The translations under genes and the position numbers were made by a program. A model generated the notes under the pieces. The model saw nothing but the letters and a program-made list of their open reading frames with translations. It ran no database searches and had not been told where the DNA came from. A DNA stretch of 64,000 bases, taken from the NCBI GenBank assembly GCA_016235665.1, contig JACRJI010000014.1, positions 147,544 to 211,543 on the forward strand, given 5' to 3'. The stretch is from a candidate division TA06 bacterium. GTDB taxonomy: Bacteria > Edwardsbacteria > AC1 > EtOH8. Of the stretch, positions 1 to 64,000 are shown piece by piece; within the stretch, counting starts at the first letter, position 1; the number at the start of each line of letters is the position of its first letter.

Positions 1-243
1 GCTTTCCAGAACATTGTCTTTCTCATGGGGATTATCCTGGCCATGAACATTCCCCTGAATTGTCTCAGATTCAGTGCCGGGTTTTATACGTTTCTGTTCC
101 TGATAGCAGTGATCTGTATTACTTATCTGCCCCAGCAGATTCCGGCGTTGCTCGTTCCACGATATGGGACACAAACCAAGCTGAAATATATCTTGTATGT
201 AGCAATATTGGTCCTCTTTATTATACAACTTATCGTTGGATAG
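1..243 (+). CDS. hypothetical small membrane protein, possibly 5-prime partial (reading frame open to window edge)
   Basis: ORF 25..243 with hydrophobic segments; no in-frame stop between position 1 and the ATG, so it may continue upstream of the window. Confidence 0.25.
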   Translation, partial: AFQNIVFLMGIILAMNIPLNCLRFSAGFYTFLFLIAVICITYLPQQIPALLVPRYGTQTKLKYILYVAILVLFIIQLIVG

Positions 244-634
244 GAGCAGTATAATGAAATACATCAATGATTATTTTAAACCTATCAGCAAAGAAACGAT
301 CTTCAAAAAGCCAAAATCCGTCAGTGATCAAGGCTTTGCAAGCAAAAAAACCGTCATGAAGGAAACGAAGGACGGCATCGAACGGCACGTTGAGGAAAGC
401 ATCCTCCTTTCCGCTTGCGGTGAGGTAATCAAGGAAAGCGAGATCAGCGGACGTTGTGATGTTTGTGGCGGATACACTTGCCCAAAGCACATCTACCATT
501 GCCAGGCATGTCAAAAGACGTTATGCCTTCGGGATGTCCGGTTCTTAAAGGACAATGAAAACGAAAGCGCGTACTGCCCCGAACATTATACTATTGCTGT
601 ATATAACTATGACACCTGGACACGTCGCAAATAA
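236..634 (+). CDS. Cys-rich zinc-ribbon protein (CxxC...CxxC...CP), first gene of island operon
   Basis: C-terminal CDVCGG...CPKH...CQACQ...CPEH cysteine pairs; directly upstream of and coupled to the ATPase gene. Confidence 0.4.
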   Translation: MDRSSIMKYINDYFKPISKETIFKKPKSVSDQGFASKKTVMKETKDGIERHVEESILLSACGEVIKESEISGRCDVCGGYTCPKHIYHCQACQKTLCLRDVRFLKDNENESAYCPEHYTIAVYNYDTWTRRK

Positions 635-660
635 CGAAGCAATATAACTGGTTATTTATA

Positions 661-2358
661 ATGCTACTTTCTGAAAGAAAATCAACGTTCGATTCGGATC
701 CTTGCCTGCAGGCTGCTCTCCACATCATGGAACTGGCAAGGCAGACAGGTACAGAACGTGAGCTTTTCATCCTGCAGGCCCTAAAAGTGATCCGGGCATT
801 TCCGCAAAACCTCGGACTGATCCAGGGGTATGTCAGGAGCGTGGAGCGGAGGCTTTTGCCAAAGTTGATCAATGAAAAGTATCAAAGCCAGGTGCCGGAT
901 TCAAGGGTTTTTGGCGGGAATATCCACCTGGGAAATGTAGTTGAGAACAATGTTCCCGCCAGGATCACGACGGGACAGCTTAACCAGAACATCCTGATTT
1001 ATGGGAGGACAGGATCAGGCAAGTCGAATTTCAATATGCATGTTATCCCCCAGATTGCAGGGCTTGGGATAAAATGTGAAATATTTGATTTCAAACGGGA
1101 GTACCGGGACCTTTGGACATTACAGGATTGCCAGCCCATGATAGTACTCAATACCAGCAATGACAAATACAACCCGCTGGAACCAGTCGGGAATCCCAAG
1201 GGGTATAACCAGTTTTTCTGGGACATCTGCCAGCAGGATTTCAACATTCGCCCGGAAACTAAGCAAATGTTGATAATTTGTACCGACGAGTTGTATGCCC
1301 GTTTCGGGGTATACAACAATGGGAAATACTTTCCCACCTTATATGACCTCTATGATTACCTTAAAGAGAAGGCTGAAACGGCCAATCCCAAGATATTCAG
1401 GGGAATGGAAGTGATTCTGTCGATAATAAACCGGCTGGGCGCTATGGTTGATTGCAGTTCGGGATATGACCTCTCCGGTTTTAAAACGGTGTGCTATGAG
1501 GTGGATAACCTGAGTGAGGATTTAAGGTCCTGGATTATGAAACTGAGATTAAAAAAAAGCTACGAACAGGGTCTGAAATACAATCAACGGAATATATTGA
1601 GAAAAATTCTGGTTTTCGACGAGGCGAAGATGGTTTTTGGACAGAGCCGGATCGGGGAAGCGACCAACTATTTTAAGGATGCCATTACCCAGCAACGGGC
1701 ATTGGGTACCGGACTGCTTATTTCCGACCAGAACCCGTCGGAGTTGGCCGACTTCATCAGGAATAATGTCTATGGACAGGTCTGTTTTCATCTGGTCCAT
1801 CCTAAGGAAAGGCGGAACGCCGCACAATCTTTGGGTGGCACCGAGGACTTTGAATTGAAGATTGCGCGTTTGGCAATTCCCAACGCATATATTTCTCTGG
1901 GGCATTACCCGTACCCATTCCTGATGAGAATACCCAAAAGCAGGGTAACCTGGCATATCGGGGATGGAGAATTTGATCGTCTTATGCAGCCGGTAATATC
2001 CAGATTACAGTATATCCCCAGATACAAACCCGTTAAACCCGCTATTGTAATAACCCCAAAAGTCAACATACCGGAGAAACCAGCCAGCATTCCCAAAACA
2101 GACTCTACCGGAGATCTGTTTGAGCAATGGATAAATCTTTTAAAACATATTAAGGCGAATCCTGAAGACAATGTTTCGAAAATATACGATAAGCTGGGGT
2201 TGTCCAGAAGGAAGGGCAATTTGATCAAGGAACAGCTTTTGGAAAATTGTTTGATTGAAGAGGAGGTTGTCCATACCAAGGAGAGGAAACGGCCCCAAAA
2301 GCGACTAAAGCTCACTCTAAAGGGGGAGGAATATGTCAAAAGGCAAAGGCGGGCCTGA
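661..2358 (+). CDS. FtsK/HerA/VirB4-superfamily P-loop NTPase (DUF87-like)
   Basis: Walker A ILIYGRTGSGKS; Walker B hydrophobic run ILVFDEAKM; downstream LLISDQNPSEL sensor-like segment; 565 aa. Confidence 0.6.
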   Translation: MLLSERKSTFDSDPCLQAALHIMELARQTGTERELFILQALKVIRAFPQNLGLIQGYVRSVERRLLPKLINEKYQSQVPDSRVFGGNIHLGNVVENNVPARITTGQLNQNILIYGRTGSGKSNFNMHVIPQIAGLGIKCEIFDFKREYRDLWTLQDCQPMIVLNTSNDKYNPLEPVGNPKGYNQFFWDICQQDFNIRPETKQMLIICTDELYARFGVYNNGKYFPTLYDLYDYLKEKAETANPKIFRGMEVILSIINRLGAMVDCSSGYDLSGFKTVCYEVDNLSEDLRSWIMKLRLKKSYEQGLKYNQRNILRKILVFDEAKMVFGQSRIGEATNYFKDAITQQRALGTGLLISDQNPSELADFIRNNVYGQVCFHLVHPKERRNAAQSLGGTEDFELKIARLAIPNAYISLGHYPYPFLMRIPKSRVTWHIGDGEFDRLMQPVISRLQYIPRYKPVKPAIVITPKVNIPEKPASIPKTDSTGDLFEQWINLLKHIKANPEDNVSKIYDKLGLSRRKGNLIKEQLLENCLIEEEVVHTKERKRPQKRLKLTLKGEEYVKRQRRA

Positions 2359-2683
2359 ACACCAAAAGGCACAATGCCTTATAAGGGATTACTACCAGGC
2401 CCGGGGCATGGTGGCCGTTATAGAGGCTTTTCTTGGAAACAAGAATATAGATGTGTTGGTGCAGGATCCAGAGACTGGGCAGATCATAGCCATAGAATAC
2501 CAGACGACGATTAAACATGCTTTGGAGAATGTTCTGCTTGACCATGTTTTTTGTGACGAGGTGATTCTCGTTTCGGCCGATATCCGGGTGCTTGGGCAAA
2601 TGAAGCGGAAGATTGACGGGAACGGGGCAATTAACGGACAAAAAGTAAAATATAGGCTACTCAAGGAGTTTATTCCACAATAA
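2333..2683 (+). CDS. hypothetical 116-aa protein (possible degenerate PD-(D/E)xK-like fold)
   Basis: ORF with GGGGAGG RBS 6 nt upstream, overlaps ATPase stop by 26 nt; IDVLVQDPETGQIIAIEYQ resembles YraN-like nuclease core but is not diagnostic. Confidence 0.35.
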   Translation: MSKGKGGPEHQKAQCLIRDYYQARGMVAVIEAFLGNKNIDVLVQDPETGQIIAIEYQTTIKHALENVLLDHVFCDEVILVSADIRVLGQMKRKIDGNGAINGQKVKYRLLKEFIPQ

Positions 2684-2771
2684 TGGTAATCTGGTCAGTA
2701 GTAATAACCCGGAATAAAATATGGAATTTAACCAACGGACTAAAATCCCAAAACGAAAGGAGGTGAACAGT

Positions 2772-3512
2772 ATGCAAAGAAAAACAATATCCCTGATTGT
2801 GGCAGGCAGTGGGGTGATCAAAGACCTGGCGATTTCTCCGGAAACGACGGTCCATGACATCATCAATCAGAACGGACTATCTGGCTATGCTCTGTCCAAG
2901 GGCAACGAACAGAGTCTCAGTCAGGAGGATAACATCTTCAATTCGGTCATGGATGGCGACGAGGTCTATGCATCGCCGGAGGATGTTTCTGTAGGCAGAC
3001 AACCCCCTGCCTCCCCCTTCGGGGGGAAACCGTCCTTCCAGTTTGAAAAGATAACTGGCATCCGGCAAACGGTAACCCACTCAGGAGTGACGGAGACCCG
3101 CAAGGTGGAGGTGGTCCGGACTAGAACGTATGATAAGACCCTATTTCTCAAAAAGCGGTCAGGGCTGCCCTATTGGATGAAGGCCGGTTGGTTTCAGACA
3201 AATGATGGATACAATGGGTGGTACCGGACTAAATACGGAAGTTGGAAGGGTTATATCCATCGGGATTATCAGGATTCCTACTCGTATTTCATCATCGATC
3301 CTCCGAGTGAAGTAAAAAATGGATCCCATGGAGCTTGTTTTTCCCACCGGGGAAACGGTAAATATCAAGTGCATTTTAGTGTCAAGCCGACGGATATCGG
3401 GGATGGTATTCTAACGGTTGAGAGACTTATTAGCGAATCATTCGGTCAAAAGAACCACAAGGCACATAGAGGAGGCTTTATATCATGTTTACGAAAACTG
3501 GGGCTTTTGTGA
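2772..3512 (+). CDS. ubiquitin-like (beta-grasp) domain protein fused through an FGG motif to a ~160-aa C-terminal domain
   Basis: N-terminal KTISLIVAGSGVIKDLAISPETTVHDII...DGDEVYA matches the ThiS/MoaD/ubiquitin beta-grasp pattern; linker RQPPASPFGG then C-terminal domain; strong AAAGGAGG RBS before ATG 2772. Confidence 0.55.
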   Translation: MQRKTISLIVAGSGVIKDLAISPETTVHDIINQNGLSGYALSKGNEQSLSQEDNIFNSVMDGDEVYASPEDVSVGRQPPASPFGGKPSFQFEKITGIRQTVTHSGVTETRKVEVVRTRTYDKTLFLKKRSGLPYWMKAGWFQTNDGYNGWYRTKYGSWKGYIHRDYQDSYSYFIIDPPSEVKNGSHGACFSHRGNGKYQVHFSVKPTDIGDGILTVERLISESFGQKNHKAHRGGFISCLRKLGLL

Positions 3513-3541
3513 TGAGGTTTCAATGACAGCGGAGAAGGAAG

Positions 3542-4168
3542 ATGATTGAGCAGCAGATTGAGGCCCATATCACATTGTTAAAGGTAAAAGTAATTGCTCA
3601 CAGCGTTGTGGAGGTAAAAAACCTATGTGCTTCCATTTTAGACCTGCTGGAGCTTCACCGGATAGCGGCCAAGTATGGTTCGGTTGAGGACGAAAAAAGG
3701 ATTGTTTTTATAATTCCATCGCTTTTCCTACGGGATTGTTTAGATTACTTGAGGCAACAGGAGGAGGAATCGCTTCATTTCGTAACCGGAGTCCATATAG
3801 ATAATATTGTGATCCTTGACCGGCTTGTCAAACTGGAATTTGAAAAGCAGACTGTTGTCTTTGCCAAGGCTGATTCTACTTCGGTTAAAAATGCCTTGCT
3901 GGAACTGACGAGAAACGGTTATCGGCTTTTTGCATACTTTCATATCCATCCGGGCACCGGAGAACCAGCCACGCATCCTTCAAGTATCGATAAAAAGCTT
4001 GATGAGCTGTTGCAACGCGGAAAATATCAGGCAGTCGGTGCGATATTTAGTAGGGATGGTTACGCGCGGTTCTTCACCGACGGCAATTATGAAGTCCAAA
4101 TATACGGAAGGGGGGTGCAACAGATTGATGATAGAACTTTTAAGGTCGTTGAACCGGCCAAAACATAA
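3542..4168 (+). CDS. JAB/MPN (JAMM) metallo-isopeptidase
   Basis: JAMM-type motif FHIHPGTGEPATHPSSID (HxH...S..D); 208 aa; between Ubl and E1 genes. Confidence 0.7.
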   Translation: MIEQQIEAHITLLKVKVIAHSVVEVKNLCASILDLLELHRIAAKYGSVEDEKRIVFIIPSLFLRDCLDYLRQQEEESLHFVTGVHIDNIVILDRLVKLEFEKQTVVFAKADSTSVKNALLELTRNGYRLFAYFHIHPGTGEPATHPSSIDKKLDELLQRGKYQAVGAIFSRDGYARFFTDGNYEVQIYGRGVQQIDDRTFKVVEPAKT

Positions 4169-4187
4169 GACTTTTCATACCCCAGGC

Positions 4188-4934
4188 ATGGCCATGAGGT
4201 GTGAAGAAGACCGCAGGAATCTGACGGCCAGACAGGAAGTCGTTTTAGGTTTTGACCAGAATGTTATGAAAAGATTGTCCATATTGCAGATTGGAGCAGG
4301 TGGGCTTGGTGGAGAGATATGCCAGGGGTTGGTCCGAAAAGGCGTAGGGACCGTGAAGGTATTTGACGGGGATGTCGTCGAGCCATCAAACCTAACGCGA
4401 CAGAGGTTTTATCCAAAAGACCTTTACAGGAATAAGGCGTTGTCATTGGCTGGCAATCTTATGAAAGAGGCGATCATTAAAACTGAAATTATTGCTTATC
4501 CTTTCATGTTCCAACGGGCATTGGAGGAGGGGATGAATATGGATTGTGATATCGTGATTTGCGCCCCGGACAATGACGAAGTCCGGCGTTTTACGGCGAA
4601 GTATTTTCTCAATAAAGTGCCGGTTATATTTACGGGATTGGACCGGAAGGCAAATACCGGCTATGTTTTCATTCAGGAACCGGGCAAAGCTTGTTTCGAG
4701 TGTGCGATACCGTCTGCAAAAAGGAATAAAAGAGAACCGTGCCCGAATACTCCGGCAGTCATTGACTTGGTCAAGATCATTTCAGGTTTGGTCCTTTTTG
4801 CGGTTGATTCGACGGTAATGCATAGAAAACGAAACTGGAACTACAGACAAATATTCCTCTGCGGGTATATCCCCGAAATTATATGGACGGTTAAAAGAAG
4901 TAATAAATGTCAGATTTGCGGTACCAAATGGTAA
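4188..4934 (+). CDS. E1-like ubiquitin-activating / ThiF-MoeB family adenylyltransferase (minimal, ~249 aa)
   Basis: Rossmann ILQIGAGGLGGEICQGLVRKGVG, then FDGDVVEPSNLTRQ (E1/ThiF signature), CFEC...CQIC zinc pairs; start chosen 20 nt after JAB stop rather than the overlapping ATG 3930. Confidence 0.8.
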   Translation: MAMRCEEDRRNLTARQEVVLGFDQNVMKRLSILQIGAGGLGGEICQGLVRKGVGTVKVFDGDVVEPSNLTRQRFYPKDLYRNKALSLAGNLMKEAIIKTEIIAYPFMFQRALEEGMNMDCDIVICAPDNDEVRRFTAKYFLNKVPVIFTGLDRKANTGYVFIQEPGKACFECAIPSAKRNKREPCPNTPAVIDLVKIISGLVLFAVDSTVMHRKRNWNYRQIFLCGYIPEIIWTVKRSNKCQICGTKW

Positions 4935-5015
4935 CAGACCCCTATCGAATAAGGCGAAGTAAATTAAGGCGAGATCTAAAAACGAAGGGTTTATCGAAGC
5001 CGCAGGCTATAATAT

Positions 5016-5516
5016 ATGAAACCGCCATTAAGACAGGGAAGTGCGAATGACTTTCAGACACCAGCCCAAGCATTGCACCCGTTATACCAATATTTGAAAA
5101 AAGATTGGACAATATGGGAGTGTGCCCAGGGTAAGGGGAATATTGTCAGAGAATTACGGGCACGAGGGTGGAAAGTAATAGGCACAGATATATTAGATGG
5201 TCATGATTATTTATCTTATCTGCCGTCGAGATTCAATTGTATGATTACTAATCCTCCATATAGCATCAAGCAGCTGTTTTTAGAACGTGCATATTCTCTG
5301 CAAAAACCTTTTGCGTTTCTCTTGCCCTTGACCACATTTGAAACGAGAAAGCGACAGTATCTTTTTGAAAAATACGGGTTGGAGGTGATATTTTTCGATA
5401 AACGAATAAATTTTGAAACACCGAGCGGGAGAGGAACGGGAGCCTGGTTTGCGACGGCGTGGTTTACATGGGGTCTGAACATTGGCAAACAAATGACGTT
5501 TTGTAAATATGAATAA
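5016..5516 (+). CDS. small DNA methyltransferase, probably N6-adenine (phage Dam-like), NPPY motif
   Basis: ITNPPYS catalytic motif IV; 166 aa, size typical of phage orphan MTases. Confidence 0.6.
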   Translation: MKPPLRQGSANDFQTPAQALHPLYQYLKKDWTIWECAQGKGNIVRELRARGWKVIGTDILDGHDYLSYLPSRFNCMITNPPYSIKQLFLERAYSLQKPFAFLLPLTTFETRKRQYLFEKYGLEVIFFDKRINFETPSGRGTGAWFATAWFTWGLNIGKQMTFCKYE

Positions 5517-5733
5517 AGTGCGTACAATGGATCAACTAATTGACATAATAACCTTATCAAAACTCTTGAGCGTCAAGCCGATGACCATATATGGTTGGAT
5601 ACACGAGGGTGTAATTCCATATATCAAGCTTGGCCGGCTGGTGCGTTTCAGTGAAAAGGAAGTTCAAGCCTGGCTTAACAAGAAGAAACGAGAGGGACAA
5701 CCAGTAAAAGCAACGGATATAGATTTAACTTAA
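5509..5733 (+). CDS. AlpA/Xis-family helix-turn-helix excisionase-like DNA-binding protein
   Basis: LLSVKPMTIYGWIHEGVIPYIKLGRLVRFSEKEVQAWL matches excisionase/AlpA HTH pattern; immediately upstream of the integrase. Confidence 0.7.
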   Translation: MNKVRTMDQLIDIITLSKLLSVKPMTIYGWIHEGVIPYIKLGRLVRFSEKEVQAWLNKKKREGQPVKATDIDLT

Positions 5734-5802
5734 CTTGACATGGCAATAGGGTATAGGTTAACCCCAAAAGGTAATAATTCATTCATAAAGGAGGGAAGTG
5801 AA

Positions 5803-6861
5803 ATGCGTATATATAAAAGAAATGAGATTTGGTATTTGGACTACAATTATAAAGGCAAGCGATATCGTAAACGCGTCGGTAAATCCCAGAAAATGGCAGA
5901 ACTGGCACTTAAGAACATTGAGGTGAAAATTGTTAAAAAAGAGCATCTCGGCGTACAGGACGACAAAAAGATACTATTCGAGGATTTTACGACAAAATAT
6001 CTCGACTACGCCAAAGTAAACAAGTCCCCTAAATCATATTACCTCAACATAGGTAATATGAAAGCCATGCTGCCGTTTTTCAAAGGGAAATATCTATCCG
6101 AGATCACCCCTCAGGACATCGAGAGATATAAAGCAGAACGATCTTCGACGGTAAAACCAGCTACCCTTAACAGGGATCTTGCCTGCCTGCGGCATATGCT
6201 CAATAAAGCCATCGAGTGGGGATACCAACAGGTGAATCCGATGAAAGGGGTAAAACTCCTGAAGGAGCCTCCGGGGAGGTTGCGTTTCTTGTCCGAGGAG
6301 GAAATCAAAATACTACTGCATGAGTTGCCAGCAGGCTCAAAACTCATCGTACTGGTCGCGATGTACACCGGGATGAGAAGGTCTGAAATCCTCAATCTCA
6401 ATTGGAGCAATGTGGATTTGAAGAACAGGATCCTTGTCGTCGAGAAAACCAAGACCAATGAGCGGAGAATCATCCCTATCAACGATGGTTTGTATTCTCA
6501 GCTACATGAACTGTCCACAAGGAAAAAGAGCGAATTGGTATTTGCCGAATGTAGGATCAATTTACGGAGGAACTTCACAGATGCTTTGAAGAGGGCAAAT
6601 ATCAGAAATTTCAGATTTCACGACCTTCGCCACACCTTCGCGAGCTATCTTGTAATGAGCGGAGCCAGTATCAAAGTGGTCCAGCAGCTTCTCGGCCATA
6701 AGGATTTGAAAATGACGATGAGATATTCGCACCTTTCAAACGAACACCTCCAGGAAGCTGTTGGAAAGTTAAATTACACAAAACAGGATAAGATAGAACC
6801 GCAAACAGTAAGAGAAACCAGGAGCCGATATAAGTACAATCATATTATGTCCCTAAGGTAA
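5803..6861 (+). CDS. int: tyrosine site-specific integrase (phage integrase family)
   Basis: C-terminal HDLRHTFASYLV...LLGHKDLKMTMRYSHL catalytic box; N-terminal arm-type WYLDY..GKRYRKR; RBS AAGGAGGG before ATG 5803. Confidence 0.9.
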   Translation: MRIYKRNEIWYLDYNYKGKRYRKRVGKSQKMAELALKNIEVKIVKKEHLGVQDDKKILFEDFTTKYLDYAKVNKSPKSYYLNIGNMKAMLPFFKGKYLSEITPQDIERYKAERSSTVKPATLNRDLACLRHMLNKAIEWGYQQVNPMKGVKLLKEPPGRLRFLSEEEIKILLHELPAGSKLIVLVAMYTGMRRSEILNLNWSNVDLKNRILVVEKTKTNERRIIPINDGLYSQLHELSTRKKSELVFAECRINLRRNFTDALKRANIRNFRFHDLRHTFASYLVMSGASIKVVQQLLGHKDLKMTMRYSHLSNEHLQEAVGKLNYTKQDKIEPQTVRETRSRYKYNHIMSLR

Positions 6862-6865
6862 CAAA

Positions 6866-6894
6866 AATAGCCCAGCTTTTTAAGCTGGGCTATT
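6866..6894 (+). terminator. perfect 11-bp inverted repeat hairpin AATAGCCCAGC/GCTGGGCTATT after int
   Basis: seen in sequence; not followed by a T-run; the shared stem motif recurs at 7694. Confidence 0.4.
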
Positions 6895-6928
6895 CTACTC
6901 ACAACGACAATAACCTAAGGAGGATAAA

Positions 6929-7150
6929 ATGTTAATTTATCATTTATTTGCACTGATATTCATTGCAGTGATGGCAAGAAAATATTCTGCCAAGGAGATC
7001 TTGCGGGCAGCAATTAAGGCGGGAATCATTGCATATATAATCATGGGTCTGGTATTTGCTCATGGAATTATCAGAAAAATAGCCTTCCGTTCAGTTATTC
7101 ACCTGCAACAAAATAATAACAATTCCTACAACAATAACCCCCTTATCTAA
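6929..7150 (+). CDS. small membrane protein, hypothetical
   Basis: strong RBS TAAGGAGG; two hydrophobic helices; Asn-rich tail. Confidence 0.4.
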   Translation: MLIYHLFALIFIAVMARKYSAKEILRAAIKAGIIAYIIMGLVFAHGIIRKIAFRSVIHLQQNNNNSYNNNPLI

Positions 7151-7170
7151 ATTAAAGGAGGTACACCATA

Positions 7171-7599
7171 ATGAGTAACATGGCTAAAATCTACATTCCC
7201 GAGGATGTCCTCTATTATCTGAAACTTGTTGGTTTCGATAAATTTGTATATTCGAACATTGACAAAGTGGTTTTCCGGACTGATCTTTCAACTGGTGGTT
7301 TAGCGTTTATTGGGAGCCGTCCCCGGCTGGTGCACATTAAATTACGTTCCCCACCCGTCAATAATACAGCATGGAAACAATTAACCGCCATATCCAATGC
7401 AACAACTTATGTACATGAAGCCGCACATCATTACAGATGGGAGAATTATCATGATCGTGGAGAGTATGCACCAAAATGTTATGAATGGCGGTTCTTACGG
7501 GCATTGCAACCTCTGATCGAACCTCAAGGAAAAATCCGAATTGTTATTCACAGAACGTGGTGGGGTGGCTTTAAGGGGTGCAGTTTATTAATCGTTTGA
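7171..7599 (+). CDS. hypothetical protein with HExxH zincin-like motif (VHEAAHH)
   Basis: RBS AAAGGAGG; HEAAH motif; 142 aa. Confidence 0.4.
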   Translation: MSNMAKIYIPEDVLYYLKLVGFDKFVYSNIDKVVFRTDLSTGGLAFIGSRPRLVHIKLRSPPVNNTAWKQLTAISNATTYVHEAAHHYRWENYHDRGEYAPKCYEWRFLRALQPLIEPQGKIRIVIHRTWWGGFKGCSLLIV

Positions 7600-7693
7600 A
7601 TGCTCGGGTCCCTGATGGAATAATAAATACATTTTAGTGCATTTGAATGGGCATTTACAAAAAGCCGTTAGGAAGTTAAGCTTTGCTAAAGAG

Positions 7694-7727
7694 AATAGCC
7701 CAGCATAGTAGCCGGGCTATTCTTTTC
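7694..7727 (+). terminator. hairpin AATAGCCC-loop-GGGCTATT followed by T-rich tract
   Basis: 8-bp stem sharing the AATAGCCC motif with hairpin at 6866; CTTTTCT follows. Confidence 0.4.
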
Positions 7728-7729
7728 TG

Positions 7730-7758
7730 TTGACAAGGAGTATATCGGATGTTACTAT
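7730..7758 (+). promoter_or_regulatory. sigma70-like promoter TTGACA-17 bp-TACTAT upstream of the caspase-like/cyclase gene pair
   Basis: TTGACA at 7730, 17-bp spacer, TACTAT at 7753. Confidence 0.35.
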
Positions 7759-7790
7759 TATGTGAGTAAAAAAATCTAGTATTAATTGCA

Positions 7791-8462
7791 GTGATTTATA
7801 TGAGAAAAAGCATAAAACATAAGTATTCATCTCTACTTATCATTGAATGCGATTCAAATAAACTTCAGAGACAAAACATTGATATAGCAAGTAAGATTAA
7901 CGACCTTTTTCAAAAATTACCATTTTGTAAGCACAAATACATTCGTACGTTTGAGAAATCAGATTTATGCTTAAAAATAAATGAAATCTCTAAAGAACAT
8001 TACGATATTATTGTTTTAACAGGCCATACTTTTACTGATGGAGGGGGTAGGCCTGTCCGTTTCGATTTTGCAAGTGACTATAAACCAGAATTATCAGTCT
8101 TACCTTCTTTTTTAAATACATTTAAACCTAAATGTTTGATTATGGCTTCGTGTAAGGGGTCTCATTTTATTACCACGGATGTGATGTTTAATGGGATGCC
8201 AACACTAAAAGAAATATATGGCTCTCCGGTTTTGACAAATTCAAAACAACTTCAAATATTATTACTATTGATACCATATATTATATTCAGCGATAAATAT
8301 GATGACGGCATTTTATTTTTAAGCAATATTGTTAATTTTGTACAATCTGGAGGATATATTGTTAGGCATACACGTGCGGAATTTATAAATAAAAGACCGA
8401 TTAAATATATTCAACAAGAAATGTATGATTCTCTAAAAAGTATTTTAAGTAATAGTCATTAA
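7791..8462 (+). CDS. caspase-like (peptidase C14/CHAT-type) protein
   Basis: IIVLTGHTFTDGGG (His-Gly) and KPKCLIMASCKGS (compare caspase KPKLFFIQACRG) about 42 aa apart, matching caspase His/Cys dyad spacing. Confidence 0.5.
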   Translation: MIYMRKSIKHKYSSLLIIECDSNKLQRQNIDIASKINDLFQKLPFCKHKYIRTFEKSDLCLKINEISKEHYDIIVLTGHTFTDGGGRPVRFDFASDYKPELSVLPSFLNTFKPKCLIMASCKGSHFITTDVMFNGMPTLKEIYGSPVLTNSKQLQILLLLIPYIIFSDKYDDGILFLSNIVNFVQSGGYIVRHTRAEFINKRPIKYIQQEMYDSLKSILSNSH

Positions 8463-8478
8463 TAAAGGCACAACACAT

Positions 8479-9267
8479 ATGGCACATTATAGATATAATT
8501 CTCTAGAAGATTATTTAATATCTCAGCCCCTAACGGTTGATGGTGTTTTGGATGATGGATGGGGTGCCTCGTTTCCAGTTAAAGGGCGTGAAGTAGAGGC
8601 AACAATATTATTTTCTGACATTTCGTCATTCACTCGACGCACTCTTGATTTAACCCCTACGGAAACATTAATATTTGTCAACAATTTTTTCTCATGGATT
8701 ACAGCTGAAGCTTTAAGGGATAAACCAGCGATTATTGACAAGTATGTCGGTGATGAGATGATGATTGTATTTTCAAATGAGTTTGGGTCTAAAGATCATT
8801 TTGTCGATGCTATTCAAACCGCAAGGTGGATGGGAGAATATGACATACTTGATTTCCGTCCTCACATAGGAATAGCAAGTGGCCCCGTTATTATTGGCTA
8901 TGTTGGTACACCTGTTAAATATAATTGTTCTGTATTTGGTCATACCGTCGCATTAGCGAAGAGGTGTGCAGGGGTGAAAATGAGCGATACTAGTCCATAT
9001 ATGGTTTTCCCGACACGATCATGGCAGGGTCGTTCGTTTGAAGAAATAATTCCACTTGTGAAAATGAAGAAATCGGAAAGTGAATTTGTTGAATTACCAC
9101 AAAGCTGGAAATTAGCCCCAAGTCGTAAAGTCAGCTTAAACAATATTGGTGATGTTGACGTAATGGGCATTATAAATATGTTATTAACAGAACCATCACA
9201 GTCCGCAGTGGAAAGAGCAAAAGAATCGTTAACTATTCTTAAAGCCAATGGCAGTTGCAGACAATAA
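8479..9267 (+). CDS. stand-alone class III nucleotidyl cyclase (adenylyl/guanylyl-cyclase catalytic domain)
   Basis: ATILFSDISSFT (metal Asp), KYVGDEMMIVF (second Asp), RPHIGIASGPVIIGYVG, YNCSVFGHTVALAKR (Asn/Arg transition-state residues); only ~45-aa N-terminal extension. Confidence 0.7.
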   Translation: MAHYRYNSLEDYLISQPLTVDGVLDDGWGASFPVKGREVEATILFSDISSFTRRTLDLTPTETLIFVNNFFSWITAEALRDKPAIIDKYVGDEMMIVFSNEFGSKDHFVDAIQTARWMGEYDILDFRPHIGIASGPVIIGYVGTPVKYNCSVFGHTVALAKRCAGVKMSDTSPYMVFPTRSWQGRSFEEIIPLVKMKKSESEFVELPQSWKLAPSRKVSLNNIGDVDVMGIINMLLTEPSQSAVERAKESLTILKANGSCRQ

Positions 9268-9336
9268 TGATTATCAATTAGACACTACTGCATCGTTAGG
9301 CACAAATCCGACACAACAGCATTTTATCAATAATAG

Positions 9337-9365
9337 TTGACTTATAACCTATTGTGATGTAAAAT
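9337..9365 (+). promoter_or_regulatory. sigma70-like promoter TTGACT-17 bp-TAAAAT
   Basis: TTGACT at 9337, 17-bp spacer, TAAAAT at 9360; drives the tRNA-like fragment transcript. Confidence 0.4.
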
Positions 9366-9413
9366 AGTCCAAGTGCGTTGAAATAATAGTGGCAATCTCT
9401 TAATCAGCGGGTC

Positions 9414-9441
9414 AAAGGTTCGAGTCCTTTATGGCGCACCA
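9414..9441 (+). other. tRNA 3-prime-end fragment (T-arm AAAGG-TTCGAGT-CCTTT, acceptor 3-prime strand, discriminator, CCA); candidate att-site remnant
   Basis: GGTTCGAGTCC T-loop and ...ATGGCGCACCA end; no complementary 5-prime acceptor strand within 90 nt upstream, so not a complete tRNA. Confidence 0.45.
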
Positions 9442-9450
9442 GTTTTTAGC

Positions 9451-9477
9451 AGCACAGTTAAAATACTGTGCTTTTTG
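9451..9477 (+). terminator. intrinsic terminator AGCACAGT-loop-ACTGTGCT plus TTTTTGTTT
   Basis: 8-bp perfect stem followed by T-run. Confidence 0.6.
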
Positions 9478-9494
9478 TTTGGGGTCCGCAGGCC

Positions 9495-9523
9495 TTGACA
9501 AAGGGTGTTAATATTGGTATCTT
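9495..9523 (+). promoter_or_regulatory. sigma70-like promoter TTGACA-17 bp-TATCTT upstream of ssrA leader
   Basis: TTGACA 9495, 17-bp spacer, TATCTT 9518. Confidence 0.35.
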
Positions 9524-9528
9524 TATAC

Positions 9529-9745
9529 AAGCGATCAAATAAAAGGGGGGCGTCCTTCGGAAACAAAGCAAGAGGGACTACCTCAGTATGACGAAGCAAA
9601 CAAATAAAAGGGGGGCGACCCCGCATCAGGCATAATACAAGCAAACAATTCCTGCGGGGCAGGGAAGGCATCAAATAAAAGGGGGCGACACTTCGACAAG
9701 TTGGGCAAGGGGCGTTTCTCAGTGCAAGGAAGCAATCAAATATTA
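9529..9745 (+). repeat. three degenerate tandem copies (~67-nt period) of the ssrA 5-prime end motif CAAATAAAAGGGGGGCGAC in the ssrA leader
   Basis: copies at ~9538, ~9602 and ~9687 share ATCAAATAAAAGGGGG(G)CG(AC) with the authentic tmRNA start at 9746; the third copy also shares ACTTCGACAAG with GTTTCGACGG. Confidence 0.6.
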
Positions 9746-10102
9746 GGGGGCGACAGGTTTCGACGGTAAAGAAAGGGTTTAAGTGGCATGCCGAGAAAGT
9801 CAGAGGGCTCGTTAAAATACTGGCAACGTCATAATTGACACTTACAACTACGCTCTGGCAGCTTAATTTTAGCTGCCATGCCGCTGCAGGTCCCCGCCTA
9901 TCGGATCTGCAAACGGCATCGCAAAGATGGGCTGGTCCGAGACGCCCGGCCCGGGCATTTCGGATGAGATCTTAGGGCTGCTCTCTTAAGGGATCGTGTT
10001 TGTGCGAGACTTTTAGGGAAAAGACCAAAACACAAAACAAGCATGTAGAGGCTTAGGTTCTTACCTTATCGGACGTGGGTTCAATTCCCACCGCCTCCAC
10101 CA
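9746..10102 (+). ncRNA. ssrA: tmRNA (SsrA), one-piece
   Basis: 5-prime GGGGGCGACAGGTTTCGACGG; 3-prime GGACGTGGGTTCAATTCCCACCGCCTCCACCA; acceptor GGGGGCG/CGCCUCC pairs; tag ORF ending ...AAC TAC GCT CTG GCA GCT TAA (NYALAA*). Confidence 0.9.
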
Positions 10103-10355
10103 TTATTCCTCCGTGCCGGGCAGTAGTCCGCCGAAGCTTTAGCGAAGGCGGGCACCACACCAAAATCCAGAGCTTGGCAATAGCCCCGCCAACGGCGGGG
10201 CACCATCTTGGATCAACAGCCGTTCCGCAACAGCGGGACGGCTGTTATTTGTTTGAGCCTCTTGACAAAATGCTCCGGCAGGATTATCCTATATCAGCGG
10301 GCGGTAGTTCTCAAAGGGTTCCATCAAGGACAAACCATAACTAGGAGGTTCTGCC

Positions 10356-12164
10356 ATGAATAAATACCTGATCATGGCCGGTCTTATTCTCTGCCTGGTC
10401 CAGCCGGGCCTGGCCCAGGTTATTGCCAACCGGGATTCCCTGGCCCTGGAGCAGCTGTTCGACAGTTTCTTCCGGGCATATGTGGCCCAGAACCCGGAGA
10501 CGGCCACCCAGCTGGGGCTGTCCCGCGGAATGGGCTATGAGTATGACCGGTCAAGTCTGGACGACATCTCCCCGGCCGGAGACCAGGCAAACATAGGGCT
10601 GTTGAAACAACACCTTAACCGGCTCAACAAGATCGACAGAAAGGCCCTGACCCCGGCCCAGCGCCTGGATGCCAGGATCTTTGAGTGGTGCCTGCGGTCC
10701 ACCCTGGACGGATATAAGTTCATTGATCAGGGATACCTGGTCAACCAGATGACCGGGCCGCATTTCCAGCCGGTGAACTTTTTGACCGGATATCACACCA
10801 TCGAAACCAGACAGGATGCCGAAGACTACCTGGCCCGGATGGAAAAGATACCCCTCAAACTGCAGCAGGCCGGGCAACGGGTGGAGTCTCAGGATAAAAA
10901 GGGCATCCGCTCTCCGGTTTTCATCGCCGACATGGTGATAGGGACCATCAACGAACTGGTGAGCCCCGGGGCGGAAAAGAACATCCTCTACCTTGACTTT
11001 GCCGGCAAGATAAAAAACATTCCGGGCATAGGTTCCTCTGAACAGGAGAGTTTAAGGCAACGGGCCGAAAGGATCATCTCGGAAAAGATCTATCCCGCCT
11101 ATCGGAAATATCTGGAGCAGGTCAAGGCCGTCCGGGCAAAATCCACCGATGCCGCCGGGGTCTGGAATCTGCCCCAGGGGGAACAGTATTACGCCCATTG
11201 CCTGAAGCAGAACACCACGCTTTCCCTGAGCCCCCTTGAGGTCCATAAAATGGGACTGGCCGAGGTCGAGGCCCTGCAGAAAAAGGGGCGGGCCCTGCTG
11301 GAATCCCTGGGAATAAAGGAAGGGGACAATTACGGGGACCTGGTGCGGCAGTACTGGGCATACTTGGACAGGTCCGAGATCAAGAACCAGATAGCCTACA
11401 ACGCCTCCGGCCCCTGGAAGAACCAGGTGATCAGGGATTACCAGTCATTCATAGACAGCGCCCTGGTAAAAATGCCGGAGGCCTTTGACTACCTTCCCAG
11501 GACCAAGGTCCAGGCCCAGCCTGTGCCGGAATTCAAGGAACAGGGAGGCGTCACCTATTACGAGCCGGCCTCGCTGGATGGCAAGCGGCCGGGGGTGTTC
11601 TTCGTCAACATGATGAACATGCCCAACAAGGCTATGATGAGGTCCCTGACCTACCACGAAACGGTGCCGGGCCACCATTACCAGCTGGCGGTGCAGCAGG
11701 AACTGGGAGGCAACAGGATGTACCGCAATCTTTTCTTCCTGACCGGTTTCGGCGAAGGCTGGGCCATGTATGTCCAGGAGCTGGCTTACGAGCTGGGCTG
11801 GCTGCCGGACATCTACTCCCGGATCGCCGAGGTCAATTCCCAGCTGTTCCGGGCAGTGCGGGTGGTACTGGACACCGGGATCCATCTCAAGCAGTGGAAC
11901 CGCGGGCAGGCCATGGCTTACATGGAGCAGAACCTGGGCTGGGCCTCGGGCACCGAAGTGGACCGCTACATCGTCTGGCCGGGCCAGGCCTGCTCCTACA
12001 CCCTGGGCCGGATGCACATCAAGCAGCTGCGGGAGAAGGCAAAAGAGAAGATGGGGCCGCGCTTCGATCTGAAGAAATTCCACCATCTGGTGCTGGAGAA
12101 CGGCAGCATGCCCCTGGACATACTGGGGAAAAAAGTGGACGATTACATCAAGGGCGGCATTTAA
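10356..12164 (+). CDS. secreted DUF885-like zincin metallopeptidase-family protein
   Basis: signal peptide MNKYLIMAGLILCLVQPGLAQ; HETVPGHHYQ HExxH-type motif; 602 aa. Confidence 0.6.
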   Translation: MNKYLIMAGLILCLVQPGLAQVIANRDSLALEQLFDSFFRAYVAQNPETATQLGLSRGMGYEYDRSSLDDISPAGDQANIGLLKQHLNRLNKIDRKALTPAQRLDARIFEWCLRSTLDGYKFIDQGYLVNQMTGPHFQPVNFLTGYHTIETRQDAEDYLARMEKIPLKLQQAGQRVESQDKKGIRSPVFIADMVIGTINELVSPGAEKNILYLDFAGKIKNIPGIGSSEQESLRQRAERIISEKIYPAYRKYLEQVKAVRAKSTDAAGVWNLPQGEQYYAHCLKQNTTLSLSPLEVHKMGLAEVEALQKKGRALLESLGIKEGDNYGDLVRQYWAYLDRSEIKNQIAYNASGPWKNQVIRDYQSFIDSALVKMPEAFDYLPRTKVQAQPVPEFKEQGGVTYYEPASLDGKRPGVFFVNMMNMPNKAMMRSLTYHETVPGHHYQLAVQQELGGNRMYRNLFFLTGFGEGWAMYVQELAYELGWLPDIYSRIAEVNSQLFRAVRVVLDTGIHLKQWNRGQAMAYMEQNLGWASGTEVDRYIVWPGQACSYTLGRMHIKQLREKAKEKMGPRFDLKKFHHLVLENGSMPLDILGKKVDDYIKGGI

Positions 12165-12287
12165 GAGAGGTTGCGCCCGGAAAAAATACCGTCCAAAGGA
12201 CCTGCCGAAACAGTTTCCCCCGGGTTGCTGTTTCGGCTTTTCTTTTTGCTTGTAATTAGAGCTTAAATTATATACAATTAAATGCTT

Positions 12288-12655
12288 ATCTAACTTGCTC
12301 AGGAAAAGTAGATAAAATAAACAGGTTTGGTAATAACGTAGATATTGCTCAATTATGTTCTTTTCTTTTTGCCCCGCCAAACAGAAAAGAACCAAAAGAA
12401 AAAGCTCGTCGCTTAAAACTTGTGGTGAGCGGGGTCGAACCACTCTCCGGGCCACGCTTACGCCCTGCCTACGTATAGCTTCGGCGGGCCCGCGCTGCGC
12501 TTCTCGTTGCCGGCGGGCTTGTCTGAACTCGGGTTTTGGCTAAGCCCTCAAACATGCAGACAAGCTTTTTCCGCCATCAACTGCGATGCTCACTGATCGT
12601 GATTCGATAAACTCATCACAAGTTTTTAACGCGACAACCGGGGTTGGCACCGGGT
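12288..12655 (+). repeat. dispersed structured repeat, copy A (MITE-like / ncRNA family)
   Basis: shares >85% identity blocks with five other copies (see findings); TIRs CTCAGGAAA...TTTCCTGAG. Confidence 0.8.
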
Positions 12656-12678
12656 ATACAACCAGTTTTCTTAGCTAA

Positions 12679-13287
12679 TTGGACAAACATATACAATTAA
12701 ATCATAAACAAAAATTACTGATACCAAACGTTATGTTAGCTCCACTTTTTACGGTAAAGAAGATCAAAAACAAAGGCCAGGGGCTTTTCGCCAGGGAATT
12801 CATCCCCCGGGGAACCATCGTGTTCTTTGAATGCCATAACTGCAAAGTTACGCCCAAGGCCAGTTTTCAAAAACTATTCCCCGCCCAAAAGGAAAAACTG
12901 CTGTTCCATGCATACACCGTCAAGAACGGCTCGGTGGTGATGCCCTGCGGCGACTCCAAATACATGAACCATTGCTGCGATTCCAACATCCTGGACACCG
13001 GGAAGGGATACGACATCGTGGTCCGGGACATCAAGAAAGGCGAAGAGGCCACCTACGACTACCGGGTCTTTTATGACCAGGACTGGGGATTCCAGTGCGC
13101 CTGCGGCTCCAAGAACTGCTGCGGCACTTTCCGCTGCCGGCACCCGCTGCCCCGGGGAGTGCGGGCCTTATGGGACAAGAAGATCAAGCCGGCCATAAAG
13201 CTGATCAACAAAGTACCTCAGCCGTTAAAGAACGAACTGATCTTGCATAATTCAAAACATAAAAGGCTGTTTAGCAACATGTCATGA
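12679..13287 (+). CDS. SET-domain protein (putative lysine methyltransferase)
   Basis: NHCCDSN (NHSCxPN-like), EEATYDY, post-SET CACGSKNCCG cysteines. Confidence 0.7.
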   Translation: MDKHIQLNHKQKLLIPNVMLAPLFTVKKIKNKGQGLFAREFIPRGTIVFFECHNCKVTPKASFQKLFPAQKEKLLFHAYTVKNGSVVMPCGDSKYMNHCCDSNILDTGKGYDIVVRDIKKGEEATYDYRVFYDQDWGFQCACGSKNCCGTFRCRHPLPRGVRALWDKKIKPAIKLINKVPQPLKNELILHNSKHKRLFSNMS

Positions 13288-13505
13288 TCATAAACCTTAA
13301 GATCGTCCCCAATGCCAAGGCCGAGAAGCTGGTAAAAGAAGCCGGCCGGTACAAGGTCTATGTCACTGCCCCGGCGGTGGACGGCAAGGCCAATCAAAAA
13401 CTGGTGGAGTTCCTGGCCGGGCATTTCAAGGTCAGAAAAACAGCCGTCACCATCCTCCGGGGCCAGACCTCGCGTCTGAAATTGGTGGAGATAAAAACCG
13501 AATGA
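13284..13505 (+). CDS. DUF167 (YggU-like) family protein
   Basis: KIVPNAKAEKLV...YKVYVTAPAVDGKANQKLVEFLAGHFKV...ILRGQTSRLKLVEI matches YggU/DUF167 pattern. Confidence 0.65.
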   Translation: MIINLKIVPNAKAEKLVKEAGRYKVYVTAPAVDGKANQKLVEFLAGHFKVRKTAVTILRGQTSRLKLVEIKTE

Positions 13506-14032
13506 AGACCATCAAATATTCCCGTCTTATCCTGATCTGCCTGACCCTGCTGGACGCAGGCTTCATCCTGCTCAGCGGGTTCATCATGCAAAGCCCGGTC
13601 CTGCTGATCAAACTTCTGGGTATCGTTGTCCTGTTTGCCGCCACCATGGGCGCGGCCCTGATCAGCCGGGAGTGGGTACGGCCGTCACAGGTCCGGGTCG
13701 AGGATGACCAGGTCATAGTTCAATGGAACAACTGGGAACTGCGGGGCCGGCTGGCGGAAAGGTCGTTCTCAGAACAAAAGCCCAAAATGCTCAGGCTCAA
13801 AGTCCTGGAATACAAGATCACCCTGTACCCGGTGGGGCCGATGTTCATCCTGGCCGGGCTTCTGGCGGAGCCCATCAGACAGCGGCTGCCCCGGCTGCTG
13901 GATAAGACGTTTTTTTATAACCGCGATAAACTGGTCTCTCAATTATCTCCAATCCCGGGAACCGCCGGGGTAATGCTGGAAATTCCGGTGATTTTACTGG
14001 GAAAAAGAAAGGTGAAAAAATGGCTTGGCTGA
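13502..14032 (+). CDS. hypothetical membrane protein
   Basis: two N-terminal TM helices; coupled to neighbours by 4-nt overlaps. Confidence 0.4.
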   Translation: MKTIKYSRLILICLTLLDAGFILLSGFIMQSPVLLIKLLGIVVLFAATMGAALISREWVRPSQVRVEDDQVIVQWNNWELRGRLAERSFSEQKPKMLRLKVLEYKITLYPVGPMFILAGLLAEPIRQRLPRLLDKTFFYNRDKLVSQLSPIPGTAGVMLEIPVILLGKRKVKKWLG

Positions 14033-15375
14033 AGAACATCTTCCAACGGGCCAAACCCCTGGCCTCAGGGCTGTATCATTACCGGGGACAAGAGGGCGAC
14101 CGGTTCTTCCGGCTGCACCTGCGGATAGAGCCCGACGCCCGGGGGGTGCTGGTGATCAACGCCTCCAAGATCCTGCACCTGAACCAGACCGCGGCCGAGC
14201 TGGCCAAGCACATCATAGAAGGCGACGACGCCAAAACAGCGGCGGAGCAGATGGTAAAGCGCTACCGGGGCGTGAAATCTTCGGTTCTGGAGAACGATTT
14301 CAACCAGCTCAAGCAGAAGATCTTCGCCCTGGCCTCCACCGACGACGTCTGCCCGGTGACCTATCTGGACATCAACCGGATCGAGCCCTTCGAGACCCCG
14401 GTCAGCGCGCCCTACCGGATGGACCTGGCCCTGACCTACAAATGCAACGACGCCTGCGGCCACTGCTACCTGCCCAAGGACCGGATGCCCCAGGAACTCA
14501 CCGCCCAGCAGTGGAAGCAGATCCTGTCGAAATTGTGGGATACCGGGATCCCCCACGTCTGCTTTACCGGGGGCGAGGCCACCCTAAGGCCGGACCTGGT
14601 GGACCTGATCGCCTATGCCGAGGAGACCGGCCTGGTGACCGGCCTTTTGACCAACGGCCGGAAACTGAAGGACAAAAAGCTGGTCAAGCAGATGACCGAA
14701 GCCGGCCTGGACCATTTCCAGATCACTTTGGAATCGCACCTGGCCTCGGTCCACGACAAGATGGTGGGCAGCAAGGGGGCCTTTGAGGACACGGTCAAGG
14801 GAATAAAGAACGCCGTGGCCTCGCCGGTCTACACCATCACCAACACCACCCTGACCAGGCTCAACGCCAAGGGCATGGAAAAGACCATGGAGTTCCTTAA
14901 AAAGCTGGGGATCACCACCATGGCCTGCAACGGGCTGATCTATTCCGGGCAGGGAGCCTCTTGCGGTCTGGGCTTCACCGAAGCGGAGCTGGTGCCGCTG
15001 ATGGAGAGGATCCGGGAAAAGGCCCGGCAGCTGGACCTCAAACTGATCTGGTACACGCCCACCCAGTACTGCCAGCTGGACCCGGTGAACCTGGAGCTGG
15101 GTGTCAAGACCTGCACCGCCGCCCGCTACAACATGTGCGTGGAGCCGGACGGCTCGGTCATCCCCTGCCAGAGCTATTTCGCCCCGCTGGGGAACATCCT
15201 GACCGACAGGTGGGAGAAGATCTGGAACGCCAAGCCGGCGGTGGATCTCCGCAACAAAACCTATTTGATGGACAAATGCAAGGGGTGCCAGAAACTGCCG
15301 CTGTGCGGGGGCGGGTGTCCGATATACAATACCCAGAATGAAGTGATATGCGTGGACAGCAAGTCTAACGCATAA
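14020..15375 (+). CDS. radical SAM protein with C-terminal SPASM-like Cys cluster
   Basis: CNDACGHC (CxxxCxxC) motif; C-terminal CQSYFAPLGNI...CKGCQKLPLCGGGCP cysteines. Confidence 0.75.
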   Translation: MAWLKNIFQRAKPLASGLYHYRGQEGDRFFRLHLRIEPDARGVLVINASKILHLNQTAAELAKHIIEGDDAKTAAEQMVKRYRGVKSSVLENDFNQLKQKIFALASTDDVCPVTYLDINRIEPFETPVSAPYRMDLALTYKCNDACGHCYLPKDRMPQELTAQQWKQILSKLWDTGIPHVCFTGGEATLRPDLVDLIAYAEETGLVTGLLTNGRKLKDKKLVKQMTEAGLDHFQITLESHLASVHDKMVGSKGAFEDTVKGIKNAVASPVYTITNTTLTRLNAKGMEKTMEFLKKLGITTMACNGLIYSGQGASCGLGFTEAELVPLMERIREKARQLDLKLIWYTPTQYCQLDPVNLELGVKTCTAARYNMCVEPDGSVIPCQSYFAPLGNILTDRWEKIWNAKPAVDLRNKTYLMDKCKGCQKLPLCGGGCPIYNTQNEVICVDSKSNA

Positions 15376-15433
15376 CTGGGGCGAAGAAAAAAAGGAGCGG
15401 TTGTTGACCGCTCCTTTTTACGTTTGTCTGTTA

Positions 15434-16300
15434 TCAGAAATTCCAATTCACTCCAGCGTAAGGCCCATGCAGGGAAGGCCCTCGATAGATCATGGCCGCA
15501 TGATACCCGAATTTCAGCTCGATCCTTTTCACAAAGTACGAGTAATAGGCGCCGCAGTCGTGGTAGGAGGTTCCGGTCTCGGGGAAATAATTATAATCGT
15601 AGCCCAGGGTAATGGCCCCGCGATTGTCGGTGAATATCTTCCATTCGGTCCCGATCAGGGCTGCCGATTGGCCGTAGGCGCCCTTGAGCCAGCGCCAGCC
15701 CAGGTGGTTCCGCCAGATCACGTATTCTCCCAGGGCCTTGCGCAGGCCGAGCTTGATACTGGTATTGTGAAATTGGTACAGTCCCCCTCCGGACAACCGC
15801 TCCCGGTATTGATCATACGAAGCCCCGAGAACGAAGCTTCCGGCGTACAAGTCAAACCCCGTCACCGCGGTCGGGATGTCACGGTAGGTGTGCTGGTATC
15901 CCGTATTGACGGTGAAATAAGCGGCCGGCTGGCAATCCATCATTGCGGTAAAAGAGGAAACGGAATAATACGGATAGGGGCCGTAATTGGGCCCGGGCAG
16001 GCTGCAGTATCCGGCCACGCATGCCTTGAGGATGATCTTGGGAATGAAGAAGACAAGCTCGCCCCAAAAACTTTCCCCTTCATTGCATTCATCGGTGTCC
16101 GGGGACCGCTCTTGGCCGGATGTACTATCCCTCTTGCTCAGACCTTTCTCAAAACCGCCCAGCTTGCTGCTGCTGGAGTCGGGGCTCTGGGCAAAGGCCG
16201 CCGAGGTGCAGATAAGGAAAAGCCAGGTCAGTATCAGTATATGTCTGTTTGTGTTTTTCATATCTTTCTTGGGCAGACAAAGTGAAAGGCGGGCAAACAC
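15434..16300 (-). CDS. putative outer-membrane beta-barrel protein
   Basis: signal peptide, alternating aromatic/Gly-rich beta-strand pattern, C-terminal ...VNWNF. Confidence 0.5.
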   Translation of the reverse strand: MFARLSLCLPKKDMKNTNRHILILTWLFLICTSAAFAQSPDSSSSKLGGFEKGLSKRDSTSGQERSPDTDECNEGESFWGELVFFIPKIILKACVAGYCSLPGPNYGPYPYYSVSSFTAMMDCQPAAYFTVNTGYQHTYRDIPTAVTGFDLYAGSFVLGASYDQYRERLSGGGLYQFHNTSIKLGLRKALGEYVIWRNHLGWRWLKGAYGQSAALIGTEWKIFTDNRGAITLGYDYNYFPETGTSYHDCGAYYSYFVKRIELKFGYHAAMIYRGPSLHGPYAGVNWNF

Positions 16301-16337
16301 CGCCTTTCATTGTCATTGTTCGCTATGTTATTCCAGC

Positions 16338-19300
16338 CTATGCCAAAGCCTCCAGCGCAGTAGACCTCTGCCCCAGTTCCTTCAGCACTGCCAGCCCCGA
16401 GGCCTGCTCCATCCGGCGCTTGACATCCCGGAAATCGGTCTGATCCAGGTAGATCATCCGGTAGGCCGCCACCGCGGCGGCGTAATTCCCCAGGTACTCG
16501 TAGCACTGCCCCAGCAGATAGCAGACATCCATCTGGAAGCGGCTGAAGGGGTGCTCGGCCAGGGGCACGGCCCTCAGCACTTCCAGGGCCGAGACCGCCT
16601 CGCCCCGGCCCAGGAAGGCCCGGGCCAATAGCAGCAGGCGGCGGCCGGCGGTCTCCTTGTCCTGGGGTTTAAAGGCCAGCAGGTTGATGGCGGTATCATG
16701 CTTGCCCACCCCCACCAGTTTTCCGGCCAGGTCCAGTTTCCGGAACTCATCGTCCGGGGCATCCTGCAGGGCCTGGTAGGATTTGTCCACCTCCACCTGC
16801 ATCCGGCGCAGGTTGAAGCGGCGCAGGGCCCGGAAGACCTCGTCGGCATCGGGGTTCAGCTTCCGCACCTGGTCCATGATCTCCTCGGCCTTTTCCTCCT
16901 GCCGCAGGGCCAGATAACTTTCGGCCAGATAGAACAGCACCCTGGTCCGGCGTTCCGGGTCCTCCACCATCTTCACCGCTCCCGAAAGCAGGTCCTTGGC
17001 CTGGGGGAACTTTCCCATCTCAAAATATATAATTCCCAGGGCCTCGTGTATCTCCGGCATGTCGCGGTGCTGGGCCATCATCCTCTCGATGGCGGCGGCG
17101 GCCACCACCCGGCGGGAGGGATCCAGCTCCGAGACCCGCACCAGCCCCTCTATAGATGATTTTATGTCGCCGGCCTCGGCCAAAAGCCGGGCCCGGAAGA
17201 AGATCACCTCGGCCTGGTTGGGGTTGTGCTCCAAAACCTGGGCCAATGATTCTAACACCTTGGGCCGGTCCTCAGGGAGCAGTTTGACAACTGCCTCATA
17301 TTCTGCCAGAGCCAGGTCATAATGACCGGCCCGGCACTGGAGATCGGCCAAAAGGTAGCGGGCCGGAGCCGCCTGGGGAAATTGGTCAATGATGGCCTGC
17401 AGTCTGGAGGCCACCTCCGCCGACTGATCCTCCGTTAGATCCAGTATCTGTTTCAGCATTTCCACGCTCTGTTCGGAGGCGTTCCGCTGGGCGTATATCC
17501 GGGACAAAAGGTAAAGGCCGGCGACATTTTCCTTGTCCCGCTGCAGCACCTGGCGCAGCAACCCCACGGCCGGCTCGGCCAGGGCGGCATCCTTGGACAA
17601 CGATTGTTCGATCAGCGCCACGGCCTCATCCAAAGAGTCCTTGACCACCAGCGACTTGGCCAGGGCCATTTTCACCTGGGGCTGGTCCGGGTTTTTGGCC
17701 AGCATCTGGCGGTAAAAGGCCACCACCTGGTCGGCTGTCTCCGGGGCCAGCTCCAGGGCCTGGCTTAAGGCGGATGCGGCCGGGCCGTAATTCTGTAATA
17801 CCATGTTTATCTGGGCATCGGCCATCAGCGCCCGGTGATTGACCGGGTCGGCGGTCTGGATATCCTTGATGTCTGCCAGTATCTTTTCGGCCCAGCGCGG
17901 CTCCCGCTGGGTCACGAACAGCAGTTCGTCCAACGATCTGTCGTATTGTTTAAGATGCAGCATGACCTTGGCCCGGGCATAATGGCCGGGCAGGCTGGTG
18001 TTGTCAACCTCCAGCAATTTATTGATGTTCAGCAAAGCTTCATCCGACAGGGTTCCGTCAAGTTCTGAAGCCTTCATCAACCCGCCGCCGGCCTTGGTCA
18101 GCTCGCCTTTCTCCAGATATATCTGTCCCAGCCGCAGGTAGGCCTTGGCCGAACCGGTACCGGGCCACTTAGCCACGATAATGTTGGCCTGGTCAAAAGC
18201 CTTTTCCAGAAGGCGCTGCTGGTACAGAAGCTCCATCTGCAATAACTGTAATTGCAGATCATCGGGCTGCTGCCGCAGGAGCTCCTGCAACTTTAGGCTG
18301 ACCTGGGGCAAAAGCGATTTGTCGCTGGAAGCGGCCGCCAGCAAGGCGGCGGCCATGGGCGCCGGCTCTGCATCGCGCTGGTGCATTTCCGCCAGGGTCA
18401 GCTGCAGCTGACCTGATTGGGGAAACTCCCGGGCCAGTTCCACCAGTGAAGCCTTGGCCGGGGCCAAAAGCCCCGGCTGTTGGTGAAGCTTAAGGAATAA
18501 AGCGACGGCGGCCGGATGATCGCCCGACCTGGCCCAGGCCGCGGCTTTGACTAGTTGAACGGCAGGCTGGTCCTGTCCCTGCTGTTCCAGGCTTTGGCAT
18601 AGCTTGGCCAGATTCTGATTGAACTGGAGATCGGCCTGGGGCGATACGGAATCCAGCAATGGCAGGAATTCCGGCCAGCCGGCGGGGTTTCTTTTTCCCA
18701 GCTCGGCGCCCAGCATCACCGCTTCCGTCAGCCGTTTGTTCTTTATCAGCAGTTCCATCAGCGGGGGGGCCAGGGCCGGGTCAAACTCTTTTGCCAGCAA
18801 GCCCTGCATTTTGGGCAGGGCTTTTTCCAGCCACTCACTCCCCAACCCCGCCAGATACTGGTAAACTCTGGCCGCCTTCAGCAATTCCGTTCTCAGCAGG
18901 TAGCATTCGGCCAGAAACTCCAGGGCCAAAGGCTGATCCAGATTCTTTTGCAGCAGTCCGTTCAGTTTTTCCAGGGCCAGGTCCACCAGGGTGGCATCCT
19001 TGGAAACCATCTCTTTCAGCGACTTTACCACCTGATCGGTCTGTCCGGCTGCGGAATAGGCGTCTATGATCCGGGTGGCAGCCTCAAAGTTCCCCGGGGA
19101 TTTTTCCAGTATCATATGATACCGGGAAAGAACCTGGGACAAGAGCTCCGGGGCTAGTTCGGCCACCCGGGCAAATGAGGTCATGGCCAGGTCGGTCTTG
19201 GAGGCCTCCAGGGCACAGTCGCCCATGAACATGTAACCATCGGTGTTCTGGGGATCAAGTTTCAAGATCTCCCGCAGCTGGGCCAGGATGGTCTCCCGGT

Positions 19301-20183
19301 GGCGCAGATCCAGCTTCCACAGCCTTTTGGCGGCTTCCAATCCGGGCAAGGCCTGCTGTTTCTTCAGGTAGAGCTGGATACTCAAGGCCAGGGCGCCGAT
19401 GTTGTCAGGTTCTTTTTCCATAAGGTTCTTTAACCGGTCTATTACCGGCTGGGGGTCCTGGGCCTTGGCCGCTTCGGAATAAAGTTCCAGGGCTTTTTCG
19501 TTCTGGCCGGTCTTCAGCAGAACGTCGCCGTAGCGCATGGCCACTTCGGTCACACCGGCTCCGGTGGCGGCTATCTGAAAGGCGGCCTCGTTGACATGGG
19601 GATGATCTTCCGGGGATTGTGCCGCCACGGCATCCAGCAGGTCAAAGGCCGGAATAGGCTGGCCCTTGCGGTAATAAAGCAGGGCCAGGCTTAAAAGCAC
19701 CCCCATGTCCTTGGCCCTGGTGCCGGCCGGTTTGGCCGGTCCCTGGTAGCGGTCCAGGGATTCCTTGATCTTGCCGTAGCGGGAAAGCATGGCGTCGACA
19801 TCCCGGTCGGGCAGGGTCTTGAGAATTTTAACGGCCGGCTCGATGTTGCGCCGGGAGACGTTCATCTCAAAGGCCAGGTCGCCCAGATCAGACGAGCGGG
19901 TCCCGTTGTAAAAAAGTTCCTCGGCCGATGCCAGTACTTCCTTGGAACGCGAAGGCACCAGGCTGACGGCGTTCTTTAAGGCGGCGGCGGCATCCCGGCC
20001 TTTTTCATCGGCTTGATGAGCCCCGGCCAGGGCGGTAAGCAGTTCAAAGTCCTCGATATTGTTCTTGAGGCCAGAGGCCAGCAGTTCGGCTGCCTTGCCG
20101 GGCTTGCCTTCGGTCCGCAGTTTGTCGGCCTTCTGCAGTATCTGCTCCTTGGAAAGCAGGAAAAAATCGGCTAAGGGAGACAT
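16338..20183 (-). CDS. large tetratricopeptide-repeat (TPR) protein, 1281 aa
   Basis: recurrent A..Y..LG..Y...G.Y..A TPR units throughout. Confidence 0.8.
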   Translation of the reverse strand: MSPLADFFLLSKEQILQKADKLRTEGKPGKAAELLASGLKNNIEDFELLTALAGAHQADEKGRDAAAALKNAVSLVPSRSKEVLASAEELFYNGTRSSDLGDLAFEMNVSRRNIEPAVKILKTLPDRDVDAMLSRYGKIKESLDRYQGPAKPAGTRAKDMGVLLSLALLYYRKGQPIPAFDLLDAVAAQSPEDHPHVNEAAFQIAATGAGVTEVAMRYGDVLLKTGQNEKALELYSEAAKAQDPQPVIDRLKNLMEKEPDNIGALALSIQLYLKKQQALPGLEAAKRLWKLDLRHRETILAQLREILKLDPQNTDGYMFMGDCALEASKTDLAMTSFARVAELAPELLSQVLSRYHMILEKSPGNFEAATRIIDAYSAAGQTDQVVKSLKEMVSKDATLVDLALEKLNGLLQKNLDQPLALEFLAECYLLRTELLKAARVYQYLAGLGSEWLEKALPKMQGLLAKEFDPALAPPLMELLIKNKRLTEAVMLGAELGKRNPAGWPEFLPLLDSVSPQADLQFNQNLAKLCQSLEQQGQDQPAVQLVKAAAWARSGDHPAAVALFLKLHQQPGLLAPAKASLVELAREFPQSGQLQLTLAEMHQRDAEPAPMAAALLAAASSDKSLLPQVSLKLQELLRQQPDDLQLQLLQMELLYQQRLLEKAFDQANIIVAKWPGTGSAKAYLRLGQIYLEKGELTKAGGGLMKASELDGTLSDEALLNINKLLEVDNTSLPGHYARAKVMLHLKQYDRSLDELLFVTQREPRWAEKILADIKDIQTADPVNHRALMADAQINMVLQNYGPAASALSQALELAPETADQVVAFYRQMLAKNPDQPQVKMALAKSLVVKDSLDEAVALIEQSLSKDAALAEPAVGLLRQVLQRDKENVAGLYLLSRIYAQRNASEQSVEMLKQILDLTEDQSAEVASRLQAIIDQFPQAAPARYLLADLQCRAGHYDLALAEYEAVVKLLPEDRPKVLESLAQVLEHNPNQAEVIFFRARLLAEAGDIKSSIEGLVRVSELDPSRRVVAAAAIERMMAQHRDMPEIHEALGIIYFEMGKFPQAKDLLSGAVKMVEDPERRTRVLFYLAESYLALRQEEKAEEIMDQVRKLNPDADEVFRALRRFNLRRMQVEVDKSYQALQDAPDDEFRKLDLAGKLVGVGKHDTAINLLAFKPQDKETAGRRLLLLARAFLGRGEAVSALEVLRAVPLAEHPFSRFQMDVCYLLGQCYEYLGNYAAAVAAYRMIYLDQTDFRDVKRRMEQASGLAVLKELGQRSTALEALA

Positions 20184-20449
20184 GTTATAACGGCTCCGTA
20201 AAGGGTGAAATTTGTCATTTTATGAATGGTCTTCAAACCAAAGATTAATATTTAAACTTAACACAAGCCAATTTTAAAGTCAAGGATAAATCGAGGATTT
20301 ATTGAAATAAAAAAGGGATGAACTCTACCCCTTTATCCCCTTCTCTTGCCAAGAGAAGGGGAGGGGGATGAGTTATAAAGTGTTCATTATTATAAAAAAA
20401 GGAAGCCCAGGTCCATCGGGCTTCCTTTTTGAAAGTAAACTTGTTTCGG

Positions 20450-21631
20450 TCAGATCAATCCCAGTTCCTTGCCGGCGGCCTTGAATTCTTCCAGCACCCG
20501 GTCCAGCTGGGCATCGGTGTGGGCGGCCGAAAAACTGGTGCGGATCATCTCCCGGCCCTCGGGCACGGCCGGGGACATCACCGGATTGGCGAAGATTCCG
20601 TGGTCCATCAAGTGCTTCCAGAAGGCGAAGGCTTTCTCCCGGGAGCCGATCATCAGCGGGATGATGGGGGTGCAGGCCGAGCCGGTGTCATAGCCCAGAT
20701 CCTGGAATCCTTTCAGCATCTTGTCGGTGTTGTGCCAGAGCTTTTTAAGCAGCTGCGGTTCGTCCTGCAGCACGTCCACCGCCGCCGAGACGGCCGCGGT
20801 CAAAGCAGGTGGCAGGGCGGCCGAGAATATCATGCTCCGGGCAAAATGCTTGACATAGTCGATCACCTCAAAATCCCCGGCCACCACCCCGCCGATGGCG
20901 GCGAAGCTTTTGGAGAAGGTGCCCATGATCAGGTCGGTCTCCTTTTCCAGGCCGAAATGCTCGGCGGTGCCCCGGCCATGGGCTCCCAGCACCCCCAGGG
21001 CGTGGGCGTCGTCCACCAGCAGCCGGGCCCCGTGCTTTTGGCAGATCTTGGTGATGCCAGGCAGATCGGCGATGTCGCCCTCCATGCTGTATACCCCGTC
21101 CACGATCACCATCTTTCCCTTGCCGTGGTCCAGGCCCTGCAGCACCCGGTCCAGGCTCTGGGCGTCGTTATGCTGGAATCGGCGCATCGGTGAATAGGAC
21201 AGCCGGCAGCCGTCCAGGATGGAGGCGTGGTCGTATTTGTCGGTGATCAGGATGTCGTCCTTGGTCCCCAGGCAGGAGATGACGCCCAGGTTGGTCTGCA
21301 TCCCGGTGGAGAAGACCAGGGCCGCCTGCTTGTTGAGGAACTTGGCCAGCTTAGCCTCCAGCTGGTTGTGCATGTCCAACGTGCCGGTGAGGAAGCGGGA
21401 GCCGGTGCAGCCGGTGCCGAACTTTTCGACGGCCTTGATGGCAGCTTCCTTGACCCGGGGGTGGGTGGTCAGGCCCAGGTAGTTGTTGGAACCGATCATG
21501 ATCATCTTCTGGCCGTCGATGATCACCTCCGGCTCCTGGGCCGAGGACAAGGGGTGGAAATAAGGGTAAAGACCGGCGTCCCGGGCATCCCGGGCATCGG
21601 TGAAGTCAACGCATTTTTTGAAAATATCCAT
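20450..21631 (-). CDS. PLP-dependent alpha-oxoamine synthase family (2-amino-3-ketobutyrate CoA ligase Kbl / BioF / serine palmitoyltransferase-like)
   Basis: class II aminotransferase fold; GTFSKSFAAIGG lysine-PLP motif; 393 aa. Confidence 0.75.
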   Translation of the reverse strand: MDIFKKCVDFTDARDARDAGLYPYFHPLSSAQEPEVIIDGQKMIMIGSNNYLGLTTHPRVKEAAIKAVEKFGTGCTGSRFLTGTLDMHNQLEAKLAKFLNKQAALVFSTGMQTNLGVISCLGTKDDILITDKYDHASILDGCRLSYSPMRRFQHNDAQSLDRVLQGLDHGKGKMVIVDGVYSMEGDIADLPGITKICQKHGARLLVDDAHALGVLGAHGRGTAEHFGLEKETDLIMGTFSKSFAAIGGVVAGDFEVIDYVKHFARSMIFSAALPPALTAAVSAAVDVLQDEPQLLKKLWHNTDKMLKGFQDLGYDTGSACTPIIPLMIGSREKAFAFWKHLMDHGIFANPVMSPAVPEGREMIRTSFSAAHTDAQLDRVLEEFKAAGKELGLI

Positions 21632-21674
21632 TAAGAACCTCTGAAGGGGTGAAATATTTGATCTTTAATGACTA

Positions 21675-21951
21675 TATAAATAGTGGATATGGTAAAACCC
21701 AGATTTAACCAGGTTATGTTCTTTTCTTTTTGTGCCGCTAACAAGAAAAGAACCAAAAGAAAAAGCTCGTCGCAAAGAACCATCCGGGCGCTGCGCTTCT
21801 CGTTGCCGGCGGGCTTGTCTGAACTCGGGATTTTGCCAATCCCTCAAACAGGCCAGACAAGCTTTTAACCGCCGTCAACTCCGATGCTCACTGATGGTTC
21901 TTAACGCGACATACCTTGGTTGGTTGACGGTTGATCATCCTGTTTCCTGAG
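21675..21951 (+). repeat. dispersed structured repeat, copy B
   Basis: shares core with copies A,C-F; stem GGGATT/AATCCC shows compensatory change relative to GGGCT/AGCCC. Confidence 0.8.
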
Positions 21952-22070
21952 CAAACCGGATAAGCAGTTAATCTTTTATTATACTAAAAAAATGCAGGCA
22001 TAGCAAGAAAAAATCCCCTCCGGAAGATGTCCGGAAGGGGCATAATGCTTTCGGCGTGGATCCCAGAATA

Positions 22071-22799
22071 TCAAACGGGACCCTTCCCCACCAGCAGCTG
22101 CACCAGCTCATCCCCCAGCTTTTGGGGCCTGTCCTCTATTATCTGGAATCCCGCCTGCTTCAAGGCCCTCCGCCACTGGGCCAGGCTGAAAAGCCCGGCG
22201 GTGTGGGTGTCATGCTCGACCCTCAGTTGCTTGCCCCGGCGGATCAGGTAGACGAAGGCCATCTGATAGGTGCTGTCCTTTGGATCGGGGTCGTGGTCGT
22301 TCTCGATGTAGGTGATGTCGTATCCCCCGGACCTTGAGCGCCAGACCGAGGTCTTGCTCTGTTCAAAGCGCTCCTTGCAGTCCTCCACGTACAGTGCCAT
22401 CACTCCGCCGGGCTTAAGGTGGCGGCGGGCGTTCTTCAGGGCCTTCAATAGGTCCTTTTCGGTCTGCATATAGATGATGCCGTCGTTGAAGAACACCGCG
22501 TCAAACTTTTTCTTCAGGTCAAATGACCGCATGTCACCAACGTGATAATCGGCCCCGGGGTTGAGCTTGTTGGCCTGGGCGATCATTTGGGGGCTAAGGT
22601 CCACCCCGGTCACCGCAAAGCGCTTTTTAAGCCAGTAGTCGTTCTTGCCGCCGCCGCAGGCGATGTCCAAAATAGTTTTGGCCTTTGGGCAGTGCTTTTT
22701 TATGAGACTGATGAACCGGGCGCTTTCGGGCGCATAGTCCTCCACCTTTTCCCATAGCGGCCACAGCCAGCTTAGGTCTTTGTACAAACGGTTTTTCAT
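22071..22799 (-). CDS. class I SAM-dependent methyltransferase
   Basis: ILDIACGGGKNDYWL motif I. Confidence 0.7.
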   Translation of the reverse strand: MKNRLYKDLSWLWPLWEKVEDYAPESARFISLIKKHCPKAKTILDIACGGGKNDYWLKKRFAVTGVDLSPQMIAQANKLNPGADYHVGDMRSFDLKKKFDAVFFNDGIIYMQTEKDLLKALKNARRHLKPGGVMALYVEDCKERFEQSKTSVWRSRSGGYDITYIENDHDPDPKDSTYQMAFVYLIRRGKQLRVEHDTHTAGLFSLAQWRRALKQAGFQIIEDRPQKLGDELVQLLVGKGPV

Positions 22800-23020
22800 T
22801 ATTCTCTATGTTATTAGTAAGCTTTGTTAAACACATCTTTTTACTTCAAGCGATACCATGAATGATATCGCTGGTAAAACATCAACCCCGATTAATCGGG
22901 GTCAACATAGGCCGCACTTGCGGCCTTGATGATAGCCAGCGATAGACTTCAGGCTATCGCTATTTGGAAGGATTCTTCAAAAGCCAAACAGGGTGCCGTT
23001 CTCAGAATGACGGGGGACGG

Positions 23021-24034
23021 TCATAGCCAGTTGTTGGCGCGGTACCACTCCGCCGTCTCCTTCATTCCCCGGGCCAGGTCGTATCGGCACTGGAAGCCGA
23101 AATCATCCTTTGCTGCCTGCGAGGAAATGGTCCAGAATTTTTGCGACATTTCCCGCACCTTCTGCCGGGTAATCATGGCCGGCCGGTTCAGGGCATGGGC
23201 TCCGGCTTCGTTGAACATGGCCGAAAGGTGGGCCAGCTGCAGGGGAACGTGCAGTTTAACTATTCTTTTTCCCAGACATCCGGCAATTATCTCCGATATT
23301 TGGTCCCAGGAATATGATCTATCTTCGGCCAAAAAGTATGTCTTTCCTGGAGAATTTTGGGAAGCGGCCGCCAGCAGCATTCCATCAACCAGGTCTTTTA
23401 CATAAATCAGATGGGCGTGGCGGGTACTGAAGCCCGGCAGAATAGCAAGACCCTTCCGGACCCACCTGAAATACGACAGTACTTCGGTGTCCCGGGGGCC
23501 GTAGACCGATGGGGGGCGCACAATGGTCACCGGCAGTTTGCCCGAAAGCTCCATCAGCTCCTGCTCGGCCTGCAGTTTGCTCCGGCCATAGTCGGACAAA
23601 GGCCGGCATTCATCCCGCTCGCAGACCGGTCTATCCAAACAACCCGCCGGGCCGGCCGTTGCCTGGCTGGAGGCAAAGAGGAAACGCTTTAAGCCCGGAG
23701 CGGCTGTCAGAGCTGCCCGGGCCAGGTTCATGGTGGCCCGGGTGTTGTGAAGATAAAAATCCTTGGGGTCCCTGGCCTTGACCGCTCCGGCCAGTTGAAA
23801 GATGTAACCTGCTCCGGAGACGGCCTGCTCCAAAAAACTATTGTCCTGCAGGCTGCCGGTCATAAGCTCCAGCTCCAGGTCCTTGATCCATCTTAGGTCG
23901 CTGGTGGGGCGGACCAGGGCCCTCACCCGGAACCCCCGGTTCAGTAAGGCTTCGGCCAGGTGGCTGCCGATGAATCCGGTGGCGCCGGTAAGCAGGGCCA
24001 GGGGCTTTTTGTTTTCAGAAATTTTGTCGGGCAT
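23021..24034 (-). CDS. NAD-dependent epimerase/dehydratase-family (extended SDR) enzyme; possibly SDR-type L-threonine dehydrogenase given Kbl-like neighbour
   Basis: LLTGATGFIGSHLAEALL Rossmann; YGRSK catalytic Tyr/Lys. Confidence 0.7.
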   Translation of the reverse strand: MPDKISENKKPLALLTGATGFIGSHLAEALLNRGFRVRALVRPTSDLRWIKDLELELMTGSLQDNSFLEQAVSGAGYIFQLAGAVKARDPKDFYLHNTRATMNLARAALTAAPGLKRFLFASSQATAGPAGCLDRPVCERDECRPLSDYGRSKLQAEQELMELSGKLPVTIVRPPSVYGPRDTEVLSYFRWVRKGLAILPGFSTRHAHLIYVKDLVDGMLLAAASQNSPGKTYFLAEDRSYSWDQISEIIAGCLGKRIVKLHVPLQLAHLSAMFNEAGAHALNRPAMITRQKVREMSQKFWTISSQAAKDDFGFQCRYDLARGMKETAEWYRANNWL

Positions 24035-24219
24035 GGCTCAAGTTTAATGTAAAACAGGCCGGTCTGTCAACAGAAATCACAGGACAGGGAATATCGCCGG
24101 GAAAGCTTTCGTGGCTTTAAATAATGCTTGACATTTATGCGTTTTGTGTTAAATTATAAGGTTTAGGGACAGAAAAAACATTCTTCACTTTAACATAAAA
24201 TACCAATTGACGGACCAGC

Positions 24220-24597
24220 ATGATTGTTGCCATCGGCACCGACATCGTCAAGGTGGAGCGCATAGAACAGGCCTACAAAACCTACGGCCGGCGTTTTCTG
24301 CAGAAAGTATTCACCGAAGAGGAGGCCCGGTTCTGCCTTTCCCGCAAGCACCCGGCCCCGGCCCTAGCCGCCCGATTCGCCGCCAAGGAGACAATCTCCA
24401 AGTGCCTGGGGACCGGCTTCCGGCGGGGTGTCTATCCCAACCTGATCGAGATCGTGGACAACGAGAAGAGCCGCCCCACCGTCAAACTGCACGGCAAGGC
24501 CGCGGAGTTTGGGAAGGATTACATCTTTCATCTTTCCATCTCGCACGAAAAAGAGTTCGTGATCGCGGTGGCGGTGATGGAGGCTTCCGTCCACTAA
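24220..24597 (+). CDS. acpS: holo-[acyl-carrier-protein] synthase
   Basis: MIVAIGTDIVKVERIE...FAAKEtISKCLG pattern, 125 aa. Confidence 0.8.
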   Translation: MIVAIGTDIVKVERIEQAYKTYGRRFLQKVFTEEEARFCLSRKHPAPALAARFAAKETISKCLGTGFRRGVYPNLIEIVDNEKSRPTVKLHGKAAEFGKDYIFHLSISHEKEFVIAVAVMEASVH

Positions 24598-24699
24598 GAA
24601 AAGAAACGACGATTTCCCACGAAATACACGAAACTACGCGAAATATTATTTATACTATTTTAGTGCTTTTTAGTGGGCAGGAAATAAGGAGGAACCGAT

Positions 24700-26253
24700 A
24701 TGCTAGTCGTCACACCCCGGCAGATGCAGGAGATAGACGCCCGGGCCATCAAGAAGTACAAGGTGCCGGGCCTGACCCTGATGGAGAGCGCCGCCCGGGC
24801 CCTGGCCGACAAGGCGCTGGAGATGCCGGCCCAAAATTCTCCGGGAACGGTCTGCATCGTCTGCGGGCCGGGCAACAACGGCGGCGACGGACTGGCCGCG
24901 GCCCGGCTGCTTAAGGAGCAGGGCTGCGAAGTTCAGGTCTTCCTGCTTGGTTCATTGCCCCGGCTTAAAGGCGACGCCAGAACAAATGCCCAAAAACTCA
25001 AGGCCGCCAAGATCAAGGTCAACGAGATCAAGGGCGGGGCGGGCCTGACGGCGCTGAAGGCCGGCCTTAAAAAAGCATCACTGGTGATAGACGCCGTCTT
25101 CGGCACCGGGTTTCATGGAGCTCCGGAAAAGCTCGCAGGCCAGGTCATCGAGGCCGTCAACAGCTCTGGTGTCCCGGTGCTGGCCGCCGACATTCCCTCC
25201 GGTGTGGACGGGCTTACGGGACAAACGTTTGGTCCGGCCGTCAAGGCCGCAGCCACCGTAACCATGGGGCTGCCCAAGACGGGACTGCTGTTTTATCCGG
25301 GGAAAACTTTGGCCGGGGAGATAGCGGTCGCGGACATCGGTTTCCCCCCAAAGGCCATCGATGGGCAAAAAGTAAACATAAACACCATCGATCCCGAAAG
25401 CGTAAGACAGCTTCTTCCCCGCCGGGCTCCCGATGCCCACAAGGGGAGCTGCGGCACCGTCCTGGCGTTGGCCGGTTCGGCGGGGATGACCGGGGCGGCC
25501 CGCCTGGTCTCGCTTTCCGCCCTGCGCTCCGGGGCCGGGCTGGTCTTTCTGGGGATCCCGGAGAGCCTGGGCGATGTGATGGAGTCCAAGCTGACCGAGG
25601 CCATCATCAAGCCGCTGCCGGAGACCCGCACCAGGACCCTGTCGCTGACGGCGCTGGACAGGATCAAGGCGCTGATGGCCAAGGCCGATTCGCTGGTGAT
25701 GGGCCCGGGGCTTTCCACTCATCCGGAAACATTGGAACTGGTGCAGTCGGTGGTCAAGCACCTGAACCTACCGGCCGTGCTGGATGCCGATGCCTTGACC
25801 GCCCTGTCCGGCAATGTCCAGGTGTTTAAGACCCAGGCCCCGCTGGTGCTGACCCCCCATTACGGGGAAATGGCCCGGCTGACCGGAAGAACCATCACCG
25901 AGATAAAAACCGACCCCATGCGGGCGGCCAGGGAATTCGCGGTTGAATTCAGCAAAACCGTGGTGCTCAAAGGCGCCCCCACCGTGATTGCTTTGCCTTC
26001 GGGAAACATCTGGATCAACACTACCGGCAACAGCGGGATGGCCACAGCCGGGTCGGGCGATGTGCTGGCCGGTCTGATAGCCGGGCTGCTGGCCCAGGGC
26101 CTGTCCCCGGAAAATGCGGCCAAGCTGGGGGTCTATCTGCACGGGCTGGCCGGGGATCTGGCCAGGGAAAACAAGACCGAGTACTGCCTGCTGGCGGGGG
26201 ATATTTTGGATGAACTTCCCGCCGCCTACAAAAAACTGATGGAGGTTTTATGA
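24700..26253 (+). CDS. nnr: bifunctional NAD(P)H-hydrate repair enzyme Nnr (epimerase + ADP-dependent dehydratase)
   Basis: YjeF-N CGPGNNGGDG; C-terminal carbohydrate-kinase-like GSGDVLAG. Confidence 0.85.
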   Translation: MLVVTPRQMQEIDARAIKKYKVPGLTLMESAARALADKALEMPAQNSPGTVCIVCGPGNNGGDGLAAARLLKEQGCEVQVFLLGSLPRLKGDARTNAQKLKAAKIKVNEIKGGAGLTALKAGLKKASLVIDAVFGTGFHGAPEKLAGQVIEAVNSSGVPVLAADIPSGVDGLTGQTFGPAVKAAATVTMGLPKTGLLFYPGKTLAGEIAVADIGFPPKAIDGQKVNINTIDPESVRQLLPRRAPDAHKGSCGTVLALAGSAGMTGAARLVSLSALRSGAGLVFLGIPESLGDVMESKLTEAIIKPLPETRTRTLSLTALDRIKALMAKADSLVMGPGLSTHPETLELVQSVVKHLNLPAVLDADALTALSGNVQVFKTQAPLVLTPHYGEMARLTGRTITEIKTDPMRAAREFAVEFSKTVVLKGAPTVIALPSGNIWINTTGNSGMATAGSGDVLAGLIAGLLAQGLSPENAAKLGVYLHGLAGDLARENKTEYCLLAGDILDELPAAYKKLMEVL

Positions 26254-26612
26254 TGATCTGGCTGGGATACGCTTTGTTGGGGGCGGTGGCCGGGGTTTTC
26301 AGCGGACTGCTGGGCATAGGCGGGGCCATTTTGATGATCCCAGCCCTGGTGTACATCTTCAAATTCTCCCAGCAGCAGGCGCAGGGAACTTCAATTGCCA
26401 CCCTGCTCCTGCCCATCGGGCTGCTGGCGGCCTGGAAATACTATTCGGCCGGGCATGTCAATGTCAAGGCGGCGGCGCTGATGGCCGGGGGGTTCTTCTT
26501 CGGCGGCCTGTTGGGGGCGGTGCTGGCCGGAAAGATCCCCGGGGTCTGGCTGCAGCGCTCGTTCGGTTTTTTTCTGCTGATCATCGCGGTCAAGATGATA
26601 CTGGTGAAATGA
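26250..26612 (+). CDS. short TSUP/TauE-like (DUF81) membrane protein
   Basis: GLLGIGGAILMIPAL and GGFFFGGLLGAVLAGKIP motifs; 120 aa. Confidence 0.5.
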   Translation: MMIWLGYALLGAVAGVFSGLLGIGGAILMIPALVYIFKFSQQQAQGTSIATLLLPIGLLAAWKYYSAGHVNVKAAALMAGGFFFGGLLGAVLAGKIPGVWLQRSFGFFLLIIAVKMILVK

Positions 26613-28093
26613 ACAACCTGGATGGATGGATAATCGGCAACGTCAGGGAGGCCCGGGCCGGAGGCCGCCTGGAGCAGGGCATTCCCTTTGCCATCTGGCA
26701 GAGGCAGTGGGATATCTGCGACCTGTCGGGAAACCGGGCCCGGAGCCGGGTGATAGCCGAAAATATGTCCGGGCTGGCCCGGCGCCATCCCCGCTACGCG
26801 GTCACGGACCGGCTTTACAATGCCAAGATCCACTTCTATTCCGGAGAATACGCCAAGGCGTTGGAACTTTCCCAGGAGGCCCTGCTGTTGAGCCGGCAGG
26901 ATGAAGATGATCCAAGACTTCCCGATATCTACGTCCAATTGTCGCAGTCCCACCAAAGTCTTTCCAACTTTGAGAAAGCCCTGGAATACCAGGCTCAGGC
27001 GGCCGGCCTCTACCGGTCAAAAGGCGACCAGATCAGCCTGGGTAATTCCCTGGCCAACAGCGGCCTGATATAGTGGAAAATGGGCCGGTCCCAGGAAGCC
27101 CTGTCCCATCTGGAGCAGGCCAGGAAGATATTTGAAAACAACCGCGACGAACGTTCCATGGCGGTGGTGCTGACCAACACCGCCAACGTGCTGCTGGCCA
27201 CCGATGAGATGGAACAAGCCCAGAAGAACTATCTGGCATCGCTGGCGATCTGCCAGCGGACCGGAGACCTGGCCAAGCAGAGCTCCCTGCACAATAATCT
27301 GGGAGCGATCACCTTCCGCCGGGCAGATTATTCCGGGGCCCTGAAACATTACAACCTGGGGCTCAGGATCGATGAAACTTTGGGCAACCTTACCGGACAG
27401 GCTGCCAAGCTGAACAACATGGCGGTGATGCTGGGCTCGATGGGGAAGCATGACGAGGCCATGTCCAGTTTTGAAAGGGCTTTGAAGATAGACATGAAGA
27501 CAGGCAACCAGGACGGCCAAATGCGCAAGCTGGGCAACATCGCCACCCTGCATTCTATAAAGGGAAACTATCCCCAAGCCATTGAGTGCATTGATCAGGC
27601 CATAGAGATATCCAGGAAGATCAACAGCCGGGGTTATTACGGGTATTTCCTTTCGCAAAAAATATCATACCTGGGCAATCTGGGAGACAATGACGGAGCC
27701 AAGAGCATAGGAAACGAGGCCATAGAATTGACCAGGGATTCCGGCAATCTCAGCCAGCTAGCCACGCTTTACTCCAATCTGGCCGACATTTACTATGACA
27801 CCGGAGAACTGGACAAAGCATATGAATATTCCAGCCTGGCCATAGATATCATCAAGAATCACGAATTGTTCGAGGTCTTAAAGGAGAACAGCTGGTACAC
27901 CCACAGCATGATACTGGAGAAAATTGGTAGAATCAAGGAGTCTTCGGAATACCTTAAAATGGCCTATGACGAAGTGCAAAGCAAGGCCCGGAACATCGGG
28001 GATGAACAGGAGCGGAAGGGGTTCTTGACCAAGAACCGGGCCATTGCCGAGATCGTGGAAAAATGGGAAAGTTTCCAAACAAAAGAAAAGTGA
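26609..28093 (+). pseudogene. TPR-repeat protein interrupted by a single in-frame TAG at 27071
   Basis: ORFs 26609..27073 and 27080..28093 are in the same frame; the TAG sits where a TPR unit expects an aromatic (LGNSLANSGLI[*]WKMGRSQEAL). Confidence 0.45.
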
Positions 28094-28096
28094 TAC

Positions 28097-28450
28097 ATGC
28101 CGATATACGAATACCAGTGCCTTGATTGCAAGAAGAACTTCAGCCTGCTGATCCTCAGCCCCTCCACTTACGGAACCCCCAAGTGTCCGGGCTGCGGAAG
28201 CGAAAGGCTGGAGCGGCTGATGTCCCGGTTCCGGACCATCCGGTCCGAGGAATCCAGGATGGAGCGGCTGGCCGACCCTTCCACCTTTTCCGGGGTGGAC
28301 GAGAACGACCCGGCTTCCGTGGCCAAATGGGCCAAGAAGATGGGGAATGAGCTGGGAGACGAGGCCGGCGAAGGGTTTGACGAGATGGTGGACCAGACGA
28401 TTGAGGAGGAGGCGCATAAAAGCGCGGGCACGGAAGAATCGTTTGAGTAG
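28097..28450 (+). CDS. FmdB-family zinc-ribbon protein
   Basis: MPIYEYQCLDC...CPGCGS. Confidence 0.7.
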   Translation: MPIYEYQCLDCKKNFSLLILSPSTYGTPKCPGCGSERLERLMSRFRTIRSEESRMERLADPSTFSGVDENDPASVAKWAKKMGNELGDEAGEGFDEMVDQTIEEEAHKSAGTEESFE

Positions 28451-28482
28451 TCCGGCAAAGAGGCAAGGCAACGCGGGAACCG

Positions 28483-28692
28483 ATGGAGCAGCCAAACAAG
28501 GAAGACCGGCAACGATGGAAACGCTGGAAGACCTCTCCCTCTAATCCCTCCCCTCGAGGGGAGGGAAGGGTTGGGTCGGTGGTGTGGGATGGCAGGGACG
28601 ACAATGGACAAAGGGTTTCCAACGGTGTATACGTCTACCGCCTGCAAAGCGGCGGCAAATGCCTAACCCGTAAGACGATTCTTCTAAAATGA
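28483..28692 (+). pseudogene. isolated C-terminal secretion-tail-like fragment (FlgD-Ig/T9SS CTD-like)
   Basis: WDGRDDNGQRVSNGVYVYRLQSGG is typical of C-terminal sorting domains, but only 69 aa with no upstream body. Confidence 0.3.
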
Positions 28693-28758
28693 TATTTTAT
28701 TCAATGGTTAATAACTCTGTGCCTCTGAGTCTCTGTGGCAAAAATTGAAAGCTGACAA

Positions 28759-29733
28759 ATGAAACCATGCATAGCCATAACCATCGGCGACCCGGCCGGG
28801 ATCGGCCCGGAGATCGCCCTTAAGGCCGCGGTCGACCGGGAGGTCTTGCGGCACTGCCGTCCGGTGCTGGTCGGTCCCCAGGATATCTGGGAGCAGGCGG
28901 CCAGGATCTACGGCATCAGGATCACCGGGCTGGAGATACATGACATCTATTGCCAGAAATTCTTCCTGACCCCCGGCAAGACCTCAGCCCAAAGCGGGGG
29001 CATCGCCGCCCGTTCCATTATCGCCGGAGCCCTGCTGGCGTTGGACAACCAGGTTAAAGCTCTGGTTACCGCGCCCATCTCCAAGCTGGCCCTGCGCCAG
29101 GCCGGGTACCAGCAGCCGGGACACACCGAACTGCTGGCCGAGATCTGCGGGGTGAAGGATTTCGGGATGATGTTTGCTTCGGAGAACATCAAGGTCACTT
29201 TGGCCACCATTCACCAGCCTTATGCCCAGGTCCCCAAAACCCTGACCACGGCGGTGATCAGGGAAAAGATAGAGCTGACCCAAAAGGCCCTGGTGAACTG
29301 GTGGGGCGTCAAAGATCCCAGGATCGGGGTGCTGGGCCTGAACCCCCACGCCGGCGAGGACGGGCTGTTCGGCACCGAGGAAAAAAAGATCATCCTGCCG
29401 GCGGTACGATATTTCCAAAAAACCGGCTGCGCGGTGACCGGCCCCCTGTCCTCGGAATCGGGCTTCGGCCTGATCCTCCGGGGAAAGCTGGACGCTCTGA
29501 TTGCCATGTACCACGACCAGGGCCTGCTGCCGCTGAAGGTTCTGGGCGGCACCATCAACATCACGCTGGGATTGCCCATCATCCGGACCTCGCCGGACCA
29601 CGGCACAGCCCTGGACATAGCCTGGCTGAATAAGGCCGATCACAACCCCATGAAAAATGCCATACTGCTGGCGTCCGCCCTGGGGGCAAAGAACATTTCC
29701 GGTCAACCATTCACCAGCCGAAACGGGAAATGA
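28759..29733 (+). CDS. pdxA: 4-hydroxythreonine-4-phosphate dehydrogenase
   Basis: IAITIGDPAGIGPEI, GLNPHAGE, metal-binding His motifs. Confidence 0.85.
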   Translation: MKPCIAITIGDPAGIGPEIALKAAVDREVLRHCRPVLVGPQDIWEQAARIYGIRITGLEIHDIYCQKFFLTPGKTSAQSGGIAARSIIAGALLALDNQVKALVTAPISKLALRQAGYQQPGHTELLAEICGVKDFGMMFASENIKVTLATIHQPYAQVPKTLTTAVIREKIELTQKALVNWWGVKDPRIGVLGLNPHAGEDGLFGTEEKKIILPAVRYFQKTGCAVTGPLSSESGFGLILRGKLDALIAMYHDQGLLPLKVLGGTINITLGLPIIRTSPDHGTALDIAWLNKADHNPMKNAILLASALGAKNISGQPFTSRNGK

Positions 29734-29737
29734 GAAA

Positions 29738-30442
29738 ATGATAGAACTAGTGCACGTTACCAAGACCTTTCAGAACAGCTGGACCGCTTTAAAGGACATC
29801 AGCTTTGAATTGGAGAAGGGGGAGTTCGTGTTTCTGATCGGACCTTCGGGCTCGGGCAAAAGCACCATCCTCAAGACCATCATGATGGAGATCCTTCCGG
29901 ACGAGGGCCTGGTGAAGGTGGCGGGTTTCGGCTCGGACTGCATCAAGGCCCGGGACATCCCCAAACTGCGGCGCAAACTGGGGGTGATCTTTCAGGACTT
30001 CAAGCTGCTGCCAGAAAAGACCGTCTACGAGAACGTGGCCTTTGCCCTGGAGGTGACCGGGGCGGCCGAGAGGCTGATCCACAAAAAATCCATGGCGGCC
30101 CTGAACGAGGTGGGGATGTCACACAAAAGGCATTCCTTTCCCTACCAGCTTTCGGGAGGCGAACAGCAGAAGACGGCCATAGCCAGGGCTCTGGTCAACG
30201 ATCCCTTCATTCTTTTAGCCGACGAGCCCACCGGCAACGTGGACCCGGCCGGAACCCTGGAGATAATCCAGATCCTGAAGAACATCAACGCCAAGGGCAC
30301 GGCGGTGCTGATGGCCACCCACGAGCACGAGCTGGTAAAGAAGATGCCCCACCGGGTGATAGAACTGGAGGCCGGGGCCATCATCAGGGACATGCCGGGC
30401 AAGAGCCATTACCGCCGGGGCAGCCATACTGAAAACGAATAG
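29738..30442 (+). CDS. ftsE: cell-division ABC ATPase FtsE
   Basis: GPSGSGKST Walker [16 protein letters not shown] signature, ADEPTGNVD Walker B; start ATG 29738 overlaps pdxA stop. Confidence 0.85.
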
Positions 30443-30487
30443 CCCGTATTTTTGCAAATTTTCGTAATAAATATAATCCAATAACCT

Positions 30488-30766
30488 CGGGAAAACTGGG
30501 GAACAAAAGGCACCAGCCCCGGTATGTCGCGTTAAAACGATCAGTGAGCATCGCAGTTGACGGCGGAAAAAGCTTGTCTGCATGTTTGAGGGCTTGGCCA
30601 AAGCCCGAGTTCAGACAAGCCCGCCAGCAACGAGAAGCGCAGCGCGGGCCCGCTGAAGCTTTAGCGTAAGCGTGGCCCGGAGAGTTTTAAGCGACGAGCT
30701 TTTTTCTTTTTGGTTCTTTTTCTTAGTTGGCGGAACAAAAAAGAAAAAGAACAATAATAAAATTAA
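30488..30766 (-). repeat. dispersed structured repeat, copy C (inverted orientation)
   Basis: reverse complement matches core of copies A,B,D-F. Confidence 0.75.
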
Positions 30767-30775
30767 GGAGAAAAT

Positions 30776-30931
30776 ATGTCCAAGACAATCACCGCCGCCT
30801 CCAACGGGATAGGAATGGGGTCGGCCCTGGCCATGATCCTGTCCTGGTCCATCAATCATTCGATCCTGTGGGCCATACTGCACGGGATCTTCGGATGGTT
30901 CTATGTCATCTACTTTGCTATAAAGCATTAA
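30776..30931 (+). CDS. 51-aa hydrophobic peptide, hypothetical
   Basis: RBS AAGGAG 7 nt upstream of ATG; MSKTITAASNGIGMGSALAMILSW...; below ORF-track size cutoff. Confidence 0.3.
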   Translation: MSKTITAASNGIGMGSALAMILSWSINHSILWAILHGIFGWFYVIYFAIKH

Positions 30932-31305
30932 GACACAGGCTTCCGGCGGCCGGGAGACCGGCCGGTAAAGGAAGTTTAAAAAATATTTTGCGTTCTGTGA
31001 AACAAATTTAACCCCTCCGGCGTATTCTCCTTTGAACAGGGAAACAACCAACCATCAAAAGGAGAACGTCAATGAAAACCAGCAACCCCCAGTTTGAGTG
31101 GGACGGCTTGATCCCGGTGGCCTTTCTGGTCAGCATGATAGTGATGACAATAGTCAGCATCTAAATGACTGAACAATATACAGGCCGCTAATAAAAAGCC
31201 CTCCAACCCGTAATTGGCAGGGCTTTTTACGTTATTTCAGGTCTTCCAGCCGCTCCGGTAAATCAGCAACATCAAGAAACACCAGGGAAAAGCCAAGCAT
31301 CGCCA

Positions 31306-31866
31306 ATGCCCACCGACAAACAGGACATAATACTGGTCCAGCGCTGCCTGGACGGAGATTCCAGGGCTTTTAACGACCTGATGAACAAATACAAGCGCCA
31401 GGTCTTCAGCCTTATTGTCCGTTTGGTCAAAAGCCCGTCCGATGCCGAGGACATCCTGCAGGATACCTTCATTAAAGCCTACCGCAATCTGTCCTCGTTT
31501 GACGCCCAGTACCCCCTGCTGACCTGGCTTTTCAAGATAGCCCACAACACCTCCATAGATTTCTTAAGGGCCAACAAGGGCGAGACATTGACCATCAACG
31601 ACGAAGAGAATCCGATAGACCTTGAAGACACCGGTTCCTCCCTGGAGGAAAAGATGGAGCAGCTTTCGGAAAAGGAGCTGATAACGAGAATGGTAAACAC
31701 GGTCCCGGCTCCTTACCGCGAGGTACTGATCATGCGCCACCAGCAGGAGCTTTCTTATGAAGAGATATCCGAAGCCATTCAGATCCCCATGGGCACGGTC
31801 AAGGTCCGCCTGTTCCGGGCCCGGGAGATCCTAAAAACCAAGCTGGAAGCGGCCGGTTATGGGTAG
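31306..31866 (+). CDS. ECF-subfamily RNA polymerase sigma factor
   Basis: region 2 DAEDILQDTFIKAY; region 4 YEEISEAIQIPMGTVKVRLFRAR. Confidence 0.85.
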   Translation: MPTDKQDIILVQRCLDGDSRAFNDLMNKYKRQVFSLIVRLVKSPSDAEDILQDTFIKAYRNLSSFDAQYPLLTWLFKIAHNTSIDFLRANKGETLTINDEENPIDLEDTGSSLEEKMEQLSEKELITRMVNTVPAPYREVLIMRHQQELSYEEISEAIQIPMGTVKVRLFRAREILKTKLEAAGYG

Positions 31867-32092
31867 CTTGAAGTTAAAATACGACGAAATAAACAAGACC
31901 CAACCTAGGCTAACCACAGAAACACCGAAATATACGAAACACGGAACTAAAATCCATAAAAGTAAATATTCAGTAATTCCGCCATTTTGTGTTTCTGTGG
32001 TAAAAGTAACAATGTCTAGTAGTTCTAATAACCTGCCAAACCAGCGAAACAAAATGCCCGCCCATTGCGTATTCACCACAGAGGATAAAAAA

Positions 32093-32680
32093 ATGAACTG
32101 CACAGAAATTAAACATAAGCTGCCGGACTATATCGACCAACTGCTTGATAAGCAAGAAGTTAAGTCGGTAAAAGACCATTTAAGGACCTGCCGGCCCTGC
32201 CAAAGGGAGTACCGGCTGTACGCTATGGCTGTTTCCTCGGTGGCCGGCTTACCGCTGCTTTCTCCCTCGCCGGAGTTCAATTCCAAGGTCTTTTCGGCCC
32301 TGGGGTTGGAATACAAACCATCGCTATTCCCGGCCTGGTCCAAGTGGGCCGCCGGACTGGCCAGCCTGGCTCTGATGTGGGCCGGAGGGGCAATGCTGGC
32401 AGGGATCTATGCCGTCAGCAGGCTGGGCCTGGCCCAGACCTATTTGTACCTGAAAAACCCACAGAAAATCCTCACCGCCCTGCAGTTTGGCCTGATTAAA
32501 ACCTGGTTCGTTCTCTCCGATATGGTTAACAATTTCCAGGCCCTGGCGGCCTGGCTGTTCAAAGGTTCAAACCTGCCGCTGCAGATATTATTAACATTCC
32601 TGGCTGCGGCCGGAGTGGTGATGCTGGCCATGATGAAGATGAGATACCAGCCCCAGGGCAGATCCTGGAACCATTCATAA
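32093..32680 (+). CDS. zinc-finger (zf-HC2) anti-sigma factor with TM segments
   Basis: HLRTCRPC (Hx3Cx2C) motif; ATG 32093 chosen over upstream ATG 31859 that would overlap the sigma gene. Confidence 0.6.
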   Translation: MNCTEIKHKLPDYIDQLLDKQEVKSVKDHLRTCRPCQREYRLYAMAVSSVAGLPLLSPSPEFNSKVFSALGLEYKPSLFPAWSKWAAGLASLALMWAGGAMLAGIYAVSRLGLAQTYLYLKNPQKILTALQFGLIKTWFVLSDMVNNFQALAAWLFKGSNLPLQILLTFLAAAGVVMLAMMKMRYQPQGRSWNHS

Positions 32681-32711
32681 AAAAACAAAAATAAACACAA
32701 GGAGAATTAAA

Positions 32712-33971
32712 ATGAACACAAACCGTAAGTTCATGATCGGCCTGGTCCTGGTCCTGGCGATCGGGACGCTGGTGCTGATGATGGCCGCAGCCACCCTGCT
32801 GGCCCAGAAGGATACAATGGTCATCAAGACCAAGCTGCTGGACAGGAACACGGCCGTCAAGGTGCAGGGCCTAAGCGAGCCGGCGCCCAAGGCCGGCCAG
32901 ACCTACAAGCTGAAGATGGCCGACAAGGACATCGAGATCAACGCCAAGGACTCCCGGGTCGGGGATGTGTACGTGGCGGCCGGCGACACCATTGATGACG
33001 ACCTGGCCACCACGGGCGGAAGCATCACGGTGGACGGGGTGGTGACCGGCGACTGCGCGGACATGGGCGGCTCCATCATAGTCAACGGCGAGGTGCAGGG
33101 CGACGTGGCCTGCTTCGGCGGTTCGGCCGATGTGGCCGGACTGGTGGGCGGCGGCCTGGCCTGCTTCGGCGGCTCGGCCAATATCACCGGCAGCGTGGGT
33201 GAAGATCTGGTCTGCTTTGGCGGCACGGTCACGCTGGGGCCCAAGTCCTCGGTGGGCGGCGACGTGGCGGTGATGGGCGGCACGGTGGAGAAATCCGACA
33301 GCGCCCAGATCGGCGGCGAGATCCAGAAGCTGGACCTGGGAATGCTCAACAACATGCTGCCGGGTATGATCGGCCATGCCAGGGTGGTGCACGAGCATCC
33401 AGTAAAGTCAAGGTTCCTGGTCTTCGGGGTCTGGTTCTTCGTGGCTTTGGGCTTAAGCCTGATAATCCTTTTGATCACGGCCCTCTTTCCCCATCATATT
33501 GAAGCTGTGAAGAACGCCACCGTGCAGGACACCTGGAAGTCCTTCGGCATAGGCCTGCTGGTGATAGTGGCCTTCATGCCGGTCTGGATAATGCTGATCA
33601 TAACCATAGTCGGCATCTTCGTGGTGCCGCTGGCCTACGCCGCGGCCCTGCTGGTCTCCCTGGCCGTCTTTGGGATGATCCTGGGCCAAAGGTTCTTCCA
33701 GGTCACAAACAAACCCCAGCCGGGCACCGTGCTGACCGCAATGACCGGTTTCCTGCTGCTGATGGCTGTGATGGTGGCCGGGATGCTGATCAACGTGGCC
33801 GGCAGCCCCTTCAACATCCTGGGCTGGATCCTGGTGATCATCAGCTGGATAGCCTGCTGGATAGGCATCTCCCTGGGACTGGGCGGGGTCTGGCTGTCCC
33901 GGTTCGGCACGGTCAAGACCTACCGTACCCCGGCTTTGCCGCCGGCAGTCCCCGAAACAAAGCCGCAGTAA
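32712..33971 (+). CDS. envelope protein with Gly-rich beta-helical repeats (DUF4097/bactofilin-like) and C-terminal polytopic membrane domain
   Basis: repeated GGS..V.G.V.GD units; several C-terminal TM helices. Confidence 0.45.
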   Translation: MNTNRKFMIGLVLVLAIGTLVLMMAAATLLAQKDTMVIKTKLLDRNTAVKVQGLSEPAPKAGQTYKLKMADKDIEINAKDSRVGDVYVAAGDTIDDDLATTGGSITVDGVVTGDCADMGGSIIVNGEVQGDVACFGGSADVAGLVGGGLACFGGSANITGSVGEDLVCFGGTVTLGPKSSVGGDVAVMGGTVEKSDSAQIGGEIQKLDLGMLNNMLPGMIGHARVVHEHPVKSRFLVFGVWFFVALGLSLIILLITALFPHHIEAVKNATVQDTWKSFGIGLLVIVAFMPVWIMLIITIVGIFVVPLAYAAALLVSLAVFGMILGQRFFQVTNKPQPGTVLTAMTGFLLLMAVMVAGMLINVAGSPFNILGWILVIISWIACWIGISLGLGGVWLSRFGTVKTYRTPALPPAVPETKPQ

Positions 33972-33981
33972 AGGGGAAGCC

Positions 33982-34173
33982 ATGATCAAGAAACTTTACC
34001 GTTCCCGGGACAATAGAATGGCCGGAGGGGTCTGCGCCGGACTGGCCAAGTACTTTGAACTGGACCCCACATTGGTCCGGCTGGGAATGGCGGTCCTGAT
34101 GGTGCTGGGCGGAGGGATACTGATCTACATCATCGCCTGGCTGATAGTGCCAGAGGAACCAACGGTACAATGA
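33982..34173 (+). CDS. PspC-domain protein
   Basis: LYRSRDNRMAGGVCAGLAKYFELDPTLVRL matches PspC domain. Confidence 0.7.
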   Translation: MIKKLYRSRDNRMAGGVCAGLAKYFELDPTLVRLGMAVLMVLGGGILIYIIAWLIVPEEPTVQ

Positions 34174-34929
34174 ACTATTAGCCCTACAACGCTCTGCCTA
34201 TGCCAAGGCTTCCTCCTACGCAACTGCTGCGGCGGACATGTTGGCAGACATGCATAGCTTCGCCGGACAAGCAATTGACAATTAGCAGGAACCCCGGAGC
34301 CTGAGATATCAGGTCCGGGGTTTTGTGTTTTTAAATCCAAATGATTATCCCATTCGCTCAGGAATAATTTATGGGATCAATTATTGGACACGGGCTTCGA
34401 TAAGGTTTCGATAAACTCAACCCGGCGCCTCAGCCGAACGATTTACACGGATTTATTGAATATATCTGCGAAAATCGGTAATAATCAGCGTGTATCTGCG
34501 TTCCGGTTGGTTTTTGGTTAGGCTTCCTGAAGGAATGGGATAGTCATTTAACCCGAATAACACATAGGTCCCCCAAAACATAATTCCTAAAATAACTTGA
34601 CATTTATCCTGGTTTGGTAGTATCATACTTTTCAATAAATGTAAAAACAGATTTGTTCACTCGTCATATACACTCTGTATATAAAAATGTTTAACCAAAC
34701 ATTAAACATACAATGTTCTGGCATGCATTTTGCCAGACCAGACCAAAGATCTGAGTCGTTACCGACAGAAAACAATGACCTAAAGTATAAGGTCCCGTCT
34801 TGCTTCGCATCAGGAAGCAGGGCGGGGCTTTTTGTTTAACATTTCATTTTTTACACCTTAGAAAACGAGAAAATATTGATTACTGACATCCTGCGGGGCG
34901 CACACTCCGTTCTGCGCCCCGCAGAGAAG

Positions 34930-35060
34930 ATCATCAATGCCACAGAGAACAACCCGCATGTTACAGAGGCTTTTGTCAATGCCGCATGGACCTTTCCGCA
35001 TACCACAGAAATGATCGTCAATGTCACAGAGAGGAAACCGCATAATGCAGAACAGGCACA
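34930..35060 (+). repeat. three tandem ~42-bp direct repeats (TCAATGYCACAGAGA..AAACCGCAT..) in the ~1-kb leader upstream of the RHS gene
   Basis: seen in sequence; antisense translation shows repeated LCxIDD..CG units. Confidence 0.5.
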
Positions 35061-35217
35061 TATGATGTATCGAAGACACAGTGCTTCTGAAACCGCTTGC
35101 TCTCATTAATCACACGGTCACCCATACCAAAAAGGCAGTTGTGCTGCAGATGGAATTGTTGAAAATATTAACATGGGGAACTAAATAACAAAATCATATA
35201 AAGGAGTAAATTACAAA

Positions 35218-38200
35218 ATGAACAATCATATCAATTTAAATAATAGACATATATATATTCTGATCTTAGTCGGTTTATTAAATTTGCTCTTGCCTTTAAC
35301 AGCTTTTGGCTGGGGGACATATAGTGTTACAGGTTGCGGGAATGTAATTCTATCACCTGGTGATGTTTACCAAGGTGGATCAACTGCTTATGCTAATTCA
35401 TATGAAAGCGATCTGCAAGATTGGTTGGGAGCTACATATGACGGCAGATATTCTTTTGTTGAGCAAACGCCCTATGTCCAGGATTATTTAGGTAATAAAT
35501 TACATTTCAGGAAAGGTGCTTCCGATTCAACAATGGTAGCCTCCAACAATGGCACAGCATACTGTGCTTTTACTGTTTCCCTTGATCCAGACTATTCTGG
35601 CGAAGACGTATCTGTATATCTGTATTTAATGCGGGCTACAACACAAATAGTTTCTGTTGCGAGGTTCTTTATAAAAGGGAAAAAACATCCAAAATGTGAC
35701 ATGGTAGGAAATCCAGTATCTGCCTATTATGGTAACAAACAAATAAATGAGATTGATATCAGCAAAAATGATTTAATGTTAAATCGGCAATATGGACGCA
35801 GAATAATATCTATAACCGATACCGGTAAACCTTGGAACAGACCTTTTGCTGCAACCAATTGGAACCATAATTGGAATAAATACATTTATAAGGCAACAAG
35901 TAATGACACAATAATTTTAATGAATGGTACAGAGGGTGCGAGCAAATTCATTCGGGTTGCCGGGAGCACGAATTATAAATCCGAACGGCAGGGTATGGGC
36001 TACTTAGACAGCATACCCGGTGGCGGGTGGAACTTGAATATATCTGATGGTAGTCGTTACCGGTTTAATATATATGGCAGTTTGGACAGCCTTTTATTAA
36101 AGAATGGTAATTATTATAGGCTTTGGCATACTGCAGATAGCACATATCTGGACAGTATAACAAACATGACGAATGATAGACTGAAATTCCGGTATAATAT
36201 TGCCAATAGATTGGCAAGAGTGTTTTATGATTCGACCCAGAATTTCATTGAGTATAGATATGACAGTACCATTACTGGTTGGTCAATTAGTCAAGTATTG
36301 ATGCATTATAGTCCAAGTGATTCTGTGAAAGTAATCAGCAGGTATTACTATGATGGGTATGTTCCAAATTATGTGGGAGCCGGTAACATATCTGTATATC
36401 AAAAAGGGTATAATTATTCAGATACTATTTATACTAACAATCGTAACAAAGGTGATCGTACAATCTGTTGGTATGATTCAACCTATAGGGGACGCGTTTC
36501 ATACCAGGAGGTAGTACATGGTGACAACGACACCGGCCATGTGGATGACGAAGTGACATACAGGGCATACTTCAAATATTATTTTGGTACTGGCACGACC
36601 GGTTACGACAGCACTAAGGTATACTATTGGGAAGACCAACCATTTACCGGAGCCCATGATCCGGCGGATACCTCTTTCAAACCCAAGGATAGCCTTTCAG
36701 CCTGGACCGATAACGAAAAGTATTTTATCCGAACGCTGATTTTCAACAAGGACGGCACCAAATACAAGGATATGACCTATAGTCCCATTACCGGGATTAC
36801 TGTTACTACAAAAGATACGCTTTATGACAAAGATTACAATCCCGGCTTGGTTATAGGCTCCAACAATGACAGCACTAAATATTATTATTCACACTACCAT
36901 AACCCCGGCGATACCACCACTCGCTACTGGCCCAGCCCCACCAAGATAAAATACCCCAACGGCGACTCCGTTCTCACCTACTTCTCGGCCAAGGGCGACA
37001 GCAACTACCGCCTGCCGGATTCCACCATTGACGAGGCGGGCAAAAGGACCTGCCACTATTACGATGCTTCCAACAATTACGTGGACACGGCCACGGTTTA
37101 CAAAAACAGGGTACTGGCCGACGGCGAGGGCAGCAGCCACGATGTCAGTCAAAGATACCACTATAATAGTAAGGGCAACCTGACCGAAACCCTGGATCTC
37201 CTGGGTCACAAGACCATAATGCATTACACCGATTCCGACACCGGGCAATACCTGATTGAACAAAGAATAGACATGGGGACTGCCGGGGAAGGGAACGAGG
37301 ACATCGTCACCCAATACGGCTACAATCTTACCCAGGGGACTATGGACACCATGACGTTCTACCGGGATTATCCCAACGACCCCAGCCGGACGTTCTATAC
37401 TTATGACGTCAACAAGCGGTTGGTTAAGACTGTATATCCTGATACTTCAGTTGATTCCATGACCTATGACCTGCGGGGCAATCTGCTGGAAAAGATAACC
37501 CAAAAGTCGTACACTCTGCTTTACAAGGCCATATACGAGTATGACCCGCACGATCATCTAACCAAGCTTAAGGAATACAAGGATCCTCAGAACTCGCCGA
37601 ACGATTACGATTCCACCGTGTATACTTACAACCTGCACGACAGGTTGATCTCCCAAACCAACGCCTTGGGGCAGACCACATATTATAACTACTGCATGGA
37701 CCGGTTAGTGAAAACCACCTACCCCGATGATACCTACGACAGCCTGGGTTATTGGGCCGGGGGCGATCTTAAGTTCAAATTAGACCGCAAAGGGCAGGTG
37801 ACGTATTACCAGTACGATGGCTATAACGGCGGTTGCGGGTGCATGTCTTCCAGCCGTTCCAGATTGGCTAAGAAGTATTATTATGATAGCTTGGACCAAT
37901 ACCAAAACGGTTTTGCCTATCCTTCGGATTCCGTGATCTACGATTACGACCAGGTTGGCAACCGCACAAAAATGGTTGACAAAAACGGGACTACGATGTA
38001 TTCTTATGACGATATGAACCGGCTGTGGAGCGACTCCTGCGGCTACCTGAACACCAAGAACCGGTACCAGTATGATATGGCTGGCAACCGGACGAAACTG
38101 AATGTTTACCAGGGCAATGATACCACCGTCTGCTACCTGGATCAAAACTACGACAATTACGATGCGGCCAATAGGGTGGGCCTGACAATTGCCTCGGGCG

Positions 38201-39603
38201 ACACTTTTGATCTTAGTTACTGGGACACCGGCACGCCCAAGGAGGTGCAATACCCCAACGGGGCCAAAGAGGTTTACGGGCTAAATGTTCGTGGACAGCT
38301 TGACTCCATAGCCACCACGTTAGGCGATACCTTGACCTGGTTCAAACACAGCTACGGGTACAACGGCCTGGGGGACAGGGAATGGCAATACATTTACCAA
38401 ACCCGGCCGGAGGTGTCCACATTATCCGATACCTTTAAATATGGCTACGACGGATTGCGGCGGCTGACTACTGCCATATACCCGCCCAGCACCAACAGCG
38501 GTGATACTGTAACCTACGTTTACGACGCTGTGGGAAATAGGCTGGAGAAACAGAGCATGGTCAATGGAACCACTACTTATACCATTGACAACTTGACCAA
38601 CCGTATGGCCCAGGCAAATAACATTTATTTTACTTATGACAGCAGCGGCAACTGGACCCGTAAGGCGCACGATACCGACGAAGGATTAGTGACGGACATC
38701 ATTTTCACGTATGATCATGAGAACCGGCTGGTAGACGCCCGTGGCCCCGGCTATAATCCATACTATATGACCACGTATTACAATGGCGATGGTGTTAGAT
38801 TAGCCAAGAGCACCAATGCTGACGCCGAAAAGCGGTATGCGTATGACGGCATGAACACGGTAGTGGAGCAGGATGCCAGCGGTTACTTAAGGTACAAGTA
38901 TGTTTATGTCAACGGAATGCTGTTGTCCCGCATTGACGGTAGTGATAATAAGTATTATTACCACAGAGACGGGTTGGGTTCAATAATTGGCGTAAGTAAT
39001 AGCACACCTGAAATTACCACTGCGCAATTGTTTGATGAGTTTGGCAATTGGCTGTACTTTGACAGTGATTGGGACTATTATGGCTATACGGGCCAGGAGT
39101 ACGACTGGACGCTGATGGATGCGGTGAACCTAAGGGCCAGGGAGTATTACCCGGAATATGGCAGGTTCATGCAGGAGGATCCGATAGGGGACCAAGGGGG
39201 ATTAAATTGGTATGGTTATACCGGGAACAATCCGGTAAATTACATTGATCCGAAGGGATTAGAAGGTTCATATGGTGGATGGATGTTAATTTGGCCACCT
39301 ACTTTAAGGTATGGCATTGGCGGTGGTATTATGTATTACTATTATCAGCAAATGATTAAAATGAATTGGAAAGGAGCTGATGCATATTTTCATTGTCTCG
39401 GATCTTGTGAAGCAGCTAAATGGGCAGGACCCTATACAAGCTTATACTGGGGTGTTTTCAGAGAACTAACCGATGAAATACGTGGAAAAGGTTGGTCTGG
39501 TGAAGATATTAAAAGTAATATACAAGGTATCAATTGTCCATTAAGCCAGACATGTAAGGAAAAATGTAAACCGCTGGTACCTAAAGGCATGCCACTAGAT
39601 TAA
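35218..39603 (+). CDS. RHS/YD-repeat polymorphic toxin, 1461 aa, with C-terminal toxin tip after DPxGL
   Basis: signal peptide; dozens of YD repeats (YDxxGN/R); RHS core end EDPIGDQGGLNWYGYTGNNPVNYIDPKGL followed by ~115-aa AT-rich Cys-containing tip. Confidence 0.9.
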   Translation: MNNHINLNNRHIYILILVGLLNLLLPLTAFGWGTYSVTGCGNVILSPGDVYQGGSTAYANSYESDLQDWLGATYDGRYSFVEQTPYVQDYLGNKLHFRKGASDSTMVASNNGTAYCAFTVSLDPDYSGEDVSVYLYLMRATTQIVSVARFFIKGKKHPKCDMVGNPVSAYYGNKQINEIDISKNDLMLNRQYGRRIISITDTGKPWNRPFAATNWNHNWNKYIYKATSNDTIILMNGTEGASKFIRVAGSTNYKSERQGMGYLDSIPGGGWNLNISDGSRYRFNIYGSLDSLLLKNGNYYRLWHTADSTYLDSITNMTNDRLKFRYNIANRLARVFYDSTQNFIEYRYDSTITGWSISQVLMHYSPSDSVKVISRYYYDGYVPNYVGAGNISVYQKGYNYSDTIYTNNRNKGDRTICWYDSTYRGRVSYQEVVHGDNDTGHVDDEVTYRAYFKYYFGTGTTGYDSTKVYYWEDQPFTGAHDPADTSFKPKDSLSAWTDNEKYFIRTLIFNKDGTKYKDMTYSPITGITVTTKDTLYDKDYNPGLVIGSNNDSTKYYYSHYHNPGDTTTRYWPSPTKIKYPNGDSVLTYFSAKGDSNYRLPDSTIDEAGKRTCHYYDASNNYVDTATVYKNRVLADGEGSSHDVSQRYHYNSKGNLTETLDLLGHKTIMHYTDSDTGQYLIEQRIDMGTAGEGNEDIVTQYGYNLTQGTMDTMTFYRDYPNDPSRTFYTYDVNKRLVKTVYPDTSVDSMTYDLRGNLLEKITQKSYTLLYKAIYEYDPHDHLTKLKEYKDPQNSPNDYDSTVYTYNLHDRLISQTNALGQTTYYNYCMDRLVKTTYPDDTYDSLGYWAGGDLKFKLDRKGQVTYYQYDGYNGGCGCMSSSRSRLAKKYYYDSLDQYQNGFAYPSDSVIYDYDQVGNRTKMVDKNGTTMYSYDDMNRLWSDSCGYLNTKNRYQYDMAGNRTKLNVYQGNDTTVCYLDQNYDNYDAANRVGLTIASGDTFDLSYWDTGTPKEVQYPNGAKEVYGLNVRGQLDSIATTLGDTLTWFKHSYGYNGLGDREWQYIYQTRPEVSTLSDTFKYGYDGLRRLTTAIYPPSTNSGDTVTYVYDAVGNRLEKQSMVNGTTTYTIDNLTNRMAQANNIYFTYDSSGNWTRKAHDTDEGLVTDIIFTYDHENRLVDARGPGYNPYYMTTYYNGDGVRLAKSTNADAEKRYAYDGMNTVVEQDASGYLRYKYVYVNGMLLSRIDGSDNKYYYHRDGLGSIIGVSNSTPEITTAQLFDEFGNWLYFDSDWDYYGYTGQEYDWTLMDAVNLRAREYYPEYGRFMQEDPIGDQGGLNWYGYTGNNPVNYIDPKGLEGSYGGWMLIWPPTLRYGIGGGIMYYYYQQMIKMNWKGADAYFHCLGSCEAAKWAGPYTSLYWGVFRELTDEIRGKGWSGEDIKSNIQGINCPLSQTCKEKCKPLVPKGMPLD

Positions 39604-39615
39604 GAAAGGTTTAAA

Positions 39616-40047
39616 ATGAAGATATTAAAAATTACATTTTTAACGGTTGTTTTAACGATCACCGCTTTCATCATCATTAGGCAACCTTGGCAAAAAAATG
39701 TAATGGTTTTATCTCAACCATTACTTCAAAACAATCAAACAATTGAATTATGGGAAAAACCATATCATAATATCTTTAGCATGGAGTATACAACATGGTT
39801 TGTATTTAATAATAACGGAAATAGGACTTGGCATTTGATTGATGACAAATATATTTCCTTTGGCACAGTTTCGTTATTCGTATCAAACAACAACGATACA
39901 ATTAGAGTTGAAACAACTGGAGCAGCTACACCTCTTCATTTAATTGCACAGTATAGTTTATCTGATAAAAATTTTGTTGCAAGAAGTGAAGAAACTGTTA
40001 GTAATAAAGCAGGATGGAAATTGCTTAGATCATTAAAAATAAGATAA
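39616..40047 (+). CDS. putative cognate immunity protein (TM/secreted, 143 aa)
   Basis: immediately downstream of toxin tip; AT-rich like the tip; followed by hairpin CTGCCCCGCC-TAAT-GGCGGGGCAG. Confidence 0.5.
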   Translation: MKILKITFLTVVLTITAFIIIRQPWQKNVMVLSQPLLQNNQTIELWEKPYHNIFSMEYTTWFVFNNNGNRTWHLIDDKYISFGTVSLFVSNNNDTIRVETTGAATPLHLIAQYSLSDKNFVARSEETVSNKAGWKLLRSLKIR

Positions 40048-40100
40048 ATAGATGTCTCAACTGCCCCGCCTAATGGCGGGGCAGTGATGGTACTGCTGAA

Positions 40101-41366
40101 AAACCCTACAACGACCTGGGCGACCGCACCAGTCAGTATGTGTACATGACCAGACCCGGCACCACCGCGCTCTCCGGCACGATAAATTACACCTACGATG
40201 GCTTGCGGCGGCTTACTACTGCCATATATCCGCCCAGCACCAACAGCGGGGATACTATAACCTACACCTACGATGCCATGAGCAACCGGACGGCTAAAAC
40301 AAGCGTAAACAACGGAACCACGCCGTATGCCGTTGACGACACTACCAACCGGATGTCCCAGGCTGGGAATTACTATTTTGACTATGACAGCTGCGGAAAC
40401 TGGACCCGCAAGTGGCATACAACAGACGAAGGTTCGGTAGTTGATATTTATTTTAGTTACGACTACGAGAACCGTCTGACGGACGCCCGGGGGCCTGGAG
40501 GCGATCCGTATTACATGACGAACACGTATAACGGAGACGGAGTTAGACTATCTAAGGCCACCAACGCCGACCTCGAGAAGCGTTATGTGTATGACGGCAT
40601 GAACACCGTGGTGGAGCAGGATGCCAGTGGTTACTTAAGGTACAAATATGTTTACGTGAACGGAATGCTGTTATCGCGTATAGATGCCAGCGATAATAAG
40701 AGCTACTACCACCATGATGGTTTGGGGTCAATTATTGGCGTAAGCAACAGCGCACCGGAAATACTCACAGCTCAATTGTTTGATGAGTTCGGCAACTGGC
40801 TGTATTTTGATAGTGATTGGGATTATTACGGCTACACGGGCCAGGAGTATGATTGGACGCTGATGGATGCGGTGAACCTTAGGGCAAGAGAATACTATCC
40901 TGAGTACGGCAGGTTTATGCAGGAGGACCCGATAGGCAATAGGGGCGGGAGCTTGAATTGGTATTTGTATGTGGCAAATAATCCGATTAATGCTGTTGAT
41001 TTACATGGCTTATATATTATTGACAACAGTTATGATAAGTATTTGAGACAGAAGTTATTGACGACGCAGGGTATAGCATTAATGAGGGCAACAATAACTG
41101 CTAATCCTTGTTGTGTCGGTGGACAAAATAATGTAGATAAAATATTGGCTGCATTACATAATAGTATTTTTATATACAATGATGTTGAATCAACATATCG
41201 GGCTTCATGTCAATATAATAATATCACTTTCACAAGAGAAACATTTGACTCTAGGTCTGGTATTGTTGCTTCATCGGTATTGCACGAACTTACCCATATG
41301 GCGTTTCGTGTTTCATCGGAATATTTACCCAAGAAATATGAAGCAGATTGTTTCGGGTATAAATAA
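40101..41366 (+). CDS. orphan RHS C-terminal cassette (no canonical start) ending in a different toxin tip with HELTH motif
   Basis: in-frame homology to parent gene begins right after the 40058-40082 hairpin (YNDLGDR..YTYDGLRRLTTAIYPPSTNSGDT); DPIGNRGGSLNWYLYVANNPINAVDLHGL then novel tip with HELTHM. Confidence 0.7.
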   Translation, partial: KPYNDLGDRTSQYVYMTRPGTTALSGTINYTYDGLRRLTTAIYPPSTNSGDTITYTYDAMSNRTAKTSVNNGTTPYAVDDTTNRMSQAGNYYFDYDSCGNWTRKWHTTDEGSVVDIYFSYDYENRLTDARGPGGDPYYMTNTYNGDGVRLSKATNADLEKRYVYDGMNTVVEQDASGYLRYKYVYVNGMLLSRIDASDNKSYYHHDGLGSIIGVSNSAPEILTAQLFDEFGNWLYFDSDWDYYGYTGQEYDWTLMDAVNLRAREYYPEYGRFMQEDPIGNRGGSLNWYLYVANNPINAVDLHGLYIIDNSYDKYLRQKLLTTQGIALMRATITANPCCVGGQNNVDKILAALHNSIFIYNDVESTYRASCQYNNITFTRETFDSRSGIVASSVLHELTHMAFRVSSEYLPKKYEADCFGYK

Positions 41367-41386
41367 TTAATTGAAAGGGAAAGAAA

Positions 41387-41890
41387 ATGCATAAAAATAT
41401 TCTAATAGCGATAGTGGCAATATTGTTATCTTGCACAAAATATGGTATATCAAGTAATGATAAAAATATTATTTACGGTTTAGTTATAAGTGATCAAAAA
41501 AGTATTCATGCACAAGAGATGCCTACGTTTAATATAAAAAAAATATATGTTAATATTCTCGGCTGTGACCCAAACAATGAATTGGTTGAATATTTAAAGC
41601 AAAATAATGCGATTGATATAGTGCCTGCATCGAAGAGCATTAATGTTTACCACGACCCAGTGAAGTTTGATTATTATAAAAACCCAATTTCAGTGAGGAG
41701 TAAAAGCAATAACGAAAATGGCATTATATTTGAGATAAAAAGTATTAAAAAGGAACCTAAAACAGGGATAATAACTGTTAACTTATTCTATTATGCGGGG
41801 CCTTTATTCGCGGGTAATTATGAGTATTTAATAGATAAAAACGATAAAGAATGGTATATTGTAAAAAGAAGCATTGGCGAAATATCATAA
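41387..41890 (+). CDS. putative immunity lipoprotein for orphan cassette 1
   Basis: signal/lipobox-like N-terminus; AT-rich; followed by perfect palindrome CCAGACCCGCCCTTAAGGGGCGGGTCTGG. Confidence 0.45.
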   Translation: MHKNILIAIVAILLSCTKYGISSNDKNIIYGLVISDQKSIHAQEMPTFNIKKIYVNILGCDPNNELVEYLKQNNAIDIVPASKSINVYHDPVKFDYYKNPISVRSKSNNENGIIFEIKSIKKEPKTGIITVNLFYYAGPLFAGNYEYLIDKNDKEWYIVKRSIGEIS

Positions 41891-41938
41891 TGATGTGAAC
41901 CAGACCCGCCCTTAAGGGGCGGGTCTGGTTCTTACAGC

Positions 41939-42739
41939 TGGGACGGGGTAAGATTATCCAAGGCCACAAATGCTGACGCCGAAAAGCGGTATGCGTATGA
42001 CGGCATGAACACGGTGGTGGAGCAGGATGCCAGCGGTTACTTGAGATACAAATATGTTTATGTGAACGGAATGCTCTTGTCCCGCATTGATGGTAGTGAT
42101 AATAAGTATTATTACCACAGAGACGGGTTGGGTTCAATAATTGGCGTAAGTAATGGCACACCTGAAATTACCACTGCTCAACTGTTTGATGAGTTTGGCA
42201 ACTGGCTGTATTTTGACAGTGATTGGGACTATTACGGCTACACCGGCCAGGAGTACGACTGGCCGTTGATGGATGCGGTGAACCTTAGGGCAAGAGAGTA
42301 TTACCCGGAGTATGGAAGGTTCATGCAGGAGGACCCGATAGGAAATGCAGGTGGTTCACTTAACTGGTATTTGTATGTGGCAAATAATCCGATTAACTGG
42401 ACGGACCCCACTGGGAAGATCGTGTACAAATGTGTCAGTGGTGCACATGTCTACATTAAAATATCTGGCAATAAATATAATAATGCATGGGGTTTCTATC
42501 CAGTTGGTGCACCTTTGTCGGGCATAGCTTCTGGTTTGTTAAACGAATGGGTGCCAAGCTATGTTAAGGTATTTGAAACAGGAGGCAACTGCAAAGCTGT
42601 GACCTCAGATGATTGTAACGATCAAGCAGTTTACAACGCAATTCACACTTTAGCAAGAGCTCAATTACCATATCATTTGATTTATTTTAACTGCATTCAT
42701 TGGACAGATACCGCCTTAAGTATAGGTGGCGTTAAATAA
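41939..42739 (+). CDS. orphan RHS C-terminal cassette 2 (no canonical start) with third distinct toxin tip
   Basis: DGVRLSKATNADAEKRYAYDGMNTVVEQ... in-frame homology to parent residues; EDPIGNAGGSLNWYLYVANNPINWTDPTGK then novel tip. Confidence 0.7.
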   Translation, partial: WDGVRLSKATNADAEKRYAYDGMNTVVEQDASGYLRYKYVYVNGMLLSRIDGSDNKYYYHRDGLGSIIGVSNGTPEITTAQLFDEFGNWLYFDSDWDYYGYTGQEYDWPLMDAVNLRAREYYPEYGRFMQEDPIGNAGGSLNWYLYVANNPINWTDPTGKIVYKCVSGAHVYIKISGNKYNNAWGFYPVGAPLSGIASGLLNEWVPSYVKVFETGGNCKAVTSDDCNDQAVYNAIHTLARAQLPYHLIYFNCIHWTDTALSIGGVK

Positions 42740-42747
42740 AAAGGAGA

Positions 42748-43173
42748 ATGAAAATGTTGATCAACCTTAAAGCACTATCTCTTGTCGAAAAAATAGTTGG
42801 TGCTATTGCTATTATTGTTAGCGGCTATTATATCCTTCATGGGTCCTCTGCTTGGATTCTTTTACATTTGACCTCTAACATACAAGGATTTTTCCCCAAA
42901 ATGACATTCGTGGTAGAGACTATCGTCAATTTTTATTTAATACCACTTTTAATTTTAGTTACTGGTCTTTTTTATGTGAATGGGAAAATTAATATATTAG
43001 CTATGTGGATTTCGATTATACTTTGTCTGTCAATCGTATTTATGATAGTTGTACAGCATGGCAATATCAAACCATATTTGCTTATGCTTGTAATTAATGG
43101 TTTGTTCTTAATTCTTTATATTGTTCATAAACAAGTAGAGTCAAAGAAAAAAGAATCTGCCTGTTGTGTATAA
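42748..43173 (+). CDS. putative immunity membrane protein for orphan cassette 2
   Basis: four hydrophobic helices; AT-rich; followed by hairpin AGCCCCGCC-GATT-GGCGGGGCT. Confidence 0.45.
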   Translation: MKMLINLKALSLVEKIVGAIAIIVSGYYILHGSSAWILLHLTSNIQGFFPKMTFVVETIVNFYLIPLLILVTGLFYVNGKINILAMWISIILCLSIVFMIVVQHGNIKPYLLMLVINGLFLILYIVHKQVESKKKESACCV

Positions 43174-43269
43174 TGCACAATAAGATTTTCCACGACGAAG
43201 CCCCGCCGATTGGCGGGGCTTTTACGTTTGGTGGTATTTAGGCCCGGCTGTTCTTGTCCGCCGTAGTTT

Positions 43270-43542
43270 TCACGTAGGTGGAAGCCGGGCTGTTCTTTTT
43301 ACGAGAGCGTCCAGGTAGTGCAGTAAAGCCTTTTTGTCGCCCTTGGGCAACTCTTCGGCCTTACGCAAGCGGCGCCAGAGCGCGGCCTGCTGGGGGTCTC
43401 TTTTATCTTTAACGGCCTTGATGCCCAGAAGCTCTTCAACAGAAACCTTGAGGGCCTTGGCCAGCGGCTCCAACAGGTGGGCCGGCGGATGTTTGGTTTC
43501 TATCTCGTAGTAGGCGATAACACCAAATATATTGCTTGACAC
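43270..43542 (-). CDS. HTH-domain fragment protein (GTG start)
   Basis: HLLEPLAKALKVSVEELLG resembles helix 3 onward of XRE-type HTH; N-terminal part of a typical HTH missing. Confidence 0.3.
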   Translation of the reverse strand: MSSNIFGVIAYYEIETKHPPAHLLEPLAKALKVSVEELLGIKAVKDKRDPQQAALWRRLRKAEELPKGDKKALLHYLDALVKRTARLPPT

Positions 43543-43690
43543 TGAAATATTGAAATGCTAAACTAATAAGCAGTTAAAAAACAATGCTGGAAATAGTAAT
43601 TCTGGATCAGAGTACACTGAACCAACAACAGAAGTAAAAATGATCGACAAAAAAGAGATCCGGCGGTAGTACAAAGAGACCATCCAGCCC

Positions 43691-43996
43691 ATGGGGGTCT
43701 ACCAGATAACCAACCTGGCCAACGGCAAGATATTCCTGGAAAGCAGCAAGAACCTCAACGCCATATTCAACCGCAGCCTGTTCCAGCTCCGGGGCGGACT
43801 CCATGTGAGCGAGGGCCTGCAGAAGGATTTCAAGCAATACGGCGAATCAAATTTTGCCTTTGAGGTCGTGGACCGGCTGGAGCCTAAGGAAGGCCTGGGT
43901 TATGATTACAGCCGCGACCTGAAGGCCCTGGAGGAGATCTGGCTGGAGAAGCTTCAACCCTATGGCGACAAGGGTTACAATGACAAAAAAGCGTAA
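43691..43996 (+). CDS. small GIY-YIG nuclease-domain protein (YhbQ-like)
   Basis: GVYQITNLANGKIFLESSKNLNAIFNR...H matches GIY-(10-11)-YIG with conserved Arg. Confidence 0.6.
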   Translation: MGVYQITNLANGKIFLESSKNLNAIFNRSLFQLRGGLHVSEGLQKDFKQYGESNFAFEVVDRLEPKEGLGYDYSRDLKALEEIWLEKLQPYGDKGYNDKKA

Positions 43997-44013
43997 ACTT
44001 GGCCAAATGCCTG

Positions 44014-44396
44014 TCTAACTTGTTTAGGAAAAGTAGAAAGAATTTAGCAGGTTTGGTGATAACGCAGATATTAACTCAAAAATGTTCTTTTCTTTTTGTA
44101 TCGCCAACAAGAAAAGAACCAAAAGAAAAAGCTCGTCGCTTAAAACTCTCCGGGCCACGCTTACGCCCTGCCTACGTATAGCTTCGGCGGGCAAGCAGGG
44201 CTTCAGCGGGCCCGCGCTGCGCTTCTCGTTGCTGACGGGCTTGTCTGAACTCGGGCTTTGGCCCAGCCCTCAAACATGCAGACAAGCTTTTTCCGCCATC
44301 AACTGCGATGCTCACTGATCGTGATTCGATAAACTCATCACAAGTTTTTAACGCGACAACCGTGGTTGGGGCCGGTTGTCCTCTATGTTTCCTGAG
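44014..44396 (+). repeat. dispersed structured repeat, copy D
   Basis: TIRs CTTGTTTAGGAAA.../...TTTCCTGAG; carries extra insertion GGGCAAGCAGGGCTTCAGC. Confidence 0.8.
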
Positions 44397-44441
44397 ATGA
44401 TGGGGTAAGCATTCTTTACCAAAACGCAAACGAAGTACAAT

Positions 44442-45401
44442 ATGAAAAAAAGCATTCTTTTATCTTTGGCCCTGCTGTCACTGTTGGCTGTACCGGTATC
44501 AGCCGCCGCCCCGCCGGAGGGGCCGGATTCGGTCTACGTGGGGATGTATGTCAACCGGGTGTACGACGTCTCCCTGCGGGACAACAGATTCACGGCCGAC
44601 TTCTACCTGTGGTTCCGCTGGAAGAACCAGGACCTGGATCCCGTCAAGAGCTTCGAGATCGTGGGCGGCGAGAAGACCTTCCAGTCCGAGCCCTACCGGT
44701 CCAAGAACGGCGATGTCAACTACGCCTTCAGCCGGGTGACGGCGGTGATGACCCAGCACTGGGATGTCTCCGCCTTTCCCTTTGACGATCACGTCCTGAC
44801 CGTACAGATAGAGGACGGGGAGAGCGAGACCGGATCCCTGGTCTATGTCCTGGACGCCGGAAACCTGGGCAAGAGCCCGGATATTAAAATACCCGGCTGG
44901 GCTTTGGACAAGTTCTATTTCGGGGTGGTGCCCTATACCTATGCCACCAATTACGGAGATCCCACCCTGCCCCCGGAAAATCAATCAATATTTTCCAGAT
45001 TTTACTGCTCGGTCCGGGTGGTCAGGGCGGGAGTGGGATATTTCATAAAACTATTCATAGCGGTATTCCTTTCGGCCCTGATTGCCTTCATGAGCTTTTT
45101 CATATCCCCGACAGACCTGCAATCCCGCACCGGACTGGGGGTGGGCGCCATCTTTGCCGCGGTCGGCAGCCAATATGTCATCGCCTCGTCGCTGCCCGAC
45201 AGCAACATCATGACCATGGCCGACCAGTTGCACATTGCGGCTTTCCTCTTCATATTCTTGTCCATACTAGTGGCTGTCATTTCCCTGAACCTGTATAACC
45301 GAGGAAAAAAAGAGTCCTCGGCCAAACTGGACCGTTTTTGCCAGAAGGCCTTTCCCATTGCCTACGGCACCATCACTCTGCTGATAATTCTTTTCCGCTA
45401 A
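44442..45401 (+). CDS. prokaryotic pentameric ligand-gated ion channel (Cys-loop receptor family) homolog
   Basis: signal peptide; extracellular beta-sandwich pattern VYVGMYVNRVYDVSLRDNRFTADFYLWFRWKNQDL; four C-terminal TM helices; 319 aa, the size of prokaryotic members such as GLIC. Confidence 0.6.
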   Translation: MKKSILLSLALLSLLAVPVSAAAPPEGPDSVYVGMYVNRVYDVSLRDNRFTADFYLWFRWKNQDLDPVKSFEIVGGEKTFQSEPYRSKNGDVNYAFSRVTAVMTQHWDVSAFPFDDHVLTVQIEDGESETGSLVYVLDAGNLGKSPDIKIPGWALDKFYFGVVPYTYATNYGDPTLPPENQSIFSRFYCSVRVVRAGVGYFIKLFIAVFLSALIAFMSFFISPTDLQSRTGLGVGAIFAAVGSQYVIASSLPDSNIMTMADQLHIAAFLFIFLSILVAVISLNLYNRGKKESSAKLDRFCQKAFPIAYGTITLLIILFR

Positions 45402-45471
45402 GATCTGCCGCCGCCAGCCGGCCATTGAAATATGCGGTTTCCTGGGGTATAATGGTTCAAAAGAAAATGCC

Positions 45472-45773
45472 TATCTAACTTGATCAGGAAAAGTAGAAAG
45501 AATACAGTGGATATGGTAAAAACGCAGGTTTTGCCCGGTTATGTTCTTTTCTTTTTGTACCGCCCAAAAGCAAAGAACCAAAAGAAAAAGCTCGTCGCTT
45601 AAAACTCTCCTGGCGTTGCGCTTCTCGTAGCCGGCGGGCTTGTCTGAACTCGGGCTTTGGCCCAGCCCTCAAACAGGCCAGACAAGCTTTTAACCGCCGT
45701 CAACTGCGATGCTCACTGATCGTTTTAACGCGACAACCGGGGTTGGCACCTATTGTCTACATGTTTCCTGAGC
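45472..45773 (+). repeat. dispersed structured repeat, copy E
   Basis: TIRs ATCAGGAAA.../...TTTCCTGAG. Confidence 0.8.
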
Positions 45774-45833
45774 TGATTAGATAATCATTCAAAAGAATAG
45801 TGCCTCACAAAAATCAACAGTCATGGAGAGACG

Positions 45834-47162
45834 ATGCTTAAAAAAACGATGATCATCCTTTTGCTGTTCAGCTGCTGGACAGCGCCCTCCTTTGCCCTGG
45901 ACACTTTGGCGGTCTACGAGGACAGCCTGGCCAACGGCCTGAAGATCCTGGTGCTGGAGAAGCACGACCTGCCCATCGCCAGTTTCCAGGTCTGGTACCG
46001 GGTGGGGTCGCGCAACGAGCGGCCGGGCATCACCGGGATCTCCCACCTGCTGGAGCACATGATGTTCAAGGCCTCGGGCGGCATAGGTTCGGGAGAGTTC
46101 GCCCGGACGGTGCAGAGATACGGGGGCCACAATAATGCCTTCACTTCCGAGGACTACACCGCCTATTACGAGAACATCGCGGTGGAGTTCCTGCCCCGGA
46201 TGATGGAGATGGAGGCCGGGCGGATGCACCGGCTTAAATTAGATTCGCTGGAGTTCGAGTCGGAGCGGCAAGTGATACTGGAGGAACGCCGGCTGCGGGA
46301 GAACTCCCCCTGGGGCCGGCTGGCCGAGGAATCAGACGCCGCGGCCTTCATGGCCCATCCCTACGGCTGGCCGATCCTGGGCTGGCCCTCGGACCTGCGG
46401 GCCATCACCATCAGGGATCTGCGGGGTTACTACTCTACCTATTATGCCCCCAATAACGCCACCTGTGTGATCGTCGGAGATGTCAAACCAAGGGAAACGG
46501 TGAAATTGGTGGAGAAATATTTTGGCGGCATTCCCCGGGCCCTGCAGAGCCCTCCCGTAGTGGCCACGGCAGAGCCGGTTCAGATGGGAGAGCGCCGGGT
46601 CAGCGTGGTGCGCCAGGCCCAGACACCATTGATGTTGATAGCCTTTCACGGCTGCCGGGCCGGGGAATACGACGAGGCGGTGCTGGACCTGCTTTCGGCC
46701 GTTCTCTCCGGCGGGGAAAGCGCCCGGCTCTACCAAAGCCTGATCTACCGGCAAAAATTGGCCCTATACGCCGAGGCTTACAACGAGGCCCGGACCGACC
46801 CCGGCTTGATAAGTTTTTACGCCGCGCCCATTGCTGGGCGGACCACGGCTGAACTGGAGCAGGCCCTTTATGCCGAACTGGAACTGGTAAAGACCCAGGG
46901 GGTCACCGCCGAAGAACTGGCCAAAGCCAAAAAACAGCTTAAGGCCCAGTACATATTCTCCCGGCAGAACAATTATGTGCTGGGGAACCAGCTGGGATCC
47001 TCGGCTTCGCGCCACGGCTGGCGGGACGTCAACAACTATCTCAAATTCCTGGATAAAGTAAGAACGGAAGACATCAAACAGGCCGCAGTGAAATACCTGG
47101 CCCCGGATAACCGTACTGTGACCACGCTGGTTCCCCAAGCCGCAAAGGGGCAGGAGAAATAA
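45834..47162 (+). CDS. M16-family zinc peptidase (pitrilysin/insulinase), catalytic subunit
   Basis: signal peptide; HxxEH motif GISHLLEHMMFK. Confidence 0.8.
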   Translation: MLKKTMIILLLFSCWTAPSFALDTLAVYEDSLANGLKILVLEKHDLPIASFQVWYRVGSRNERPGITGISHLLEHMMFKASGGIGSGEFARTVQRYGGHNNAFTSEDYTAYYENIAVEFLPRMMEMEAGRMHRLKLDSLEFESERQVILEERRLRENSPWGRLAEESDAAAFMAHPYGWPILGWPSDLRAITIRDLRGYYSTYYAPNNATCVIVGDVKPRETVKLVEKYFGGIPRALQSPPVVATAEPVQMGERRVSVVRQAQTPLMLIAFHGCRAGEYDEAVLDLLSAVLSGGESARLYQSLIYRQKLALYAEAYNEARTDPGLISFYAAPIAGRTTAELEQALYAELELVKTQGVTAEELAKAKKQLKAQYIFSRQNNYVLGNQLGSSASRHGWRDVNNYLKFLDKVRTEDIKQAAVKYLAPDNRTVTTLVPQAAKGQEK

Positions 47163-47163
47163 A

Positions 47164-48516
47164 ATGAAAAAAACATTCATACTTTCGGTACTGATGCTGG
47201 CAACTCTTGCCGCCGCCCAGTCCGGCTGGCAGCCGCCCCGGCCCCAAAGAGTGGCGCTGGGCAACGGACTGGTTCTGCTGGTGGTCCCCAAGACCGGCCT
47301 GCCGCTGGTCACCGTCAGCGCCATGGTCAGGGGCGGCAGCGCTTCCGACCCCAAAGCCTTGAACGGGCTGGCCAATTTTACCGCCGAGATGCTTTCCCGG
47401 GGGACCTCATCCCGCACCGCCCGGCAGATAGCCCAGAGCTTTGACCAGTTCGGGGCCCAGTTCTCGGTCAACTGCGATTACGATGCCGCGTATTTTTCAC
47501 TGACCTGCCTGAGCCAGGACCTGGAAAAACTGCTGCCGGTATTCATGGACCTGCTGCAAAACCCCAGGATGGATTCTTCCGAGGTGGAGAGGCTGAGGGA
47601 ACAGCTGGTCACTTCCATACAGGCCCAGCAGGACCAGCCAATGTCCCTTAGCCAGGAGGCCTTTGAAAAATGGCTGTACGGCCAGCATCAGTATGATCAC
47701 CAGGTGGAGGGGGAAGAAGCCACGGTCAGCGCCATAAGATCAGGGGACCTCATCTCCTGCCACAAAAAATATTTTGTTCCCAACAATGTGGTGATCGCCA
47801 TAGTGGGAGACGTGAAACCGGGCAATATCACGGGGCTTTTCAAGAAGCTAACCAAAACCTGGACCAAGGCCGAAACTCCGGGCATATTTTACGGCCAGAT
47901 CCCCAAAATTGAAAAACCGGGACTGCTAATGATCCACCGGCCCATCACCCAGTCATATGTTGTGCTGGGGTTCCTGGGACCAAAGCGGCTTGACCCCGAT
48001 TATCAGGCGGCCCGGCTTATGAACTACATCCTGGGCGGCGGCGGGTTTGTCTCCCGTCTTTTTACCAAGATCAGGGTGCAGCAGGGCCTGGCTTACGATG
48101 TTGACGCCTATTTCTCCCCCCGGTTGGACCATGGGCCCTACACCTTTACCGTTCAGACCAAATGCCAGTCTGCCGATACCGCCATCAAGACCATGATCGC
48201 GGAAATGGAAACGATCCGGAAGGAGCCGGTCACGGATCAGGAATTGTCAGAGGCCAAGGCTTACTTCCGGGGCAGTTATCCCTTCCGCTATGAGACCAAC
48301 GGACAGATCGCCAGTCAGATCCTAGGCGCCGAGCTTTACGGATTAAGCCCCGACCAAGTGACAAAGGACCTGGAGCTGATACAGAAGGTGAGCAAGGAGG
48401 ATATCCGGCTGGCCGCCCAGCGACTGCTGAAGCCGCAGAATTACATCGTTACCATGGCCACGGACACAGCCATCACCAAGATCAGCATTCCCGGCTTGAC
48501 GGTAGAGAAAAAATAG
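47164..48516 (+). CDS. M16-family peptidase, non-catalytic partner (lacks HxxEH)
   Basis: homologous layout to the upstream M16 gene, signal peptide, 2-nt intergenic gap. Confidence 0.7.
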   Translation: MKKTFILSVLMLATLAAAQSGWQPPRPQRVALGNGLVLLVVPKTGLPLVTVSAMVRGGSASDPKALNGLANFTAEMLSRGTSSRTARQIAQSFDQFGAQFSVNCDYDAAYFSLTCLSQDLEKLLPVFMDLLQNPRMDSSEVERLREQLVTSIQAQQDQPMSLSQEAFEKWLYGQHQYDHQVEGEEATVSAIRSGDLISCHKKYFVPNNVVIAIVGDVKPGNITGLFKKLTKTWTKAETPGIFYGQIPKIEKPGLLMIHRPITQSYVVLGFLGPKRLDPDYQAARLMNYILGGGGFVSRLFTKIRVQQGLAYDVDAYFSPRLDHGPYTFTVQTKCQSADTAIKTMIAEMETIRKEPVTDQELSEAKAYFRGSYPFRYETNGQIASQILGAELYGLSPDQVTKDLELIQKVSKEDIRLAAQRLLKPQNYIVTMATDTAITKISIPGLTVEKK

Positions 48517-48523
48517 TATGATT

Positions 48524-48857
48524 ATCTAACTTGCTCAGGAAAAGTAGAAAGAATGTAGTGGATACGTTATAAACGGAGATTTAACCAGGCTATGTTCTTT
48601 TCTTTTTGTGCCGCCAACTAGAAAAGAACCAAAAGAAAAAGCTCGTCGCAAAGAACCATCCGGGCCACGCTTACGCTAAAGCTTCAGCGGGCCCGCGCTG
48701 CGCTTCTCGTTGCCCGCGGGCTTGTCTGAACTCGGGCTTCTGCCAAGCCCTCAAACAGACCAGACAAGCTTTTAACCGCCGGCAACTGTGATGCTCACTG
48801 ATGGTTCTTAACGCGACAACCGGGGTTGGGCACCGGTTGATCATGCTGTTTCCTATG
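48524..48857 (+). repeat. dispersed structured repeat, copy F
   Basis: TIRs CTCAGGAAA.../...GTTTCCTATG; stem variant GGGCTT/AAGCCC. Confidence 0.8.
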
Positions 48858-49044
48858 CTAATCGGATAGGCAGTAAAAATAGCACTAGGGGGTCTGCCCA
48901 CGAACTTCTCAGTAACAAAAAGACAGTCTCAGCATTATTGCTGAGACTGTCTTTTTCATAGAAGAATTATTTTTAGAAATCCACGAAAAAAAGTTTCCTG
49001 TCCTTCATGGTTTCCTTATAGTTTAAGGTATGGTAAGCAACCGG

Positions 49045-49557
49045 TTATTTTCCTTCTTCCCCATTGGACACCAGATCATCCAGGGTCATCTCCCGGACAG
49101 TAGGTTTTAAAATCTGTCCCATCAGCGGGTCTTTTCCGGCCGGTGAGCCCCCGCCCAGTTCATCCAAAGTGAATTCCCGGGCTCCCACCCCGATCTTGGA
49201 AGCCGGGTCGATCTCCAGCGGGGATTCAAAGCGGCGGGGGGCATCCGGCTCAACCGCCGGGGACGCGGCCGGGGATGGCGCTCCCAATTCGTCCAGCGTG
49301 AACACCCGGGCCCCCACACCGATCTTGGAGGCCGGATCGATCTCCGCCGGCGGTTCGAAACGGCGGGGGGCATCAACCTGAACAGCAGGCTGGTTCTGGC
49401 TGACCGGCTCGGCCGGGGCCTTGGCATAGTGGGTTATGCCCATGGCCTGTTCCGGTGTTTTGACAGGCTCCTTGGCTCCCGGCAGAAATTCCTTAAGCCG
49501 GCTGGCCGGGCGTTCCGATTCCAGGGCCTGTTCTATTTTTTTTAAAGCCTCGTCCAT
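49045..49557 (-). CDS. hypothetical protein with two ~45-aa internal tandem repeats
   Basis: APRRFEPPAEIDPASKIGVGARVFTLDELGAP / APRRFESPLEIDPASKIGVGAREFTLDELGGG. Confidence 0.45.
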   Translation of the reverse strand: MDEALKKIEQALESERPASRLKEFLPGAKEPVKTPEQAMGITHYAKAPAEPVSQNQPAVQVDAPRRFEPPAEIDPASKIGVGARVFTLDELGAPSPAASPAVEPDAPRRFESPLEIDPASKIGVGAREFTLDELGGGSPAGKDPLMGQILKPTVREMTLDDLVSNGEEGK

Positions 49558-49559
49558 GG

Positions 49560-50993
49560 CTAGGTCCGCTTGGCCCGGTAAATGGCGATCTTGCGCCGGG
49601 CCTCATCGTTGGTGGGCTGGACAGCCAGCACCTTCTCCCATGACTTGATGGCCAGGTCGAATTTTTCCATTTCCTCGTAGGCCGTTCCCAGATTCAGGTA
49701 AGCCAGGGAATAATCCGACTGTTTGGCGATGGCCTGGTTGAAATATTCCACCGCCTGTTGGTAATCCTTCTTGCCCTTATAAAGGCAACCCAGGTTGTTG
49801 TAGGCCTCGGGGGCCTCGGGCGATAGCTCCACCGCTTTCTTGAACTGGGCTTCGGCGCCGGAGAGCTCCCGGCGGTAGTAGAGCATCACGCCCCGGTCGT
49901 TGTTTTCCTCGGCCTGGCGCAACCGCCGTTCGTTGCCGGACTGGCGCTGTTCGTTGCGCTGGGCTTCCAGCACGGCCAGCATGGCTTCCTGAGCCTGGGC
50001 CAGCCTCTGTTCCACCGCCTCCAGATTGCCGCCGCCGCCGCCGGGCTGGGCCTGGGACAGGTTCTTTAAACCGGACTCCATCTGCTCCAAGGCCAGGGCC
50101 AGTTTGCCGGTTTGGTCCGACTGCAGGGCCAAAGCTTTCTCGGCCAGAACGGCCTGCTGTTCCTTGAGCTCCTGCTGGCCCTTGGCCAGGCTGGTTACGG
50201 CCTGGGTCAGGCTCAAATTCTGTTCCGCCTGGCGCTGGGTGTCCTCCAGCATCAGCTCCAGGATGCCGGTGAATTTTTCCTGGCTCTGGACCAGGGCCTC
50301 CTTGATGGCCGTCAATTGCGCTTCCGAACCTCCGCTTTCCGCCCGGCCGGTCAGGGCCTCCTTGATGGCATCCAGCTTGGCGCCCAGTTTGTCTCCGTCC
50401 TGGGCCTGCTGTACCTCCTGGGACGATCTTTTCTGCTGTTCCTCCAGGGTCAGTTCCAGAATGTCGCTGAACTTGGCCTGGGACATCTTAATTTCCTCGG
50501 TCAGGCCGGCCAACAGCTGGTGGATCTGGGAGAGGTCGGCCTTGGGCAGTTCTGCCAGCTTGTCGCTGATCTGGGCCAGGGGTTGTTTCAGCTCCGAGAG
50601 GTCCAAAGCCTGGCCTTCGCCGCCCTGGGCGGCCGGGGCGCTTTTGACCGCCTCGGCCAACCGGTCGATGGCCTCGTTGGTGGCGTCGGTCTTCTTTAAT
50701 ATGTGAAGCAGGGTGGCGGCGGTGTTCTCCTTGATCTCCTTGAGCTCGGCCACAACCGGACCGGCCTTGCCGCCGTCTTCAAGCGGCTCATCGGCCTTCC
50801 GCATCTTCCGGTCTATCACCGGCAGAGAGCACCTCCGGGCCTCGGCATCGAATATCTCGCACTCGGCGCCCAGGCAGTCCCGCAGTTCGGCCAGGGGGAG
50901 TTCTTTTTCCTCCAGCAGCCTGCCGTCGGCGTCGTACTTAAGCTCTTTGACCACCTGCTTGGATGTCAGGAATGGACACTTGTTCATCGGCAA
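49560..50993 (-). CDS. coiled-coil protein with C-terminal TPR domain
   Basis: long heptad-like Q/L/A/E-rich central region with repeated QALDLSELKQ-type units; C-terminal TPRs (YNNLGCLYKGKKDYQQAVEYF, AYLNLGTAYEEMEKFDLAIKSW). Confidence 0.55.
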   Translation of the reverse strand: MPMNKCPFLTSKQVVKELKYDADGRLLEEKELPLAELRDCLGAECEIFDAEARRCSLPVIDRKMRKADEPLEDGGKAGPVVAELKEIKENTAATLLHILKKTDATNEAIDRLAEAVKSAPAAQGGEGQALDLSELKQPLAQISDKLAELPKADLSQIHQLLAGLTEEIKMSQAKFSDILELTLEEQQKRSSQEVQQAQDGDKLGAKLDAIKEALTGRAESGGSEAQLTAIKEALVQSQEKFTGILELMLEDTQRQAEQNLSLTQAVTSLAKGQQELKEQQAVLAEKALALQSDQTGKLALALEQMESGLKNLSQAQPGGGGGNLEAVEQRLAQAQEAMLAVLEAQRNEQRQSGNERRLRQAEENNDRGVMLYYRRELSGAEAQFKKAVELSPEAPEAYNNLGCLYKGKKDYQQAVEYFNQAIAKQSDYSLAYLNLGTAYEEMEKFDLAIKSWEKVLAVQPTNDEARRKIAIYRAKRT

Positions 50994-51173
50994 AATTTCT
51001 CCATTATTGAAAGTTTAAGATAACATAAACTTAAGGCTAAGTCAATATGTTTTTGCAAGAATCTCCACTCAAACCGGGATTAAAGCGGCTTGAGGAAACG
51101 GGGTTGATGTTTTTCCTTGACTTTGATTAAAAGCTGGTCTAAACTTAATTTCTAAACCTTTTATGGGGGAGAG

Positions 51174-51746
51174 ATGGGGACCATAAACGATCATACCGGA
51201 GCACAGGAAAACAATGGCGGCCGGATAGTAAAAGAGATCACCATATCGAAGCTGGCCATAAATGTTTTTGCGGTATTTGCCACCCTCATCATTTTTGTGC
51301 TCTTTCTCGCCGCATGGAAAATGCTTTGGAACATGCCATATAAAAGGGGCATCCTCAAGCAGACCTATTTGTTCATATTACTGTCCTTTCCGGTTCATGA
51401 GTTGATCCATGCCCTGGGTTTTTGGTTGTTCGGCAATATTCCTTGGTCAAAAATCAAGTTCGGATTTGTGCCCAAGCTTATTGCCTTTTATGCCAATCCC
51501 CTATATCCCTTAAGCAAAACCGCCTACCTTTGGTCCGGAGCTCTGCCCGGCTTGACCATAGGTATAGTGCCGTTGCTTCTGGGTTTCATCATTGGTTCTA
51601 TGCCCCTGAGCTTTATTGGATTGATCTCTGTGATGGCGTCCACGGGGGACCTTTTCGTTATCTGGACCCTACGGGGAGTGGCTTCAAATCAGTCCGTTTT
51701 GGAGCATGCCGACCAATGCCACTTCAGCATAATAGAAAAAGCGTAA
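51174..51746 (+). CDS. membrane-embedded putative zinc metalloprotease (DUF3267-like)
   Basis: HELIH motif within predicted TM helix; four or more TM segments. Confidence 0.5.
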   Translation: MGTINDHTGAQENNGGRIVKEITISKLAINVFAVFATLIIFVLFLAAWKMLWNMPYKRGILKQTYLFILLSFPVHELIHALGFWLFGNIPWSKIKFGFVPKLIAFYANPLYPLSKTAYLWSGALPGLTIGIVPLLLGFIIGSMPLSFIGLISVMASTGDLFVIWTLRGVASNQSVLEHADQCHFSIIEKA

Positions 51747-51784
51747 ATCCTTCCCATAATCCAAGCATCTAAATAAGTAACAAC

Positions 51785-52345
51785 TTGATCTACGACGAAA
51801 ACATCCTCATAAAACAGGCCCGGGCCGGAAGCCAGAGGGCCCTGTCCCAGATAGTGAAGCACCACCAGAACGGGATCTATTCCCTGGCCCTGCGGATGCT
51901 GGGCAACCGGGAGGACGCCGAGGACGTCCTGCAGGAGACATTTCTGGCCTTTCACAAAAGCCTGCCCCGGTTCAAGGGGCTTTCCACCCTTTCCACCTAT
52001 TTCTACCGGATGGCCACCAATTTCAGCCTAATGAAACTGCGGCAGAAAAAGACCCGGCGGCCCGAGCATCACACGGTGAACCTGGAGGAAGCCTTTGAAG
52101 AACCGGACAAGAAGCCGGACCCCATGCAGAGCACCCTGAACCTGGAACTCAAGAAAAAGCTGGACGAGGCCCTGCTGGAGTTGCCGGAAAAGGAGCGGGC
52201 GGTGTTCATCCTCCGGGACGTGGAGGACCTGCCGGGGGAAGAGGTGGCTAGGGTCTTAAAGATCAGCCTGCCGGCCATGAAATCGCGTCTGCACCGGGCC
52301 CGGAACGTCTTAAGGGAAAAATTATCACCATATATCAGGGATTGA
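51785..52345 (+). CDS. ECF-subfamily RNA polymerase sigma factor (TTG start in ORF track)
   Basis: DAEDVLQETFLAFH region 2; VARVLKISLPAMKSRLHRAR region 4. Confidence 0.8.
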   Translation: MIYDENILIKQARAGSQRALSQIVKHHQNGIYSLALRMLGNREDAEDVLQETFLAFHKSLPRFKGLSTLSTYFYRMATNFSLMKLRQKKTRRPEHHTVNLEEAFEEPDKKPDPMQSTLNLELKKKLDEALLELPEKERAVFILRDVEDLPGEEVARVLKISLPAMKSRLHRARNVLREKLSPYIRD

Positions 52346-52626
52346 CCAAAATGAGCGCCGTTAAAAAAACCGAACAGAAACATCATTGCCGGGGAATGGG
52401 AACGGTGTTCTCCCAATACCTGGATAAAGAGCTGGCCCAGCAGGTCTGCCGCAAGCTGGAGAAGCACCTTAAGGACTGTCCCGACTGCCAGACCTATTTT
52501 GACACCCTTAAGAAAACTGTCACCCTGTACCGGGGCCTGGGTCCACAAAAGGTCCCGGCGGACGCTCAGCGCAGGCTGTACAAGGTCATCCGGCTGGAAG
52601 CCGGGAAAAAAGGCGCAAAAAAATGA
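52342..52626 (+). CDS. zinc-binding (zf-HC2) anti-sigma factor, soluble
   Basis: HLKDCPDC (Hx3Cx2C); overlaps sigma gene stop by 4 nt. Confidence 0.65.
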   Translation: MTKMSAVKKTEQKHHCRGMGTVFSQYLDKELAQQVCRKLEKHLKDCPDCQTYFDTLKKTVTLYRGLGPQKVPADAQRRLYKVIRLEAGKKGAKK

Positions 52627-52680
52627 ATCCCCGGCGGAGGCCCCGGCATCTAAAATTCAGATAACAAAATCAATCAATAT

Positions 52681-53025
52681 ATGAACAGGAGAGATACAAT
52701 GGCGGCGATCCATTTAACAGACGGAACCTTCGATCAGGAGGTTTTAAAATCAAATACTCCGGTGCTGGTTGACTTTTGGGCGTCCTGGTGCGGTCCCTGC
52801 CGGATGGTGGGACCGGTGATTGAAGAATTATCAAACGACTACCAAGGCAAGGTCAAGATCACCAAGCTGGATGTGGACGCCAATCCGGAAAAATCCGGAC
52901 AGTTCGGCATCCGCAGCATTCCAACAATGCTGATCTTCAAGAACGGCCAGGCCATAGACACCCTGATCGGCGCCATGCCCAAGGCGGCCATTGCAGCCCG
53001 GCTGGATGCGGCCATCACCAAGTGA
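52681..53025 (+). CDS. trxA: thioredoxin
   Basis: WASWCGPCRM active site; ~108-aa thioredoxin fold. Confidence 0.85.
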   Translation: MNRRDTMAAIHLTDGTFDQEVLKSNTPVLVDFWASWCGPCRMVGPVIEELSNDYQGKVKITKLDVDANPEKSGQFGIRSIPTMLIFKNGQAIDTLIGAMPKAAIAARLDAAITK

Positions 53026-53078
53026 TAATGGAACCAATTTCCGGCCACACCAGGCAACCATTAAATTGGAGGTTCATC

Positions 53079-53291
53079 ATGAAAAGGAACGAGAGCACAG
53101 CCGACCGGATAATACGGGCTATAATCGGGATTGCCCTGTTGGTCTTTGGATTCATAGTAACCGGAATCCTGCACTGGGTATTGCTGGCAGCAGGGATATT
53201 GGCTTTATTTACCGCCATCACCGGGTTCTGCGGGCTATACAAACTCCTGGGGATCAGTACCTATAAAGAGCAGACCCCGCCCCAGAAATAA
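53079..53291 (+). CDS. DUF2892-family small membrane protein
   Basis: RIIRAIIGIALLVFG...GILALFTAITGFCGLYKLLGIST pattern. Confidence 0.55.
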   Translation: MKRNESTADRIIRAIIGIALLVFGFIVTGILHWVLLAAGILALFTAITGFCGLYKLLGISTYKEQTPPQK

Positions 53292-53324
53292 CCACCAAAA
53301 TCAAAACCCCGTTCCTGCGAAAGG

Positions 53325-53546
53325 ATGAACATGCCCATCTACGAATACCAGTGCACTAAGTGCGGCCACAAGTTCGAAAACCTTACCAACTCCTGCTGCG
53401 CCCCCAGCCCCAAGTGCCCCAAGTGCCAGGCGGACACCGAAAAACTGATGTCCACTTTTGCCGCCTCGGTGGACGGAGGATCAGGCGGCCACGGCCATGA
53501 CGGCGGGGGAAGCTGCTGTTCCGGCGGAGGCTGCAGCTGCGGCTGA
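53325..53546 (+). CDS. FmdB-family zinc-ribbon protein with Gly/Cys-rich tail
   Basis: MPIYEYQCTKCGH...CPKCQ. Confidence 0.7.
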   Translation: MNMPIYEYQCTKCGHKFENLTNSCCAPSPKCPKCQADTEKLMSTFAASVDGGSGGHGHDGGGSCCSGGGCSCG

Positions 53547-53741
53547 AGTCCTGAAATACTGCCATGAACAAACACCGGATCAGAAGATACCTTCTATTCA
53601 TCATCTCCCTGACAGCCCTGGCGGGCTTCGGGTCCCAGATCCTCCGGGGGATCATCCACGGCACCGCTTCCCAATGCAGCGTTTCCGGGCCATGCCGGTG
53701 AAAATACCCTGAAGGAAAAAACAAAACAGGTTTTAAAATAA

Positions 53742-53939
53742 ATGATAGTCATCAGATCGGAATACTGCCCCCAGAACCACCACTGTCCCTCCCTGCGGGT
53801 CTGCCCGGCCGGGGCCATCAAGCAGGACGGGGTCAAGGCCCCGTACATCGACCAGAAAAAATGCACCGATTGCGGCCTCTGCGTCCAAAGTTGCCGGGTA
53901 TTTCAGCAGGTTGCCGCACCATCGCCGGTCAATAAATGA
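53742..53939 (+). CDS. 4Fe-4S ferredoxin-domain protein
   Basis: CTDCGLCVQSC and second partial cluster CPQNHHCPSLRVCP. Confidence 0.65.
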   Translation: MIVIRSEYCPQNHHCPSLRVCPAGAIKQDGVKAPYIDQKKCTDCGLCVQSCRVFQQVAAPSPVNK

Positions 53940-54865
53940 GAGATACAAAAAATTACGACATAGCCATTCTGGGAGCCGGTCCGGCCGGGATGACCGCCGG
54001 GCTGTATGCGGGGCGGGGCGGACTTAAGGCGGTCATTGTCGAAAAGATGATGCCCGGAGGTTTGGTGGCCAACACCGAGCGGATCGACAATTATCCCGGC
54101 TTTCCCGAAGGCATATCAGGTTTTGAGCTGGCCCAGAAAATGGAACAGCAGGCCAAAAAGTTCGGGGCCGAGATCATCTCCGCCCAGGCGGAGGAAGTCG
54201 TGCCGGAAGACAGATATCAGCTGATAAAACTCTCCGACGGAACGATCATAAAATCAAAGGTCCTGATCATCGCCACCGGCGCCTTTCCCAAGACACTGGG
54301 GGTGCGGGGCGAAAAGGAACTGCTGGGCAAGGGGGTCTCCTATTGCGCCATCTGCGACGGAGCTTTCTTCAAAAACCAGGCGGTGGCGGTGCTGGGCGGG
54401 GGCGACTCCGCGGTCCAGGAGGCGGTTTACCTGGCCGGCCTGGCCTCCAAAGTGACGGTGATCCACCGGCGCAATGTGTTAAGGGCGGCCGATTTCATCC
54501 AAAAGGTGGCCTTTGCCAATAAGAAGATAGAATTTGCCTGGAACAAGGACATCCTGGCCATCGAGGGCAGCGCCGGGGTGACGGGCATCAAGGTGATGGA
54601 CAAGCAAACTCTGGCGGAAGAGGTGATCCCGGTGACCGGGGCCTTCATCTACGTGGGCTACAAACCCAGCAGCGACCTGGTAAAGGACATTGTCAAAACG
54701 GACGAACAGGGCTACATCATCACCGACGACCGGATGGCCTCCTCAGTTCCCGGGATCTATGCCTGCGGGGACGTCCGGCAGAAGCTGGTCCGGCAGGTCT
54801 CCAGCGCGGTGGGGGACGGCGCCACCGCAGCCATAGCCGCCCAGCAGTATCTGGAATTCAAGTAA
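53936..54865 (+). CDS. trxB: thioredoxin-disulfide reductase
   Basis: FAD GxGxx[12 protein letters not shown]; redox-active CAICDG; NAD(P)H GGGDSA. Confidence 0.9.
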
Positions 54866-54956
54866 GGGAATAGTACGCCATGTCCTAAACGCATACAACT
54901 TAATCATCAAAGTAAGGGCAATTCATGAATTGTCCCAACAGAAAAGGAGAAACATC

Positions 54957-55337
54957 ATGGCCGAAAGAAACCAGGTATACAAGTGCGAGGTCTGCGGCAA
55001 TATCGTGGAAGTGCTGCACGGAGGCAAGGGCGAGCTGGTCTGCTGCGGCAAGCCGATGAAGCTGTTCACCGAGAACACCGTGGACGCCGCCAAGGAGAAA
55101 CACCTGCCGGTGATCGAAAAAACCGCCGACGGCTGGAAGGTCAAGGTCGGCTCGGTGGCGCACCCCATGGAGGACAAGCACCACATCGAGTGGATCGCCA
55201 TCTACGGCGGGGACCGGGTCCACCGCAAGTACCTTAAGCCCGGCGACGCTCCGGAGGCCGAGTTCCTGTGCCCGGCCCAGGAGATCACCGCCAAGGAATT
55301 CTGCAACCTGCACGGCCTGTGGTCAGCCAAGGGATGA
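54957..55337 (+). CDS. dfx: desulfoferrodoxin (superoxide reductase, 2Fe type)
   Basis: N-terminal desulforedoxin CEVCGN...CCG; C-terminal neelaredoxin domain with HHIEW; RBS AAAGGAG. Confidence 0.85.
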
Positions 55338-55485
55338 CCATCAACGGGTTATTCTGAGGATAGCTTCCCGCCTTGCTTCCGAAGAATCTTCCTGAACATT
55401 GTTAGATCCTTCGAGGACCAAGAGAGTTGCCAAACACAGGATGACGAATTGCGAATAACAAAGTAAATATAGAGAAGGAAAACAA

Positions 55486-56061
55486 ATGAAAAGCATCAAA
55501 GGGTCCAAGACAGAACAGAACCTGCTGAAATCCTTCGCCGGGGAATCCCAGGCCCGCAACCGCTACACCTATTTCGCCAGCGCCGCCCGCAAGGAGGGCT
55601 ACGAGCAGATCGCCAACTTCTTCATGGAAACTGCGGAGAACGAGAAGGAGCATGCCAAGGTGTTCTTTAAGCTGCTGGAGGGCGGGGAGCTGGAGATAAC
55701 CGCTTCCTACCCGGCCGGGAAGATCGGTACCACCAGGGAGAATCTGGAGGCCGCGGCTGCCGGCGAGAACATGGAATGGACCACCATCTATTCCGATTTC
55801 GCCAAGACCGCCCGGGACGAGGGTTTTGAGGACGCGGCAACGGCCTTTGAACAGATAGCAAAGGTGGAGAAATTCCACGAGTCCCGCTACCGCAAACTGG
55901 CCGGCAATCTGGCCAACGGGGAGGCCTTTAAAAAGAAAACATCCGTCAAATGGCACTGCATCAACTGCGGATACGTGGCCGAAGGCGCCGAGGCCCCCAA
56001 ACAGTGCCCGGCCTGCAAGCATCCCCAGGCGTACTACGAGGTGCTGGCGGAAAATTACTAG
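55486..56061 (+). CDS. rbr: rubrerythrin
   Basis: ferritin-like diiron E..H motifs; C-terminal rubredoxin CINCG...CPAC. Confidence 0.85.
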
Positions 56062-56132
56062 GATCTATAAGGAAACCATGAACCCAGGAATTCTTCCATA
56101 CTTTCCAGGTTTCATTATAAAAAGGAAATCAG

Positions 56133-56537
56133 ATGCCGTTGACATTACAATGGGTAAAAGACCTGCAATTCGTGGCCGAAGATGACAAGGGCCACGGCAT
56201 AGTGGTGGAATCCAGGAAAGAAGGGATCTCCGCCGGATTCACCCCCATGCAACTGATCCTGATAGCGGCTGCCGGGTGCATGGCCATGGACGTGGTCTCC
56301 ATCCTGCAGAAGAAAAAACTGGACGTCAAGAGCTTCCGGGTGCTGATGGACGGGAAGCGGGCCGAGGATCATCCCAAAAGGTTTACCGAGATGAATTTTG
56401 TCTACGAGGTCAAAGGCGACATCCCCAAGGCGGCGGTGGATGAGGCCATCAAACTATCCAAGGAAAAGTACTGCTCGGTCTCGGCCACCATCCAGCAGGG
56501 GGTCCAGATGAATATCGAAAGCAAGGTGGTGTCATGA
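56133..56537 (+). CDS. OsmC/Ohr-family peroxiredoxin-like protein
   Basis: GFTPMQLILIAAAGCMAMDV matches OsmC core with reactive Cys. Confidence 0.7.
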   Translation: MPLTLQWVKDLQFVAEDDKGHGIVVESRKEGISAGFTPMQLILIAAAGCMAMDVVSILQKKKLDVKSFRVLMDGKRAEDHPKRFTEMNFVYEVKGDIPKAAVDEAIKLSKEKYCSVSATIQQGVQMNIESKVVS

Positions 56538-56725
56538 TCCTCTATATCCTAAAGATCGTGTTGGGAGCCGTCATCGGGGGCGTGGTGGGATTCCTATCCT
56601 ATAAATTCATCGGCTGCCGCGGCGGGAGCTGTCCCATAGTCGGCAATCCCTGGATATCCACCTTTTGGTGGGCCATGATCGGGGGTATTTTCATGTACGG
56701 TGGTAAATTCCCGCCCGCCCCATGA
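56534..56725 (+). CDS. small membrane protein with CRGGSCP motif
   Basis: two TM helices flanking Cys motif; translationally coupled to OsmC-like gene. Confidence 0.4.
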   Translation: MILYILKIVLGAVIGGVVGFLSYKFIGCRGGSCPIVGNPWISTFWWAMIGGIFMYGGKFPPAP

Positions 56726-56763
56726 CGGGTAAACCCTAAAATCAATCATTATCGGAGCTTTTA

Positions 56764-57279
56764 ATGAAAAGATACATCATGACGGTTCTGCTTTCACTGG
56801 CCGTGCTGAGCAGCATCTCCTGCGCCGGCAGCAAAAAAGAAACCCCCAAGGCCGCGGCCGGAGCTGTAGCCTGGATGGCCTGGGACCAGGCCGTGACCTC
56901 GGCCCAGGAAGAAGGCAAGTTCATAGTGGTCGACGTCTACACCGACTGGTGTCACTGGTGCAAGGTGATGGATGACAAGACATATTCCGATCCGGCGGTG
57001 GCCGGGCTGATGAAGGAGAGCTTTACGGCGGTCAAGCTGAACGCCGAGAGGGCCAATACTGTCAACTTCAAGGGTAAGGCCTATACCGAAATGGACCTGG
57101 CCCGCAGTTTCGGGGTCAACGGTTATCCCACCACCATGTTCCTGGCCAGCGACGGCTCGGTCATCGGCAAGATCCCGGGCTACATCGAAGCCCCGGTGTT
57201 CAAACAGATACTGGAATACCTCACTTCCGGATCGTATAAGAGCATGAGCCTGGACCAATATATGTCGGGGAAGAAATAA
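56764..57279 (+). CDS. periplasmic thioredoxin-fold protein (CHWC active site)
   Basis: signal peptide; VVDVYTDWCHWCKVMD. Confidence 0.7.
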   Translation: MKRYIMTVLLSLAVLSSISCAGSKKETPKAAAGAVAWMAWDQAVTSAQEEGKFIVVDVYTDWCHWCKVMDDKTYSDPAVAGLMKESFTAVKLNAERANTVNFKGKAYTEMDLARSFGVNGYPTTMFLASDGSVIGKIPGYIEAPVFKQILEYLTSGSYKSMSLDQYMSGKK

Positions 57280-57613
57280 ATGAGGCGAATAATTTCACTG
57301 ATAGTGGTGCTGCTGGCCCTGGCCGCCATAGGGTTTGGATATCTGCGCCGGGAGCACAAGAAGCTATACATCAATGCCGTGGCCATCTGCTATTCCTGCA
57401 TCGGGCTGGAGTAGGACCGCTTTTTGACAGGAGCGCCTCCGCTGAAGCATTCGCCTAAAGTTAGTGCCTCCGCTAAAGCTGTGGCATTTGTGGCGGACAA
57501 ATTTAAAAGCGTAAGCTGACGGCCCCCCAAGGGGAGGCAAGAATGCAGCGTAAGCGGATTTACATGATTCACTTATAGGATCAAACGGAACAGCAAAAGC
57601 AAAAGGAGGGAAT

Positions 57614-58066
57614 GTGATCAAGATCGGCCAGAAGGCGCCGGACTTTGTGCTGAGGGACCAGCACGGGACAGAGTTCAAGCTCAGCGAACTGAGGGGGCGC
57701 AAGGTTCTGCTTTCGTTCCACCCCCTGGCCTTTACCAAGATCTGCTCCCGGCAGATGCAGGCCCTGGAGAAGAACCTGAAAGCCTTCGATCTTTTGAACA
57801 CGGTCCCGGCGGGCTTAAGCGTGGACACCGTTCCCAGCAAGCATGCCTGGGCCAAGGCACTCAAGGTAAAAAACCTCAGGATGCTTTCAGATTTTTGGCC
57901 TCACGGCAAAGTGGCTAAAGATTACGGGATATTCCGCCGGGAGCAGGGATTCTCGGAACGGGCCAATATCCTTGTTGACGAGTTTGGGAAGGTGATCTGG
58001 ATAAAGGTTTATCCCATCAAAGAGCTGCCGGACCTAAATGAAGTATTAAAAGTTTTGAGTTTATAA
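57614..58066 (+). CDS. peroxiredoxin (AhpC/TSA-Bcp family), GTG start
   Basis: KAPDF...LSFHPLAFTKICSRQ peroxidatic Cys context; RBS AAAGGAGGG. Confidence 0.8.
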   Translation: MIKIGQKAPDFVLRDQHGTEFKLSELRGRKVLLSFHPLAFTKICSRQMQALEKNLKAFDLLNTVPAGLSVDTVPSKHAWAKALKVKNLRMLSDFWPHGKVAKDYGIFRREQGFSERANILVDEFGKVIWIKVYPIKELPDLNEVLKVLSL

Positions 58067-58290
58067 CTGGGGCATCTTTAGTTTTTAACCCCTGCTGTCA
58101 AAGGCAGGGGTATTTTTTGTGGGGAAAAAGAAAATTTTAATCAAATTCCTAACCAAAAGCAATACTTATTGTTATACATTTTTGTTTGTACATTTAACCG
58201 ATAAATATGAGAAATATTTTAAACAGGGGCTTGACAAATTAAACATTTAATGATATAATACAAACGTTTGTTTAAATAAAGGATGATAAA

Positions 58291-58998
58291 ATGTCTCCTA
58301 AAGACTATTCCCTGCCAGAACCAAAGAGCCGCATATTCAATGCCGCCGCCGCCCTGTTCGTCAACAAGGGTTTTGAAGCAGTGGGCGTACGCGAGATAGC
58401 CAAAGAGGCCAAGGTCAATATTGCCATGATCAATTATTACTTCGGCGGTAAAGTCGGTATTTTAAAAGCTATATTGGAGGAGACCTACCAGAAGTATTAT
58501 GAGGCCCAAAGTTCAGCCGGAGATGATACCACGCCGCCGGAAGAGCGGGCCAGGAATCTGGTGACAAATGTGGTCCGGTTCTTCAGGGAAAATACGGAAA
58601 TAGCGCTGGTCACATTCAATACCATGCTGTTTGATATTCCGGATGTGTTGTGTTTGCGGGAAAAATGGGGTAAGATGAATTATGCAGTGATGGGAGGGTT
58701 CTTTAAACAAATAGGCGTGGACCTTATGGATCCGGTTCACAATAGTATTTATAACGGGTTTTTGGGGAACATGATAAAAAGCCATTTTCAATTCAGATAC
58801 ACCATTGAACATTTGCCGGCCGGCATAATAGATGAAAAATGTTCAGAAAGCAAGGATGACAATTGGCAGAGGAAGCATGAATATAATGACGATTTTTATG
58901 AAAGGTACATCGATCTTTTAGTGCATCAATATTTCCATGGCGTGATCTACGCCACCCAGAAAGACAAAATGAAACTCCATAAAGGAGAGAATATATGA
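58291..58998 (+). CDS. TetR-family transcriptional regulator
   Basis: N-terminal HTH GFEAVGVREIAKEAKVNIAMINYYFGGK. Confidence 0.75.
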   Translation: MSPKDYSLPEPKSRIFNAAAALFVNKGFEAVGVREIAKEAKVNIAMINYYFGGKVGILKAILEETYQKYYEAQSSAGDDTTPPEERARNLVTNVVRFFRENTEIALVTFNTMLFDIPDVLCLREKWGKMNYAVMGGFFKQIGVDLMDPVHNSIYNGFLGNMIKSHFQFRYTIEHLPAGIIDEKCSESKDDNWQRKHEYNDDFYERYIDLLVHQYFHGVIYATQKDKMKLHKGENI

Positions 58999-59184
58999 AA
59001 CAAAGAGTATATTTTATTCGTAATTGACTAATAAACATAGGAAAACCGTAATCCCGAATCTTCAAGCAGCTTCACAAACATAAATATTGCCGAAAATTCG
59101 GCATATTTTTGATTCAACAATATAAACAAACGTTTGTGCTTTTGCAACTTTGTATAAAATCAACTCTAAAAAAGTGAGGTTATC

Positions 59185-59511
59185 ATGGAAAAGAAAATAA
59201 TGGTCCTAATCATTTTGGGTTTGGCTTCATTATCCAAAGCCCAGACAAATCCACAAAACATAATAAATTCAAAAATATCCGAAGGCTACTATGCGCTGTA
59301 TTTGACGGAAGGAGCCATCCCGGCCGGTGCACTGCGGCAGGATCAGACATTGAAAACCAACCGCAATGAAGCAATCAAACAGCAGAACACCAAAGAACGC
59401 AATATTGTCACAACGTTGGCAGGTTTCGGCCAGGCTCATAAAAGCAAAGCCGGACTGTCTAAAAAAGGCAATGAAACCAAGACCTGCAATACCCGGACAG
59501 TTTACAACTAA
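59185..59511 (+). CDS. small secreted hypothetical protein
   Basis: signal peptide MEKKIMVLIILGLASLSKAQ. Confidence 0.4.
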   Translation: MEKKIMVLIILGLASLSKAQTNPQNIINSKISEGYYALYLTEGAIPAGALRQDQTLKTNRNEAIKQQNTKERNIVTTLAGFGQAHKSKAGLSKKGNETKTCNTRTVYN

Positions 59512-59535
59512 AATAAACGAAGATCAATAAAGGAG

Positions 59536-60864
59536 TTGCATATGAAACTGACAGTATTCCTATCCGAGGTGATGTTGATGGCCTTGCTGGCCGGATCGGC
59601 GCAGGCCCAGACTCCGTCCAAAGTTGCTTTGGATAAGATTTTAAAAAAACAAACCATAGAAGCGATCACAGTATTGCTGGACAGCAACTACGTTTTTCCG
59701 GAAACGGCAAAGAAAATGAATCAGTTAGTGCTGAAAAACCTTCGTTCCGGCAAGTACAATAAGATAACCGACCCGGAAGAGCTGGCCGGACGGATGACCG
59801 AGGACCTGAGGTCGGTCAGCCATGACCTGCACCTAAATGTTAGGTACGAACCGGGGCAGATAGCGGCCATACGGGCAGATACCCTTAAAAATCAGGTTCC
59901 GCCGGAGCTGATCAAGAGCTGGCAGAGGATAAATTACGGCTTTGTCAAGGCGGAGTACCTGCCGGGCAATGTGGGATATCTGGAACTGAGGGCTTTTACC
60001 GACCCCAAGATGCCCGAGGCCGGACAGGCGGCAATCTCGGCCATGAACTATCTGGCCAACGCCCAAGCCATCATCTTTGACCTGAGGAAGAACGGGGGCG
60101 GACATCCCGAGATGATCCAGCTGTTATCCAGTTTTCTTTTTACCGAGCCCACCCATCTTAACGATATCTATGAACGCCCCGGTAACACCACCCAGCAATA
60201 TTGGACCCTGCCGTACATTCCCGGTTCCCGCAGACCAAATGTGCCGGTCTACATCCTGACCAGCAACTATACCTTTTCCGGGGCCGAGGAGTTCACCAAT
60301 AATCTTAAGGAGCTCAAGCGGGCCACCATCTTGGGCGAGAACACGGGCGGCGGAGCCCACCCGGTGGATTTCAAGATAGTTAACGACCTATTCATCATTT
60401 CCCTGCCATTTGGCCGGGCCATCAACCCCATCTCCAAGTCCAACTGGGAAGGGACCGGGGTGATACCGCATGTCAAGGTTCCGGCCGATAGCGCCTTCAA
60501 TGCGGCTTACCTGATGGCCCTGGACACCTTGATCAAATCAGCTGCTGACCAGCAAGACAAACAAGATCTGAAAAACGTCCGTTTGTTCAAGCAAGCAGAG
60601 TTCAGCAATTATAAAGTGCCGGAGGAAAAACTTCGCAGTTATGCCGGCAATTACGGGGCCAGGACCATAATTTATGAGCAGGGCCAATTGTTCCTGCTCC
60701 GTCCCCAGCGTCCCAGGAATAAGCTGCTTCCGGTATCGGACGTCAGTTTTATGATCGATGTCATTGGCGGGAAGATTGACTTCATTTTAAGCCCTGAGGG
60801 AAAGATCCTGGGAATGGATTATATAAGACCATCCGGGGATACGTCCCGATTTGAGAGGAAATAA
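59536..60864 (+). CDS. S41-family (tail-specific/IRBP-like) peptidase, secreted
   Basis: signal peptide; IFDLRKNGGGHPEM and ILTSNYTFSGAEEF S41 catalytic-domain pattern. Confidence 0.65.
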   Translation: MHMKLTVFLSEVMLMALLAGSAQAQTPSKVALDKILKKQTIEAITVLLDSNYVFPETAKKMNQLVLKNLRSGKYNKITDPEELAGRMTEDLRSVSHDLHLNVRYEPGQIAAIRADTLKNQVPPELIKSWQRINYGFVKAEYLPGNVGYLELRAFTDPKMPEAGQAAISAMNYLANAQAIIFDLRKNGGGHPEMIQLLSSFLFTEPTHLNDIYERPGNTTQQYWTLPYIPGSRRPNVPVYILTSNYTFSGAEEFTNNLKELKRATILGENTGGGAHPVDFKIVNDLFIISLPFGRAINPISKSNWEGTGVIPHVKVPADSAFNAAYLMALDTLIKSAADQQDKQDLKNVRLFKQAEFSNYKVPEEKLRSYAGNYGARTIIYEQGQLFLLRPQRPRNKLLPVSDVSFMIDVIGGKIDFILSPEGKILGMDYIRPSGDTSRFERK

Positions 60865-60920
60865 ACCGTTCCGACGGTCACTTTATAAATTACAACACAT
60901 TGATCAACTGGAGAGCTACC

Positions 60921-63182
60921 ATGAAATCAGATCGCAATTTCAAAACCTTGGCTTTGGCTTTAGCGCTGGGGATCACCCCCGGCCTGCTGTGGGCCCAGGA
61001 AACCGCCGGAGAGAAGATAGCAGATACTGCCGCCCCAAAGGTCTTCAGCGTGCGGCAGGTCCAGACCCCGCCGGAGATCGACGGCATCATCGAAGATGCC
61101 TGGCAGCAGGCGGACTCGGTCAGCGATTTCGTCCAGCACCAACCTTACGAGAAAGCCGAACCCAGCGAGAAAACAGTGGTCTACCTGCTGCAGGATGAGG
61201 AAAATCTTTACGTTGCATTCCGCTGCCACGCGGTTAAGAACCCTCCGGTGGCCTGTTTTACAAAGGACGAGGATTATGTGACAGTCAAGTTCGACCCCTT
61301 CGGAAGCCGGACCAACGGATATTTCTTTTTGGTCTTCGGCAGCGGTCTTTTTTGGGACGGCTTGATCATGGACGACGGCCGGAGCCAGGATCAATCCTGG
61401 GAAGGGGTGTGGTACAATGCTGTGAAGATGTACCCCGACAGGATGGAAGTGGAAATGAAGATCCCCTTCAAGACATTGCGCTACAAGAAAGGTCTGGGGG
61501 AATGGAATATTCAGTTTGCCAGGCACATCGCCACAACCTTTGAGGACGACTACTGGACCGAGGTCACCCAAAAGGACGGGGACCTGGTATCCCGCTGGGG
61601 AAAGGCTACCAATATCAATCCAAGATCATCGGGATACTATTTTGAACTGTATCCCGAGGGGTTTTTCCGTTTTGAGGATTTTCGGGGGGAGACCCCGGCC
61701 AGGAAGGTCAAGGGCAGCATAACCGCTAAGTGGGACCTGACCCCCCAGACCAGCCTTAATGCCACGGCCTATCCCGACTTTGCCCAGATCGAATCGGACC
61801 CGTCCTCGGTGAATCTTTCCCGGTATCCCACCTATCTTCAGGAACAGAGGCCTTTCTTCGTGGAGGGCCGGGAGATATTCCGTTTTTCGGAATTCCAGGG
61901 CAGCGGGTTCTTCCAGCCGCTTAACATCTTTTATTCCCGCCGGATCGGAAAATCCATAGACGGCGGAGCGGTGCCGATCATCGGAGGCTTGAAGGCCACG
62001 CACAAGACCCCGGATTGGAACCTGGGCGCGCTGGCGGCCTATACCGAGAGATATGATTATGACGACCAGTGGGGCCAACCCGCCACCGAATCGGAAAAGA
62101 AATTCGGGGTTTTCAGGGTTTCCAAAAGAATTCTGAACAATTCGGACGCCGGTCTGTTATTCAGCGGCATGTCGGTCAACAGCCGGGAGTACAATTATGC
62201 GGCCGGGCTGGATGCTTCATTTCGCAAAGGACCTAATCAGCTGATCCTGCAGGGGGCATACAGCCAGGTCCAAAGGCCGTCCGGCCCTGATACGGTTAAA
62301 AACAAGGGCTGGGCCATTTCCGCCGGGTACCACGGGTTCATTGACATGTTTCAGACCATGGCCTCATATGAGGCCATAGACGATTCCTTTGACGTGGGGG
62401 ACATAGGTTTTGTCCCCTGGGCCGGGCGGCAGCAGGCTCTTCTGATCAGCGGACCCTTTTGGACATTCAAACAAGGGGCTGTGCGCAACCTCTATATTGC
62501 ACCGGGGATAATCAGGTCAAGGGAGCCGGGCTGCCCGAGATGGTCGACCTCCGGATATTTTCAGGTTAATCCAAACTGGAGGAATAACTGGGGAATCAAT
62601 ATTGAGGGACATTACGGTAAGTCCTACGAAATGGTATTCGATCCCGTCACGTATTCCCCCCGGTGCATAGATTACACCAGCCGCGACATAAGTTTTAACT
62701 TCTGGGGCATGCTGATGGGAAACAATATCAACGGAGGATGCAATTATAACTACAGTTATAATTATGCCAGAAATTATCTGGCTTATCAGGGCTCGAATTG
62801 GCTGACCTTCAGTTATTCATTTTTCTCGCCCCTCAGCGCCACCCTGACCTCGATTCTTTGGGTCGAATGGGACCAGGACAAAACAATAACAGCCATGACT
62901 CCGATCTTAAGGCCCAGGATGGATTACCGGATCACCGCCAAAATGACGCTTTCGTTATTCAACGAAATGGTGGCGGCCACCCCCGCGACCGAGCTGGGGA
63001 AGACCAGGCTTCAGACCGACAGGTTTGGCTTATTATATTCATGGAATTTTTCTCCCAAGAGCTGGCTGTATGTGGCTTTGAACGATTACAATTCGCTTGA
63101 TTATTCGGTAAATCCCGACGGAAAGATGACCCAGAGATATGCCATAGGAGCCATAAAGGCCAAATACCTGCTTTATTTCTAA
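60921..63182 (+). CDS. large outer-membrane-type protein with N-terminal CBM9/DOMON-like domain (DUF5916-like)
   Basis: signal peptide; N-terminal IDGIIEDAWQQAD...ENLYVAFRCH; C-terminal ...YLLYF. Confidence 0.5.
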   Translation: MKSDRNFKTLALALALGITPGLLWAQETAGEKIADTAAPKVFSVRQVQTPPEIDGIIEDAWQQADSVSDFVQHQPYEKAEPSEKTVVYLLQDEENLYVAFRCHAVKNPPVACFTKDEDYVTVKFDPFGSRTNGYFFLVFGSGLFWDGLIMDDGRSQDQSWEGVWYNAVKMYPDRMEVEMKIPFKTLRYKKGLGEWNIQFARHIATTFEDDYWTEVTQKDGDLVSRWGKATNINPRSSGYYFELYPEGFFRFEDFRGETPARKVKGSITAKWDLTPQTSLNATAYPDFAQIESDPSSVNLSRYPTYLQEQRPFFVEGREIFRFSEFQGSGFFQPLNIFYSRRIGKSIDGGAVPIIGGLKATHKTPDWNLGALAAYTERYDYDDQWGQPATESEKKFGVFRVSKRILNNSDAGLLFSGMSVNSREYNYAAGLDASFRKGPNQLILQGAYSQVQRPSGPDTVKNKGWAISAGYHGFIDMFQTMASYEAIDDSFDVGDIGFVPWAGRQQALLISGPFWTFKQGAVRNLYIAPGIIRSREPGCPRWSTSGYFQVNPNWRNNWGINIEGHYGKSYEMVFDPVTYSPRCIDYTSRDISFNFWGMLMGNNINGGCNYNYSYNYARNYLAYQGSNWLTFSYSFFSPLSATLTSILWVEWDQDKTITAMTPILRPRMDYRITAKMTLSLFNEMVAATPATELGKTRLQTDRFGLLYSWNFSPKSWLYVALNDYNSLDYSVNPDGKMTQRYAIGAIKAKYLLYF

Positions 63183-63232
63183 TTTTAAAGAGCCCGGAAT
63201 ATTTTATCATCAATCTTTAAACGGGAGACACG

Positions 63233-64000
63233 ATGTTCGATAAATTGGAGAAGATGCTGGCCGGAGCCAAGGCCGATTACATTGACATCCGCTATGAAGA
63301 GGTGAAGGAGACCGCCATCGGCTTCAGCGGAAAGGAGCTGACCACGCTGTCGGCCAATGCCGGCGACGGATATGTGGTCCGGGCCCTGGACCAGGGAGGC
63401 ATGGCCTCGGTGGCCTTCACCCGGCCGGAGGAGGCCGAAGCCGCAATCAGAGCGGCGGCGGAGAACGCTTCCTTGTTCTCCCGGAACACGGCAAAACCGG
63501 TCCGGATGGCCAAAGCAGAAACAGTCCGGGACACTTATTCACCAAAGCTGGGGGAAGACCCCCGGCAGATCCCGATAACGGAAAAGCTGGAGCTGGTAAG
63601 GAAGTACAACAACATCCCGCTGGCTCAGCCAAAGGTCGTCAACACCAGCATCGCCTATAGCGAAGTTTACCGCCGCAAATATTACATGAACAGCGAGGGC
63701 AGCCGTATTCAGGAAGACCTGGTTACCACCAGCGTCCGGGGCCTGATCACCGCCCGTGAGGGCAGCCTGACCCAGAACATCAGGGTGGGAATCGGCGGCA
63801 GCGACGGCTTCGGCGCCGTCAGGGGGCAGGAAAGGCATTTTGAAGAAAAGACCAAGCTGGTGCTGGACCTGCTGTCGGCCGAACCGGTGAAAAGCGGCTC
63901 CTACAGCTGCATCCTCAATCCCAGCCTGGCCGGGGTCTTTGCCCACGAAGCCTTCGGCCATTTCTCGGAGGCCGACATCGTGGAAACACTGCCGGCCATG
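63233..64000 (+). CDS. TldD/PmbA-family metalloprotease, 3-prime partial at window edge
   Basis: N-terminal TldD pattern and HEAFGH motif near end of window; ORF open to window end. Confidence 0.7.
   Translation, partial: MFDKLEKMLAGAKADYIDIRYEEVKETAIGFSGKELTTLSANAGDGYVVRALDQGGMASVAFTRPEEAEAAIRAAAENASLFSRNTAKPVRMAKAETVRDTYSPKLGEDPRQIPITEKLELVRKYNNIPLAQPKVVNTSIAYSEVYRRKYYMNSEGSRIQEDLVTTSVRGLITAREGSLTQNIRVGIGGSDGFGAVRGQERHFEEKTKLVLDLLSAEPVKSGSYSCILNPSLAGVFAHEAFGHFSEADIVETLPAM

Follow-up and report, generated by a model that had tools for sequence, protein, structure and literature searches.

Nucleotide-activated proteases of the caspase-like or CHAT type have precedents in SAVED-CHAT and type IV Thoeris. 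The SAVED-CHAT protease is switched on by a cyclic oligonucleotide. In SAVED-CHAT and Craspase a SAVED or TPR sensor/adaptor is fused to CHAT and the genes belong to a CRISPR-Cas locus; in a published cascade, SAVED-CHAT also activates a stand-alone PCaspase. In type IV Thoeris, a caspase-like protease found in defence islands and mobile elements is the partner of a small enzyme that produces a nucleotide signal, in this case a TIR protein (signal N7-cADPR), and the caspase carries a C-terminal domain that is thought to bind the ligand. In Pycsar systems, the cyclase has a class III fold, lacks a regulatory domain and is located on mobile or defence DNA, and the effector combines cNMP binding with a TIR or transmembrane domain. 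Cyclase and caspase-like genes occur together in one operon in the case of Clade F Pycsar and type IV Thoeris, where no cross-activation was observed and no protection was obtained from chimeric constructs combining the cyclase with the caspase (PMC13069673).

The locus described here is a cassette of two cargo genes in a candidate division TA06 bacterium, located on an integrase-borne genomic island at the end nearest the tRNA. It resembles the last example in that a cyclase and a caspase-like gene (genes B and A, respectively) lie together on defence DNA. The Clade F Pycsar and type IV Thoeris genes, however, have cognate partners (a transmembrane effector and a TIR protein), neither of which is present in the window, i.e. 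the entire 64,000 nt stretch that was analysed. Compared with SAVED-CHAT (PDB 8tl0; about 475 aa, including the SAVED sensor), protein A has only 220 aa, lacks SAVED, and is 8–10% identical; it consists of a single domain, and no cas genes were found among the island ORFs examined. It is like the type IV Thoeris caspase in being paired with a small enzyme of nucleotide signalling, but that enzyme is a cyclase rather than a TIR protein, and the C-terminal domain of the ligand-binding type is absent. Gene B shares with Pycsar the cyclase fold, the absence of a regulatory domain and the mobile/defence setting, and it gives weak matches to PADLOC PycC models, whereas protein A has none of the Pycsar effector domains, the family of gene B has no conserved partner, and a PDB profile search with the cyclase found no PycC chain at E 0.01. 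With the canonical bacterial adenylyl cyclases (Spirulina CyaC, bPAC, P. aeruginosa CyaB), gene B has in common the fold, both metal-binding Asp residues, the specificity Lys, the Arg, and a Ser/Thr at the second specificity position. Its family differs from these enzymes in replacing the Asn by Ala, Thr or Val, in having conserved extensions and no sensory or regulatory domain, and in its patchy occurrence among defence genes.

Layout of the cassette and its genomic island

The features referred to below are as follows.

5509–6861, + strand: mobility module of the island, with an HTH_17 excisionase-like gene (5509–5733; HTH_17, 9.5e-12) and a tyrosine integrase gene (5740–6861; Phage_integrase, 4e-37)
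7689–7726, + strand: intrinsic-terminator-like hairpin followed by UUUUCU (-23.1 kcal/mol, z = -4.9; equalled by none of 200 shuffled sequences)
7730–7758, + strand: sigma-70-like promoter candidate, TTGACA-17-TACTAT with a TG extension (10 of 12 matches)
7800–8462, + strand: gene A, candidate for a minimal CHAT/caspase-like (clan CD fold) cysteine protease of 220 aa
8479–9267, + strand: gene B, compact class III nucleotide cyclase of 262 aa with conserved N- and C-terminal extensions
9390–9441, + strand: 3' half of a tRNA gene, with anticodon-loop-like CTCTTAATC, T arm, acceptor and CCA (read directly)
9451–9472, + strand: terminator hairpin 3' of the tRNA remnant (-11.8 kcal/mol, z = -2.25)

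Genes A and B are carried on the + strand and are separated by only 16 nt, as had been described in an earlier note on this DNA. The hairpin at 7689–7726 closes the upstream unit, which contains a 142-aa ORF (7171–7599), and isolates the cassette. The TTGACA-17-TACTAT sequence named in the same note does lie upstream of the pair, but on its own it is weak evidence for a promoter, because sites of this type are frequent in the AT-rich region (20 found, against 12.1 expected). The pair had also been described as bracketed by terminator hairpins, and this is correct for the upstream side only: directly 3' of the cyclase gene, nt 9268–9340 fold no better than shuffled sequences, and the first terminator past the cassette (9451–9472) is located about 185 nt downstream of the cyclase gene, after the tRNA remnant. 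Since the upstream hairpin is followed at once by the promoter candidate, genes A and B look like a transcription unit of their own, and they are predicted to be co-transcribed.

The tRNA 3' half has a Lys-CTT-like anticodon loop and its own terminator, and is unique in the window; no complete tRNA was detected by ARAGORN anywhere in the window. It is likely to be the remnant of the right-hand attachment site and to mark the end of the island, and beyond it the G+C content climbs from about 0.39 to 0.50–0.57. The G+C content is 0.30–0.47 up to about nt 9500, and 0.50–0.62 thereafter. The integrase and excisionase genes, the step in G+C content and the tRNA remnant together identify the cassette as the last cargo of an integrative island. 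A tmRNA gene (9746–10102) follows past the tRNA remnant. The region 9529–9756 has four copies of a unit of about 27 nt (AAGCnATCAAATAAAAGGGGGGCGnC), at spacings of 65, 71 and 65 nt, the last of which runs into the 5' end of the tmRNA gene; in appearance these are partial duplications, in tandem, of the region around the start or promoter of the tmRNA.

Upstream of the integrase module is a second block of low-G+C cargo (661–4934). This block encodes a HerA-like ATPase (DUF87; PADLOC mad8/HerA), a ThiF/E1-like protein (PADLOC E1-E2, 1.7e-17) and three unannotated ORFs, one of them JAB-like by eye, and it may be a ubiquitin-like conjugation defence cluster. The 142-aa ORF bears a metalloprotease-like HEAAH (HExxH) motif and has no match in Pfam, PADLOC, NCBIfam or PHROGs. 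It was considered as a further partner of the module and rejected, given the terminator between it and gene A and the absence of a family match; nor is it similar (E 0.16) to the 144-aa ORF that lies upstream of the closest intact homologue of gene A. The ORFs adjoining gene A (the 142-aa ORF, a 73-aa ORF and the cyclase) gave no TIR match, and a search of the window for a cNMP-binding-like ORF by single-sequence phmmer, which is a weak test, was negative.

Gene A: a caspase/CHAT-like protein

The ORF of gene A had been placed at 7791–8462. It is real, but the GTG at 7791 is not its start, as the deposited protein, from a candidate division TA06 metagenome-assembled genome, begins at the ATG at 7800 and is 220 aa long. 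It contains LTGHTFTDGGG and KPKCLIMASCKGS. Numbered from this ATG, His76 (8025–8027) and Cys118 (8151–8153) are 42 residues apart, in agreement with the caspase-type dyad and caspase-like spacing that had been read from the sequence.

Protein A is not matched by any model in Pfam (including CHAT and Peptidase_C14), NCBIfam, PADLOC or PHROG, and a word-indexed homologue search with it returned only itself. An exhaustive phmmer search of 1.84 billion representatives recovered 140 relatives, most of them single-domain proteins of 200–260 aa. In an alignment of 60 sequences (18–47% identity to A), no columns other than L22, H76 and C118 are invariant, the latter two within the motifs 'IvviGHsN' and 'LvaCeaG'. 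The AlphaFold2 model built from this alignment has a pLDDT of 93.6 and a pTM of 0.90. It displays the alpha/beta fold of the caspase-hemoglobinase type, a result with which Foldseek agrees, and the best structural match is SAVED-CHAT (PDB 8tl0). A catalytic-type His and then a Cys each end a hydrophobic beta-strand (H76 after strand 70–74, C118 after strand 112–116), as in clan CD enzymes. The earlier note had named the lack of a caspase fold in structure prediction as grounds for refutation, and this test was passed clearly.

A PDB sequence search with the A-family profile gave nothing meaningful, and hhalign of this profile with a real Pfam C14 domain, while placing H76 and C118 on its SGHG and DCC motifs, was not significant (E 0.31). 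SLOG, TIR and alpha/beta-hydrolase (GHSxG-like) folds were considered and rejected, as the Ser is not conserved and the structural matches are to clan CD proteases. Protein A is nearly a protease domain alone, with a C-terminal helix. Neither the family search nor the model revealed a SAVED, CARF or cNMP-binding domain, or any additional C-terminal or sensor domain. On the strength of the model, protein A can be assigned with confidence to the caspase/CHAT-like fold and is a candidate protease. The A family is an uncharacterised family within a known fold class, and is without a model in Pfam, NCBIfam, PADLOC and PHROGs.

Gene B: a compact class III cyclase

Gene B encodes a real compact class III cyclase on a mobile island. 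It matches Pfam Guanylate_cyc over residues 40–163 (1.1e-9), has the cyclase-homology (palm) fold, and contains FSDI, GDEMM and YNCSVFGHTVALAKR; matches to PADLOC PycC models are weak and partial (1.2e-5, 22.6 bits, and 2.9e-4). Key residues are the metal-binding Asp47 (8617–8619) and Asp92 (8752–8754), Lys88 (8740–8742) and Arg162 (8962–8964), all four of which are invariant in 37 sequences of the cyclase family and align with their bPAC equivalents. The protein had been credited with every catalytic hallmark of its class, but this does not hold for the transition-state Asn of the G-D-x-V-N-x-A-x-R motif. In the profile alignment to bPAC, the Asn of GDAVNVAAR falls opposite Ala158 (8950–8952) in GHTVALAKR, so that Ala occupies the canonical Asn position. 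This column is A, T or V in the family, with Asn in just one of the 37 sequences. The Asn of 'YNC' is at a different position and is not invariant.

By both profile and structure the cyclase is nearer to canonical adenylyl and guanylyl cyclases than to Pycsar PycC. Its substrate is probably a purine nucleotide and the likeliest product cAMP, because the specificity positions Lys88/Ser151 resemble those of the Lys-Thr bacterial adenylyl cyclases. By analogy with all class III cyclases, it presumably works as a homodimer.

The cyclase belongs to an uncharacterised family within a known fold class. More than 665 matches in the protein database and more than 558 metagenome stretches were found, with conservation over the full length (about 55–63% identity), and the hosts include Zixibacteria, Chloroflexi, Verrucomicrobiota, Planctomycetia, Actinomycetes and Thorarchaeota. 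A single-sequence scan of genome contigs gave only 5 true loci of this family.

A second copy of the pair in a related island

The closest relative of the cyclase (88% aa identity) is found in another integrase island, recovered from three samples (L001–L003). The integrases of the two islands are 64% identical and the cargo is otherwise different. The two-gene block of L001 aligns with nt 7802–9247 of the window at 74.8% nt identity; it has a hairpin upstream, a gap of 9 nt between the genes, and at its end tRNA 3' sequence as in the window. In L001 the 30 nt identical to the tRNA 3' half of the window (6893–6922) flank the cyclase gene on the opposite strand, indicating that the two islands are placed differently relative to the tRNA.

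In all three independent assemblies (reads SRR9164852, SRR32041004 and SRR30849499), gene A has suffered a 1-nt deletion directly after the catalytic His, at about 5560–5585 in L001, so that two ORFs of 94 and 128 aa stand in its place. The L001 cyclase is intact, with 100 of the 137 differences from the window at third codon positions, and by this measure it is under strong purifying selection. For gene A, 117 of the 227 differences are at third codon positions, an excess which, as far as codon positions can tell, shows that selection acted on gene A while it was paired. Just upstream of the frameshifted block (L001, 2311–5254), the cargo of the sister island comprises an S24 peptidase, DUF6602, a SMODS nucleotidyltransferase and a CBASS-type E2 (PADLOC E2, 3.6e-57).

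Distribution of the two families

The protease-cyclase pair was seen only in the window and in this one close relative. An A-family gene was found at none of about 33 other non-redundant loci of the cyclase family, nor in the surroundings of other class III cyclases (about 150 loci), and a cyclase of the window type was present at none of the 8 other A-family loci. The pair is therefore not kept as neighbours across divergent genomes. Of the cyclase plus caspase-like defence module envisaged in the earlier note, the caspase-like fold and the compact class III cyclase on a mobile island stand, but conservation of the pair as neighbours, the lack of which that note had named as grounds for refutation, is largely wanting.

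Both families show a patchy, cross-phylum distribution among varied defence genes. At the cyclase-family loci, no cluster of neighbours is common to more than two or three loci; genes nearby include restriction-modification systems of type I, II, IIG, III and ISP, Shedu SduA, an S8 peptidase, sortases and others. The neighbours of A-family genes are of many kinds: a type IIG restriction-modification gene with an OLD-like gene; a SIR2-like gene with an HNH gene that overlaps the A-family gene by 4 nt; Avs3a; a DUF3892 gene with a 1-nt overlap (its last base is the first base of the A-family gene); Hachiman HamA/HamB; a GajA/OLD-like ATPase, with the A-family gene 24 nt after it, and a type III methyltransferase; and a caspase-HamB-like helicase fusion, followed after 65 nt by the A-family gene. 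One locus is isolated. At the locus of the helicase fusion (L120, 1913–4936 and 8031–9810), this fusion is a 1007-aa protein combining Peptidase_C14 with a HamB-like DEAD helicase, and is itself preceded by a DUF1883 gene. At a distance of 2.3 kb, on the other strand, L120 carries a complete canonical Pycsar system (PycC-like cyclase plus cNMP_binding-TIR effector), the cyclase of which differs from the window cyclase family.

The cyclase family is absent from the phage, viral and plasmid collections searched, where only distant cyclases (≤35% identity) were found, and the A family is absent from the plasmid collection. Hundreds of environmental IMG/VR viral contigs (L125–L204) encode short class III cyclases about 30–35% identical to the core of the window cyclase (residues ~36–163); these are not members of the window family. 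At one locus (L036, 786–1559 and 2523–3431), the gene for a cyclase relative, with 68% identity in the aligned segment, has a further gene on either side. The upstream one encodes a 257-aa protein that opens with a cyclase-like 'AFIDILGYG' motif, and the downstream one a zinc-ribbon protein with a C-terminus that by eye is TIR-like or deoxyribosyltransferase-like.

Possible functions of the two genes

The reading preferred here, with confidence barely better than even, is that the cassette holds two independently functioning, separately mobile defence-island genes rather than an obligate signal-effector pair. Protein A would be a sensor-less, single-domain CHAT/caspase-like cysteine protease acting through the His76/Cys118 dyad, and gene B would encode a compact homodimeric class III cyclase that forms a cyclic purine nucleotide, probably cAMP; the two would act independently while sharing one cassette as defence-island cargo. 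This is suggested by the way in which each family is otherwise scattered singly through defence islands with ever-changing neighbours, in a sample of 8 other A-family and about 33 other cyclase-family loci, and by the sole other copy of the pair, in which gene A is frameshifted and the cyclase maintained. Adjacency is in itself weak evidence of joint function, as the operon of PMC13069673 showed no cross-activation. On the other hand, the short spacing of the genes in both islands and the single promoter/terminator frame have the look of a functional operon, and the block has survived about 25% nucleotide divergence in two islands that otherwise differ in cargo. It is also not obvious how a cyclase could stop a phage without an effector, and the best structural match of protein A is an enzyme activated by a cyclic oligonucleotide.

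The operon-like layout, the retention of the block in a second island and the excess of third-position changes in gene A would all suit a signal-effector pair, in which infection leads to synthesis of a cyclic nucleotide that binds protein A directly (e.g. at a dimer interface), and the activated protease, by cutting proteins of the host or the phage, brings the infection to an abortive end. SAVED-CHAT, the top structural match, and type IV Thoeris provide the precedents for such activation. This scheme is nevertheless rather unlikely, and a direct link from cNMP to protease is to be regarded with similar scepticism: protein A has no SAVED, CARF, cNMP-binding or extra C-terminal domain, while the Thoeris caspase does have one; neither family partners the other anywhere else in the sample; in the one other copy of the pair gene A has become a pseudogene, and the cyclase there is maintained; and the cyclase resembles a cAMP-type enzyme rather than PycC. 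The coupling might also run in reverse or as a cascade, with protein A as the sensor or regulator, for instance by clipping the N- or C-terminal extension of the cyclase or some other target, or protein A might be a generic plug-in executioner or accessory protease. A-family genes do lie tightly behind very different genes (overlaps of 4 and 1 nt, gaps of 24 and 65 nt), the extensions of the cyclase family are conserved, and the cascade from SAVED-CHAT to PCaspase is a published parallel, but the cyclase family keeps its extensions at loci that have no A-family gene, and such schemes appear very improbable. Finally, neither gene may be concerned with immunity, the cyclase serving ordinary cAMP-type signalling or regulation between island and host, and protein A being a housekeeping or island-maintenance protease. 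The closeness of the cyclase, in sequence and structure, to canonical regulatory adenylyl and guanylyl cyclases and its weak PycC matches are in line with this. Against it, both families are patchy and cross-phylum, their flanks vary and abound in mobile elements or in genes for restriction-modification and defence, and the cyclase is absent from the phage, viral and plasmid collections and the A family from the plasmid collection. This pattern is typical of defence cargo and not of housekeeping genes, and a non-immune function seems quite unlikely.

Implications

These comparisons fall short of establishing a new cyclase-caspase signalling system. That the product of a minimal class III cyclase lacking the Asn directly activates a CHAT/caspase-like protease of 220 aa without a sensor domain, as part of a cyclic-nucleotide immune module, is doubtful; if true, the pairing of cyclase and protease would be unlike that of Pycsar, type IV Thoeris and SAVED-CHAT, and if proteins A and B do interact, they would form the smallest known nucleotide-activated protease system. 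In a weaker version, the A family may be a previously unrecognised plug-in executioner protease that is recruited by many defence systems. The cyclase family is very widespread and unusually conserved across bacterial and archaeal phyla, with neither the canonical catalytic residue nor a fixed partner. The A family is invisible to the family databases, yet its fold is predicted with confidence and its genes lie within defence islands, beside those of Hachiman, OLD/Gabija-like, Avs and restriction-modification systems, all of which marks the family out as a concrete candidate for a new immune protease, whether stand-alone or accessory.

Follow-up and report, generated by a model that had tools for sequence, protein, structure and literature searches.

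A variable tandem array of tmRNA 5'-end copies forms the leader of ssrA in a subclade of candidate division TA06

Why should the start of a tmRNA gene recur several times ahead of the gene itself? tmRNA is nearly universal in bacteria, and its maturation at the 5' end is regarded as simple, with one RNase P cut removing the leader. The question is raised by a 64,000-nucleotide stretch of DNA from a candidate division TA06 bacterium (hereafter the window), for which an earlier note had claimed that the ssrA 5' end recurs in three further, degenerate copies between promoter and gene. A repeat search of the window bore this out. Four occurrences of a 27-nt motif, AAGCnATCAAATAwwAGGGGG(G)CGAC, lie in the region of the ssrA leader and start, and the last of them is the genuine junction between leader and tmRNA:

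9529..9555, + strand, junction motif copy 1, the reference copy of repeat family D1
9594..9620, + strand, junction motif copy 2, family D1, 89% identical to copy 1
9665..9691, + strand, junction motif copy 3, families D1 and D2, 74% identical to copy 1
9730..9756, + strand, junction motif copy 4, the true junction, 67% identical to copy 1, with the tmRNA start at 9746

The spacing of these copies, start to start, is 65, 71 and 65 nt. The core ATCAAATAAAAGGGGG begins at 9534, 9599 and 9670, and the genuine one at 9735. The recurrence that had been described is therefore real; the third copy starts at 9670, and thus the position given for it before, ~9687, lies ~17 nt too far to the right. Copy 3 also has ACTTCGACAAG (9690-9700), the counterpart of GTTTCGACGG in the tmRNA, so a segment matching the tmRNA is indeed retained there, as had been proposed. 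With up to two mismatches (<=2), CAAATAWWAGGGGGCG was matched four times in the 64 kb, each time within the ssrA leader or start. Shuffled sequences gave a mean of 0.37 matches, and four were reached in 0/100 shuffles. Matches to a profile of the junction across 270 kb (the window and the compared loci) were confined to ssrA leaders, the sole exception being a weak match at the tmRNA start of another phylum. Tandem Repeats Finder reported no array on the window because the portions of the unit beyond the motif are too divergent.

The motif copies divide the region ahead of the gene as follows:

9451..9479, + strand, native tRNA-Lys terminator, conserved in relatives
9495..9523, + strand, ssrA promoter (TTGACA, 17-nt spacer, TG-n-TATCTT; hexamers match at 10/12 positions, TG present)
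9524..9544, + strand, leader start TATACAAGCGATCAAATAAAA, which makes up the A-rich 'tail' half of junction 1
9545..9609, + strand, module 1, type A, 65 nt, with GGGGGGCG, UCCUUCGG, ACCUCAG and an A-rich tail
9610..9680, + strand, module 2, type B, 71 nt, with GGGGGGCGA, a hairpin and the tail CAGGGAAGGCAUCAAAUAAAA
9681..9745, + strand, module 3, type C, 65 nt, with GGGGGCGACACUUCGAC, GGGGCGUUUCUCAG and the tail AAGCAAUCAAAUAUUA
9746..10102, + strand, tmRNA gene (ssrA), tag peptide DTYNYALAA (ARAGORN; Rfam RF00023)
10215..10246, + strand, terminator-like hairpin 3' of ssrA, 14 pairs and then a T-run

The TTGACA-17-TATCTT promoter at 9495-9523 had been recognized correctly. Its -35 and extended -10 elements are kept in all relatives (L007, L009, L011, L014, L015, L016 and L030), and the hexamers are still conserved in L014 and L030, in which the spacer between them has diverged. 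The same 21 nt follow the -10 element in every relative (16 in L011), and transcription probably starts near 9530. The tRNA-Lys terminator stands between the tRNA-Lys transcript and this promoter. A scan of the leader identified no further promoter-like or terminator-like site on the + strand, and no internal promoter ahead of any G-run passed it. The best candidate found by eye, TTCTCA-16-AAATAT, matches at 7/12 positions, and its start would fall within the G-run.

The tmRNA gene itself is ordinary. It matches RF00023 over its full length (model positions 1-374) with 182.6 bits, where the gathering score is 47. The tRNA-like domain is canonical, with acceptor stem, T-arm and CCA, and the pseudoknots and tag reading frame fall within the full-length model match. 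RNase P is expected to cut between 9745 and 9746.

The 222 bp from the promoter to the mature 5' end hold the three modules (65 + 71 + 65 nt), all built to one plan: the last ~16 A-rich bases of the leader, the 5' strand of the acceptor stem, GGGGG(G)CG, and then 25-45 nt specific to the module type. An analogue of the D-loop, UUCG(A/G), follows the acceptor strand in 2/3 of the window's modules. Module 3 has the most tmRNA-like opening of the three (GGGGGCGACACUUCGAC), and its tail, AAGCAAUCAAAUAUUA, directly precedes the mature tmRNA as 5' leader. It is thus well supported that the leader is a tandem array of modules and that every module begins with an ssrA junction copy.

No T-arm, 3' acceptor strand, CCA or tag frame, by which a tmRNA gene or pseudogene would be recognized, was identified in the modules. 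A permissive Rfam search of 9250-9800 placed no family on them, and found tmRNA only at the true 5' end. Its remaining matches were SpF41, below threshold, on the chimeric tRNA-Lys remnant and a weak, terminator-like one on the minus strand. Judged by their sequence, the modules are mimics of the 5' end and not truncated genes with both ends. No conserved open reading frame was found in the leader on either strand, and the unit lengths are not multiples of 3. A minus-strand frame of 81 aa (9429-9674) was considered as a gene and rejected, as it is not preserved among relatives. Inspection of the sequence also led us to set aside a G-quadruplex (canonical G4 spacing is absent) and boxA-like antitermination (the best resemblance to boxA is ~7/12).

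Comparison with related genomes had been named beforehand as a possible refutation of the repeats; they came out of it as significant. An array was identified behind the same promoter in seven further genomes of a TA06 subclade, and in all eight it lies between that promoter and position +1 of the tmRNA. The number of modules is one in L007 and L016, two in L030, three in L011 and L015, five in L014 and six in L009, and leader length ranges across genomes from 81 to 423 nt. The array of L011 is identical in L023, L024 and L026-L028. The tail of the last module always provides positions -1 to -20 of the true junction, and this module is of type C in the window, L007, L014 and L015, of type B in L011, of type B' in L009 and L016, and of type D in L030. 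All of these genomes are MAGs or metagenome contigs, and only eight are distinct. Nine further loci, with homologues of the DUF885 and sigma-factor genes (L017-L021, L029 and L031-L033), have no ssrA there or lie on contigs that end before it. Eight genomes from other phyla share a near-identical tmRNA start (GGGGGCGAyn...), and none has a copy upstream. That the array is a feature of a TA06 subclade is thus well supported.

What might such a leader do? Our preferred explanation, to which we give about an even chance (0.5), is that it serves at the RNA level as a processing or folding leader of the pre-tmRNA, whose modules imitate the RNase P junction. We infer the mechanism from an anatomy that is itself well established. 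The entire array would be transcribed from the one promoter as the 5' leader of the pre-tmRNA and discarded by an RNase P cut at the last junction (9745/9746), the modules acting in cis on RNA maturation. Each module would present an RNase-P-like junction (an unstructured A-rich leader, then the G-run), and in most an imperfect hairpin may pair the pseudo-acceptor G-run with a YYCUC further downstream. Hairpins without a T-loop, among them pre-SRP RNA and phage C4 RNA, are known substrates of bacterial RNase P (PMC10731613). The leader could be removed module by module; alternatively, the hairpins could prevent competition between the extra 5' strands and the true one for the only 3' acceptor strand (CGCCUCCACCA). 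Either option would tune the speed and correctness of tmRNA 5' end formation.

Predicted structure agrees with this explanation in part. The modules may be decoy RNase P sites, as the earlier note had also suggested: the junction context, A-rich leader followed by the G-run, is faithfully copied in them. In a common register 9-13/13 positions pair (11/13 in each of modules 1 and 3), versus 6-9 with the partner strand slid, and 96.6% of consensus cells are paired, versus 48-81% when slid. The two substitutions private to window module 3, both A to G, each make a Watson-Crick pair in this register. Some modules have a predicted hairpin of 12-13 bp that starts at the G-run, with an imperfect helix. 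In module 1 the G-run and UCCUUC are predicted to pair with GAGGGAC and CCUC (MFE -16.8, z = -3.2), and in module 2 CCCCGCA and UGCGGGG enclose a 27-nt loop. Against dinucleotide shuffles, two type A modules reach MFE z-scores of -3.2 and -3.9, type C' lies at -1.6 to -2.2 and type B at about -1.3. The commonest type C modules, that of the window included, fold no better than shuffles (z >= 0), and the helix is stable in types A and C' only.

Compensatory double changes are absent from all pairs, and the RNAalifold consensus has an energy of only -3.4 kcal/mol. In place of the RCCA that RNase P substrates have 3' of the helix, the modules have AGGA, AGUG or AGUA. The local partner strand (-8.1 or -3.4 kcal/mol) is far weaker than the true 3' strand (-13.6 kcal/mol), and the extra G-runs are therefore not securely sequestered. 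A search for duplexes between modules and mature tmRNA gave only duplexes with unrealistically long loops.

The strongest competing explanation is that the modules have no function: tandem duplication of the ssrA 5' end would have left them behind, and they would be tolerated since all RNA ahead of the last junction is cut off by RNase P. An origin by repeated partial duplication, already suggested before, is supported: the unit of ~65 nt fits a tandem duplication of the segment from about -20 to +45 of ssrA. The alignment of modules with tmRNA extends to +21 (UUCGAC). Similarity past +21 is not significant (p = 0.18-0.43), so the extent of the duplicated segment rests mainly on the length of the unit. 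As expected for neutral scars, copy number appears free, from 1 to 6, genomes keep different modules, no type is universal, and covariation is absent.

The argument turns on conservation. We distinguished module types A, B, B', C, C' and D, and modules are closer to their own type in other genomes (83-100%) than to their neighbours (58-79%). The sole recent duplicate, L014_4C/5C (98%), would suit functionless scars. Concerted evolution was considered as the cause of motif conservation and rejected because modules resemble their orthologues more than their neighbours, so it does not rescue the neutral account. As neutral yardsticks we used four-fold sites of the adjacent sigma gene (70-75% identity) and of the DUF885 gene (54-83%); identity over the 250 nt that follow ssrA is 57-64%. 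Type B (96-99%), type C (88-93%) and tmRNA (96-98% across five relatives, 86% in L030) are conserved above these yardsticks. Module 2 of the window is 96-99% identical to type B of L009, L011 and L014, with four-fold sites at 63-83%, and module 3 is 88-89% identical to type C of L014 and L015. The closest cross-genome counterpart of module 1 is L011_2A (83%).

Type A (77-84%) is only marginally above neutral and type D (65-75%), which accommodates a 30-nt insertion, barely so, and both could be taken for scars. The conservation of type B interiors (95-100%) and the near-invariance of the junction are not expected of scars where four-fold sites are 54-75% and flanking intergenic sequence 57-64% identical, and none of the genomes has lost all modules (0/8). 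Thus, we consider functionless remnants an unlikely explanation for the array as a whole. The better match to orthologues than to neighbours, with types B and C above four-fold sites, argues for gain and loss of whole modules and for selection on part of them. It is well supported by these identities that the module types predate the species splits, that the array evolves through such gain and loss with at least part of it selected, and that purifying selection acts on at least the junction, type B and type C. Junction copies, among them the true one, may be the sites of the recombination or slippage by which modules are gained and lost.

Selection could also act on the modules as separate molecules, if RNase P or another endonuclease cut every junction and so released 1-6 trans-acting RNAs of ~65 nt. 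These might titrate a factor that binds the tmRNA 5' end or tRNA-like domain (SmpB, AlaRS or RNase P), or might pair with targets via the 27-nt loop of type B. The exact junction context that opens every module would suit this, as would the distinct, old and conserved types, above all type B with its conserved loop, and hairpin-type substrates of RNase P exist (PMC10731613). Against it, no module type is common to all genomes, RCCA is absent, structural support is weak, and no motif copy lies outside the ssrA leader. Titration of CsrA was considered and rejected: GGA motifs number 0-3 per module (none in one type D module), many of them in predicted stems, where ~2.5 per 65 nt is expected by a rough estimate from composition (not a computed shuffle). 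As GGA is neither commoner than this estimate nor placed in loops, there is no indication of a CsrB-like sponge. A polycistron of small RNAs is, in our judgement, somewhat less credible than functionless scars.

Less probable again is a function in the DNA, where ssrA transcription would be controlled by a regulator or a nucleoid protein bound to the 27-bp junctions, for example as a roadblock downstream of the promoter. The most conserved part of the unit is in fact a discrete 27-bp direct repeat just 3' of the promoter. The motif has no dyad symmetry, however, and its spacing varies (61-75 bp), unlike that of known direct-repeat operators or iterons. Sites number from 1 to 6 at no fixed distance from the promoter, what is repeated is ssrA's own RNA-processing junction, and type B interiors are conserved as well. 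The transcript is therefore favoured over the duplex as the level at which the array acts.

Finally, the earlier note had offered serial integration and excision of mobile elements that carry the ssrA 5' end, and an integrase-bearing island does lie directly upstream of the array. It occupies window positions 1-9396, within the anticodon loop of the tRNA-Lys gene upstream of ssrA, and its right end is marked by a feature outside the array:

9397..9441, + strand, displaced 3' half of tRNA-Lys(CTT), anticodon loop to CCA, identical to the 3' 45 nt of the gene in relatives

No tRNA was called here by ARAGORN, and an intact tRNA-Lys with the identical 3' 45 nt is present in L009, L011, L014, L015 and L016. 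The island encodes a tyrosine integrase (5740-6861; PF00589, E = 4e-37) and has a GC content of 35-46%, against 55-60% in the flank. With integrase, displaced tDNA 3' fragment and intact tDNA in relatives, it has the marks of an integrative island. The regenerated tRNA-Lys end lies outside the window, and in L022, a contig of the same sample, the break falls within the anticodon loop.

Although the displaced fragment is a 5' one in ~4% of mapped tDNA islands (159/3919, PMC4383910), the reading of the copies as integration scars or att remnants of elements targeting the ssrA 5' end is already contradicted and highly improbable, because the island sits in tRNA-Lys and the array is kept in relatives without it (L009, L011, L014, L015, L016 and L030). 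The motif copies, moreover, are separated by 38-44 nt (65-71 nt start to start) with no integrase or other coding sequence between them, where tandem islands each have an integrase and a fragment (PMC4383910). The sequences between motifs are conserved across genomes, and the junction motif had 0 matches in viral contigs. What stands of the earlier interpretation is thus the degenerate copies of the 5' end, their unlikeness to CRISPR and the partial duplication; serial integration and excision does not.

If the modules are processing or folding devices, as we prefer, they would provide a natural system for studying the choice of RNase P among competing identical 5' strands, and the co-transcriptional formation of an acceptor stem whose strands lie 350 nt apart. 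If small RNAs were released instead, this would be a new mode of co-expressing regulators with the ribosome-rescue RNA, and gain or loss of modules would tune ribosome-rescue capacity or a linked regulon. In either case a whole bacterial lineage keeps a modular leader of variable copy number that mimics the 5' end of its own tmRNA, part of it as conserved as tmRNA. Programs that search for tmRNA genes or tDNA fragments should not take such 5' copies for island scars.

Several known systems resemble the array in part. Partial copies of tRNA or tmRNA genes also adjoin the intact gene in Islander-type tDNA fragments, and a genuine example, the tRNA-Lys 3' half at 9397-9441, lies 300 nt upstream of ssrA. 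Between an island fragment and its gene lies an island of kilobase scale with an integrase, and 96% of the fragments are 3' fragments (PMC4383910). The ssrA copies, unlike these, are 5' fragments, 65 nt apart, and conserved in island-free relatives. CRISPR arrays similarly combine a short repeat (here 27 nt) with 'spacers' (here 38-44 nt). The TA06 repeats, however, are only 67-89% identical, their 'spacers' are mutually homologous and 83-100% conserved between genomes, and the last repeat is a functional gene start. CsrB and RsmZ are likewise single non-coding transcripts of tandem degenerate units of tens of nucleotides in variable number. They are free-standing sRNA genes, whereas the TA06 array is fused to ssrA and conserves the tmRNA junction instead of a GGA loop.

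Closest to our preferred explanation are the substrates of RNase P. Like polycistronic tRNA operons and other transcripts punctuated by RNase P, pre-4.5S/SRP RNA and phage C4 RNA among the substrates, the array would place repeated units on one transcript, each with a G at +1 after a leader predicted to be single-stranded. The TA06 modules differ in having no T-arm, anticodon arm or RCCA and in their imperfect helix without covariation. The pre-tmRNA leaders that RNase P removes in E. coli and other bacteria are likewise transcribed upstream of a mature GGGG... 5' end, and the last TA06 junction has the unstructured A/U-rich context expected of an RNase P site. We found no published description of a modular ssrA leader in full-text searches, know of no other pre-tmRNA leader that consists of repeated copies of the tmRNA start, and this design does not seem to have been described previously. 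The E. coli leader comprises only a few nucleotides; that of TA06 differs from known pre-tmRNA leaders in extending over 81-423 nt and in carrying 1-6 mimics of the junction at which it would be removed.

We identified a canonical one-piece tmRNA gene (ssrA) behind a sigma-70-type promoter, with a leader between them that was divided into modules by reading from its G-runs:

9495-9523, upstream of ssrA, sigma-70-type promoter (TTGACA, 17-nt spacer, TATCTT, with TG before the second hexamer)
9524-9544, A-rich leader start
9545-9609, module 1, 65 nt
9610-9680, module 2, 71 nt
9681-9745, module 3, 65 nt
9746-10102, + strand, tmRNA gene (ARAGORN, tag DTYNYALAA; Rfam RF00023, 182.6 bits, full model)

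A repeat search recovered a 27-nt direct-repeat family with four copies (starts at 9529, 9594, 9665 and 9730; spacing 65, 71 and 65), and the mature tmRNA 5' end falls within the fourth. This motif, the junction, combines the A-rich leader end with the G-run opening the mature tmRNA, and also opens each module. A degenerate core pattern matches four times in the 64 kb, always in the ssrA leader (shuffle mean 0.37; 0 of 100 shuffles reach four). The earlier note's account of repeated copies of the ssrA 5' end is thus correct, as is its description of their placement, except that the third lies at ~9670 rather than ~9687. Tandem Repeats Finder reported no array in the leader because the units are strongly diverged outside the motif.

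Relatives were found by scanning genomes for a tmRNA 5' pattern, by scanning metagenomes and by looking up neighbouring proteins. Seven further distinct genomes (L numbers below) have the same ssrA, with tmRNA identity of 96-98% (86% for L030). Comparison of upstream regions, which the earlier note had proposed, recovered the same promoter and kind of array in all seven, with differing numbers of modules, typed by sequence.

Modules before the tmRNA, in order
Window: A-B-C
L009: A-B-D-C-C'-B'
L011: A'-A-B
L014: C''-B-C'-C-C
L015: A-D-C
L030: x-D
L016 (content): B'
L007 (content): C

Over 654 nt, the L011 population has the same sequence in six independent assemblies, so the array is not an assembly artefact. 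No upstream copies were found in eight genomes of other phyla with nearly the same first 20 tmRNA nucleotides. Across 270 kb (window and loci), junction profile matches were confined to ssrA leaders, apart from a weak match on another phylum's tmRNA start, and the motif had no match in viral contigs. The array is so far limited to one TA06 subclade.

Each module is matched most closely by one of its own type from a different genome (83-100%), whereas neighbours in its own genome are 58-79% identical; therefore, the module types are old paralogues. Only L014 departs from this, with a recently duplicated pair that is 98% identical. Differences in module number now reflect mainly whole-module loss and occasionally gain, consistent with recombination or slippage between common junction copies. 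The true junction participates in this process: whichever module stands last provides its tail as positions -1 to -20 of the tmRNA leader. That module is of type C in four genomes (the window, L007, L014 and L015), of type B in L011, of type B' in L009 and L016 and of type D in L030, and AUAAAA|GGGGGG and AUAUUA|GGGGG are each found as the true junction. Over their full length, types A and C can be aligned with one another, and they match the tmRNA as far as +21 (GGGGGCGAC..UUCGAC); past +21, the resemblance of modules to the tmRNA lacks significance (p = 0.18-0.43). Duplicating a segment from about -20 to +45 in tandem would yield the observed 65-nt unit and, mostly from that length, is a plausible origin of the array.

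Module conservation was judged against three neutral yardsticks, with identities given relative to the window: four-fold sites of the adjacent sigma gene (70-75% in L011, L014 and L015; 60% in L030), four-fold sites of DUF885 (83, 63 and 54% in L016, L014 and L015) and the 250 nt downstream of ssrA (57-64%). The tmRNA reaches 96-98%, type B modules 96-99%, type C 88-93%, type A 77-84% and type D 65-75%. The junction is nearly invariant across all copies and type B interiors show 0-2 differences per 44 nt; by these comparisons both are clearly under constraint, and type C probably is too. Constraint on types A and D is weak or absent (the L015 type D module holds a 30-nt insertion). Gene conversion cannot explain the conservation because paralogues within one genome stay distinct. 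Neutral duplication scars, the foremost alternative and in our view an unlikely one, would account most readily for types A and D and least for the junction and type B. The tmRNA itself (96-98% between the window and L009, L011, L014, L015 and L016; DUF885 proteins 54-89%, four-fold sites 54-83%) reflects either unusually tight conservation or recombinational spread of the tRNA-Lys-ssrA segment.

We found no conserved ORF on either strand of the array, in which unit lengths are not divisible by 3, and neither a promoter nor a terminator inside the leader on its + strand. Thus, the array is best read as the 5' leader of the pre-tmRNA, with which it would be co-transcribed. Counted from a predicted start site 7 nt past the -10 element, the leader would be ~216 nt in the window and 81-423 nt in relatives. 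That the modules are released as trans-acting small RNAs or decoys is somewhat less probable than neutral scarring.

Folding each unit, also proposed earlier, gave mixed results. Types A and C' have a predicted 12-13 bp hairpin in which the G-run and next bases pair with downstream GRGGG..CGUUCUC; the helix begins with the second G, and the A after it is unpaired. The two intact type A modules (window module 1 and L011 module 2) reach folding z-scores of -3.2 and -3.9, and type C' modules lie between -1.6 and -2.2; the remaining three of type A (the first modules of L009, L015 and L011; z -0.7 to +1.3) and the commonest of type C fold no more stably than shuffled sequences. In a common register for every A and C module whose G-run is intact, 9-13 of 13 positions pair, versus 6-9 with the 3' strand slid; in a MAFFT alignment, 96.6% of consensus cells pair versus 48-81%. 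The module hairpin shows no compensatory double changes and a consensus energy of just -3.4 kcal/mol. Type B has a different conserved predicted stem of 7 bp (CCCCGCA/UGCGGGG; 26-27 nt loop, unlike in sequence between B and B') and a predicted competitor, a GGGG-GCGA-CCCC hairpin. Predicted pairing of every upstream G-run with the single 3' acceptor strand equals that of the true one (-13.6 kcal/mol), and the local partners of upstream G-runs are weaker (-8.1 and -3.4 kcal/mol).

These comparisons establish the leader's anatomy, its distribution among lineages, its evolution by whole modules and selection on part of the array; transcription together with ssrA, processing by RNase P, the hairpins and any influence on the tmRNA are inferred. 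We give roughly even odds (about 0.5) to an RNA-level, cis-acting role of the modules in pre-tmRNA maturation. The leader would be a string of junction mimics, either removed stepwise, putatively by RNase P, or competing and being sequestered while the long-range acceptor stem folds; module number would then act as an evolvable tuning parameter. A protein-binding array acting at the DNA level could also draw on the near-invariant junction; we regard it as improbable, more so than released RNAs.

Serial integration, suggested in the earlier note and at first seemingly supported by a neighbouring island, is all but excluded as a source of the copies, as the island lies in tRNA-Lys and is unconnected to them. 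GC is 35-46% from 1 to ~9400 versus 55-60% downstream of ssrA, and the low-GC segment includes:

5509-5733, HTH_17 excisionase-like gene
5740-6861, tyrosine integrase
661-2358, 3930-4934 and 8479-9267, further island features (within 1-9441)

Its cargo is defence-like (HerA/mad8-like ATPase, E1-E2/ThiF-like protein, Pycsar-like (PycC) cyclase). In L009, L011, L014, L015, L016 and L030, the tRNA-Lys(CTT) gene between the sigma-70 gene and ssrA is intact and has a promoter and terminator of its own. The window retains only its 3' 45 nt (9397-9441, anticodon loop to CCA), joined on the left to island DNA, and a sigma-gene contig of the same sample (L022) stops exactly in the anticodon loop. Therefore, the island sits in the tRNA-Lys anticodon loop, a common sublocation for island insertion in tRNA genes (PMC4383910). 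This integrative, low-GC island is at least 11 kb, its left end lying beyond the window start.

From the island end, a strong promoter-like site (TTGACT-17-TAAAAT) reads into the tRNA-Lys 3' half and native terminator (9337-9479), predicting a chimeric tRNA-like transcript of ~110 nt with acceptor-like stem, T-arm and CCA. The region has a sub-threshold Rfam match to the Streptococcus sRNA SpF41 (29.5 bits; gathering score 52), and the arrangement is also kept in L007 (2480-2620). Logan contigs from the window's sample (L001, L002 and L022; SRR12113407) break 2 nt beyond the tRNA-Lys fragment (~9443), within the T-arm of the tmRNA (10075) and within the anticodon loop of tRNA-Lys. These breaks suggest strain heterogeneity, some populations carrying the island and others lacking it, and perhaps a further element or variant at the 3' end of ssrA. 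In the relative L025 (4006-6864), an ISL3 transposase and a set of defence-like genes (CTD10, MC6/MC7, DUF2326) follow tRNA-Lys in place of ssrA; within the clade, the tRNA-Lys/ssrA locus looks like a hot spot for insertions. Further low-GC patches (35001-37000, 39001-43000 and 58001-60000; GC 0.33-0.44, background ~0.55-0.60) may likewise have been acquired horizontally. Downstream, 12679-15375 encodes a SET-domain protein, a small PF1765-like protein, a 176-aa protein and a radical SAM/SPASM enzyme with a weak PqqD-like N-terminus; conserved and syntenic in L018, L019 and L020, it may be a peptide-modification (RiPP-like) cluster.

A full-text literature search found no published account of an ssrA leader with repeated copies of the tmRNA 5' end. 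The ssrA variants known to us are genes permuted into two pieces, genes with introns and fragments generated by islands; such an array is not among them. RNase P hairpin substrates without a T-loop are known (pre-SRP RNA and C4 RNA), and leader structure modulates RNase P cleavage rates (PMC10731613). The TA06 modules differ from RNase P substrates in lacking an RCCA element. We regard the TA06 array as a modular elaboration of a pre-tmRNA leader and its RNase-P-type junction.

Follow-up and report, generated by a model that had tools for sequence, protein, structure and literature searches.

Hairpin-rich intergenic repeats of a candidate-phylum bacterium form a MITE family with IS1595-like ends

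What are the six similar intergenic repeats in the window (the whole stretch of 64,000 nucleotides analyzed here), and how did they come to be there? The original prediction proposed either a MITE-like element or a structured non-coding RNA family. Repeat finding and MAFFT alignment recovered all six predicted copies at about the predicted positions. A nhmmer profile detected exactly these six (E values of 1e-92 to 1e-121), with no further copy of the family in the 64-kb window even at E<10. Copy length is 292-411 bp. As had been predicted, no open reading frame is conserved: short ORFs differ between copies, and core indels of 1, 2, 24, 25, and ∼31-41 nt disrupt every frame. The copies are as follows:

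12281-12691, plus strand: MITE copy A, 411 bp; target-site duplication TACAATTA at 12273-12280 and 12692-12699, perfect
21667-21968, plus strand: MITE copy B, 302 bp; duplication TGATCTTT at 21659-21666 and TAATCTTT at 21969-21976, 7/8 matching
30469 to ∼30760, minus strand: MITE copy C, ∼292 bp, inverted, without the left terminal repeat
44006-44413, plus strand: MITE copy D, 408 bp; duplication CTTGGCCA at 43998-44005 and CTTTACCA at 44414-44421, 6/8 matching
45466-45789, plus strand: MITE copy E, 324 bp, the shortest full-length form; duplication CAAAAGAA at 45458-45465 and 45790-45797, perfect
48517-48874, plus strand: MITE copy F, 358 bp; duplication AAAAATAG at 48509-48516 and 48875-48882, perfect

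The predicted locations were approximately right but the termini were not: the true ends read 5'-AATG...CATT-3'. The elements carry imperfect 26-bp terminal inverted repeats (TIRs), 5'-AATGMCTATCTAACTTGCTCAGGAAA ... TTTCCTGAGCTGATTGGATAATCATT-3', and the consensus left end is identical to the reverse complement of the right end at 21 of 26 positions (AATGAcTATCtAActtGCTCAGGAAA), in place of the 9-bp inverted repeat first proposed. The TIR pattern matched 4-7 times in the window, against 0.00 matches expected from shuffles. Copy B retains its left end, with a ∼26-nt internal deletion in the left TIR (AATGACTAT|ATAAATAG). The truncated end of copy C adjoins the ribosome-binding site of the following gene and its start codon at 30776. 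In locus L030, the same spacer holds a copy that belongs to another subtype and points the other way, and the two were therefore judged to be independent insertions; site-specific inversion at copy C was rejected on the same difference of subtype.

A search for target-site duplications (TSDs), suggested together with the original prediction, yielded 8-bp AT-rich repeats beside five of the copies. The left TSD of copy F includes the stop codon of the ORF at 47164-48516. Across 25 full copies, the left and right flanks were 68-92% identical at the 8 positions adjoining ...CATT, compared with 40-44% at two positions inside the revised end and 32-44% in shifted registers. Seven copies appeared at first sight to have 10-bp duplications. 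Because the first two of these 10 positions match only at background and belong to the CATT end of the element, the TSD is 8 bp. IS4-family elements generate TSDs of ∼10 bp (9-13 bp) and have 5'-CA/CT ends, with "-AATR" ends in the IS4 subgroup (PMC2266710). An IS4-family assignment, raised by the apparent 10-bp duplications and the IS231 end, was dropped in view of the 8-bp TSD and the AATG...CATT termini.

The same class of TIR also surrounds unrelated interiors in a second element of the window, in locus L016, and in many elements of 140-270 bp. Two further features of the window belong here:

34340-34548, plus strand: sibling MITE, 209 bp, same TIR class and unrelated interior, AATGATTATCCCATTCGCTCAGGAA ... 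TTCCTGAAGGAATGGGATAGTCATT; degenerate TSD TAAATCCA / TAACCCGA, 5/8 matching
53289-53296, no strand: empty target site TAACCACC, filled in the syntenic metagenome contig L118

In L118, a 162-bp sibling MITE of this TIR class occupies the site, bounded on both sides by the 8-bp TSD TAACCAAA. For the family of the six copies itself, an orthologous site is filled in one of two related metagenome-assembled genomes (MAGs; locus L078) and empty in the other (locus L033). Host-maintained extragenic palindromes (REP/BIME/REPIN-like or ERIC-like), or derivatives of IS200/IS605-TnpB elements (PATE, omega-RNA), would share with these repeats a long imperfect palindrome, modular insertions, and an intergenic position usually beside gene 3' ends. 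However, clear TIRs, TSDs, and filled/empty polymorphism leave such an origin, without a TIR transposon, scarcely credible. REP/REPIN and IS200/IS605 derivatives are not known to have a TIR/TSD pair or to show such polymorphism. The TnpB/IscB omega-RNA connection originally suggested is likewise unsupported, since such elements lack the TIRs and TSDs present here. None of the scanned neighboring genes was TnpB, IscB, TnpA(Y1), or RAYT-like.

Which transposase would recognize these ends? The generic TIR scan also found a 342-aa ORF that is an IS1595 transposase by its profile scores (77.6 bits with NCBIfam NF033547, whose cutoff is 75; 63 bits with Pfam Zn_ribbon_IS1595, PF12760). Seven distinct homologs of this ORF carry the end motif (36-68% identity over at least 94% of the length; the L158 protein, 51% over 40%). 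The motif ATGATTATCC-N6-CTCAGGAA lies upstream in forward and downstream in inverted orientation around the L109, L147, and L154 genes; downstream of the L151, L155, and L156 genes, inverted; and upstream only of the L150 gene. L158 contains a compact IS with ∼28-bp TIRs (AATGGGGTATTCACTTGACTCAGG). Every transposase found beside the end motif, all in other metagenomic organisms, belongs to the IS1595 family. The ISSod11-subgroup end signature, nnnGcnTATC, fits AATGCCTATC. Three NCBI-sourced homologs come from bulk metagenome assemblies and not from the two MAGs. The best-matching loci, of the L109 type, are flanked by motif arrays, not by a simple TIR pair. Their interpretation as five insertions was rejected, as they are one genomic locus seen in five metagenomes, and for that reason the ends and TSD of this IS are not definable. 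IS1595-family elements generate 8-bp TSDs (PMC8101967), and an IS1595-derived MITE with inverted repeats of 25 bp and direct repeats of 8 bp has already been described (PMC3852290).

Together, the TIRs, 8-bp TSDs, presence/absence polymorphism, same-ended sibling family, and matching transposase family uphold the MITE-like half of the original prediction. The repeats very probably constitute a non-coding, non-autonomous MITE family whose most likely mobilizer is an IS1595-family transposase; end sequences point to this family as the one most likely acting in the present host as well. Mobilization by a transposase of another family, such as IS4 or another with 8-10 bp duplications, would fit the seven apparent 10-bp duplications and the failure to find a partner transposase in the host lineage: a tblastn search with 120 IS1595-family proteins against the window and the host-lineage loci (part of each MAG) found none, nor did a Pfam scan of neighboring genes in the window and the host-lineage loci examined. 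This explanation is nevertheless improbable, as the per-position flank comparison gives an 8-bp TSD, all the transposases beside the end motif are of the IS1595 family, and no IS4-type transposase was associated with that motif.

We propose that an IS1595-family transposase (zinc ribbon plus DDE) acts in trans, most likely by binding the ∼26-bp TIRs (AATGMCTATC..CTCAGGAAA). Insertion at AT-rich intergenic sites through 8-bp staggered cuts would leave the 8-bp TSDs; surviving copies nearly always lie beside a gene 3' end, in either orientation. The interior is probably a passenger: a branched, rod-like scaffold of hairpins that gains and loses small hairpin modules. As bacterial MITEs usually are, the copies are probably cotranscribed with their neighbors, forming stable stem-loops.

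Beyond the window, at least 47 further copies, 49 by the count over the MAG loci, were found in the two related MAGs of uncultured bacteria, and sediment metagenomes hold additional ones; metagenome contigs chosen by TIR alone contributed 8 more. Loci with the exact core 17-mer number at least 28 and at least 19 in the two MAGs; the "hundreds genome-wide" first extrapolated are not supported for these relatives. The exact 17-mer was found in only 2 of 185,579 species representatives, and a distant search of a plasmid database with copy E gave no match. Copies are intergenic and usually adjoin gene 3' ends in either orientation, with no bias relative to the genes (19 sense, 22 antisense, 13 convergent, 1 divergent). 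The repeat family accounts for the breaks that assemblies of this uncultured lineage show at the intergenic sites concerned: the gene between copies D and E lies on a Logan contig of only 1,168 bp.

The interior raises a separate question. Among paralogs, mean pairwise identity is 0.92-0.93 in the core, 0.70-0.78 in the TIRs, and 0.54-0.64 in the subterminal arms, and the core also exceeds the arms in copies found by TIR alone. It is atypical for a MITE that the core is better conserved than the TIRs, and an interior that is simply a passenger does not account for this on its own. Orthologous copies behave differently. Copy F and its ortholog in L124 are 90.8% identical in the core, 97.3% in the left arm, and 90.7% in the left flank; the arms are the same and the core modules differ. 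The L023 and L132 orthologs are 86.6% identical in the core and 82-85% in the flanks. Orthologous cores thus diverge as fast as their flanks and swap whole hairpin modules, which argues for element-level constraint or gene conversion and not for a host-selected RNA. Host-level selection on the core was rejected, as orthologs show no slower-evolving core. The likeliest reason for the similarity of paralogous cores is constraint on source copies competent for transposition, gene conversion, or both, rather than a function of each copy in the host.

The predicted fold is rod-like and branched, with a minimum free energy of -104.6 kcal/mol (z = -4.0), and 85% of cells are paired versus 39-44% with partners slid. 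In copy E its parts are as follows:

45466-45491, plus strand: left TIR
45543-45578, plus strand: T/A-tract hairpin
45594-45605 paired with 45722-45734, plus strand: long-range stem
45628-45703, plus strand: central long hairpin, then, internally, CAGACAAGCTTTT
45764-45789, plus strand: right TIR

Copy A has three optional hairpin modules: GTGGTGAGCGGGGTCGAACCAC, a GGGCC..GGCCC module with a nested extension, and GTGATTCGATAAACTCATCAC. All three are absent from its ortholog in L108, in which the TSD and arms are the same. The inserts of copies A and D, once described as unique, recur in other copies (L055, L081, and L146; L002 and L135) and so are modules of the family. Such modules are gained and lost at fixed sites, like expansion segments. 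Their interpretation as independent mobile units was rejected, as they are confined to this MITE family except for a loose TTCGATAAACTCA motif.

Compensatory changes in the stems are real but modest. In the hairpin for which covariation had been predicted, the GGGATT/AATCCC form of copy B is the only true double change; copy A has a G-U wobble and the differences between D/E and F fall in the loop. Pair 437:447 of this hairpin is CG 45 times, AU 2, UA 1, UG 1, and other 3. At columns 414:482, 26 copies have a UA pair and 21 a CG pair, the long-range stem occurs as three self-complementary haplotypes (TTAAAAC/GTTTTAA, AAGAACCATC/GATGGTTCTT, and AAATACTATC/GATAGTATTT), and homopolymer lengths in the T/A hairpin vary in step across both arms. 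Double-change cells numbered 83, compared with 41.8 ± 6.1 in shuffles (0 of 500 reached 83). Pairs with a double change numbered 25 versus 19.1 ± 2.8, a marginal excess that 12 of 500 shuffles reached. Counts of G-U (369) versus A-C (186) are driven by a few fixed columns and pick no strand. By eye, the left arm contains a -35/-10-like pair (TTGCTC, 17 nt, TATAGT), and a long hairpin is followed by TTTT(T/A); neither was reported by the promoter/terminator scan.

Could the core then be a structured RNA with a function, whether as an sRNA that has its own promoter and terminator or as an mRNA element acting in cis, that rides the MITE as a mobile ncRNA gene and is not junk? The uniform paralogous core, the compensatory changes, the excess of double-change cells, the hairpin modules varying at fixed sites, and the promoter- and terminator-like sequences seen by eye would suit it. 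Against this, the only match in the Rfam gathering scan of the window was a tmRNA at 9746-10102, outside the repeats; when copies A, D, and E were scanned against Rfam by E value, nothing rose above noise; and ARAGORN found no tRNA in the copies, including the insert that had been called T-arm-like. The absence of orientation bias and of a preferred strand, the marginal count of double-change pairs, the ortholog cores that diverge like arms and flanks, and the restriction of the core 17-mer to two species representatives all count against it, and hairpin-templated repair or gene conversion could maintain pairing without selection. We consider this explanation unlikely, and the structured ncRNA or abundant sRNA of the original prediction is not established. 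A related idea, also unlikely, is that the interior is no passive passenger but a structured nucleic-acid module under element-level selection, acting either as a DNA or RNA fold required for efficient mobilization or as a mobile small-RNA gene (left-arm promoter, hairpin-TTTT end). If true, either would explain the greater conservation of the core relative to the TIRs, the retained self-complementarity of the three stem haplotypes, and the restriction of module gain and loss to fixed positions.

The MITE family described here is unremarkable as bacterial repeats go, apart from a hairpin-rich core that is unusually well preserved. With it, the IS1595 family gains a further group of MITEs, siblings included, from a candidate-phylum lineage, but no new class of system. 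The family also offers a case for studying how concerted evolution or element-level constraint can make a MITE interior more uniform than its ends, and a ready profile for repeat masking and annotation. Like ERIC/IRU and pneumococcal BOX elements, these repeats are modular imperfect palindromes with extra segments at fixed internal positions, and copies are similar across related species; the best-known ERIC elements lack a defined TIR/TSD pair and an assigned transposase, whereas the present family has the TIR/TSD pair and a probable transposase family. With the Correia elements of Neisseria, RUP, and the QMITEs of Coxiella (PMC10969869), they share insertion into AT-rich sequence between genes, TIRs of 23-29 bp, short direct repeats, the expectation of stable stem-loop transcripts, often in cotranscribed spacers, and clustering of copies around neighboring genes. 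They have no sequence relationship to those elements and differ in duplication length and partner family. The closest parallel drawn here is the 165-bp ISHwa6-related MITE of Haloquadratum walsbyi (inverted repeats of 25 bp, direct repeats of 8 bp; PMC3852290), which is likewise non-coding and multicopy, with TIRs of ∼25 bp and 8-bp TSDs. As in IS1595-derived MITEs, the ends of our family resemble those around IS1595-family transposase genes. Compared with the ISHwa6-related MITE, our family has double the length (290-410 bp), resides in an uncultured bacterial lineage, and has a conserved branched core with optional hairpin modules that is more uniform than its TIRs.

The predicted dispersed repeat was recovered exactly six times in the window by repeat finding, by multiple alignment and by an nhmmer profile of the six copies (profile E values of 1e-92 to 1e-121), with no seventh member there even at E<10. 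Two end-derived patterns matched the window 4 and 7 times; dinucleotide shuffles gave 0 matches. These copies, A to F, are as follows (TIR, terminal inverted repeat; TSD, target-site duplication):

12281-12691, copy A; TSD TACAATTA on both sides
21667-21968, copy B; TSD TGATCTTT / TAATCTTT; left TIR with an internal deletion
30469-~30760, minus strand, copy C; left TIR lost
44006-44413, copy D; TSD CTTGGCCA / CTTTACCA
45466-45789, copy E; TSD CAAAAGAA on both sides
48517-48874, copy F; TSD AAAAATAG on both sides, including the upstream ORF's stop codon

Alignment of 33 full-length copies revealed a conserved left end, 5'-AATGMCTATCTAACTTGCTCAGGAAAAG, and right end, TTTCCTGAGCTGATTGGATAATCA(TT)-3', which form an imperfect 26-bp TIR (21/26 matching). 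When left and right flanks were compared position by position (n = 25 copies), the two positions directly after ...CA matched the left flank in 40 to 44% of copies, which is background, whereas the eight positions beyond matched in 68 to 92%; shifted registers gave 32 to 44%. A 10-bp duplication was rejected, since its first two positions are part of the element. The element therefore ends in CATT, the mirror of AATG, and the TSDs that had been proposed as a search target are 8 bp, AT-rich, and identical on both sides in A, E, and F.

One genome per species was searched with an exact core 17-mer, GCTTGTCTGAACTCGGG. The MAG "uncultured bacterium MFD01299.bin.1.238" yielded 28 loci and "bacterium UBP2_UBA5202" yielded 19, both lower bounds on copies. 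Matches outside these two MAGs were isolated and single, except for L013, a duplicate of an MFD01299.bin.1.238 locus. Another locus of that MAG, L030, shares synteny (83 to 91% identity) with window 24.7-33.0 kb, indicating that the window belongs to a related species. The copy and flanks of L017 (6105-6432), from MFD01299.bin.1.238, recur in L013 (6645-6975; flanks ~97% identical), which opens a 688-kb contig of the same sample placed in an alphaproteobacterial bin; the probable cause is a chimeric contig end or an error in binning. A 1168-bp Logan contig (L082, SRR12113407) corresponds to window 44333-45500 and is the only public contig with the exact protein encoded between copies D and E; both its ends fall inside those copies, and the family evidently breaks short-read assemblies.

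By flank-joining BLAST, one site is filled in UBA5202 (L078) and empty at the orthologous position in the other MAG (L033). A second element in the window (34340-34548) shares the TIR class of copies A to F but has an unrelated interior, and a generic TIR pattern scan of metagenomes returned 64 loci containing several families of 140- to 370-bp elements with these ends, including eight further copies of the A-F family. In contig L118, which shares synteny with window 51.7-59.0 kb, a 162-bp sibling element has an 8-bp duplication, TAACCAAA, on its two sides; the window has a single TAACCACC at 53289-53296, exactly at the insertion point. AATCTGCG(T/G) motifs recur within small elements in L100, L091, L093, and L118 and in the flanks of L004, L020, and L065; one example is AATCTGCGTTAATCTGTGGAT, seen in 160- to 260-bp sibling MITEs. 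This is a separate conserved interior motif of this lineage's other small elements. One intergenic spacer (window 30469-30760; L030 5515-5785) holds family copies in both species, in opposite orientation, of different subtypes and both without the left TIR, which points to repeated use for insertion.

Copies showed no orientation bias relative to flanking genes (19 were sense, 22 antisense, and 13 convergent), which argues against a strand-specific cis role and fits tolerated insertion beside gene 3' ends. Only 1 divergent spacer held a copy.

Membership in a known Rfam family, raised with the original prediction, was not borne out: the copies had no match at gathering thresholds or looser ones, and no tRNA-like unit was detected by ARAGORN. 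The predicted fold is an elongated, branched rod whose outermost pairing is between the TIRs (copy E, minimum free energy of -104.6 kcal/mol, z = -4.0; opposite strand, z = -3.3). In a 52-copy alignment with a hand-refined structure, 85% of cells were paired, versus 39 to 44% with slid partners. Cells changed on both sides numbered 83, versus 41.8 +/- 6.1 in shuffles (0/500), and pairs with a double change numbered 25, versus 19.1 +/- 2.8 (12/500). At pair 414:482, 26 copies have UA and 21 have CG; a long-range stem occurs as three self-complementary haplotypes (TTAAAAC/GTTTTAA, AAGAACCATC/GATGGTTCTT, and AAATACTATC/GATAGTATTT); and the T-tract and A-tract lengths of the first hairpin vary in step. 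Together, these compensatory changes suggest that pairing is maintained. As evidence for a structured RNA, this covariation is moderate, and it favors neither strand. Hairpin-templated repair could also maintain pairing.

Across paralogs, mean pairwise identity was 0.92 to 0.93 in the central core (still 0.92 without the ascertainment 17-mer), versus 0.70 to 0.78 in the TIRs and 0.54 to 0.64 in the subterminal arms, and copies found through the TIR alone had the same near-invariant core. A core exceeding the ends in uniformity is the unusual feature of the family. Purifying selection on each copy's core was tested on four ortholog pairs between related species (A~L108, F~L124, L014~L026, and L023~L132) and was not supported, divergence in the core being similar to that in arms and flanks (F~L124: core 90.8%, left arm 97.3%, left flank 90.7%). 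Orthologous copies also differ by entire hairpin modules: copy A has three that are absent from L108, two of them common to paralog D, including an exact 48-nt stretch. Because ortholog cores are not slower and modules differ, core uniformity is best explained by constraint on transposing source copies, gene conversion among copies, or both. The copy A spacer with its unique flanks (12200-12750) is 95 to 98% identical to syntenic L108, whereas adjacent genes are only 60 to 89% identical, with identity falling off gradually across the downstream gene, a pattern suggesting either a tract of recent inter-lineage recombination or a mosaic assembly.

Elsewhere in the window, positions 1-10102 form an AT-rich island (40 to 46% GC versus about 57% elsewhere) that looks like an integration at ssrA, possibly with defence genes:

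661-2358, HerA/DUF87-like ATPase
3930-4934, ThiF-family protein
5740-6861, tyrosine integrase
8479-9267, nucleotide-cyclase-domain protein
9746-10102, tmRNA gene at the island's end, tag DTYNYALAA

A second AT-rich locus (35218-43173), with the sibling MITE (34340-34548) on one side and copy D (44006) on the other, encodes a 1461-aa RHS-repeat protein followed by more RHS-repeat ORFs, with 300-nt repeats at 38779, 40527, and 41933 (81 to 82% identity); this arrangement is similar to that of an Rhs toxin gene and its orphan C-terminal cassettes. Minus-strand ORF 49045-49557, immediately downstream of copy F, contains two tandem copies of a 124-nt unit (49137-49389; 77% identity).

The generic TIR scan also matched a locus with the motif 240 bp upstream of a 342-aa ORF and inverted copies downstream. 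It encodes a transposase of the IS1595 family (NCBIfam NF033547, 77.6 bits, cutoff 75; Pfam Zn_ribbon_IS1595, 63 bits). The five loci with it, the L109-type contigs, are one genomic locus sampled in five metagenomes, so its own element ends are not delimited. Homologs 36 to 68% identical to this ORF also have (C/G)ATTATCCC-N6-CTCAGG in their flanks, in forward orientation upstream of the gene, inverted downstream of it, or both. A compact homolog, L158, is a clean insertion sequence (IS) of ~1.03 kb with ~28-bp TIRs, AATGGGGTATTCACTTGACTCAGG, laid out like the MITE end, AATGACTATCTAACTTGCTCAGG. Instead of a single TIR pair, arrays of 3 to 7 TIR-like motifs (ATTATCCC-N6-TCAGG) flank the L109-type metagenomic transposase gene and its 68%-identical homolog P0002:

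L147, 970-1345 and 2640-3001
L109, 7248-7385 and 8790-9168

Within the arrays, motifs lie 53 to 80 nt apart, in direct orientation before the gene and inverted after it (TRF periods in L147, 68/140 and 114). They may represent several binding sites for the transposase, a stack of solo ends, or a domesticated transposase.

As to a parent transposase, IS1595-family genes with matching ends exist elsewhere, but none was found in the window or the host-lineage loci examined (part of each MAG), so we infer the enzyme acting in this host. Copies A to F are a new family of a well-known element kind, the MITE, with an IS1595-family transposase as a plausible partner and a mildly unusual interior, conserved and modular; we consider it unlikely that the core acts as a structured module under selection or as a mobile sRNA. 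IS1595-family elements usually have 8-bp duplications at their flanks (PMC8101967), and an IS1595-derived MITE already on record has 25-bp inverted repeats and 8-bp direct repeats (PMC3852290), compared with the 26-bp TIR and 8-bp TSD of the A-F family.

Follow-up and report, generated by a model that had tools for sequence, protein, structure and literature searches.

Rhs loci with silent cassettes and C-terminal displacement were reportedly described by Jackson and colleagues in 2009, and Koskiniemi and colleagues are said to have treated loci with orphan rhs-CT/rhsI modules in 2014. The orphan rhs-CT/rhsI loci of Enterobacteriaceae and other bacteria (Poole et al., 2011; PMC3150448) are composed of a full rhs gene and then start-less core fragments, each with a tip and an immunity gene; the tip modules are AT-rich and the tips sharply bounded by PxxxxDPxGL, the motif defined in that work, while direct repeats of the core permit tip switching. 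One family of such tips is prok-SAA, of the SAA-Wnt clade of the lipocone superfamily (Burroughs et al., eLife 2025; PMC12419801; Zamocky and Ferianc, 2023, as cited therein). It is reported to form toxin tips with RHS and periplasm-facing immunity proteins in bacterial conflict systems, and the RHS plus prok-SAA architecture was already tabulated in 2025. The sole characterised lipocone toxin is the lipid II phosphatase TelC, of the TelC/TipC pair of Streptococcus intermedius (PMC12419801).

The window analyzed here, 64 kb from a metagenome-assembled genome (MAG) of candidate division TA06, carries a low-GC RHS island of approximately 9.2 kb (about 34329-43524). One full-length RHS gene and two displaced toxin/immunity cassettes are all present at 35218-43219, as a sequence-only reading of this DNA had proposed, and the architecture supports its view of a classical arrangement for tip switching. 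The island is a horizontally acquired RHS polymorphic toxin island of ordinary type; that its spare start-less cassettes came from recombination of modules, and that its toxins probably act on the cell envelope, we consider very likely. It shares with the enterobacterial loci all of the features listed above, and the following elements were identified.

34329..43524, no strand: RHS island, read as horizontally acquired, directly 3' of the pspC terminator
35218..39603, plus: full-length RHS/YD-repeat toxin gene, 1461 aa (open reading frame)
39232..39261, plus: PxxxxDPxGL motif, exact, as PVNYIDPKGL (read from the translation)
39262..39600, plus: tip 0, prok-SAA domain (lipocone, SAA-Wnt clade), 113 aa, 6 Cys (HMM, Pfam, PDB)
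39391-39393, plus: His44 of tip 0, catalytic-position residue
39616..40047, plus: imm0, candidate immunity protein, 143 aa (open reading frame)
40060..40085, plus: GC hairpin 1, 11-bp stem ACTGCCCCGCC / GGCGGGGCAGT, loop TAAT, no T-tract (-27.1 kcal/mol, z -4.7)
40074..41366, plus: orphan cassette 1, RHS core stub without start plus tip 1 (open frame)
about 40101-41012, plus: orphan 1 core stub, 304 aa, ending in PINAVDLHGL (core homology from about 40101-40107)
41013-41363, plus: tip 1, 117 aa
41283-41297, plus: HELTH motif, residues 91-95 of tip 1
41387..41890, plus: imm1, candidate immunity protein, 167 aa, predicted lipoprotein (open reading frame)
41894..42739, plus: orphan cassette 2, RHS core stub without start plus tip 2 (open frame)
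41897..41931, plus: GC hairpin 2, 15-bp perfect stem, 5-nt loop (-34.1 kcal/mol, z -6.2)
41933-42415, plus: orphan 2 core stub, 159 aa, ending in PINWTDPTGK (homology from 41933)
42416-42736, plus: tip 2, 107 aa
42446-42448 and 42692-42694, plus: His11 and Cys93 of tip 2
42748..43173, plus: imm2, candidate immunity protein, 141 aa, polytopic (about 4 TM)
43200..43219, plus: GC hairpin 3, GCCCCGCC GATT GGCGGGGC, then TTTT (-28.5 kcal/mol, z -5.1)
43270..43542, minus: Xre-family HTH gene remnant, N-terminally truncated, at the right island edge and cut by the border

The protein encoded by the full-length gene is composed of a Sec-type signal peptide (about residues 1-31; hydrophobic segment 10-34), an N-terminal domain, a YD-repeat shell, an RHS-associated core domain and tip 0, in this order. 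Its RHS repeats match Pfam PF05593 (E 4e-13), its core domain matches TIGR03696 (residues 1275-1348, 60.7 bits), and in the PDB it matches the Rhs structure 8h8a (E 4.5e-19). The N-terminal domain, reaching to about residue 460, found no match in Pfam or PDB and is 24-27% identical to its counterparts in the RHS genes of L003, L005 and L009. The core has the DPxGL-type end noted from the sequence, and its PVNYIDPKGL is predicted to be both the demarcation and the autoproteolysis site. In place of the PAAR/VgrG linkage of the enterobacterial proteins, this one carries a plain Sec signal followed by the unassigned N-terminal domain; further differences are that the host is uncultivated, that the immunity candidates are all membrane-associated and that a GC hairpin ends each module. 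It should be noted that neither the 64-kb window nor the RHS protein itself, as a fusion, yielded a secretion partner (T6SS VgrG/PAAR, T7SS or similar); our reading therefore offers no route of delivery, which counts against it. The RHS shell with a toxic C-terminal tip and a Sec signal, together with the absence of T6SS markers, would also suit a Tc-type toxin (TcB/TcC-like) with anti-eukaryotic or insecticidal action, not a weapon between bacteria; this is very improbable, given that TcA/TcB and SpvB-like domains are absent, that every tip is paired with a small membrane protein as is typical for immunity, that arrays of orphans typify interbacterial polymorphic toxins (PMC3150448) and that prok-SAA tips with immunity proteins have been described as bacterial conflict systems. 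The closest RHS relatives bear tips directed at the envelope: Tlde1 (E 4.5e-12) and peptidase M23 (E 2e-22) tips, and others with a weak likeness to PLA2.

Tip 0 is clearly a full-length member of the known prok-SAA (serum-amyloid-A-like lipocone) family, and hence no new toxin. Against a local HMM built from 47 sequences published by the family's authors it scored 65.9 bits (E 1.6e-22, HMM positions 7-101 of 102), the best of 500 shuffled versions reaching 4.1 bits; it also matched Pfam SAA (E 5e-6) and eight SAA chains in the PDB, the best of which was SAA3 (E 5.7e-5). The domain keeps the His of DxYFHC, RE..D of H3, eD..N..G of H4, the C..C pair and the C-terminal PKG, with the H4 motif reading SNIQGI, where Ile replaces the Arg of sNxxGR, a departure that counts against our reading. 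The AT-rich tip estimated earlier at about 115 residues measures 113 and lies in a region of GC 0.30-0.39. Its setting, at the end of an RHS toxin and beside an immunity protein anchored in the membrane, is one found in the table of PMC12419801, whereas its sequence is at most 36% identical to every listed member and TA06 lies outside the listed phyletic range. The partner imm0 consists of an N-terminal TM anchor (residues 1-24) and a Cys-free domain of about 115 residues; no family was found in Pfam or NCBIfam, and it forms a singleton cluster among 15 billion proteins. It is neither the Imm-SAA domain with four conserved Cys that accompanies prok-SAA toxins nor an Imm-BamE-type lipoprotein, and this difference counts against our reading. 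TelC belongs to the same superfamily as tip 0, has an extracytoplasmic site of action and is paired with a membrane- or periplasm-facing immunity protein, so it can serve as a mechanistic template, with an activity known for TelC and predicted for prok-SAA: tip 0 would cut phosphate-linked head groups of carrier or membrane lipids, as TelC does with lipid II. The two differ in clade (ClaspCone-CapCone-TelC versus SAA-Wnt) and in delivery (T7SS/LXG versus RHS).

Behind one shared core the locus holds three unrelated tips. Both cassettes open in-frame without a start codon, as had been seen, the frames being open from 40074 and 41894, and TIGR03696 recognises both stubs (57.4 bits in orphan 1, 63.7 bits in orphan 2). 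The estimate of 250-360 residues per stub was right for orphan 1 (304) and too high for orphan 2 (159), and calling the cores near-identical to the main gene overstated a nucleotide identity of 67-92%. In the final 402 nt of the core this identity is 82.8% between the main gene and orphan 1, 92.3% between the main gene and orphan 2 and 84.6% between the orphans, with 93-97% amino acid identity among the three copies; the 420 nt further upstream in orphan 1 show only 66.9% (69% at the amino acid level) to the main gene. Three 300-nt direct repeats in the locus are far above chance. Synonymous to nonsynonymous codon differences between the core copies amount to 51:9, 26:4 and 46:9, and this mostly synonymous pattern indicates that the stubs derive from distinct functional rhs genes and not from decay in situ. 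The tip and immunity frames are uninterrupted though their GC is only 30-33%. The ends of the orphan cores, DLHGL where DPxGL is expected in orphan 1 and DPTGK in orphan 2, count against our reading.

Since the DNA comes from a MAG and the core repeats share 83-92% identity, strain variants of one rhs 3' end could have been joined in series during assembly. Logan assemblies made independently from the same run (SRR12113407) with another assembler nevertheless match 38971-40890 and 40961-41998 at 100%, each contig leaving one cassette, crossing an immunity gene of unique sequence with its hairpin and reaching the following stub, so that both junctions are covered; the stubs moreover begin at different core positions, each adjoining unique sequence, and an artefact is thus scarcely credible. 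A reading of the cassettes as separately expressed toxin/antitoxin-like modules, using internal starts (GTG at 40140, ATG at 42005), is less remote, though still unlikely. Those starts yield frames of 408 and 244 aa, the latter product being annotated by NCBI; orphan rhs of Salmonella offer a precedent (PMC7043789), and in L024 a tip 2-like domain follows a 15-aa stub with its own GTG start. Such products would be without a signal peptide, however, and periplasm-facing or membrane immunity proteins and Cys-rich tips are ill suited to an intracellular role of this kind. No promoter stands out before the start-less stubs; a promoter scan gave 49 matches against 26 expected, none prominent, AT-rich DNA making such a scan uninformative.

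The expectation that all tips were novel did not hold for tip 0, while tips 1 and 2 are indeed unclassified. Tip 1 has no detectable relatives among 1.84 billion representative proteins, which makes it an ORFan and not a demonstrable new family; imm1 forms a singleton cluster. HELTH, spotted earlier by eye, is found in a predicted helix after beta-strands, with acidic residues 8-17 positions further on, and in this and its small size tip 1 resembles minimal zincins and gluzincins and the Tox-MPTase tips, although zincin and Tox-MPTase profiles gave no match and its AF2 model is of low confidence and unusable for fold prediction (pLDDT 39). Tox-MPTase domains were reportedly described as tips of polymorphic toxins by Zhang and colleagues in 2012. 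Judged by its motif, tip 1 is possibly a minimal HExxH metallopeptidase, partnered by imm1, whose signal peptide ends in the lipobox LLSC (Cys16, read from the sequence; hydrophobic segment at residues 4-23).

Tip 2 has two relatives, P0046/L001 (77% identity) and one in L024 (34%, E 6e-12), and the His/Cys pattern pointed out previously is real: His and NCxHW are conserved throughout these three sequences. The same order, an N-terminal His, on a predicted beta-strand in tip 2, and then NCxH(W/F) at a helix start near the C-terminus, occurs in the permuted papain-fold hydrolases and acyltransferases PPPDE (Peptidase_C97) and LRAT/H-REV107; the likeness of tip 2 to PPPDE/LRAT proteins has no statistical support. 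Fold searches with the low-confidence models of tip 1 and tip 2 (pLDDT 55.5 for the latter) returned no match. Judged likewise by short motifs, tip 2 is a candidate His/Cys (NCxHW) hydrolase partnered by the polytopic imm2, and a partner of this type would suit a lipid-directed enzyme. An imm2 homologue (60% identical) follows the tip 2 remnant of L001; in L024 the position is held by a non-homologous polytopic membrane protein of 139 aa.

The GC hairpins reported at the cassette boundaries are real and do bound the cassettes, at coordinates a few bases from those first given. None of 200 shuffles folded equally well for any of the three, and CCCGCC-N3-6-GGCGGG has three occurrences in the window where 0.06 would be expected. 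Hairpin 1 lies 15-20 nt 5' of the orphan 1 stub, hairpin 2 immediately adjoins the orphan 2 stub, and hairpin 3 is the array terminator. Stand-alone modules of stub, tip, membrane protein and GCCCCGCC hairpin were also found in L024 (between integrase and Xre/primase genes), L012 (3' of rpoA-rplQ) and L001, with the stem of hairpin 3 following the immunity gene in all three, and orphans 1 and 2 share a roughly 40-nt DNA handle (TGGTATTTGTATGTGGCAAATAATCCGATTAAC...) with cassettes from other metagenomes whose tips are unrelated. One hairpin at the 3' end of every module, an identical stem closing cassettes whose tips are unrelated (L024, L012 and L001), and two internal hairpins that adjoin the following stub and, unlike terminal ones, have no T-tract would fit recombination sites of attC-like function, marking units that excise as circles and insert site-specifically, instead of plain terminators. 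We regard this as improbable: the GCCCCGCC...GGCGGGGC stem also stands 3' of the window's tmRNA gene (10183-10201), which identifies it as the lineage's general terminator type and not as a cassette-specific signal; R/L core sites of the attC type are absent; the neighbourhood contains no integron integrase, and the window's only integrase stands 28 kb off beside the tmRNA gene; and a single homologous crossover or a loop-out between core repeats explains the hairpin-stub junctions without a site-specific enzyme.

The island has a GC content of 0.30-0.53 against 0.55-0.68 in its flanks. In the related genome L027 (UBA5202) the site is empty and contiguous across window positions 34327 and 43525, with about 9 bp between them, and in genome L028 the equivalent site holds other cargo, a C25/T9SS peptidase gene. 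The Xre remnant at the right edge shares 43% identity with the C-terminal half of a full-length 161-aa Xre in L024 (HTH_3, E 8e-11), whose gene stands 3' of the tip 2-like cassette.

The order and mechanism of cassette displacement that we propose would be as follows. Sec would export the YD-repeat shell protein encoded by the full-length gene, and the C-terminal tip, freed at the PxxxxDPxGL site, would poison neighbouring cells, the small gene 3' of each tip encoding the cognate immunity protein. New modules of core fragment, tip, immunity gene and terminator hairpin may enter the 3' part of the gene via core homology, and such insertions would have shifted two older tip/immunity pairs downstream and left them as start-less orphans. 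All three immunity candidates are membrane-associated (imm0 TM-anchored, imm1 with a lipobox, imm2 with multiple TM), which points to toxins acting on the cell envelope; most likely all three do so in the target. The orphans would preserve the immunity of the cell against their toxins, and recombination between the direct core repeats could rejoin orphan tips to the main gene.

The RHS locus of this genome consists of a complete rhs gene followed by two orphan modules. The shell of the 1461-aa protein encoded by the main gene (35218-39603, forward strand) is composed of YD/RHS repeats (Pfam PF05593, E = 4e-13), its residues 925-1347 match the solved Rhs shell of PDB entry 8h8a (E = 4.5e-19), and the RHS-associated core domain TIGR03696 was found at residues 1275-1348 with 60.7 bits; Pfam and PDB searches gave no match for the N-terminal domain. 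The same core domain was detected in the stubs of orphan 1 (57.4 bits) and orphan 2 (63.7 bits). In the main gene the core ends with PVNYIDPKGL, an exact copy of the PxxxxDPxGL motif which demarcates Rhs tips (PMC3150448), and variants of this motif are present in orphan 1 (PINAVDLHGL) and orphan 2 (PINWTDPTGK). The three tips, named 0 for the main gene and 1 and 2 for the orphans, measure 113, 117, and 107 aa and are mutually unrelated. An ORF of 141-167 aa, the candidate immunity gene, lies 9-21 nt 3' of every tip (3/3), and these ORFs, imm0, imm1, and imm2, encode 143, 167, and 141 aa, respectively.

Both orphan stubs have the same orientation as the main gene, lack the N-terminus and carry their own tip and candidate immunity gene. 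Their frames are open from 40074 and 41894, directly after stop codons, and neither has a start codon where the core homology begins. The sequence-only reading had described a classical main gene with displaced toxin/immunity cassettes, and this is borne out, since the core fragments, tips, ORFs, and junctions are all present. It had also assigned 250-360 aa of near-identical core to both cassettes. The 3' part of the main core aligns over 304 aa in orphan 1 and only 159 aa in orphan 2 before the tips diverge, and the copies share 83-92% nucleotide and 93-97% amino acid identity over the last 402 nt, falling to 67% and 69% where the main gene is compared with orphan 1 over the 420 nt further upstream; the core is thus shorter in orphan 2, and less uniform, than had been proposed. 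Codon differences between the core copies are mostly synonymous (synonymous:nonsynonymous 51:9, 26:4, and 46:9), which indicates that the stubs are pieces of different, once-functional rhs genes and not decaying local duplicates. Contigs of the independent Logan assembly of this sequencing run show 100% identity to 38971-40890 and 40961-41998, and each connects one cassette, by way of a unique immunity gene and a hairpin, with the stub that follows. As these contigs cross both junctions, the array is no stitching artefact. Main gene and orphan array together make a textbook Rhs locus, in a new phylum.

The borders of the inserted DNA were determined by scanning a genome collection with the left-flank gene, which returned two relatives. 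In the first, UBA5202, synteny extends up to window position 34327 and resumes from 43525 with about 9 bp in between, and this empty site is located directly after the pspC terminator. In the second (L028) the same site is occupied by a gene for a gingipain-like C25 peptidase of 1312 aa that has a T9SS sorting domain at its C-terminus (L028 11824-15762). Since the site is empty in one relative and holds other cargo in the second, the RHS locus represents an island of 9.2 kb (34329-43524) at a variable hot spot; the sorting domain of the peptidase further implies that the lineage has T9SS cargo and that this hot spot receives genes for secreted proteins. GC content is 0.55-0.68 in the flanks, about 0.37 in the 5' part of the RHS gene, about 0.50 in the core, and 0.30-0.39 in each tip/immunity pair. 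The left leader (34329-35217, 0.9 kb) showed no integrase remnants and no homology of any kind. At the right edge the island cuts a regulatory gene:

43270-43542, minus strand, Xre-family HTH remnant, C-terminal 90 aa only

A 32-nt inverted repeat (34207-34238 and 43255-43286, 78% complementary) was considered for the island ends and rejected, as its left arm lies within sequence conserved in the empty-site genome. Exact look-up gave matches to NCBI proteins MBI5806316-27; imm0, imm1, and the 244-aa ORF of orphan 2 each cluster alone in a set of about 15 billion proteins. A PADLOC scan gave no defence-system matches among the locus proteins, and the matches near the locus were limited to the Xre remnant (capH-like) and a GIY-YIG gene.

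Several features of the surroundings should be recorded. The GIY-YIG (homing-endonuclease-like) gene adjoins the island at 43640-43996 and carries an in-frame TAG at codon 10 (43667-43669); its relatives encode 118 aa, and here a 101-aa ORF is left from 43691. To the right of the island a 319-aa gene (44442-45401) is conserved in related MAGs, and its product has weak matches, below cut-off (E = 0.005-0.007), to the ligand-binding and membrane domains of pentameric ligand-gated ion channels. The tmRNA gene of the window is closely preceded by a tyrosine integrase and a HerA-like ATPase (661-2358, 5740-6861, 9746-10102), which, at this classical tmRNA attachment site, probably represent a second integrated element. 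An intergenic repeat family of about 370-400 bp, 75-89% identical, occurs in at least six copies in the 64-kb window and also in L028; it has no match in Rfam and could be a MITE-like element or a structured RNA of new type. The copies are as follows:

12280-12653, window, intergenic repeat
21716-21898, window, intergenic repeat
30537-30753, window, minus strand, intergenic repeat
44005-44424, window, intergenic repeat
45465-45790, window, intergenic repeat
48525-48872, window, intergenic repeat
7782-8050, L028, intergenic repeat
11675-11752, L028, intergenic repeat

Hairpins bounding the modules had been placed by eye at 40058-40082, 41898-41930, and 43195-43216; their presence was confirmed (-27 to -34 kcal/mol, z-scores of -4.7 to -6.2), with measured positions of 40060-40085, 41897-41931, and 43200-43219. 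The stem GCCCCGCC...GGCGGGGC is also found 3' of the tmRNA gene in the window, and it ends cassettes with unrelated tips in three other loci that we fetched (L024, L012, and L001). It is best read as the usual intrinsic-terminator stem of the lineage, with which each module closes on its 3' side. Neither internal hairpin has a T-tract, and the following stub starts 0-20 nt beyond it; such hairpin-stub junctions are what loop-out or a single crossover between core repeats leaves, and a site-specific role of the hairpins is neither required nor supported. An interpretation as integron attC cassettes was rejected, as the hairpins are perfect GC stems without GTTRRRY-type R/L cores; no integrase was found in or next to the island within the 64-kb window. 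An almost identical stretch of about 40 nt, encoding ...YVANNPIN(W)TDP... right before the tip, is common to orphans 1 and 2, L012, and L024, and is a plausible homology handle for exchange.

Two of the fetched loci show related modules in other settings. In L024 (25-5802 of metagenome contig Ga0315286_10026510) a tip 2-like toxin follows a 15-aa RHS stub and precedes a 139-aa polytopic (4-TM) protein, the GCCCCGCC hairpin, and a full Xre gene 43% identical to the Xre remnant of the window. This arrangement is flanked by a tyrosine integrase and a DnaG-type primase/AAA protein, the Xre and primase/AAA genes being divergent, which implies that an integrative element transports the toxin cassette as cargo. 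In L012 (1554-2590) an RHS stub of about 100 aa, a PLA2-like tip, a TM protein, and the GCCCCGCC hairpin lie directly after rpoA-rplQ, with no full-length rhs gene upstream. One might join all of this into a single picture, which we consider rather doubtful as a whole: tips 1 and 2 would found two new families of envelope toxins, tip 1 being a minimal HExxH enzyme countered by a lipoprotein, and tip 2 a His/NCxHW enzyme countered by a 4-TM protein; the stub-tip-immunity-hairpin units would be mobile cassettes on integrase/Xre/primase elements as in L024, and would enter resident rhs genes as circular intermediates, through a single crossover in the 40-nt handle; and the truncated Xre gene at the right edge of the island would be what is left of such an element.

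All three tips had been proposed as possibly novel, and for tip 0 this was overturned by profile search. The Pfam SAA model matched tip 0 below its threshold (27.3 bits against 30.8, E = 5e-6), and the PDB search matched it to eight serum amyloid A chains (best E = 5.7e-5). The lipocone superfamily, defined by Burroughs et al. (2025), includes the prok-SAA family among those recruited as polymorphic-toxin tips (PMC12419801), and an HMM built from the 47 prok-SAA domain sequences in the source data of that work aligned with tip 0 from its position 7 to position 101 (of 102), for a score of 65.9 bits (E = 1.6e-22 when a single sequence is searched). Among 500 shuffled controls the highest score was 4.1 bits, and tips 1 and 2 scored below zero. 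The closest prok-SAA pair was with MBP7826453.1 (36% identity, E = 4e-19). Aligned are the H2 histidine (YFHC), RE..DE of H3, eD..SNxxG of H4 (eD.k-SNIQG in tip 0), the cysteine pairs, and the PKG at the end of the domain; tip 0 has Ile in place of the Arg of sNxxGR. A word-indexed homologue search with tip 0 found nothing, which, given the strong local profile match, reflects the sensitivity limit of the index. Judged by its sequence, tip 0 is a member of the known prok-SAA family in a known architecture, as 17 loci with RHS upstream of Imm-SAA are listed in the supplementary tables of PMC12419801. Lipid head-group phosphoesterase or transferase chemistry is only predicted for prok-SAA, on the template of TelC, the only lipocone toxin to have been characterised, whose cleavage of lipid II takes place outside the cytoplasm (PMC12419801). 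The Imm-SAA proteins of prok-SAA toxins have four cysteines (PMC12419801), whereas imm0 is free of cysteine and has a single TM segment, at its N-terminus; imm0 is therefore not Imm-SAA.

For tip 1 the HELTH motif noticed by eye was located at residues 91-95, and the absence of a known family stood, with no match in Pfam or NCBIfam. The HExxH lies in a predicted helix preceded by two strands, with acidic residues 8-17 residues downstream. The likeness to zincins comes from this motif, on which tip 1 fits a minimal zincin; no zincin family profile or fold match was obtained, the best PDB match being peptide deformylase with E = 1.4, and an AF2 model made without an alignment was unusable (pLDDT 39). 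The word-indexed search found nothing, there were no relatives in viral contigs or in the 29 fetched loci, and an exhaustive phmmer search of 1.84 billion representatives gave 0 matches at E <= 0.001; it should be noted that the self-match was also absent there, the start-less orphan apparently not being a called protein in that collection. Tip 1 is an ORFan. Its frame (117 codons) and that of the adjacent imm1 (167 codons) are both intact at about 31% GC; we estimate at about 1e-4 the probability that a frame of this kind stays open by chance, and this suggests that the module was displaced recently or is under maintenance. At its N-terminus imm1 has a signal peptide with LLSC as its last residues; this lipobox predicts a lipoprotein that faces the periplasm.

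Tip 2 is a member of a tiny unclassified family. The word-indexed search found one homologue (P0046, 77% identity), whose contig, L001, has the same hairpin as well as a tip 2 remnant truncated on its 5' side and a homologue of imm2 with 60% identity; the second relative is that of L024 (34% identity, E = 6e-12). Conserved in the family are His11, a GF.P segment, ETGG, and FNCxHW. The F-N-C-x-H-W residues are invariant in all three sequences, and His11 is kept in L024, the L001 copy being truncated upstream of it. The candidate catalytic His precedes the candidate Cys, both kept across the homologues as far as present, and in this order and in its NCxH motif tip 2 resembles the permuted papain-fold enzymes of the PPPDE/LRAT type. 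No significant profile or fold match to such a fold was obtained by any test: Pfam C97 gave E = 0.12, hhalign a probability of 1%, and Foldseek, with an AF2 model of pLDDT 55.5, E >= 2.3; in hhalign comparisons with PLA2G16 and with the H/C tip of L025, another fetched locus, the Cys motif was in register but without significance. The family profile matched nothing meaningful among PDB sequences and found no relatives in viral contigs. The imm2 protein is a membrane protein of about four TM segments.

The closest RHS gene (L003/L004) is 78% identical over the query core and has the same overall architecture, with a Tlde1-type tip (E = 4.5e-12) and a polytopic membrane protein downstream, and the tips of other RHS relatives are M23 peptidases (E = 2e-22) or weakly PLA2-like. 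Such relatives, the topology of imm0, imm1, and imm2, and the Cys-rich nature of the tips jointly support tips 0 to 2 as candidate envelope-directed toxins. The only export signal of the RHS protein is a Sec-type signal peptide; no delivery genes (T6SS PAAR/VgrG, T7SS, Tc partners, or others) are fused to it or present in the 64-kb window.

The classical Rhs arrangement with orphan cassettes is hereby extended to candidate division TA06, an uncultivated phylum, with one tip in a recently described family, one ORFan, and one in a tiny unclassified family. The RHS-borne prok-SAA domain and its new Cys-free candidate immunity protein form a pair for testing the predicted activity of bacterial serum amyloid A relatives. 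The other two modules are compact candidate toxin/immunity pairs without family assignment, for which the topology of the immunity proteins predicts action in the periplasm or membrane. The understanding of Rhs systems is left unchanged, and the value of the locus lies in the material that it offers for toxin discovery and for studies of cassette spread.
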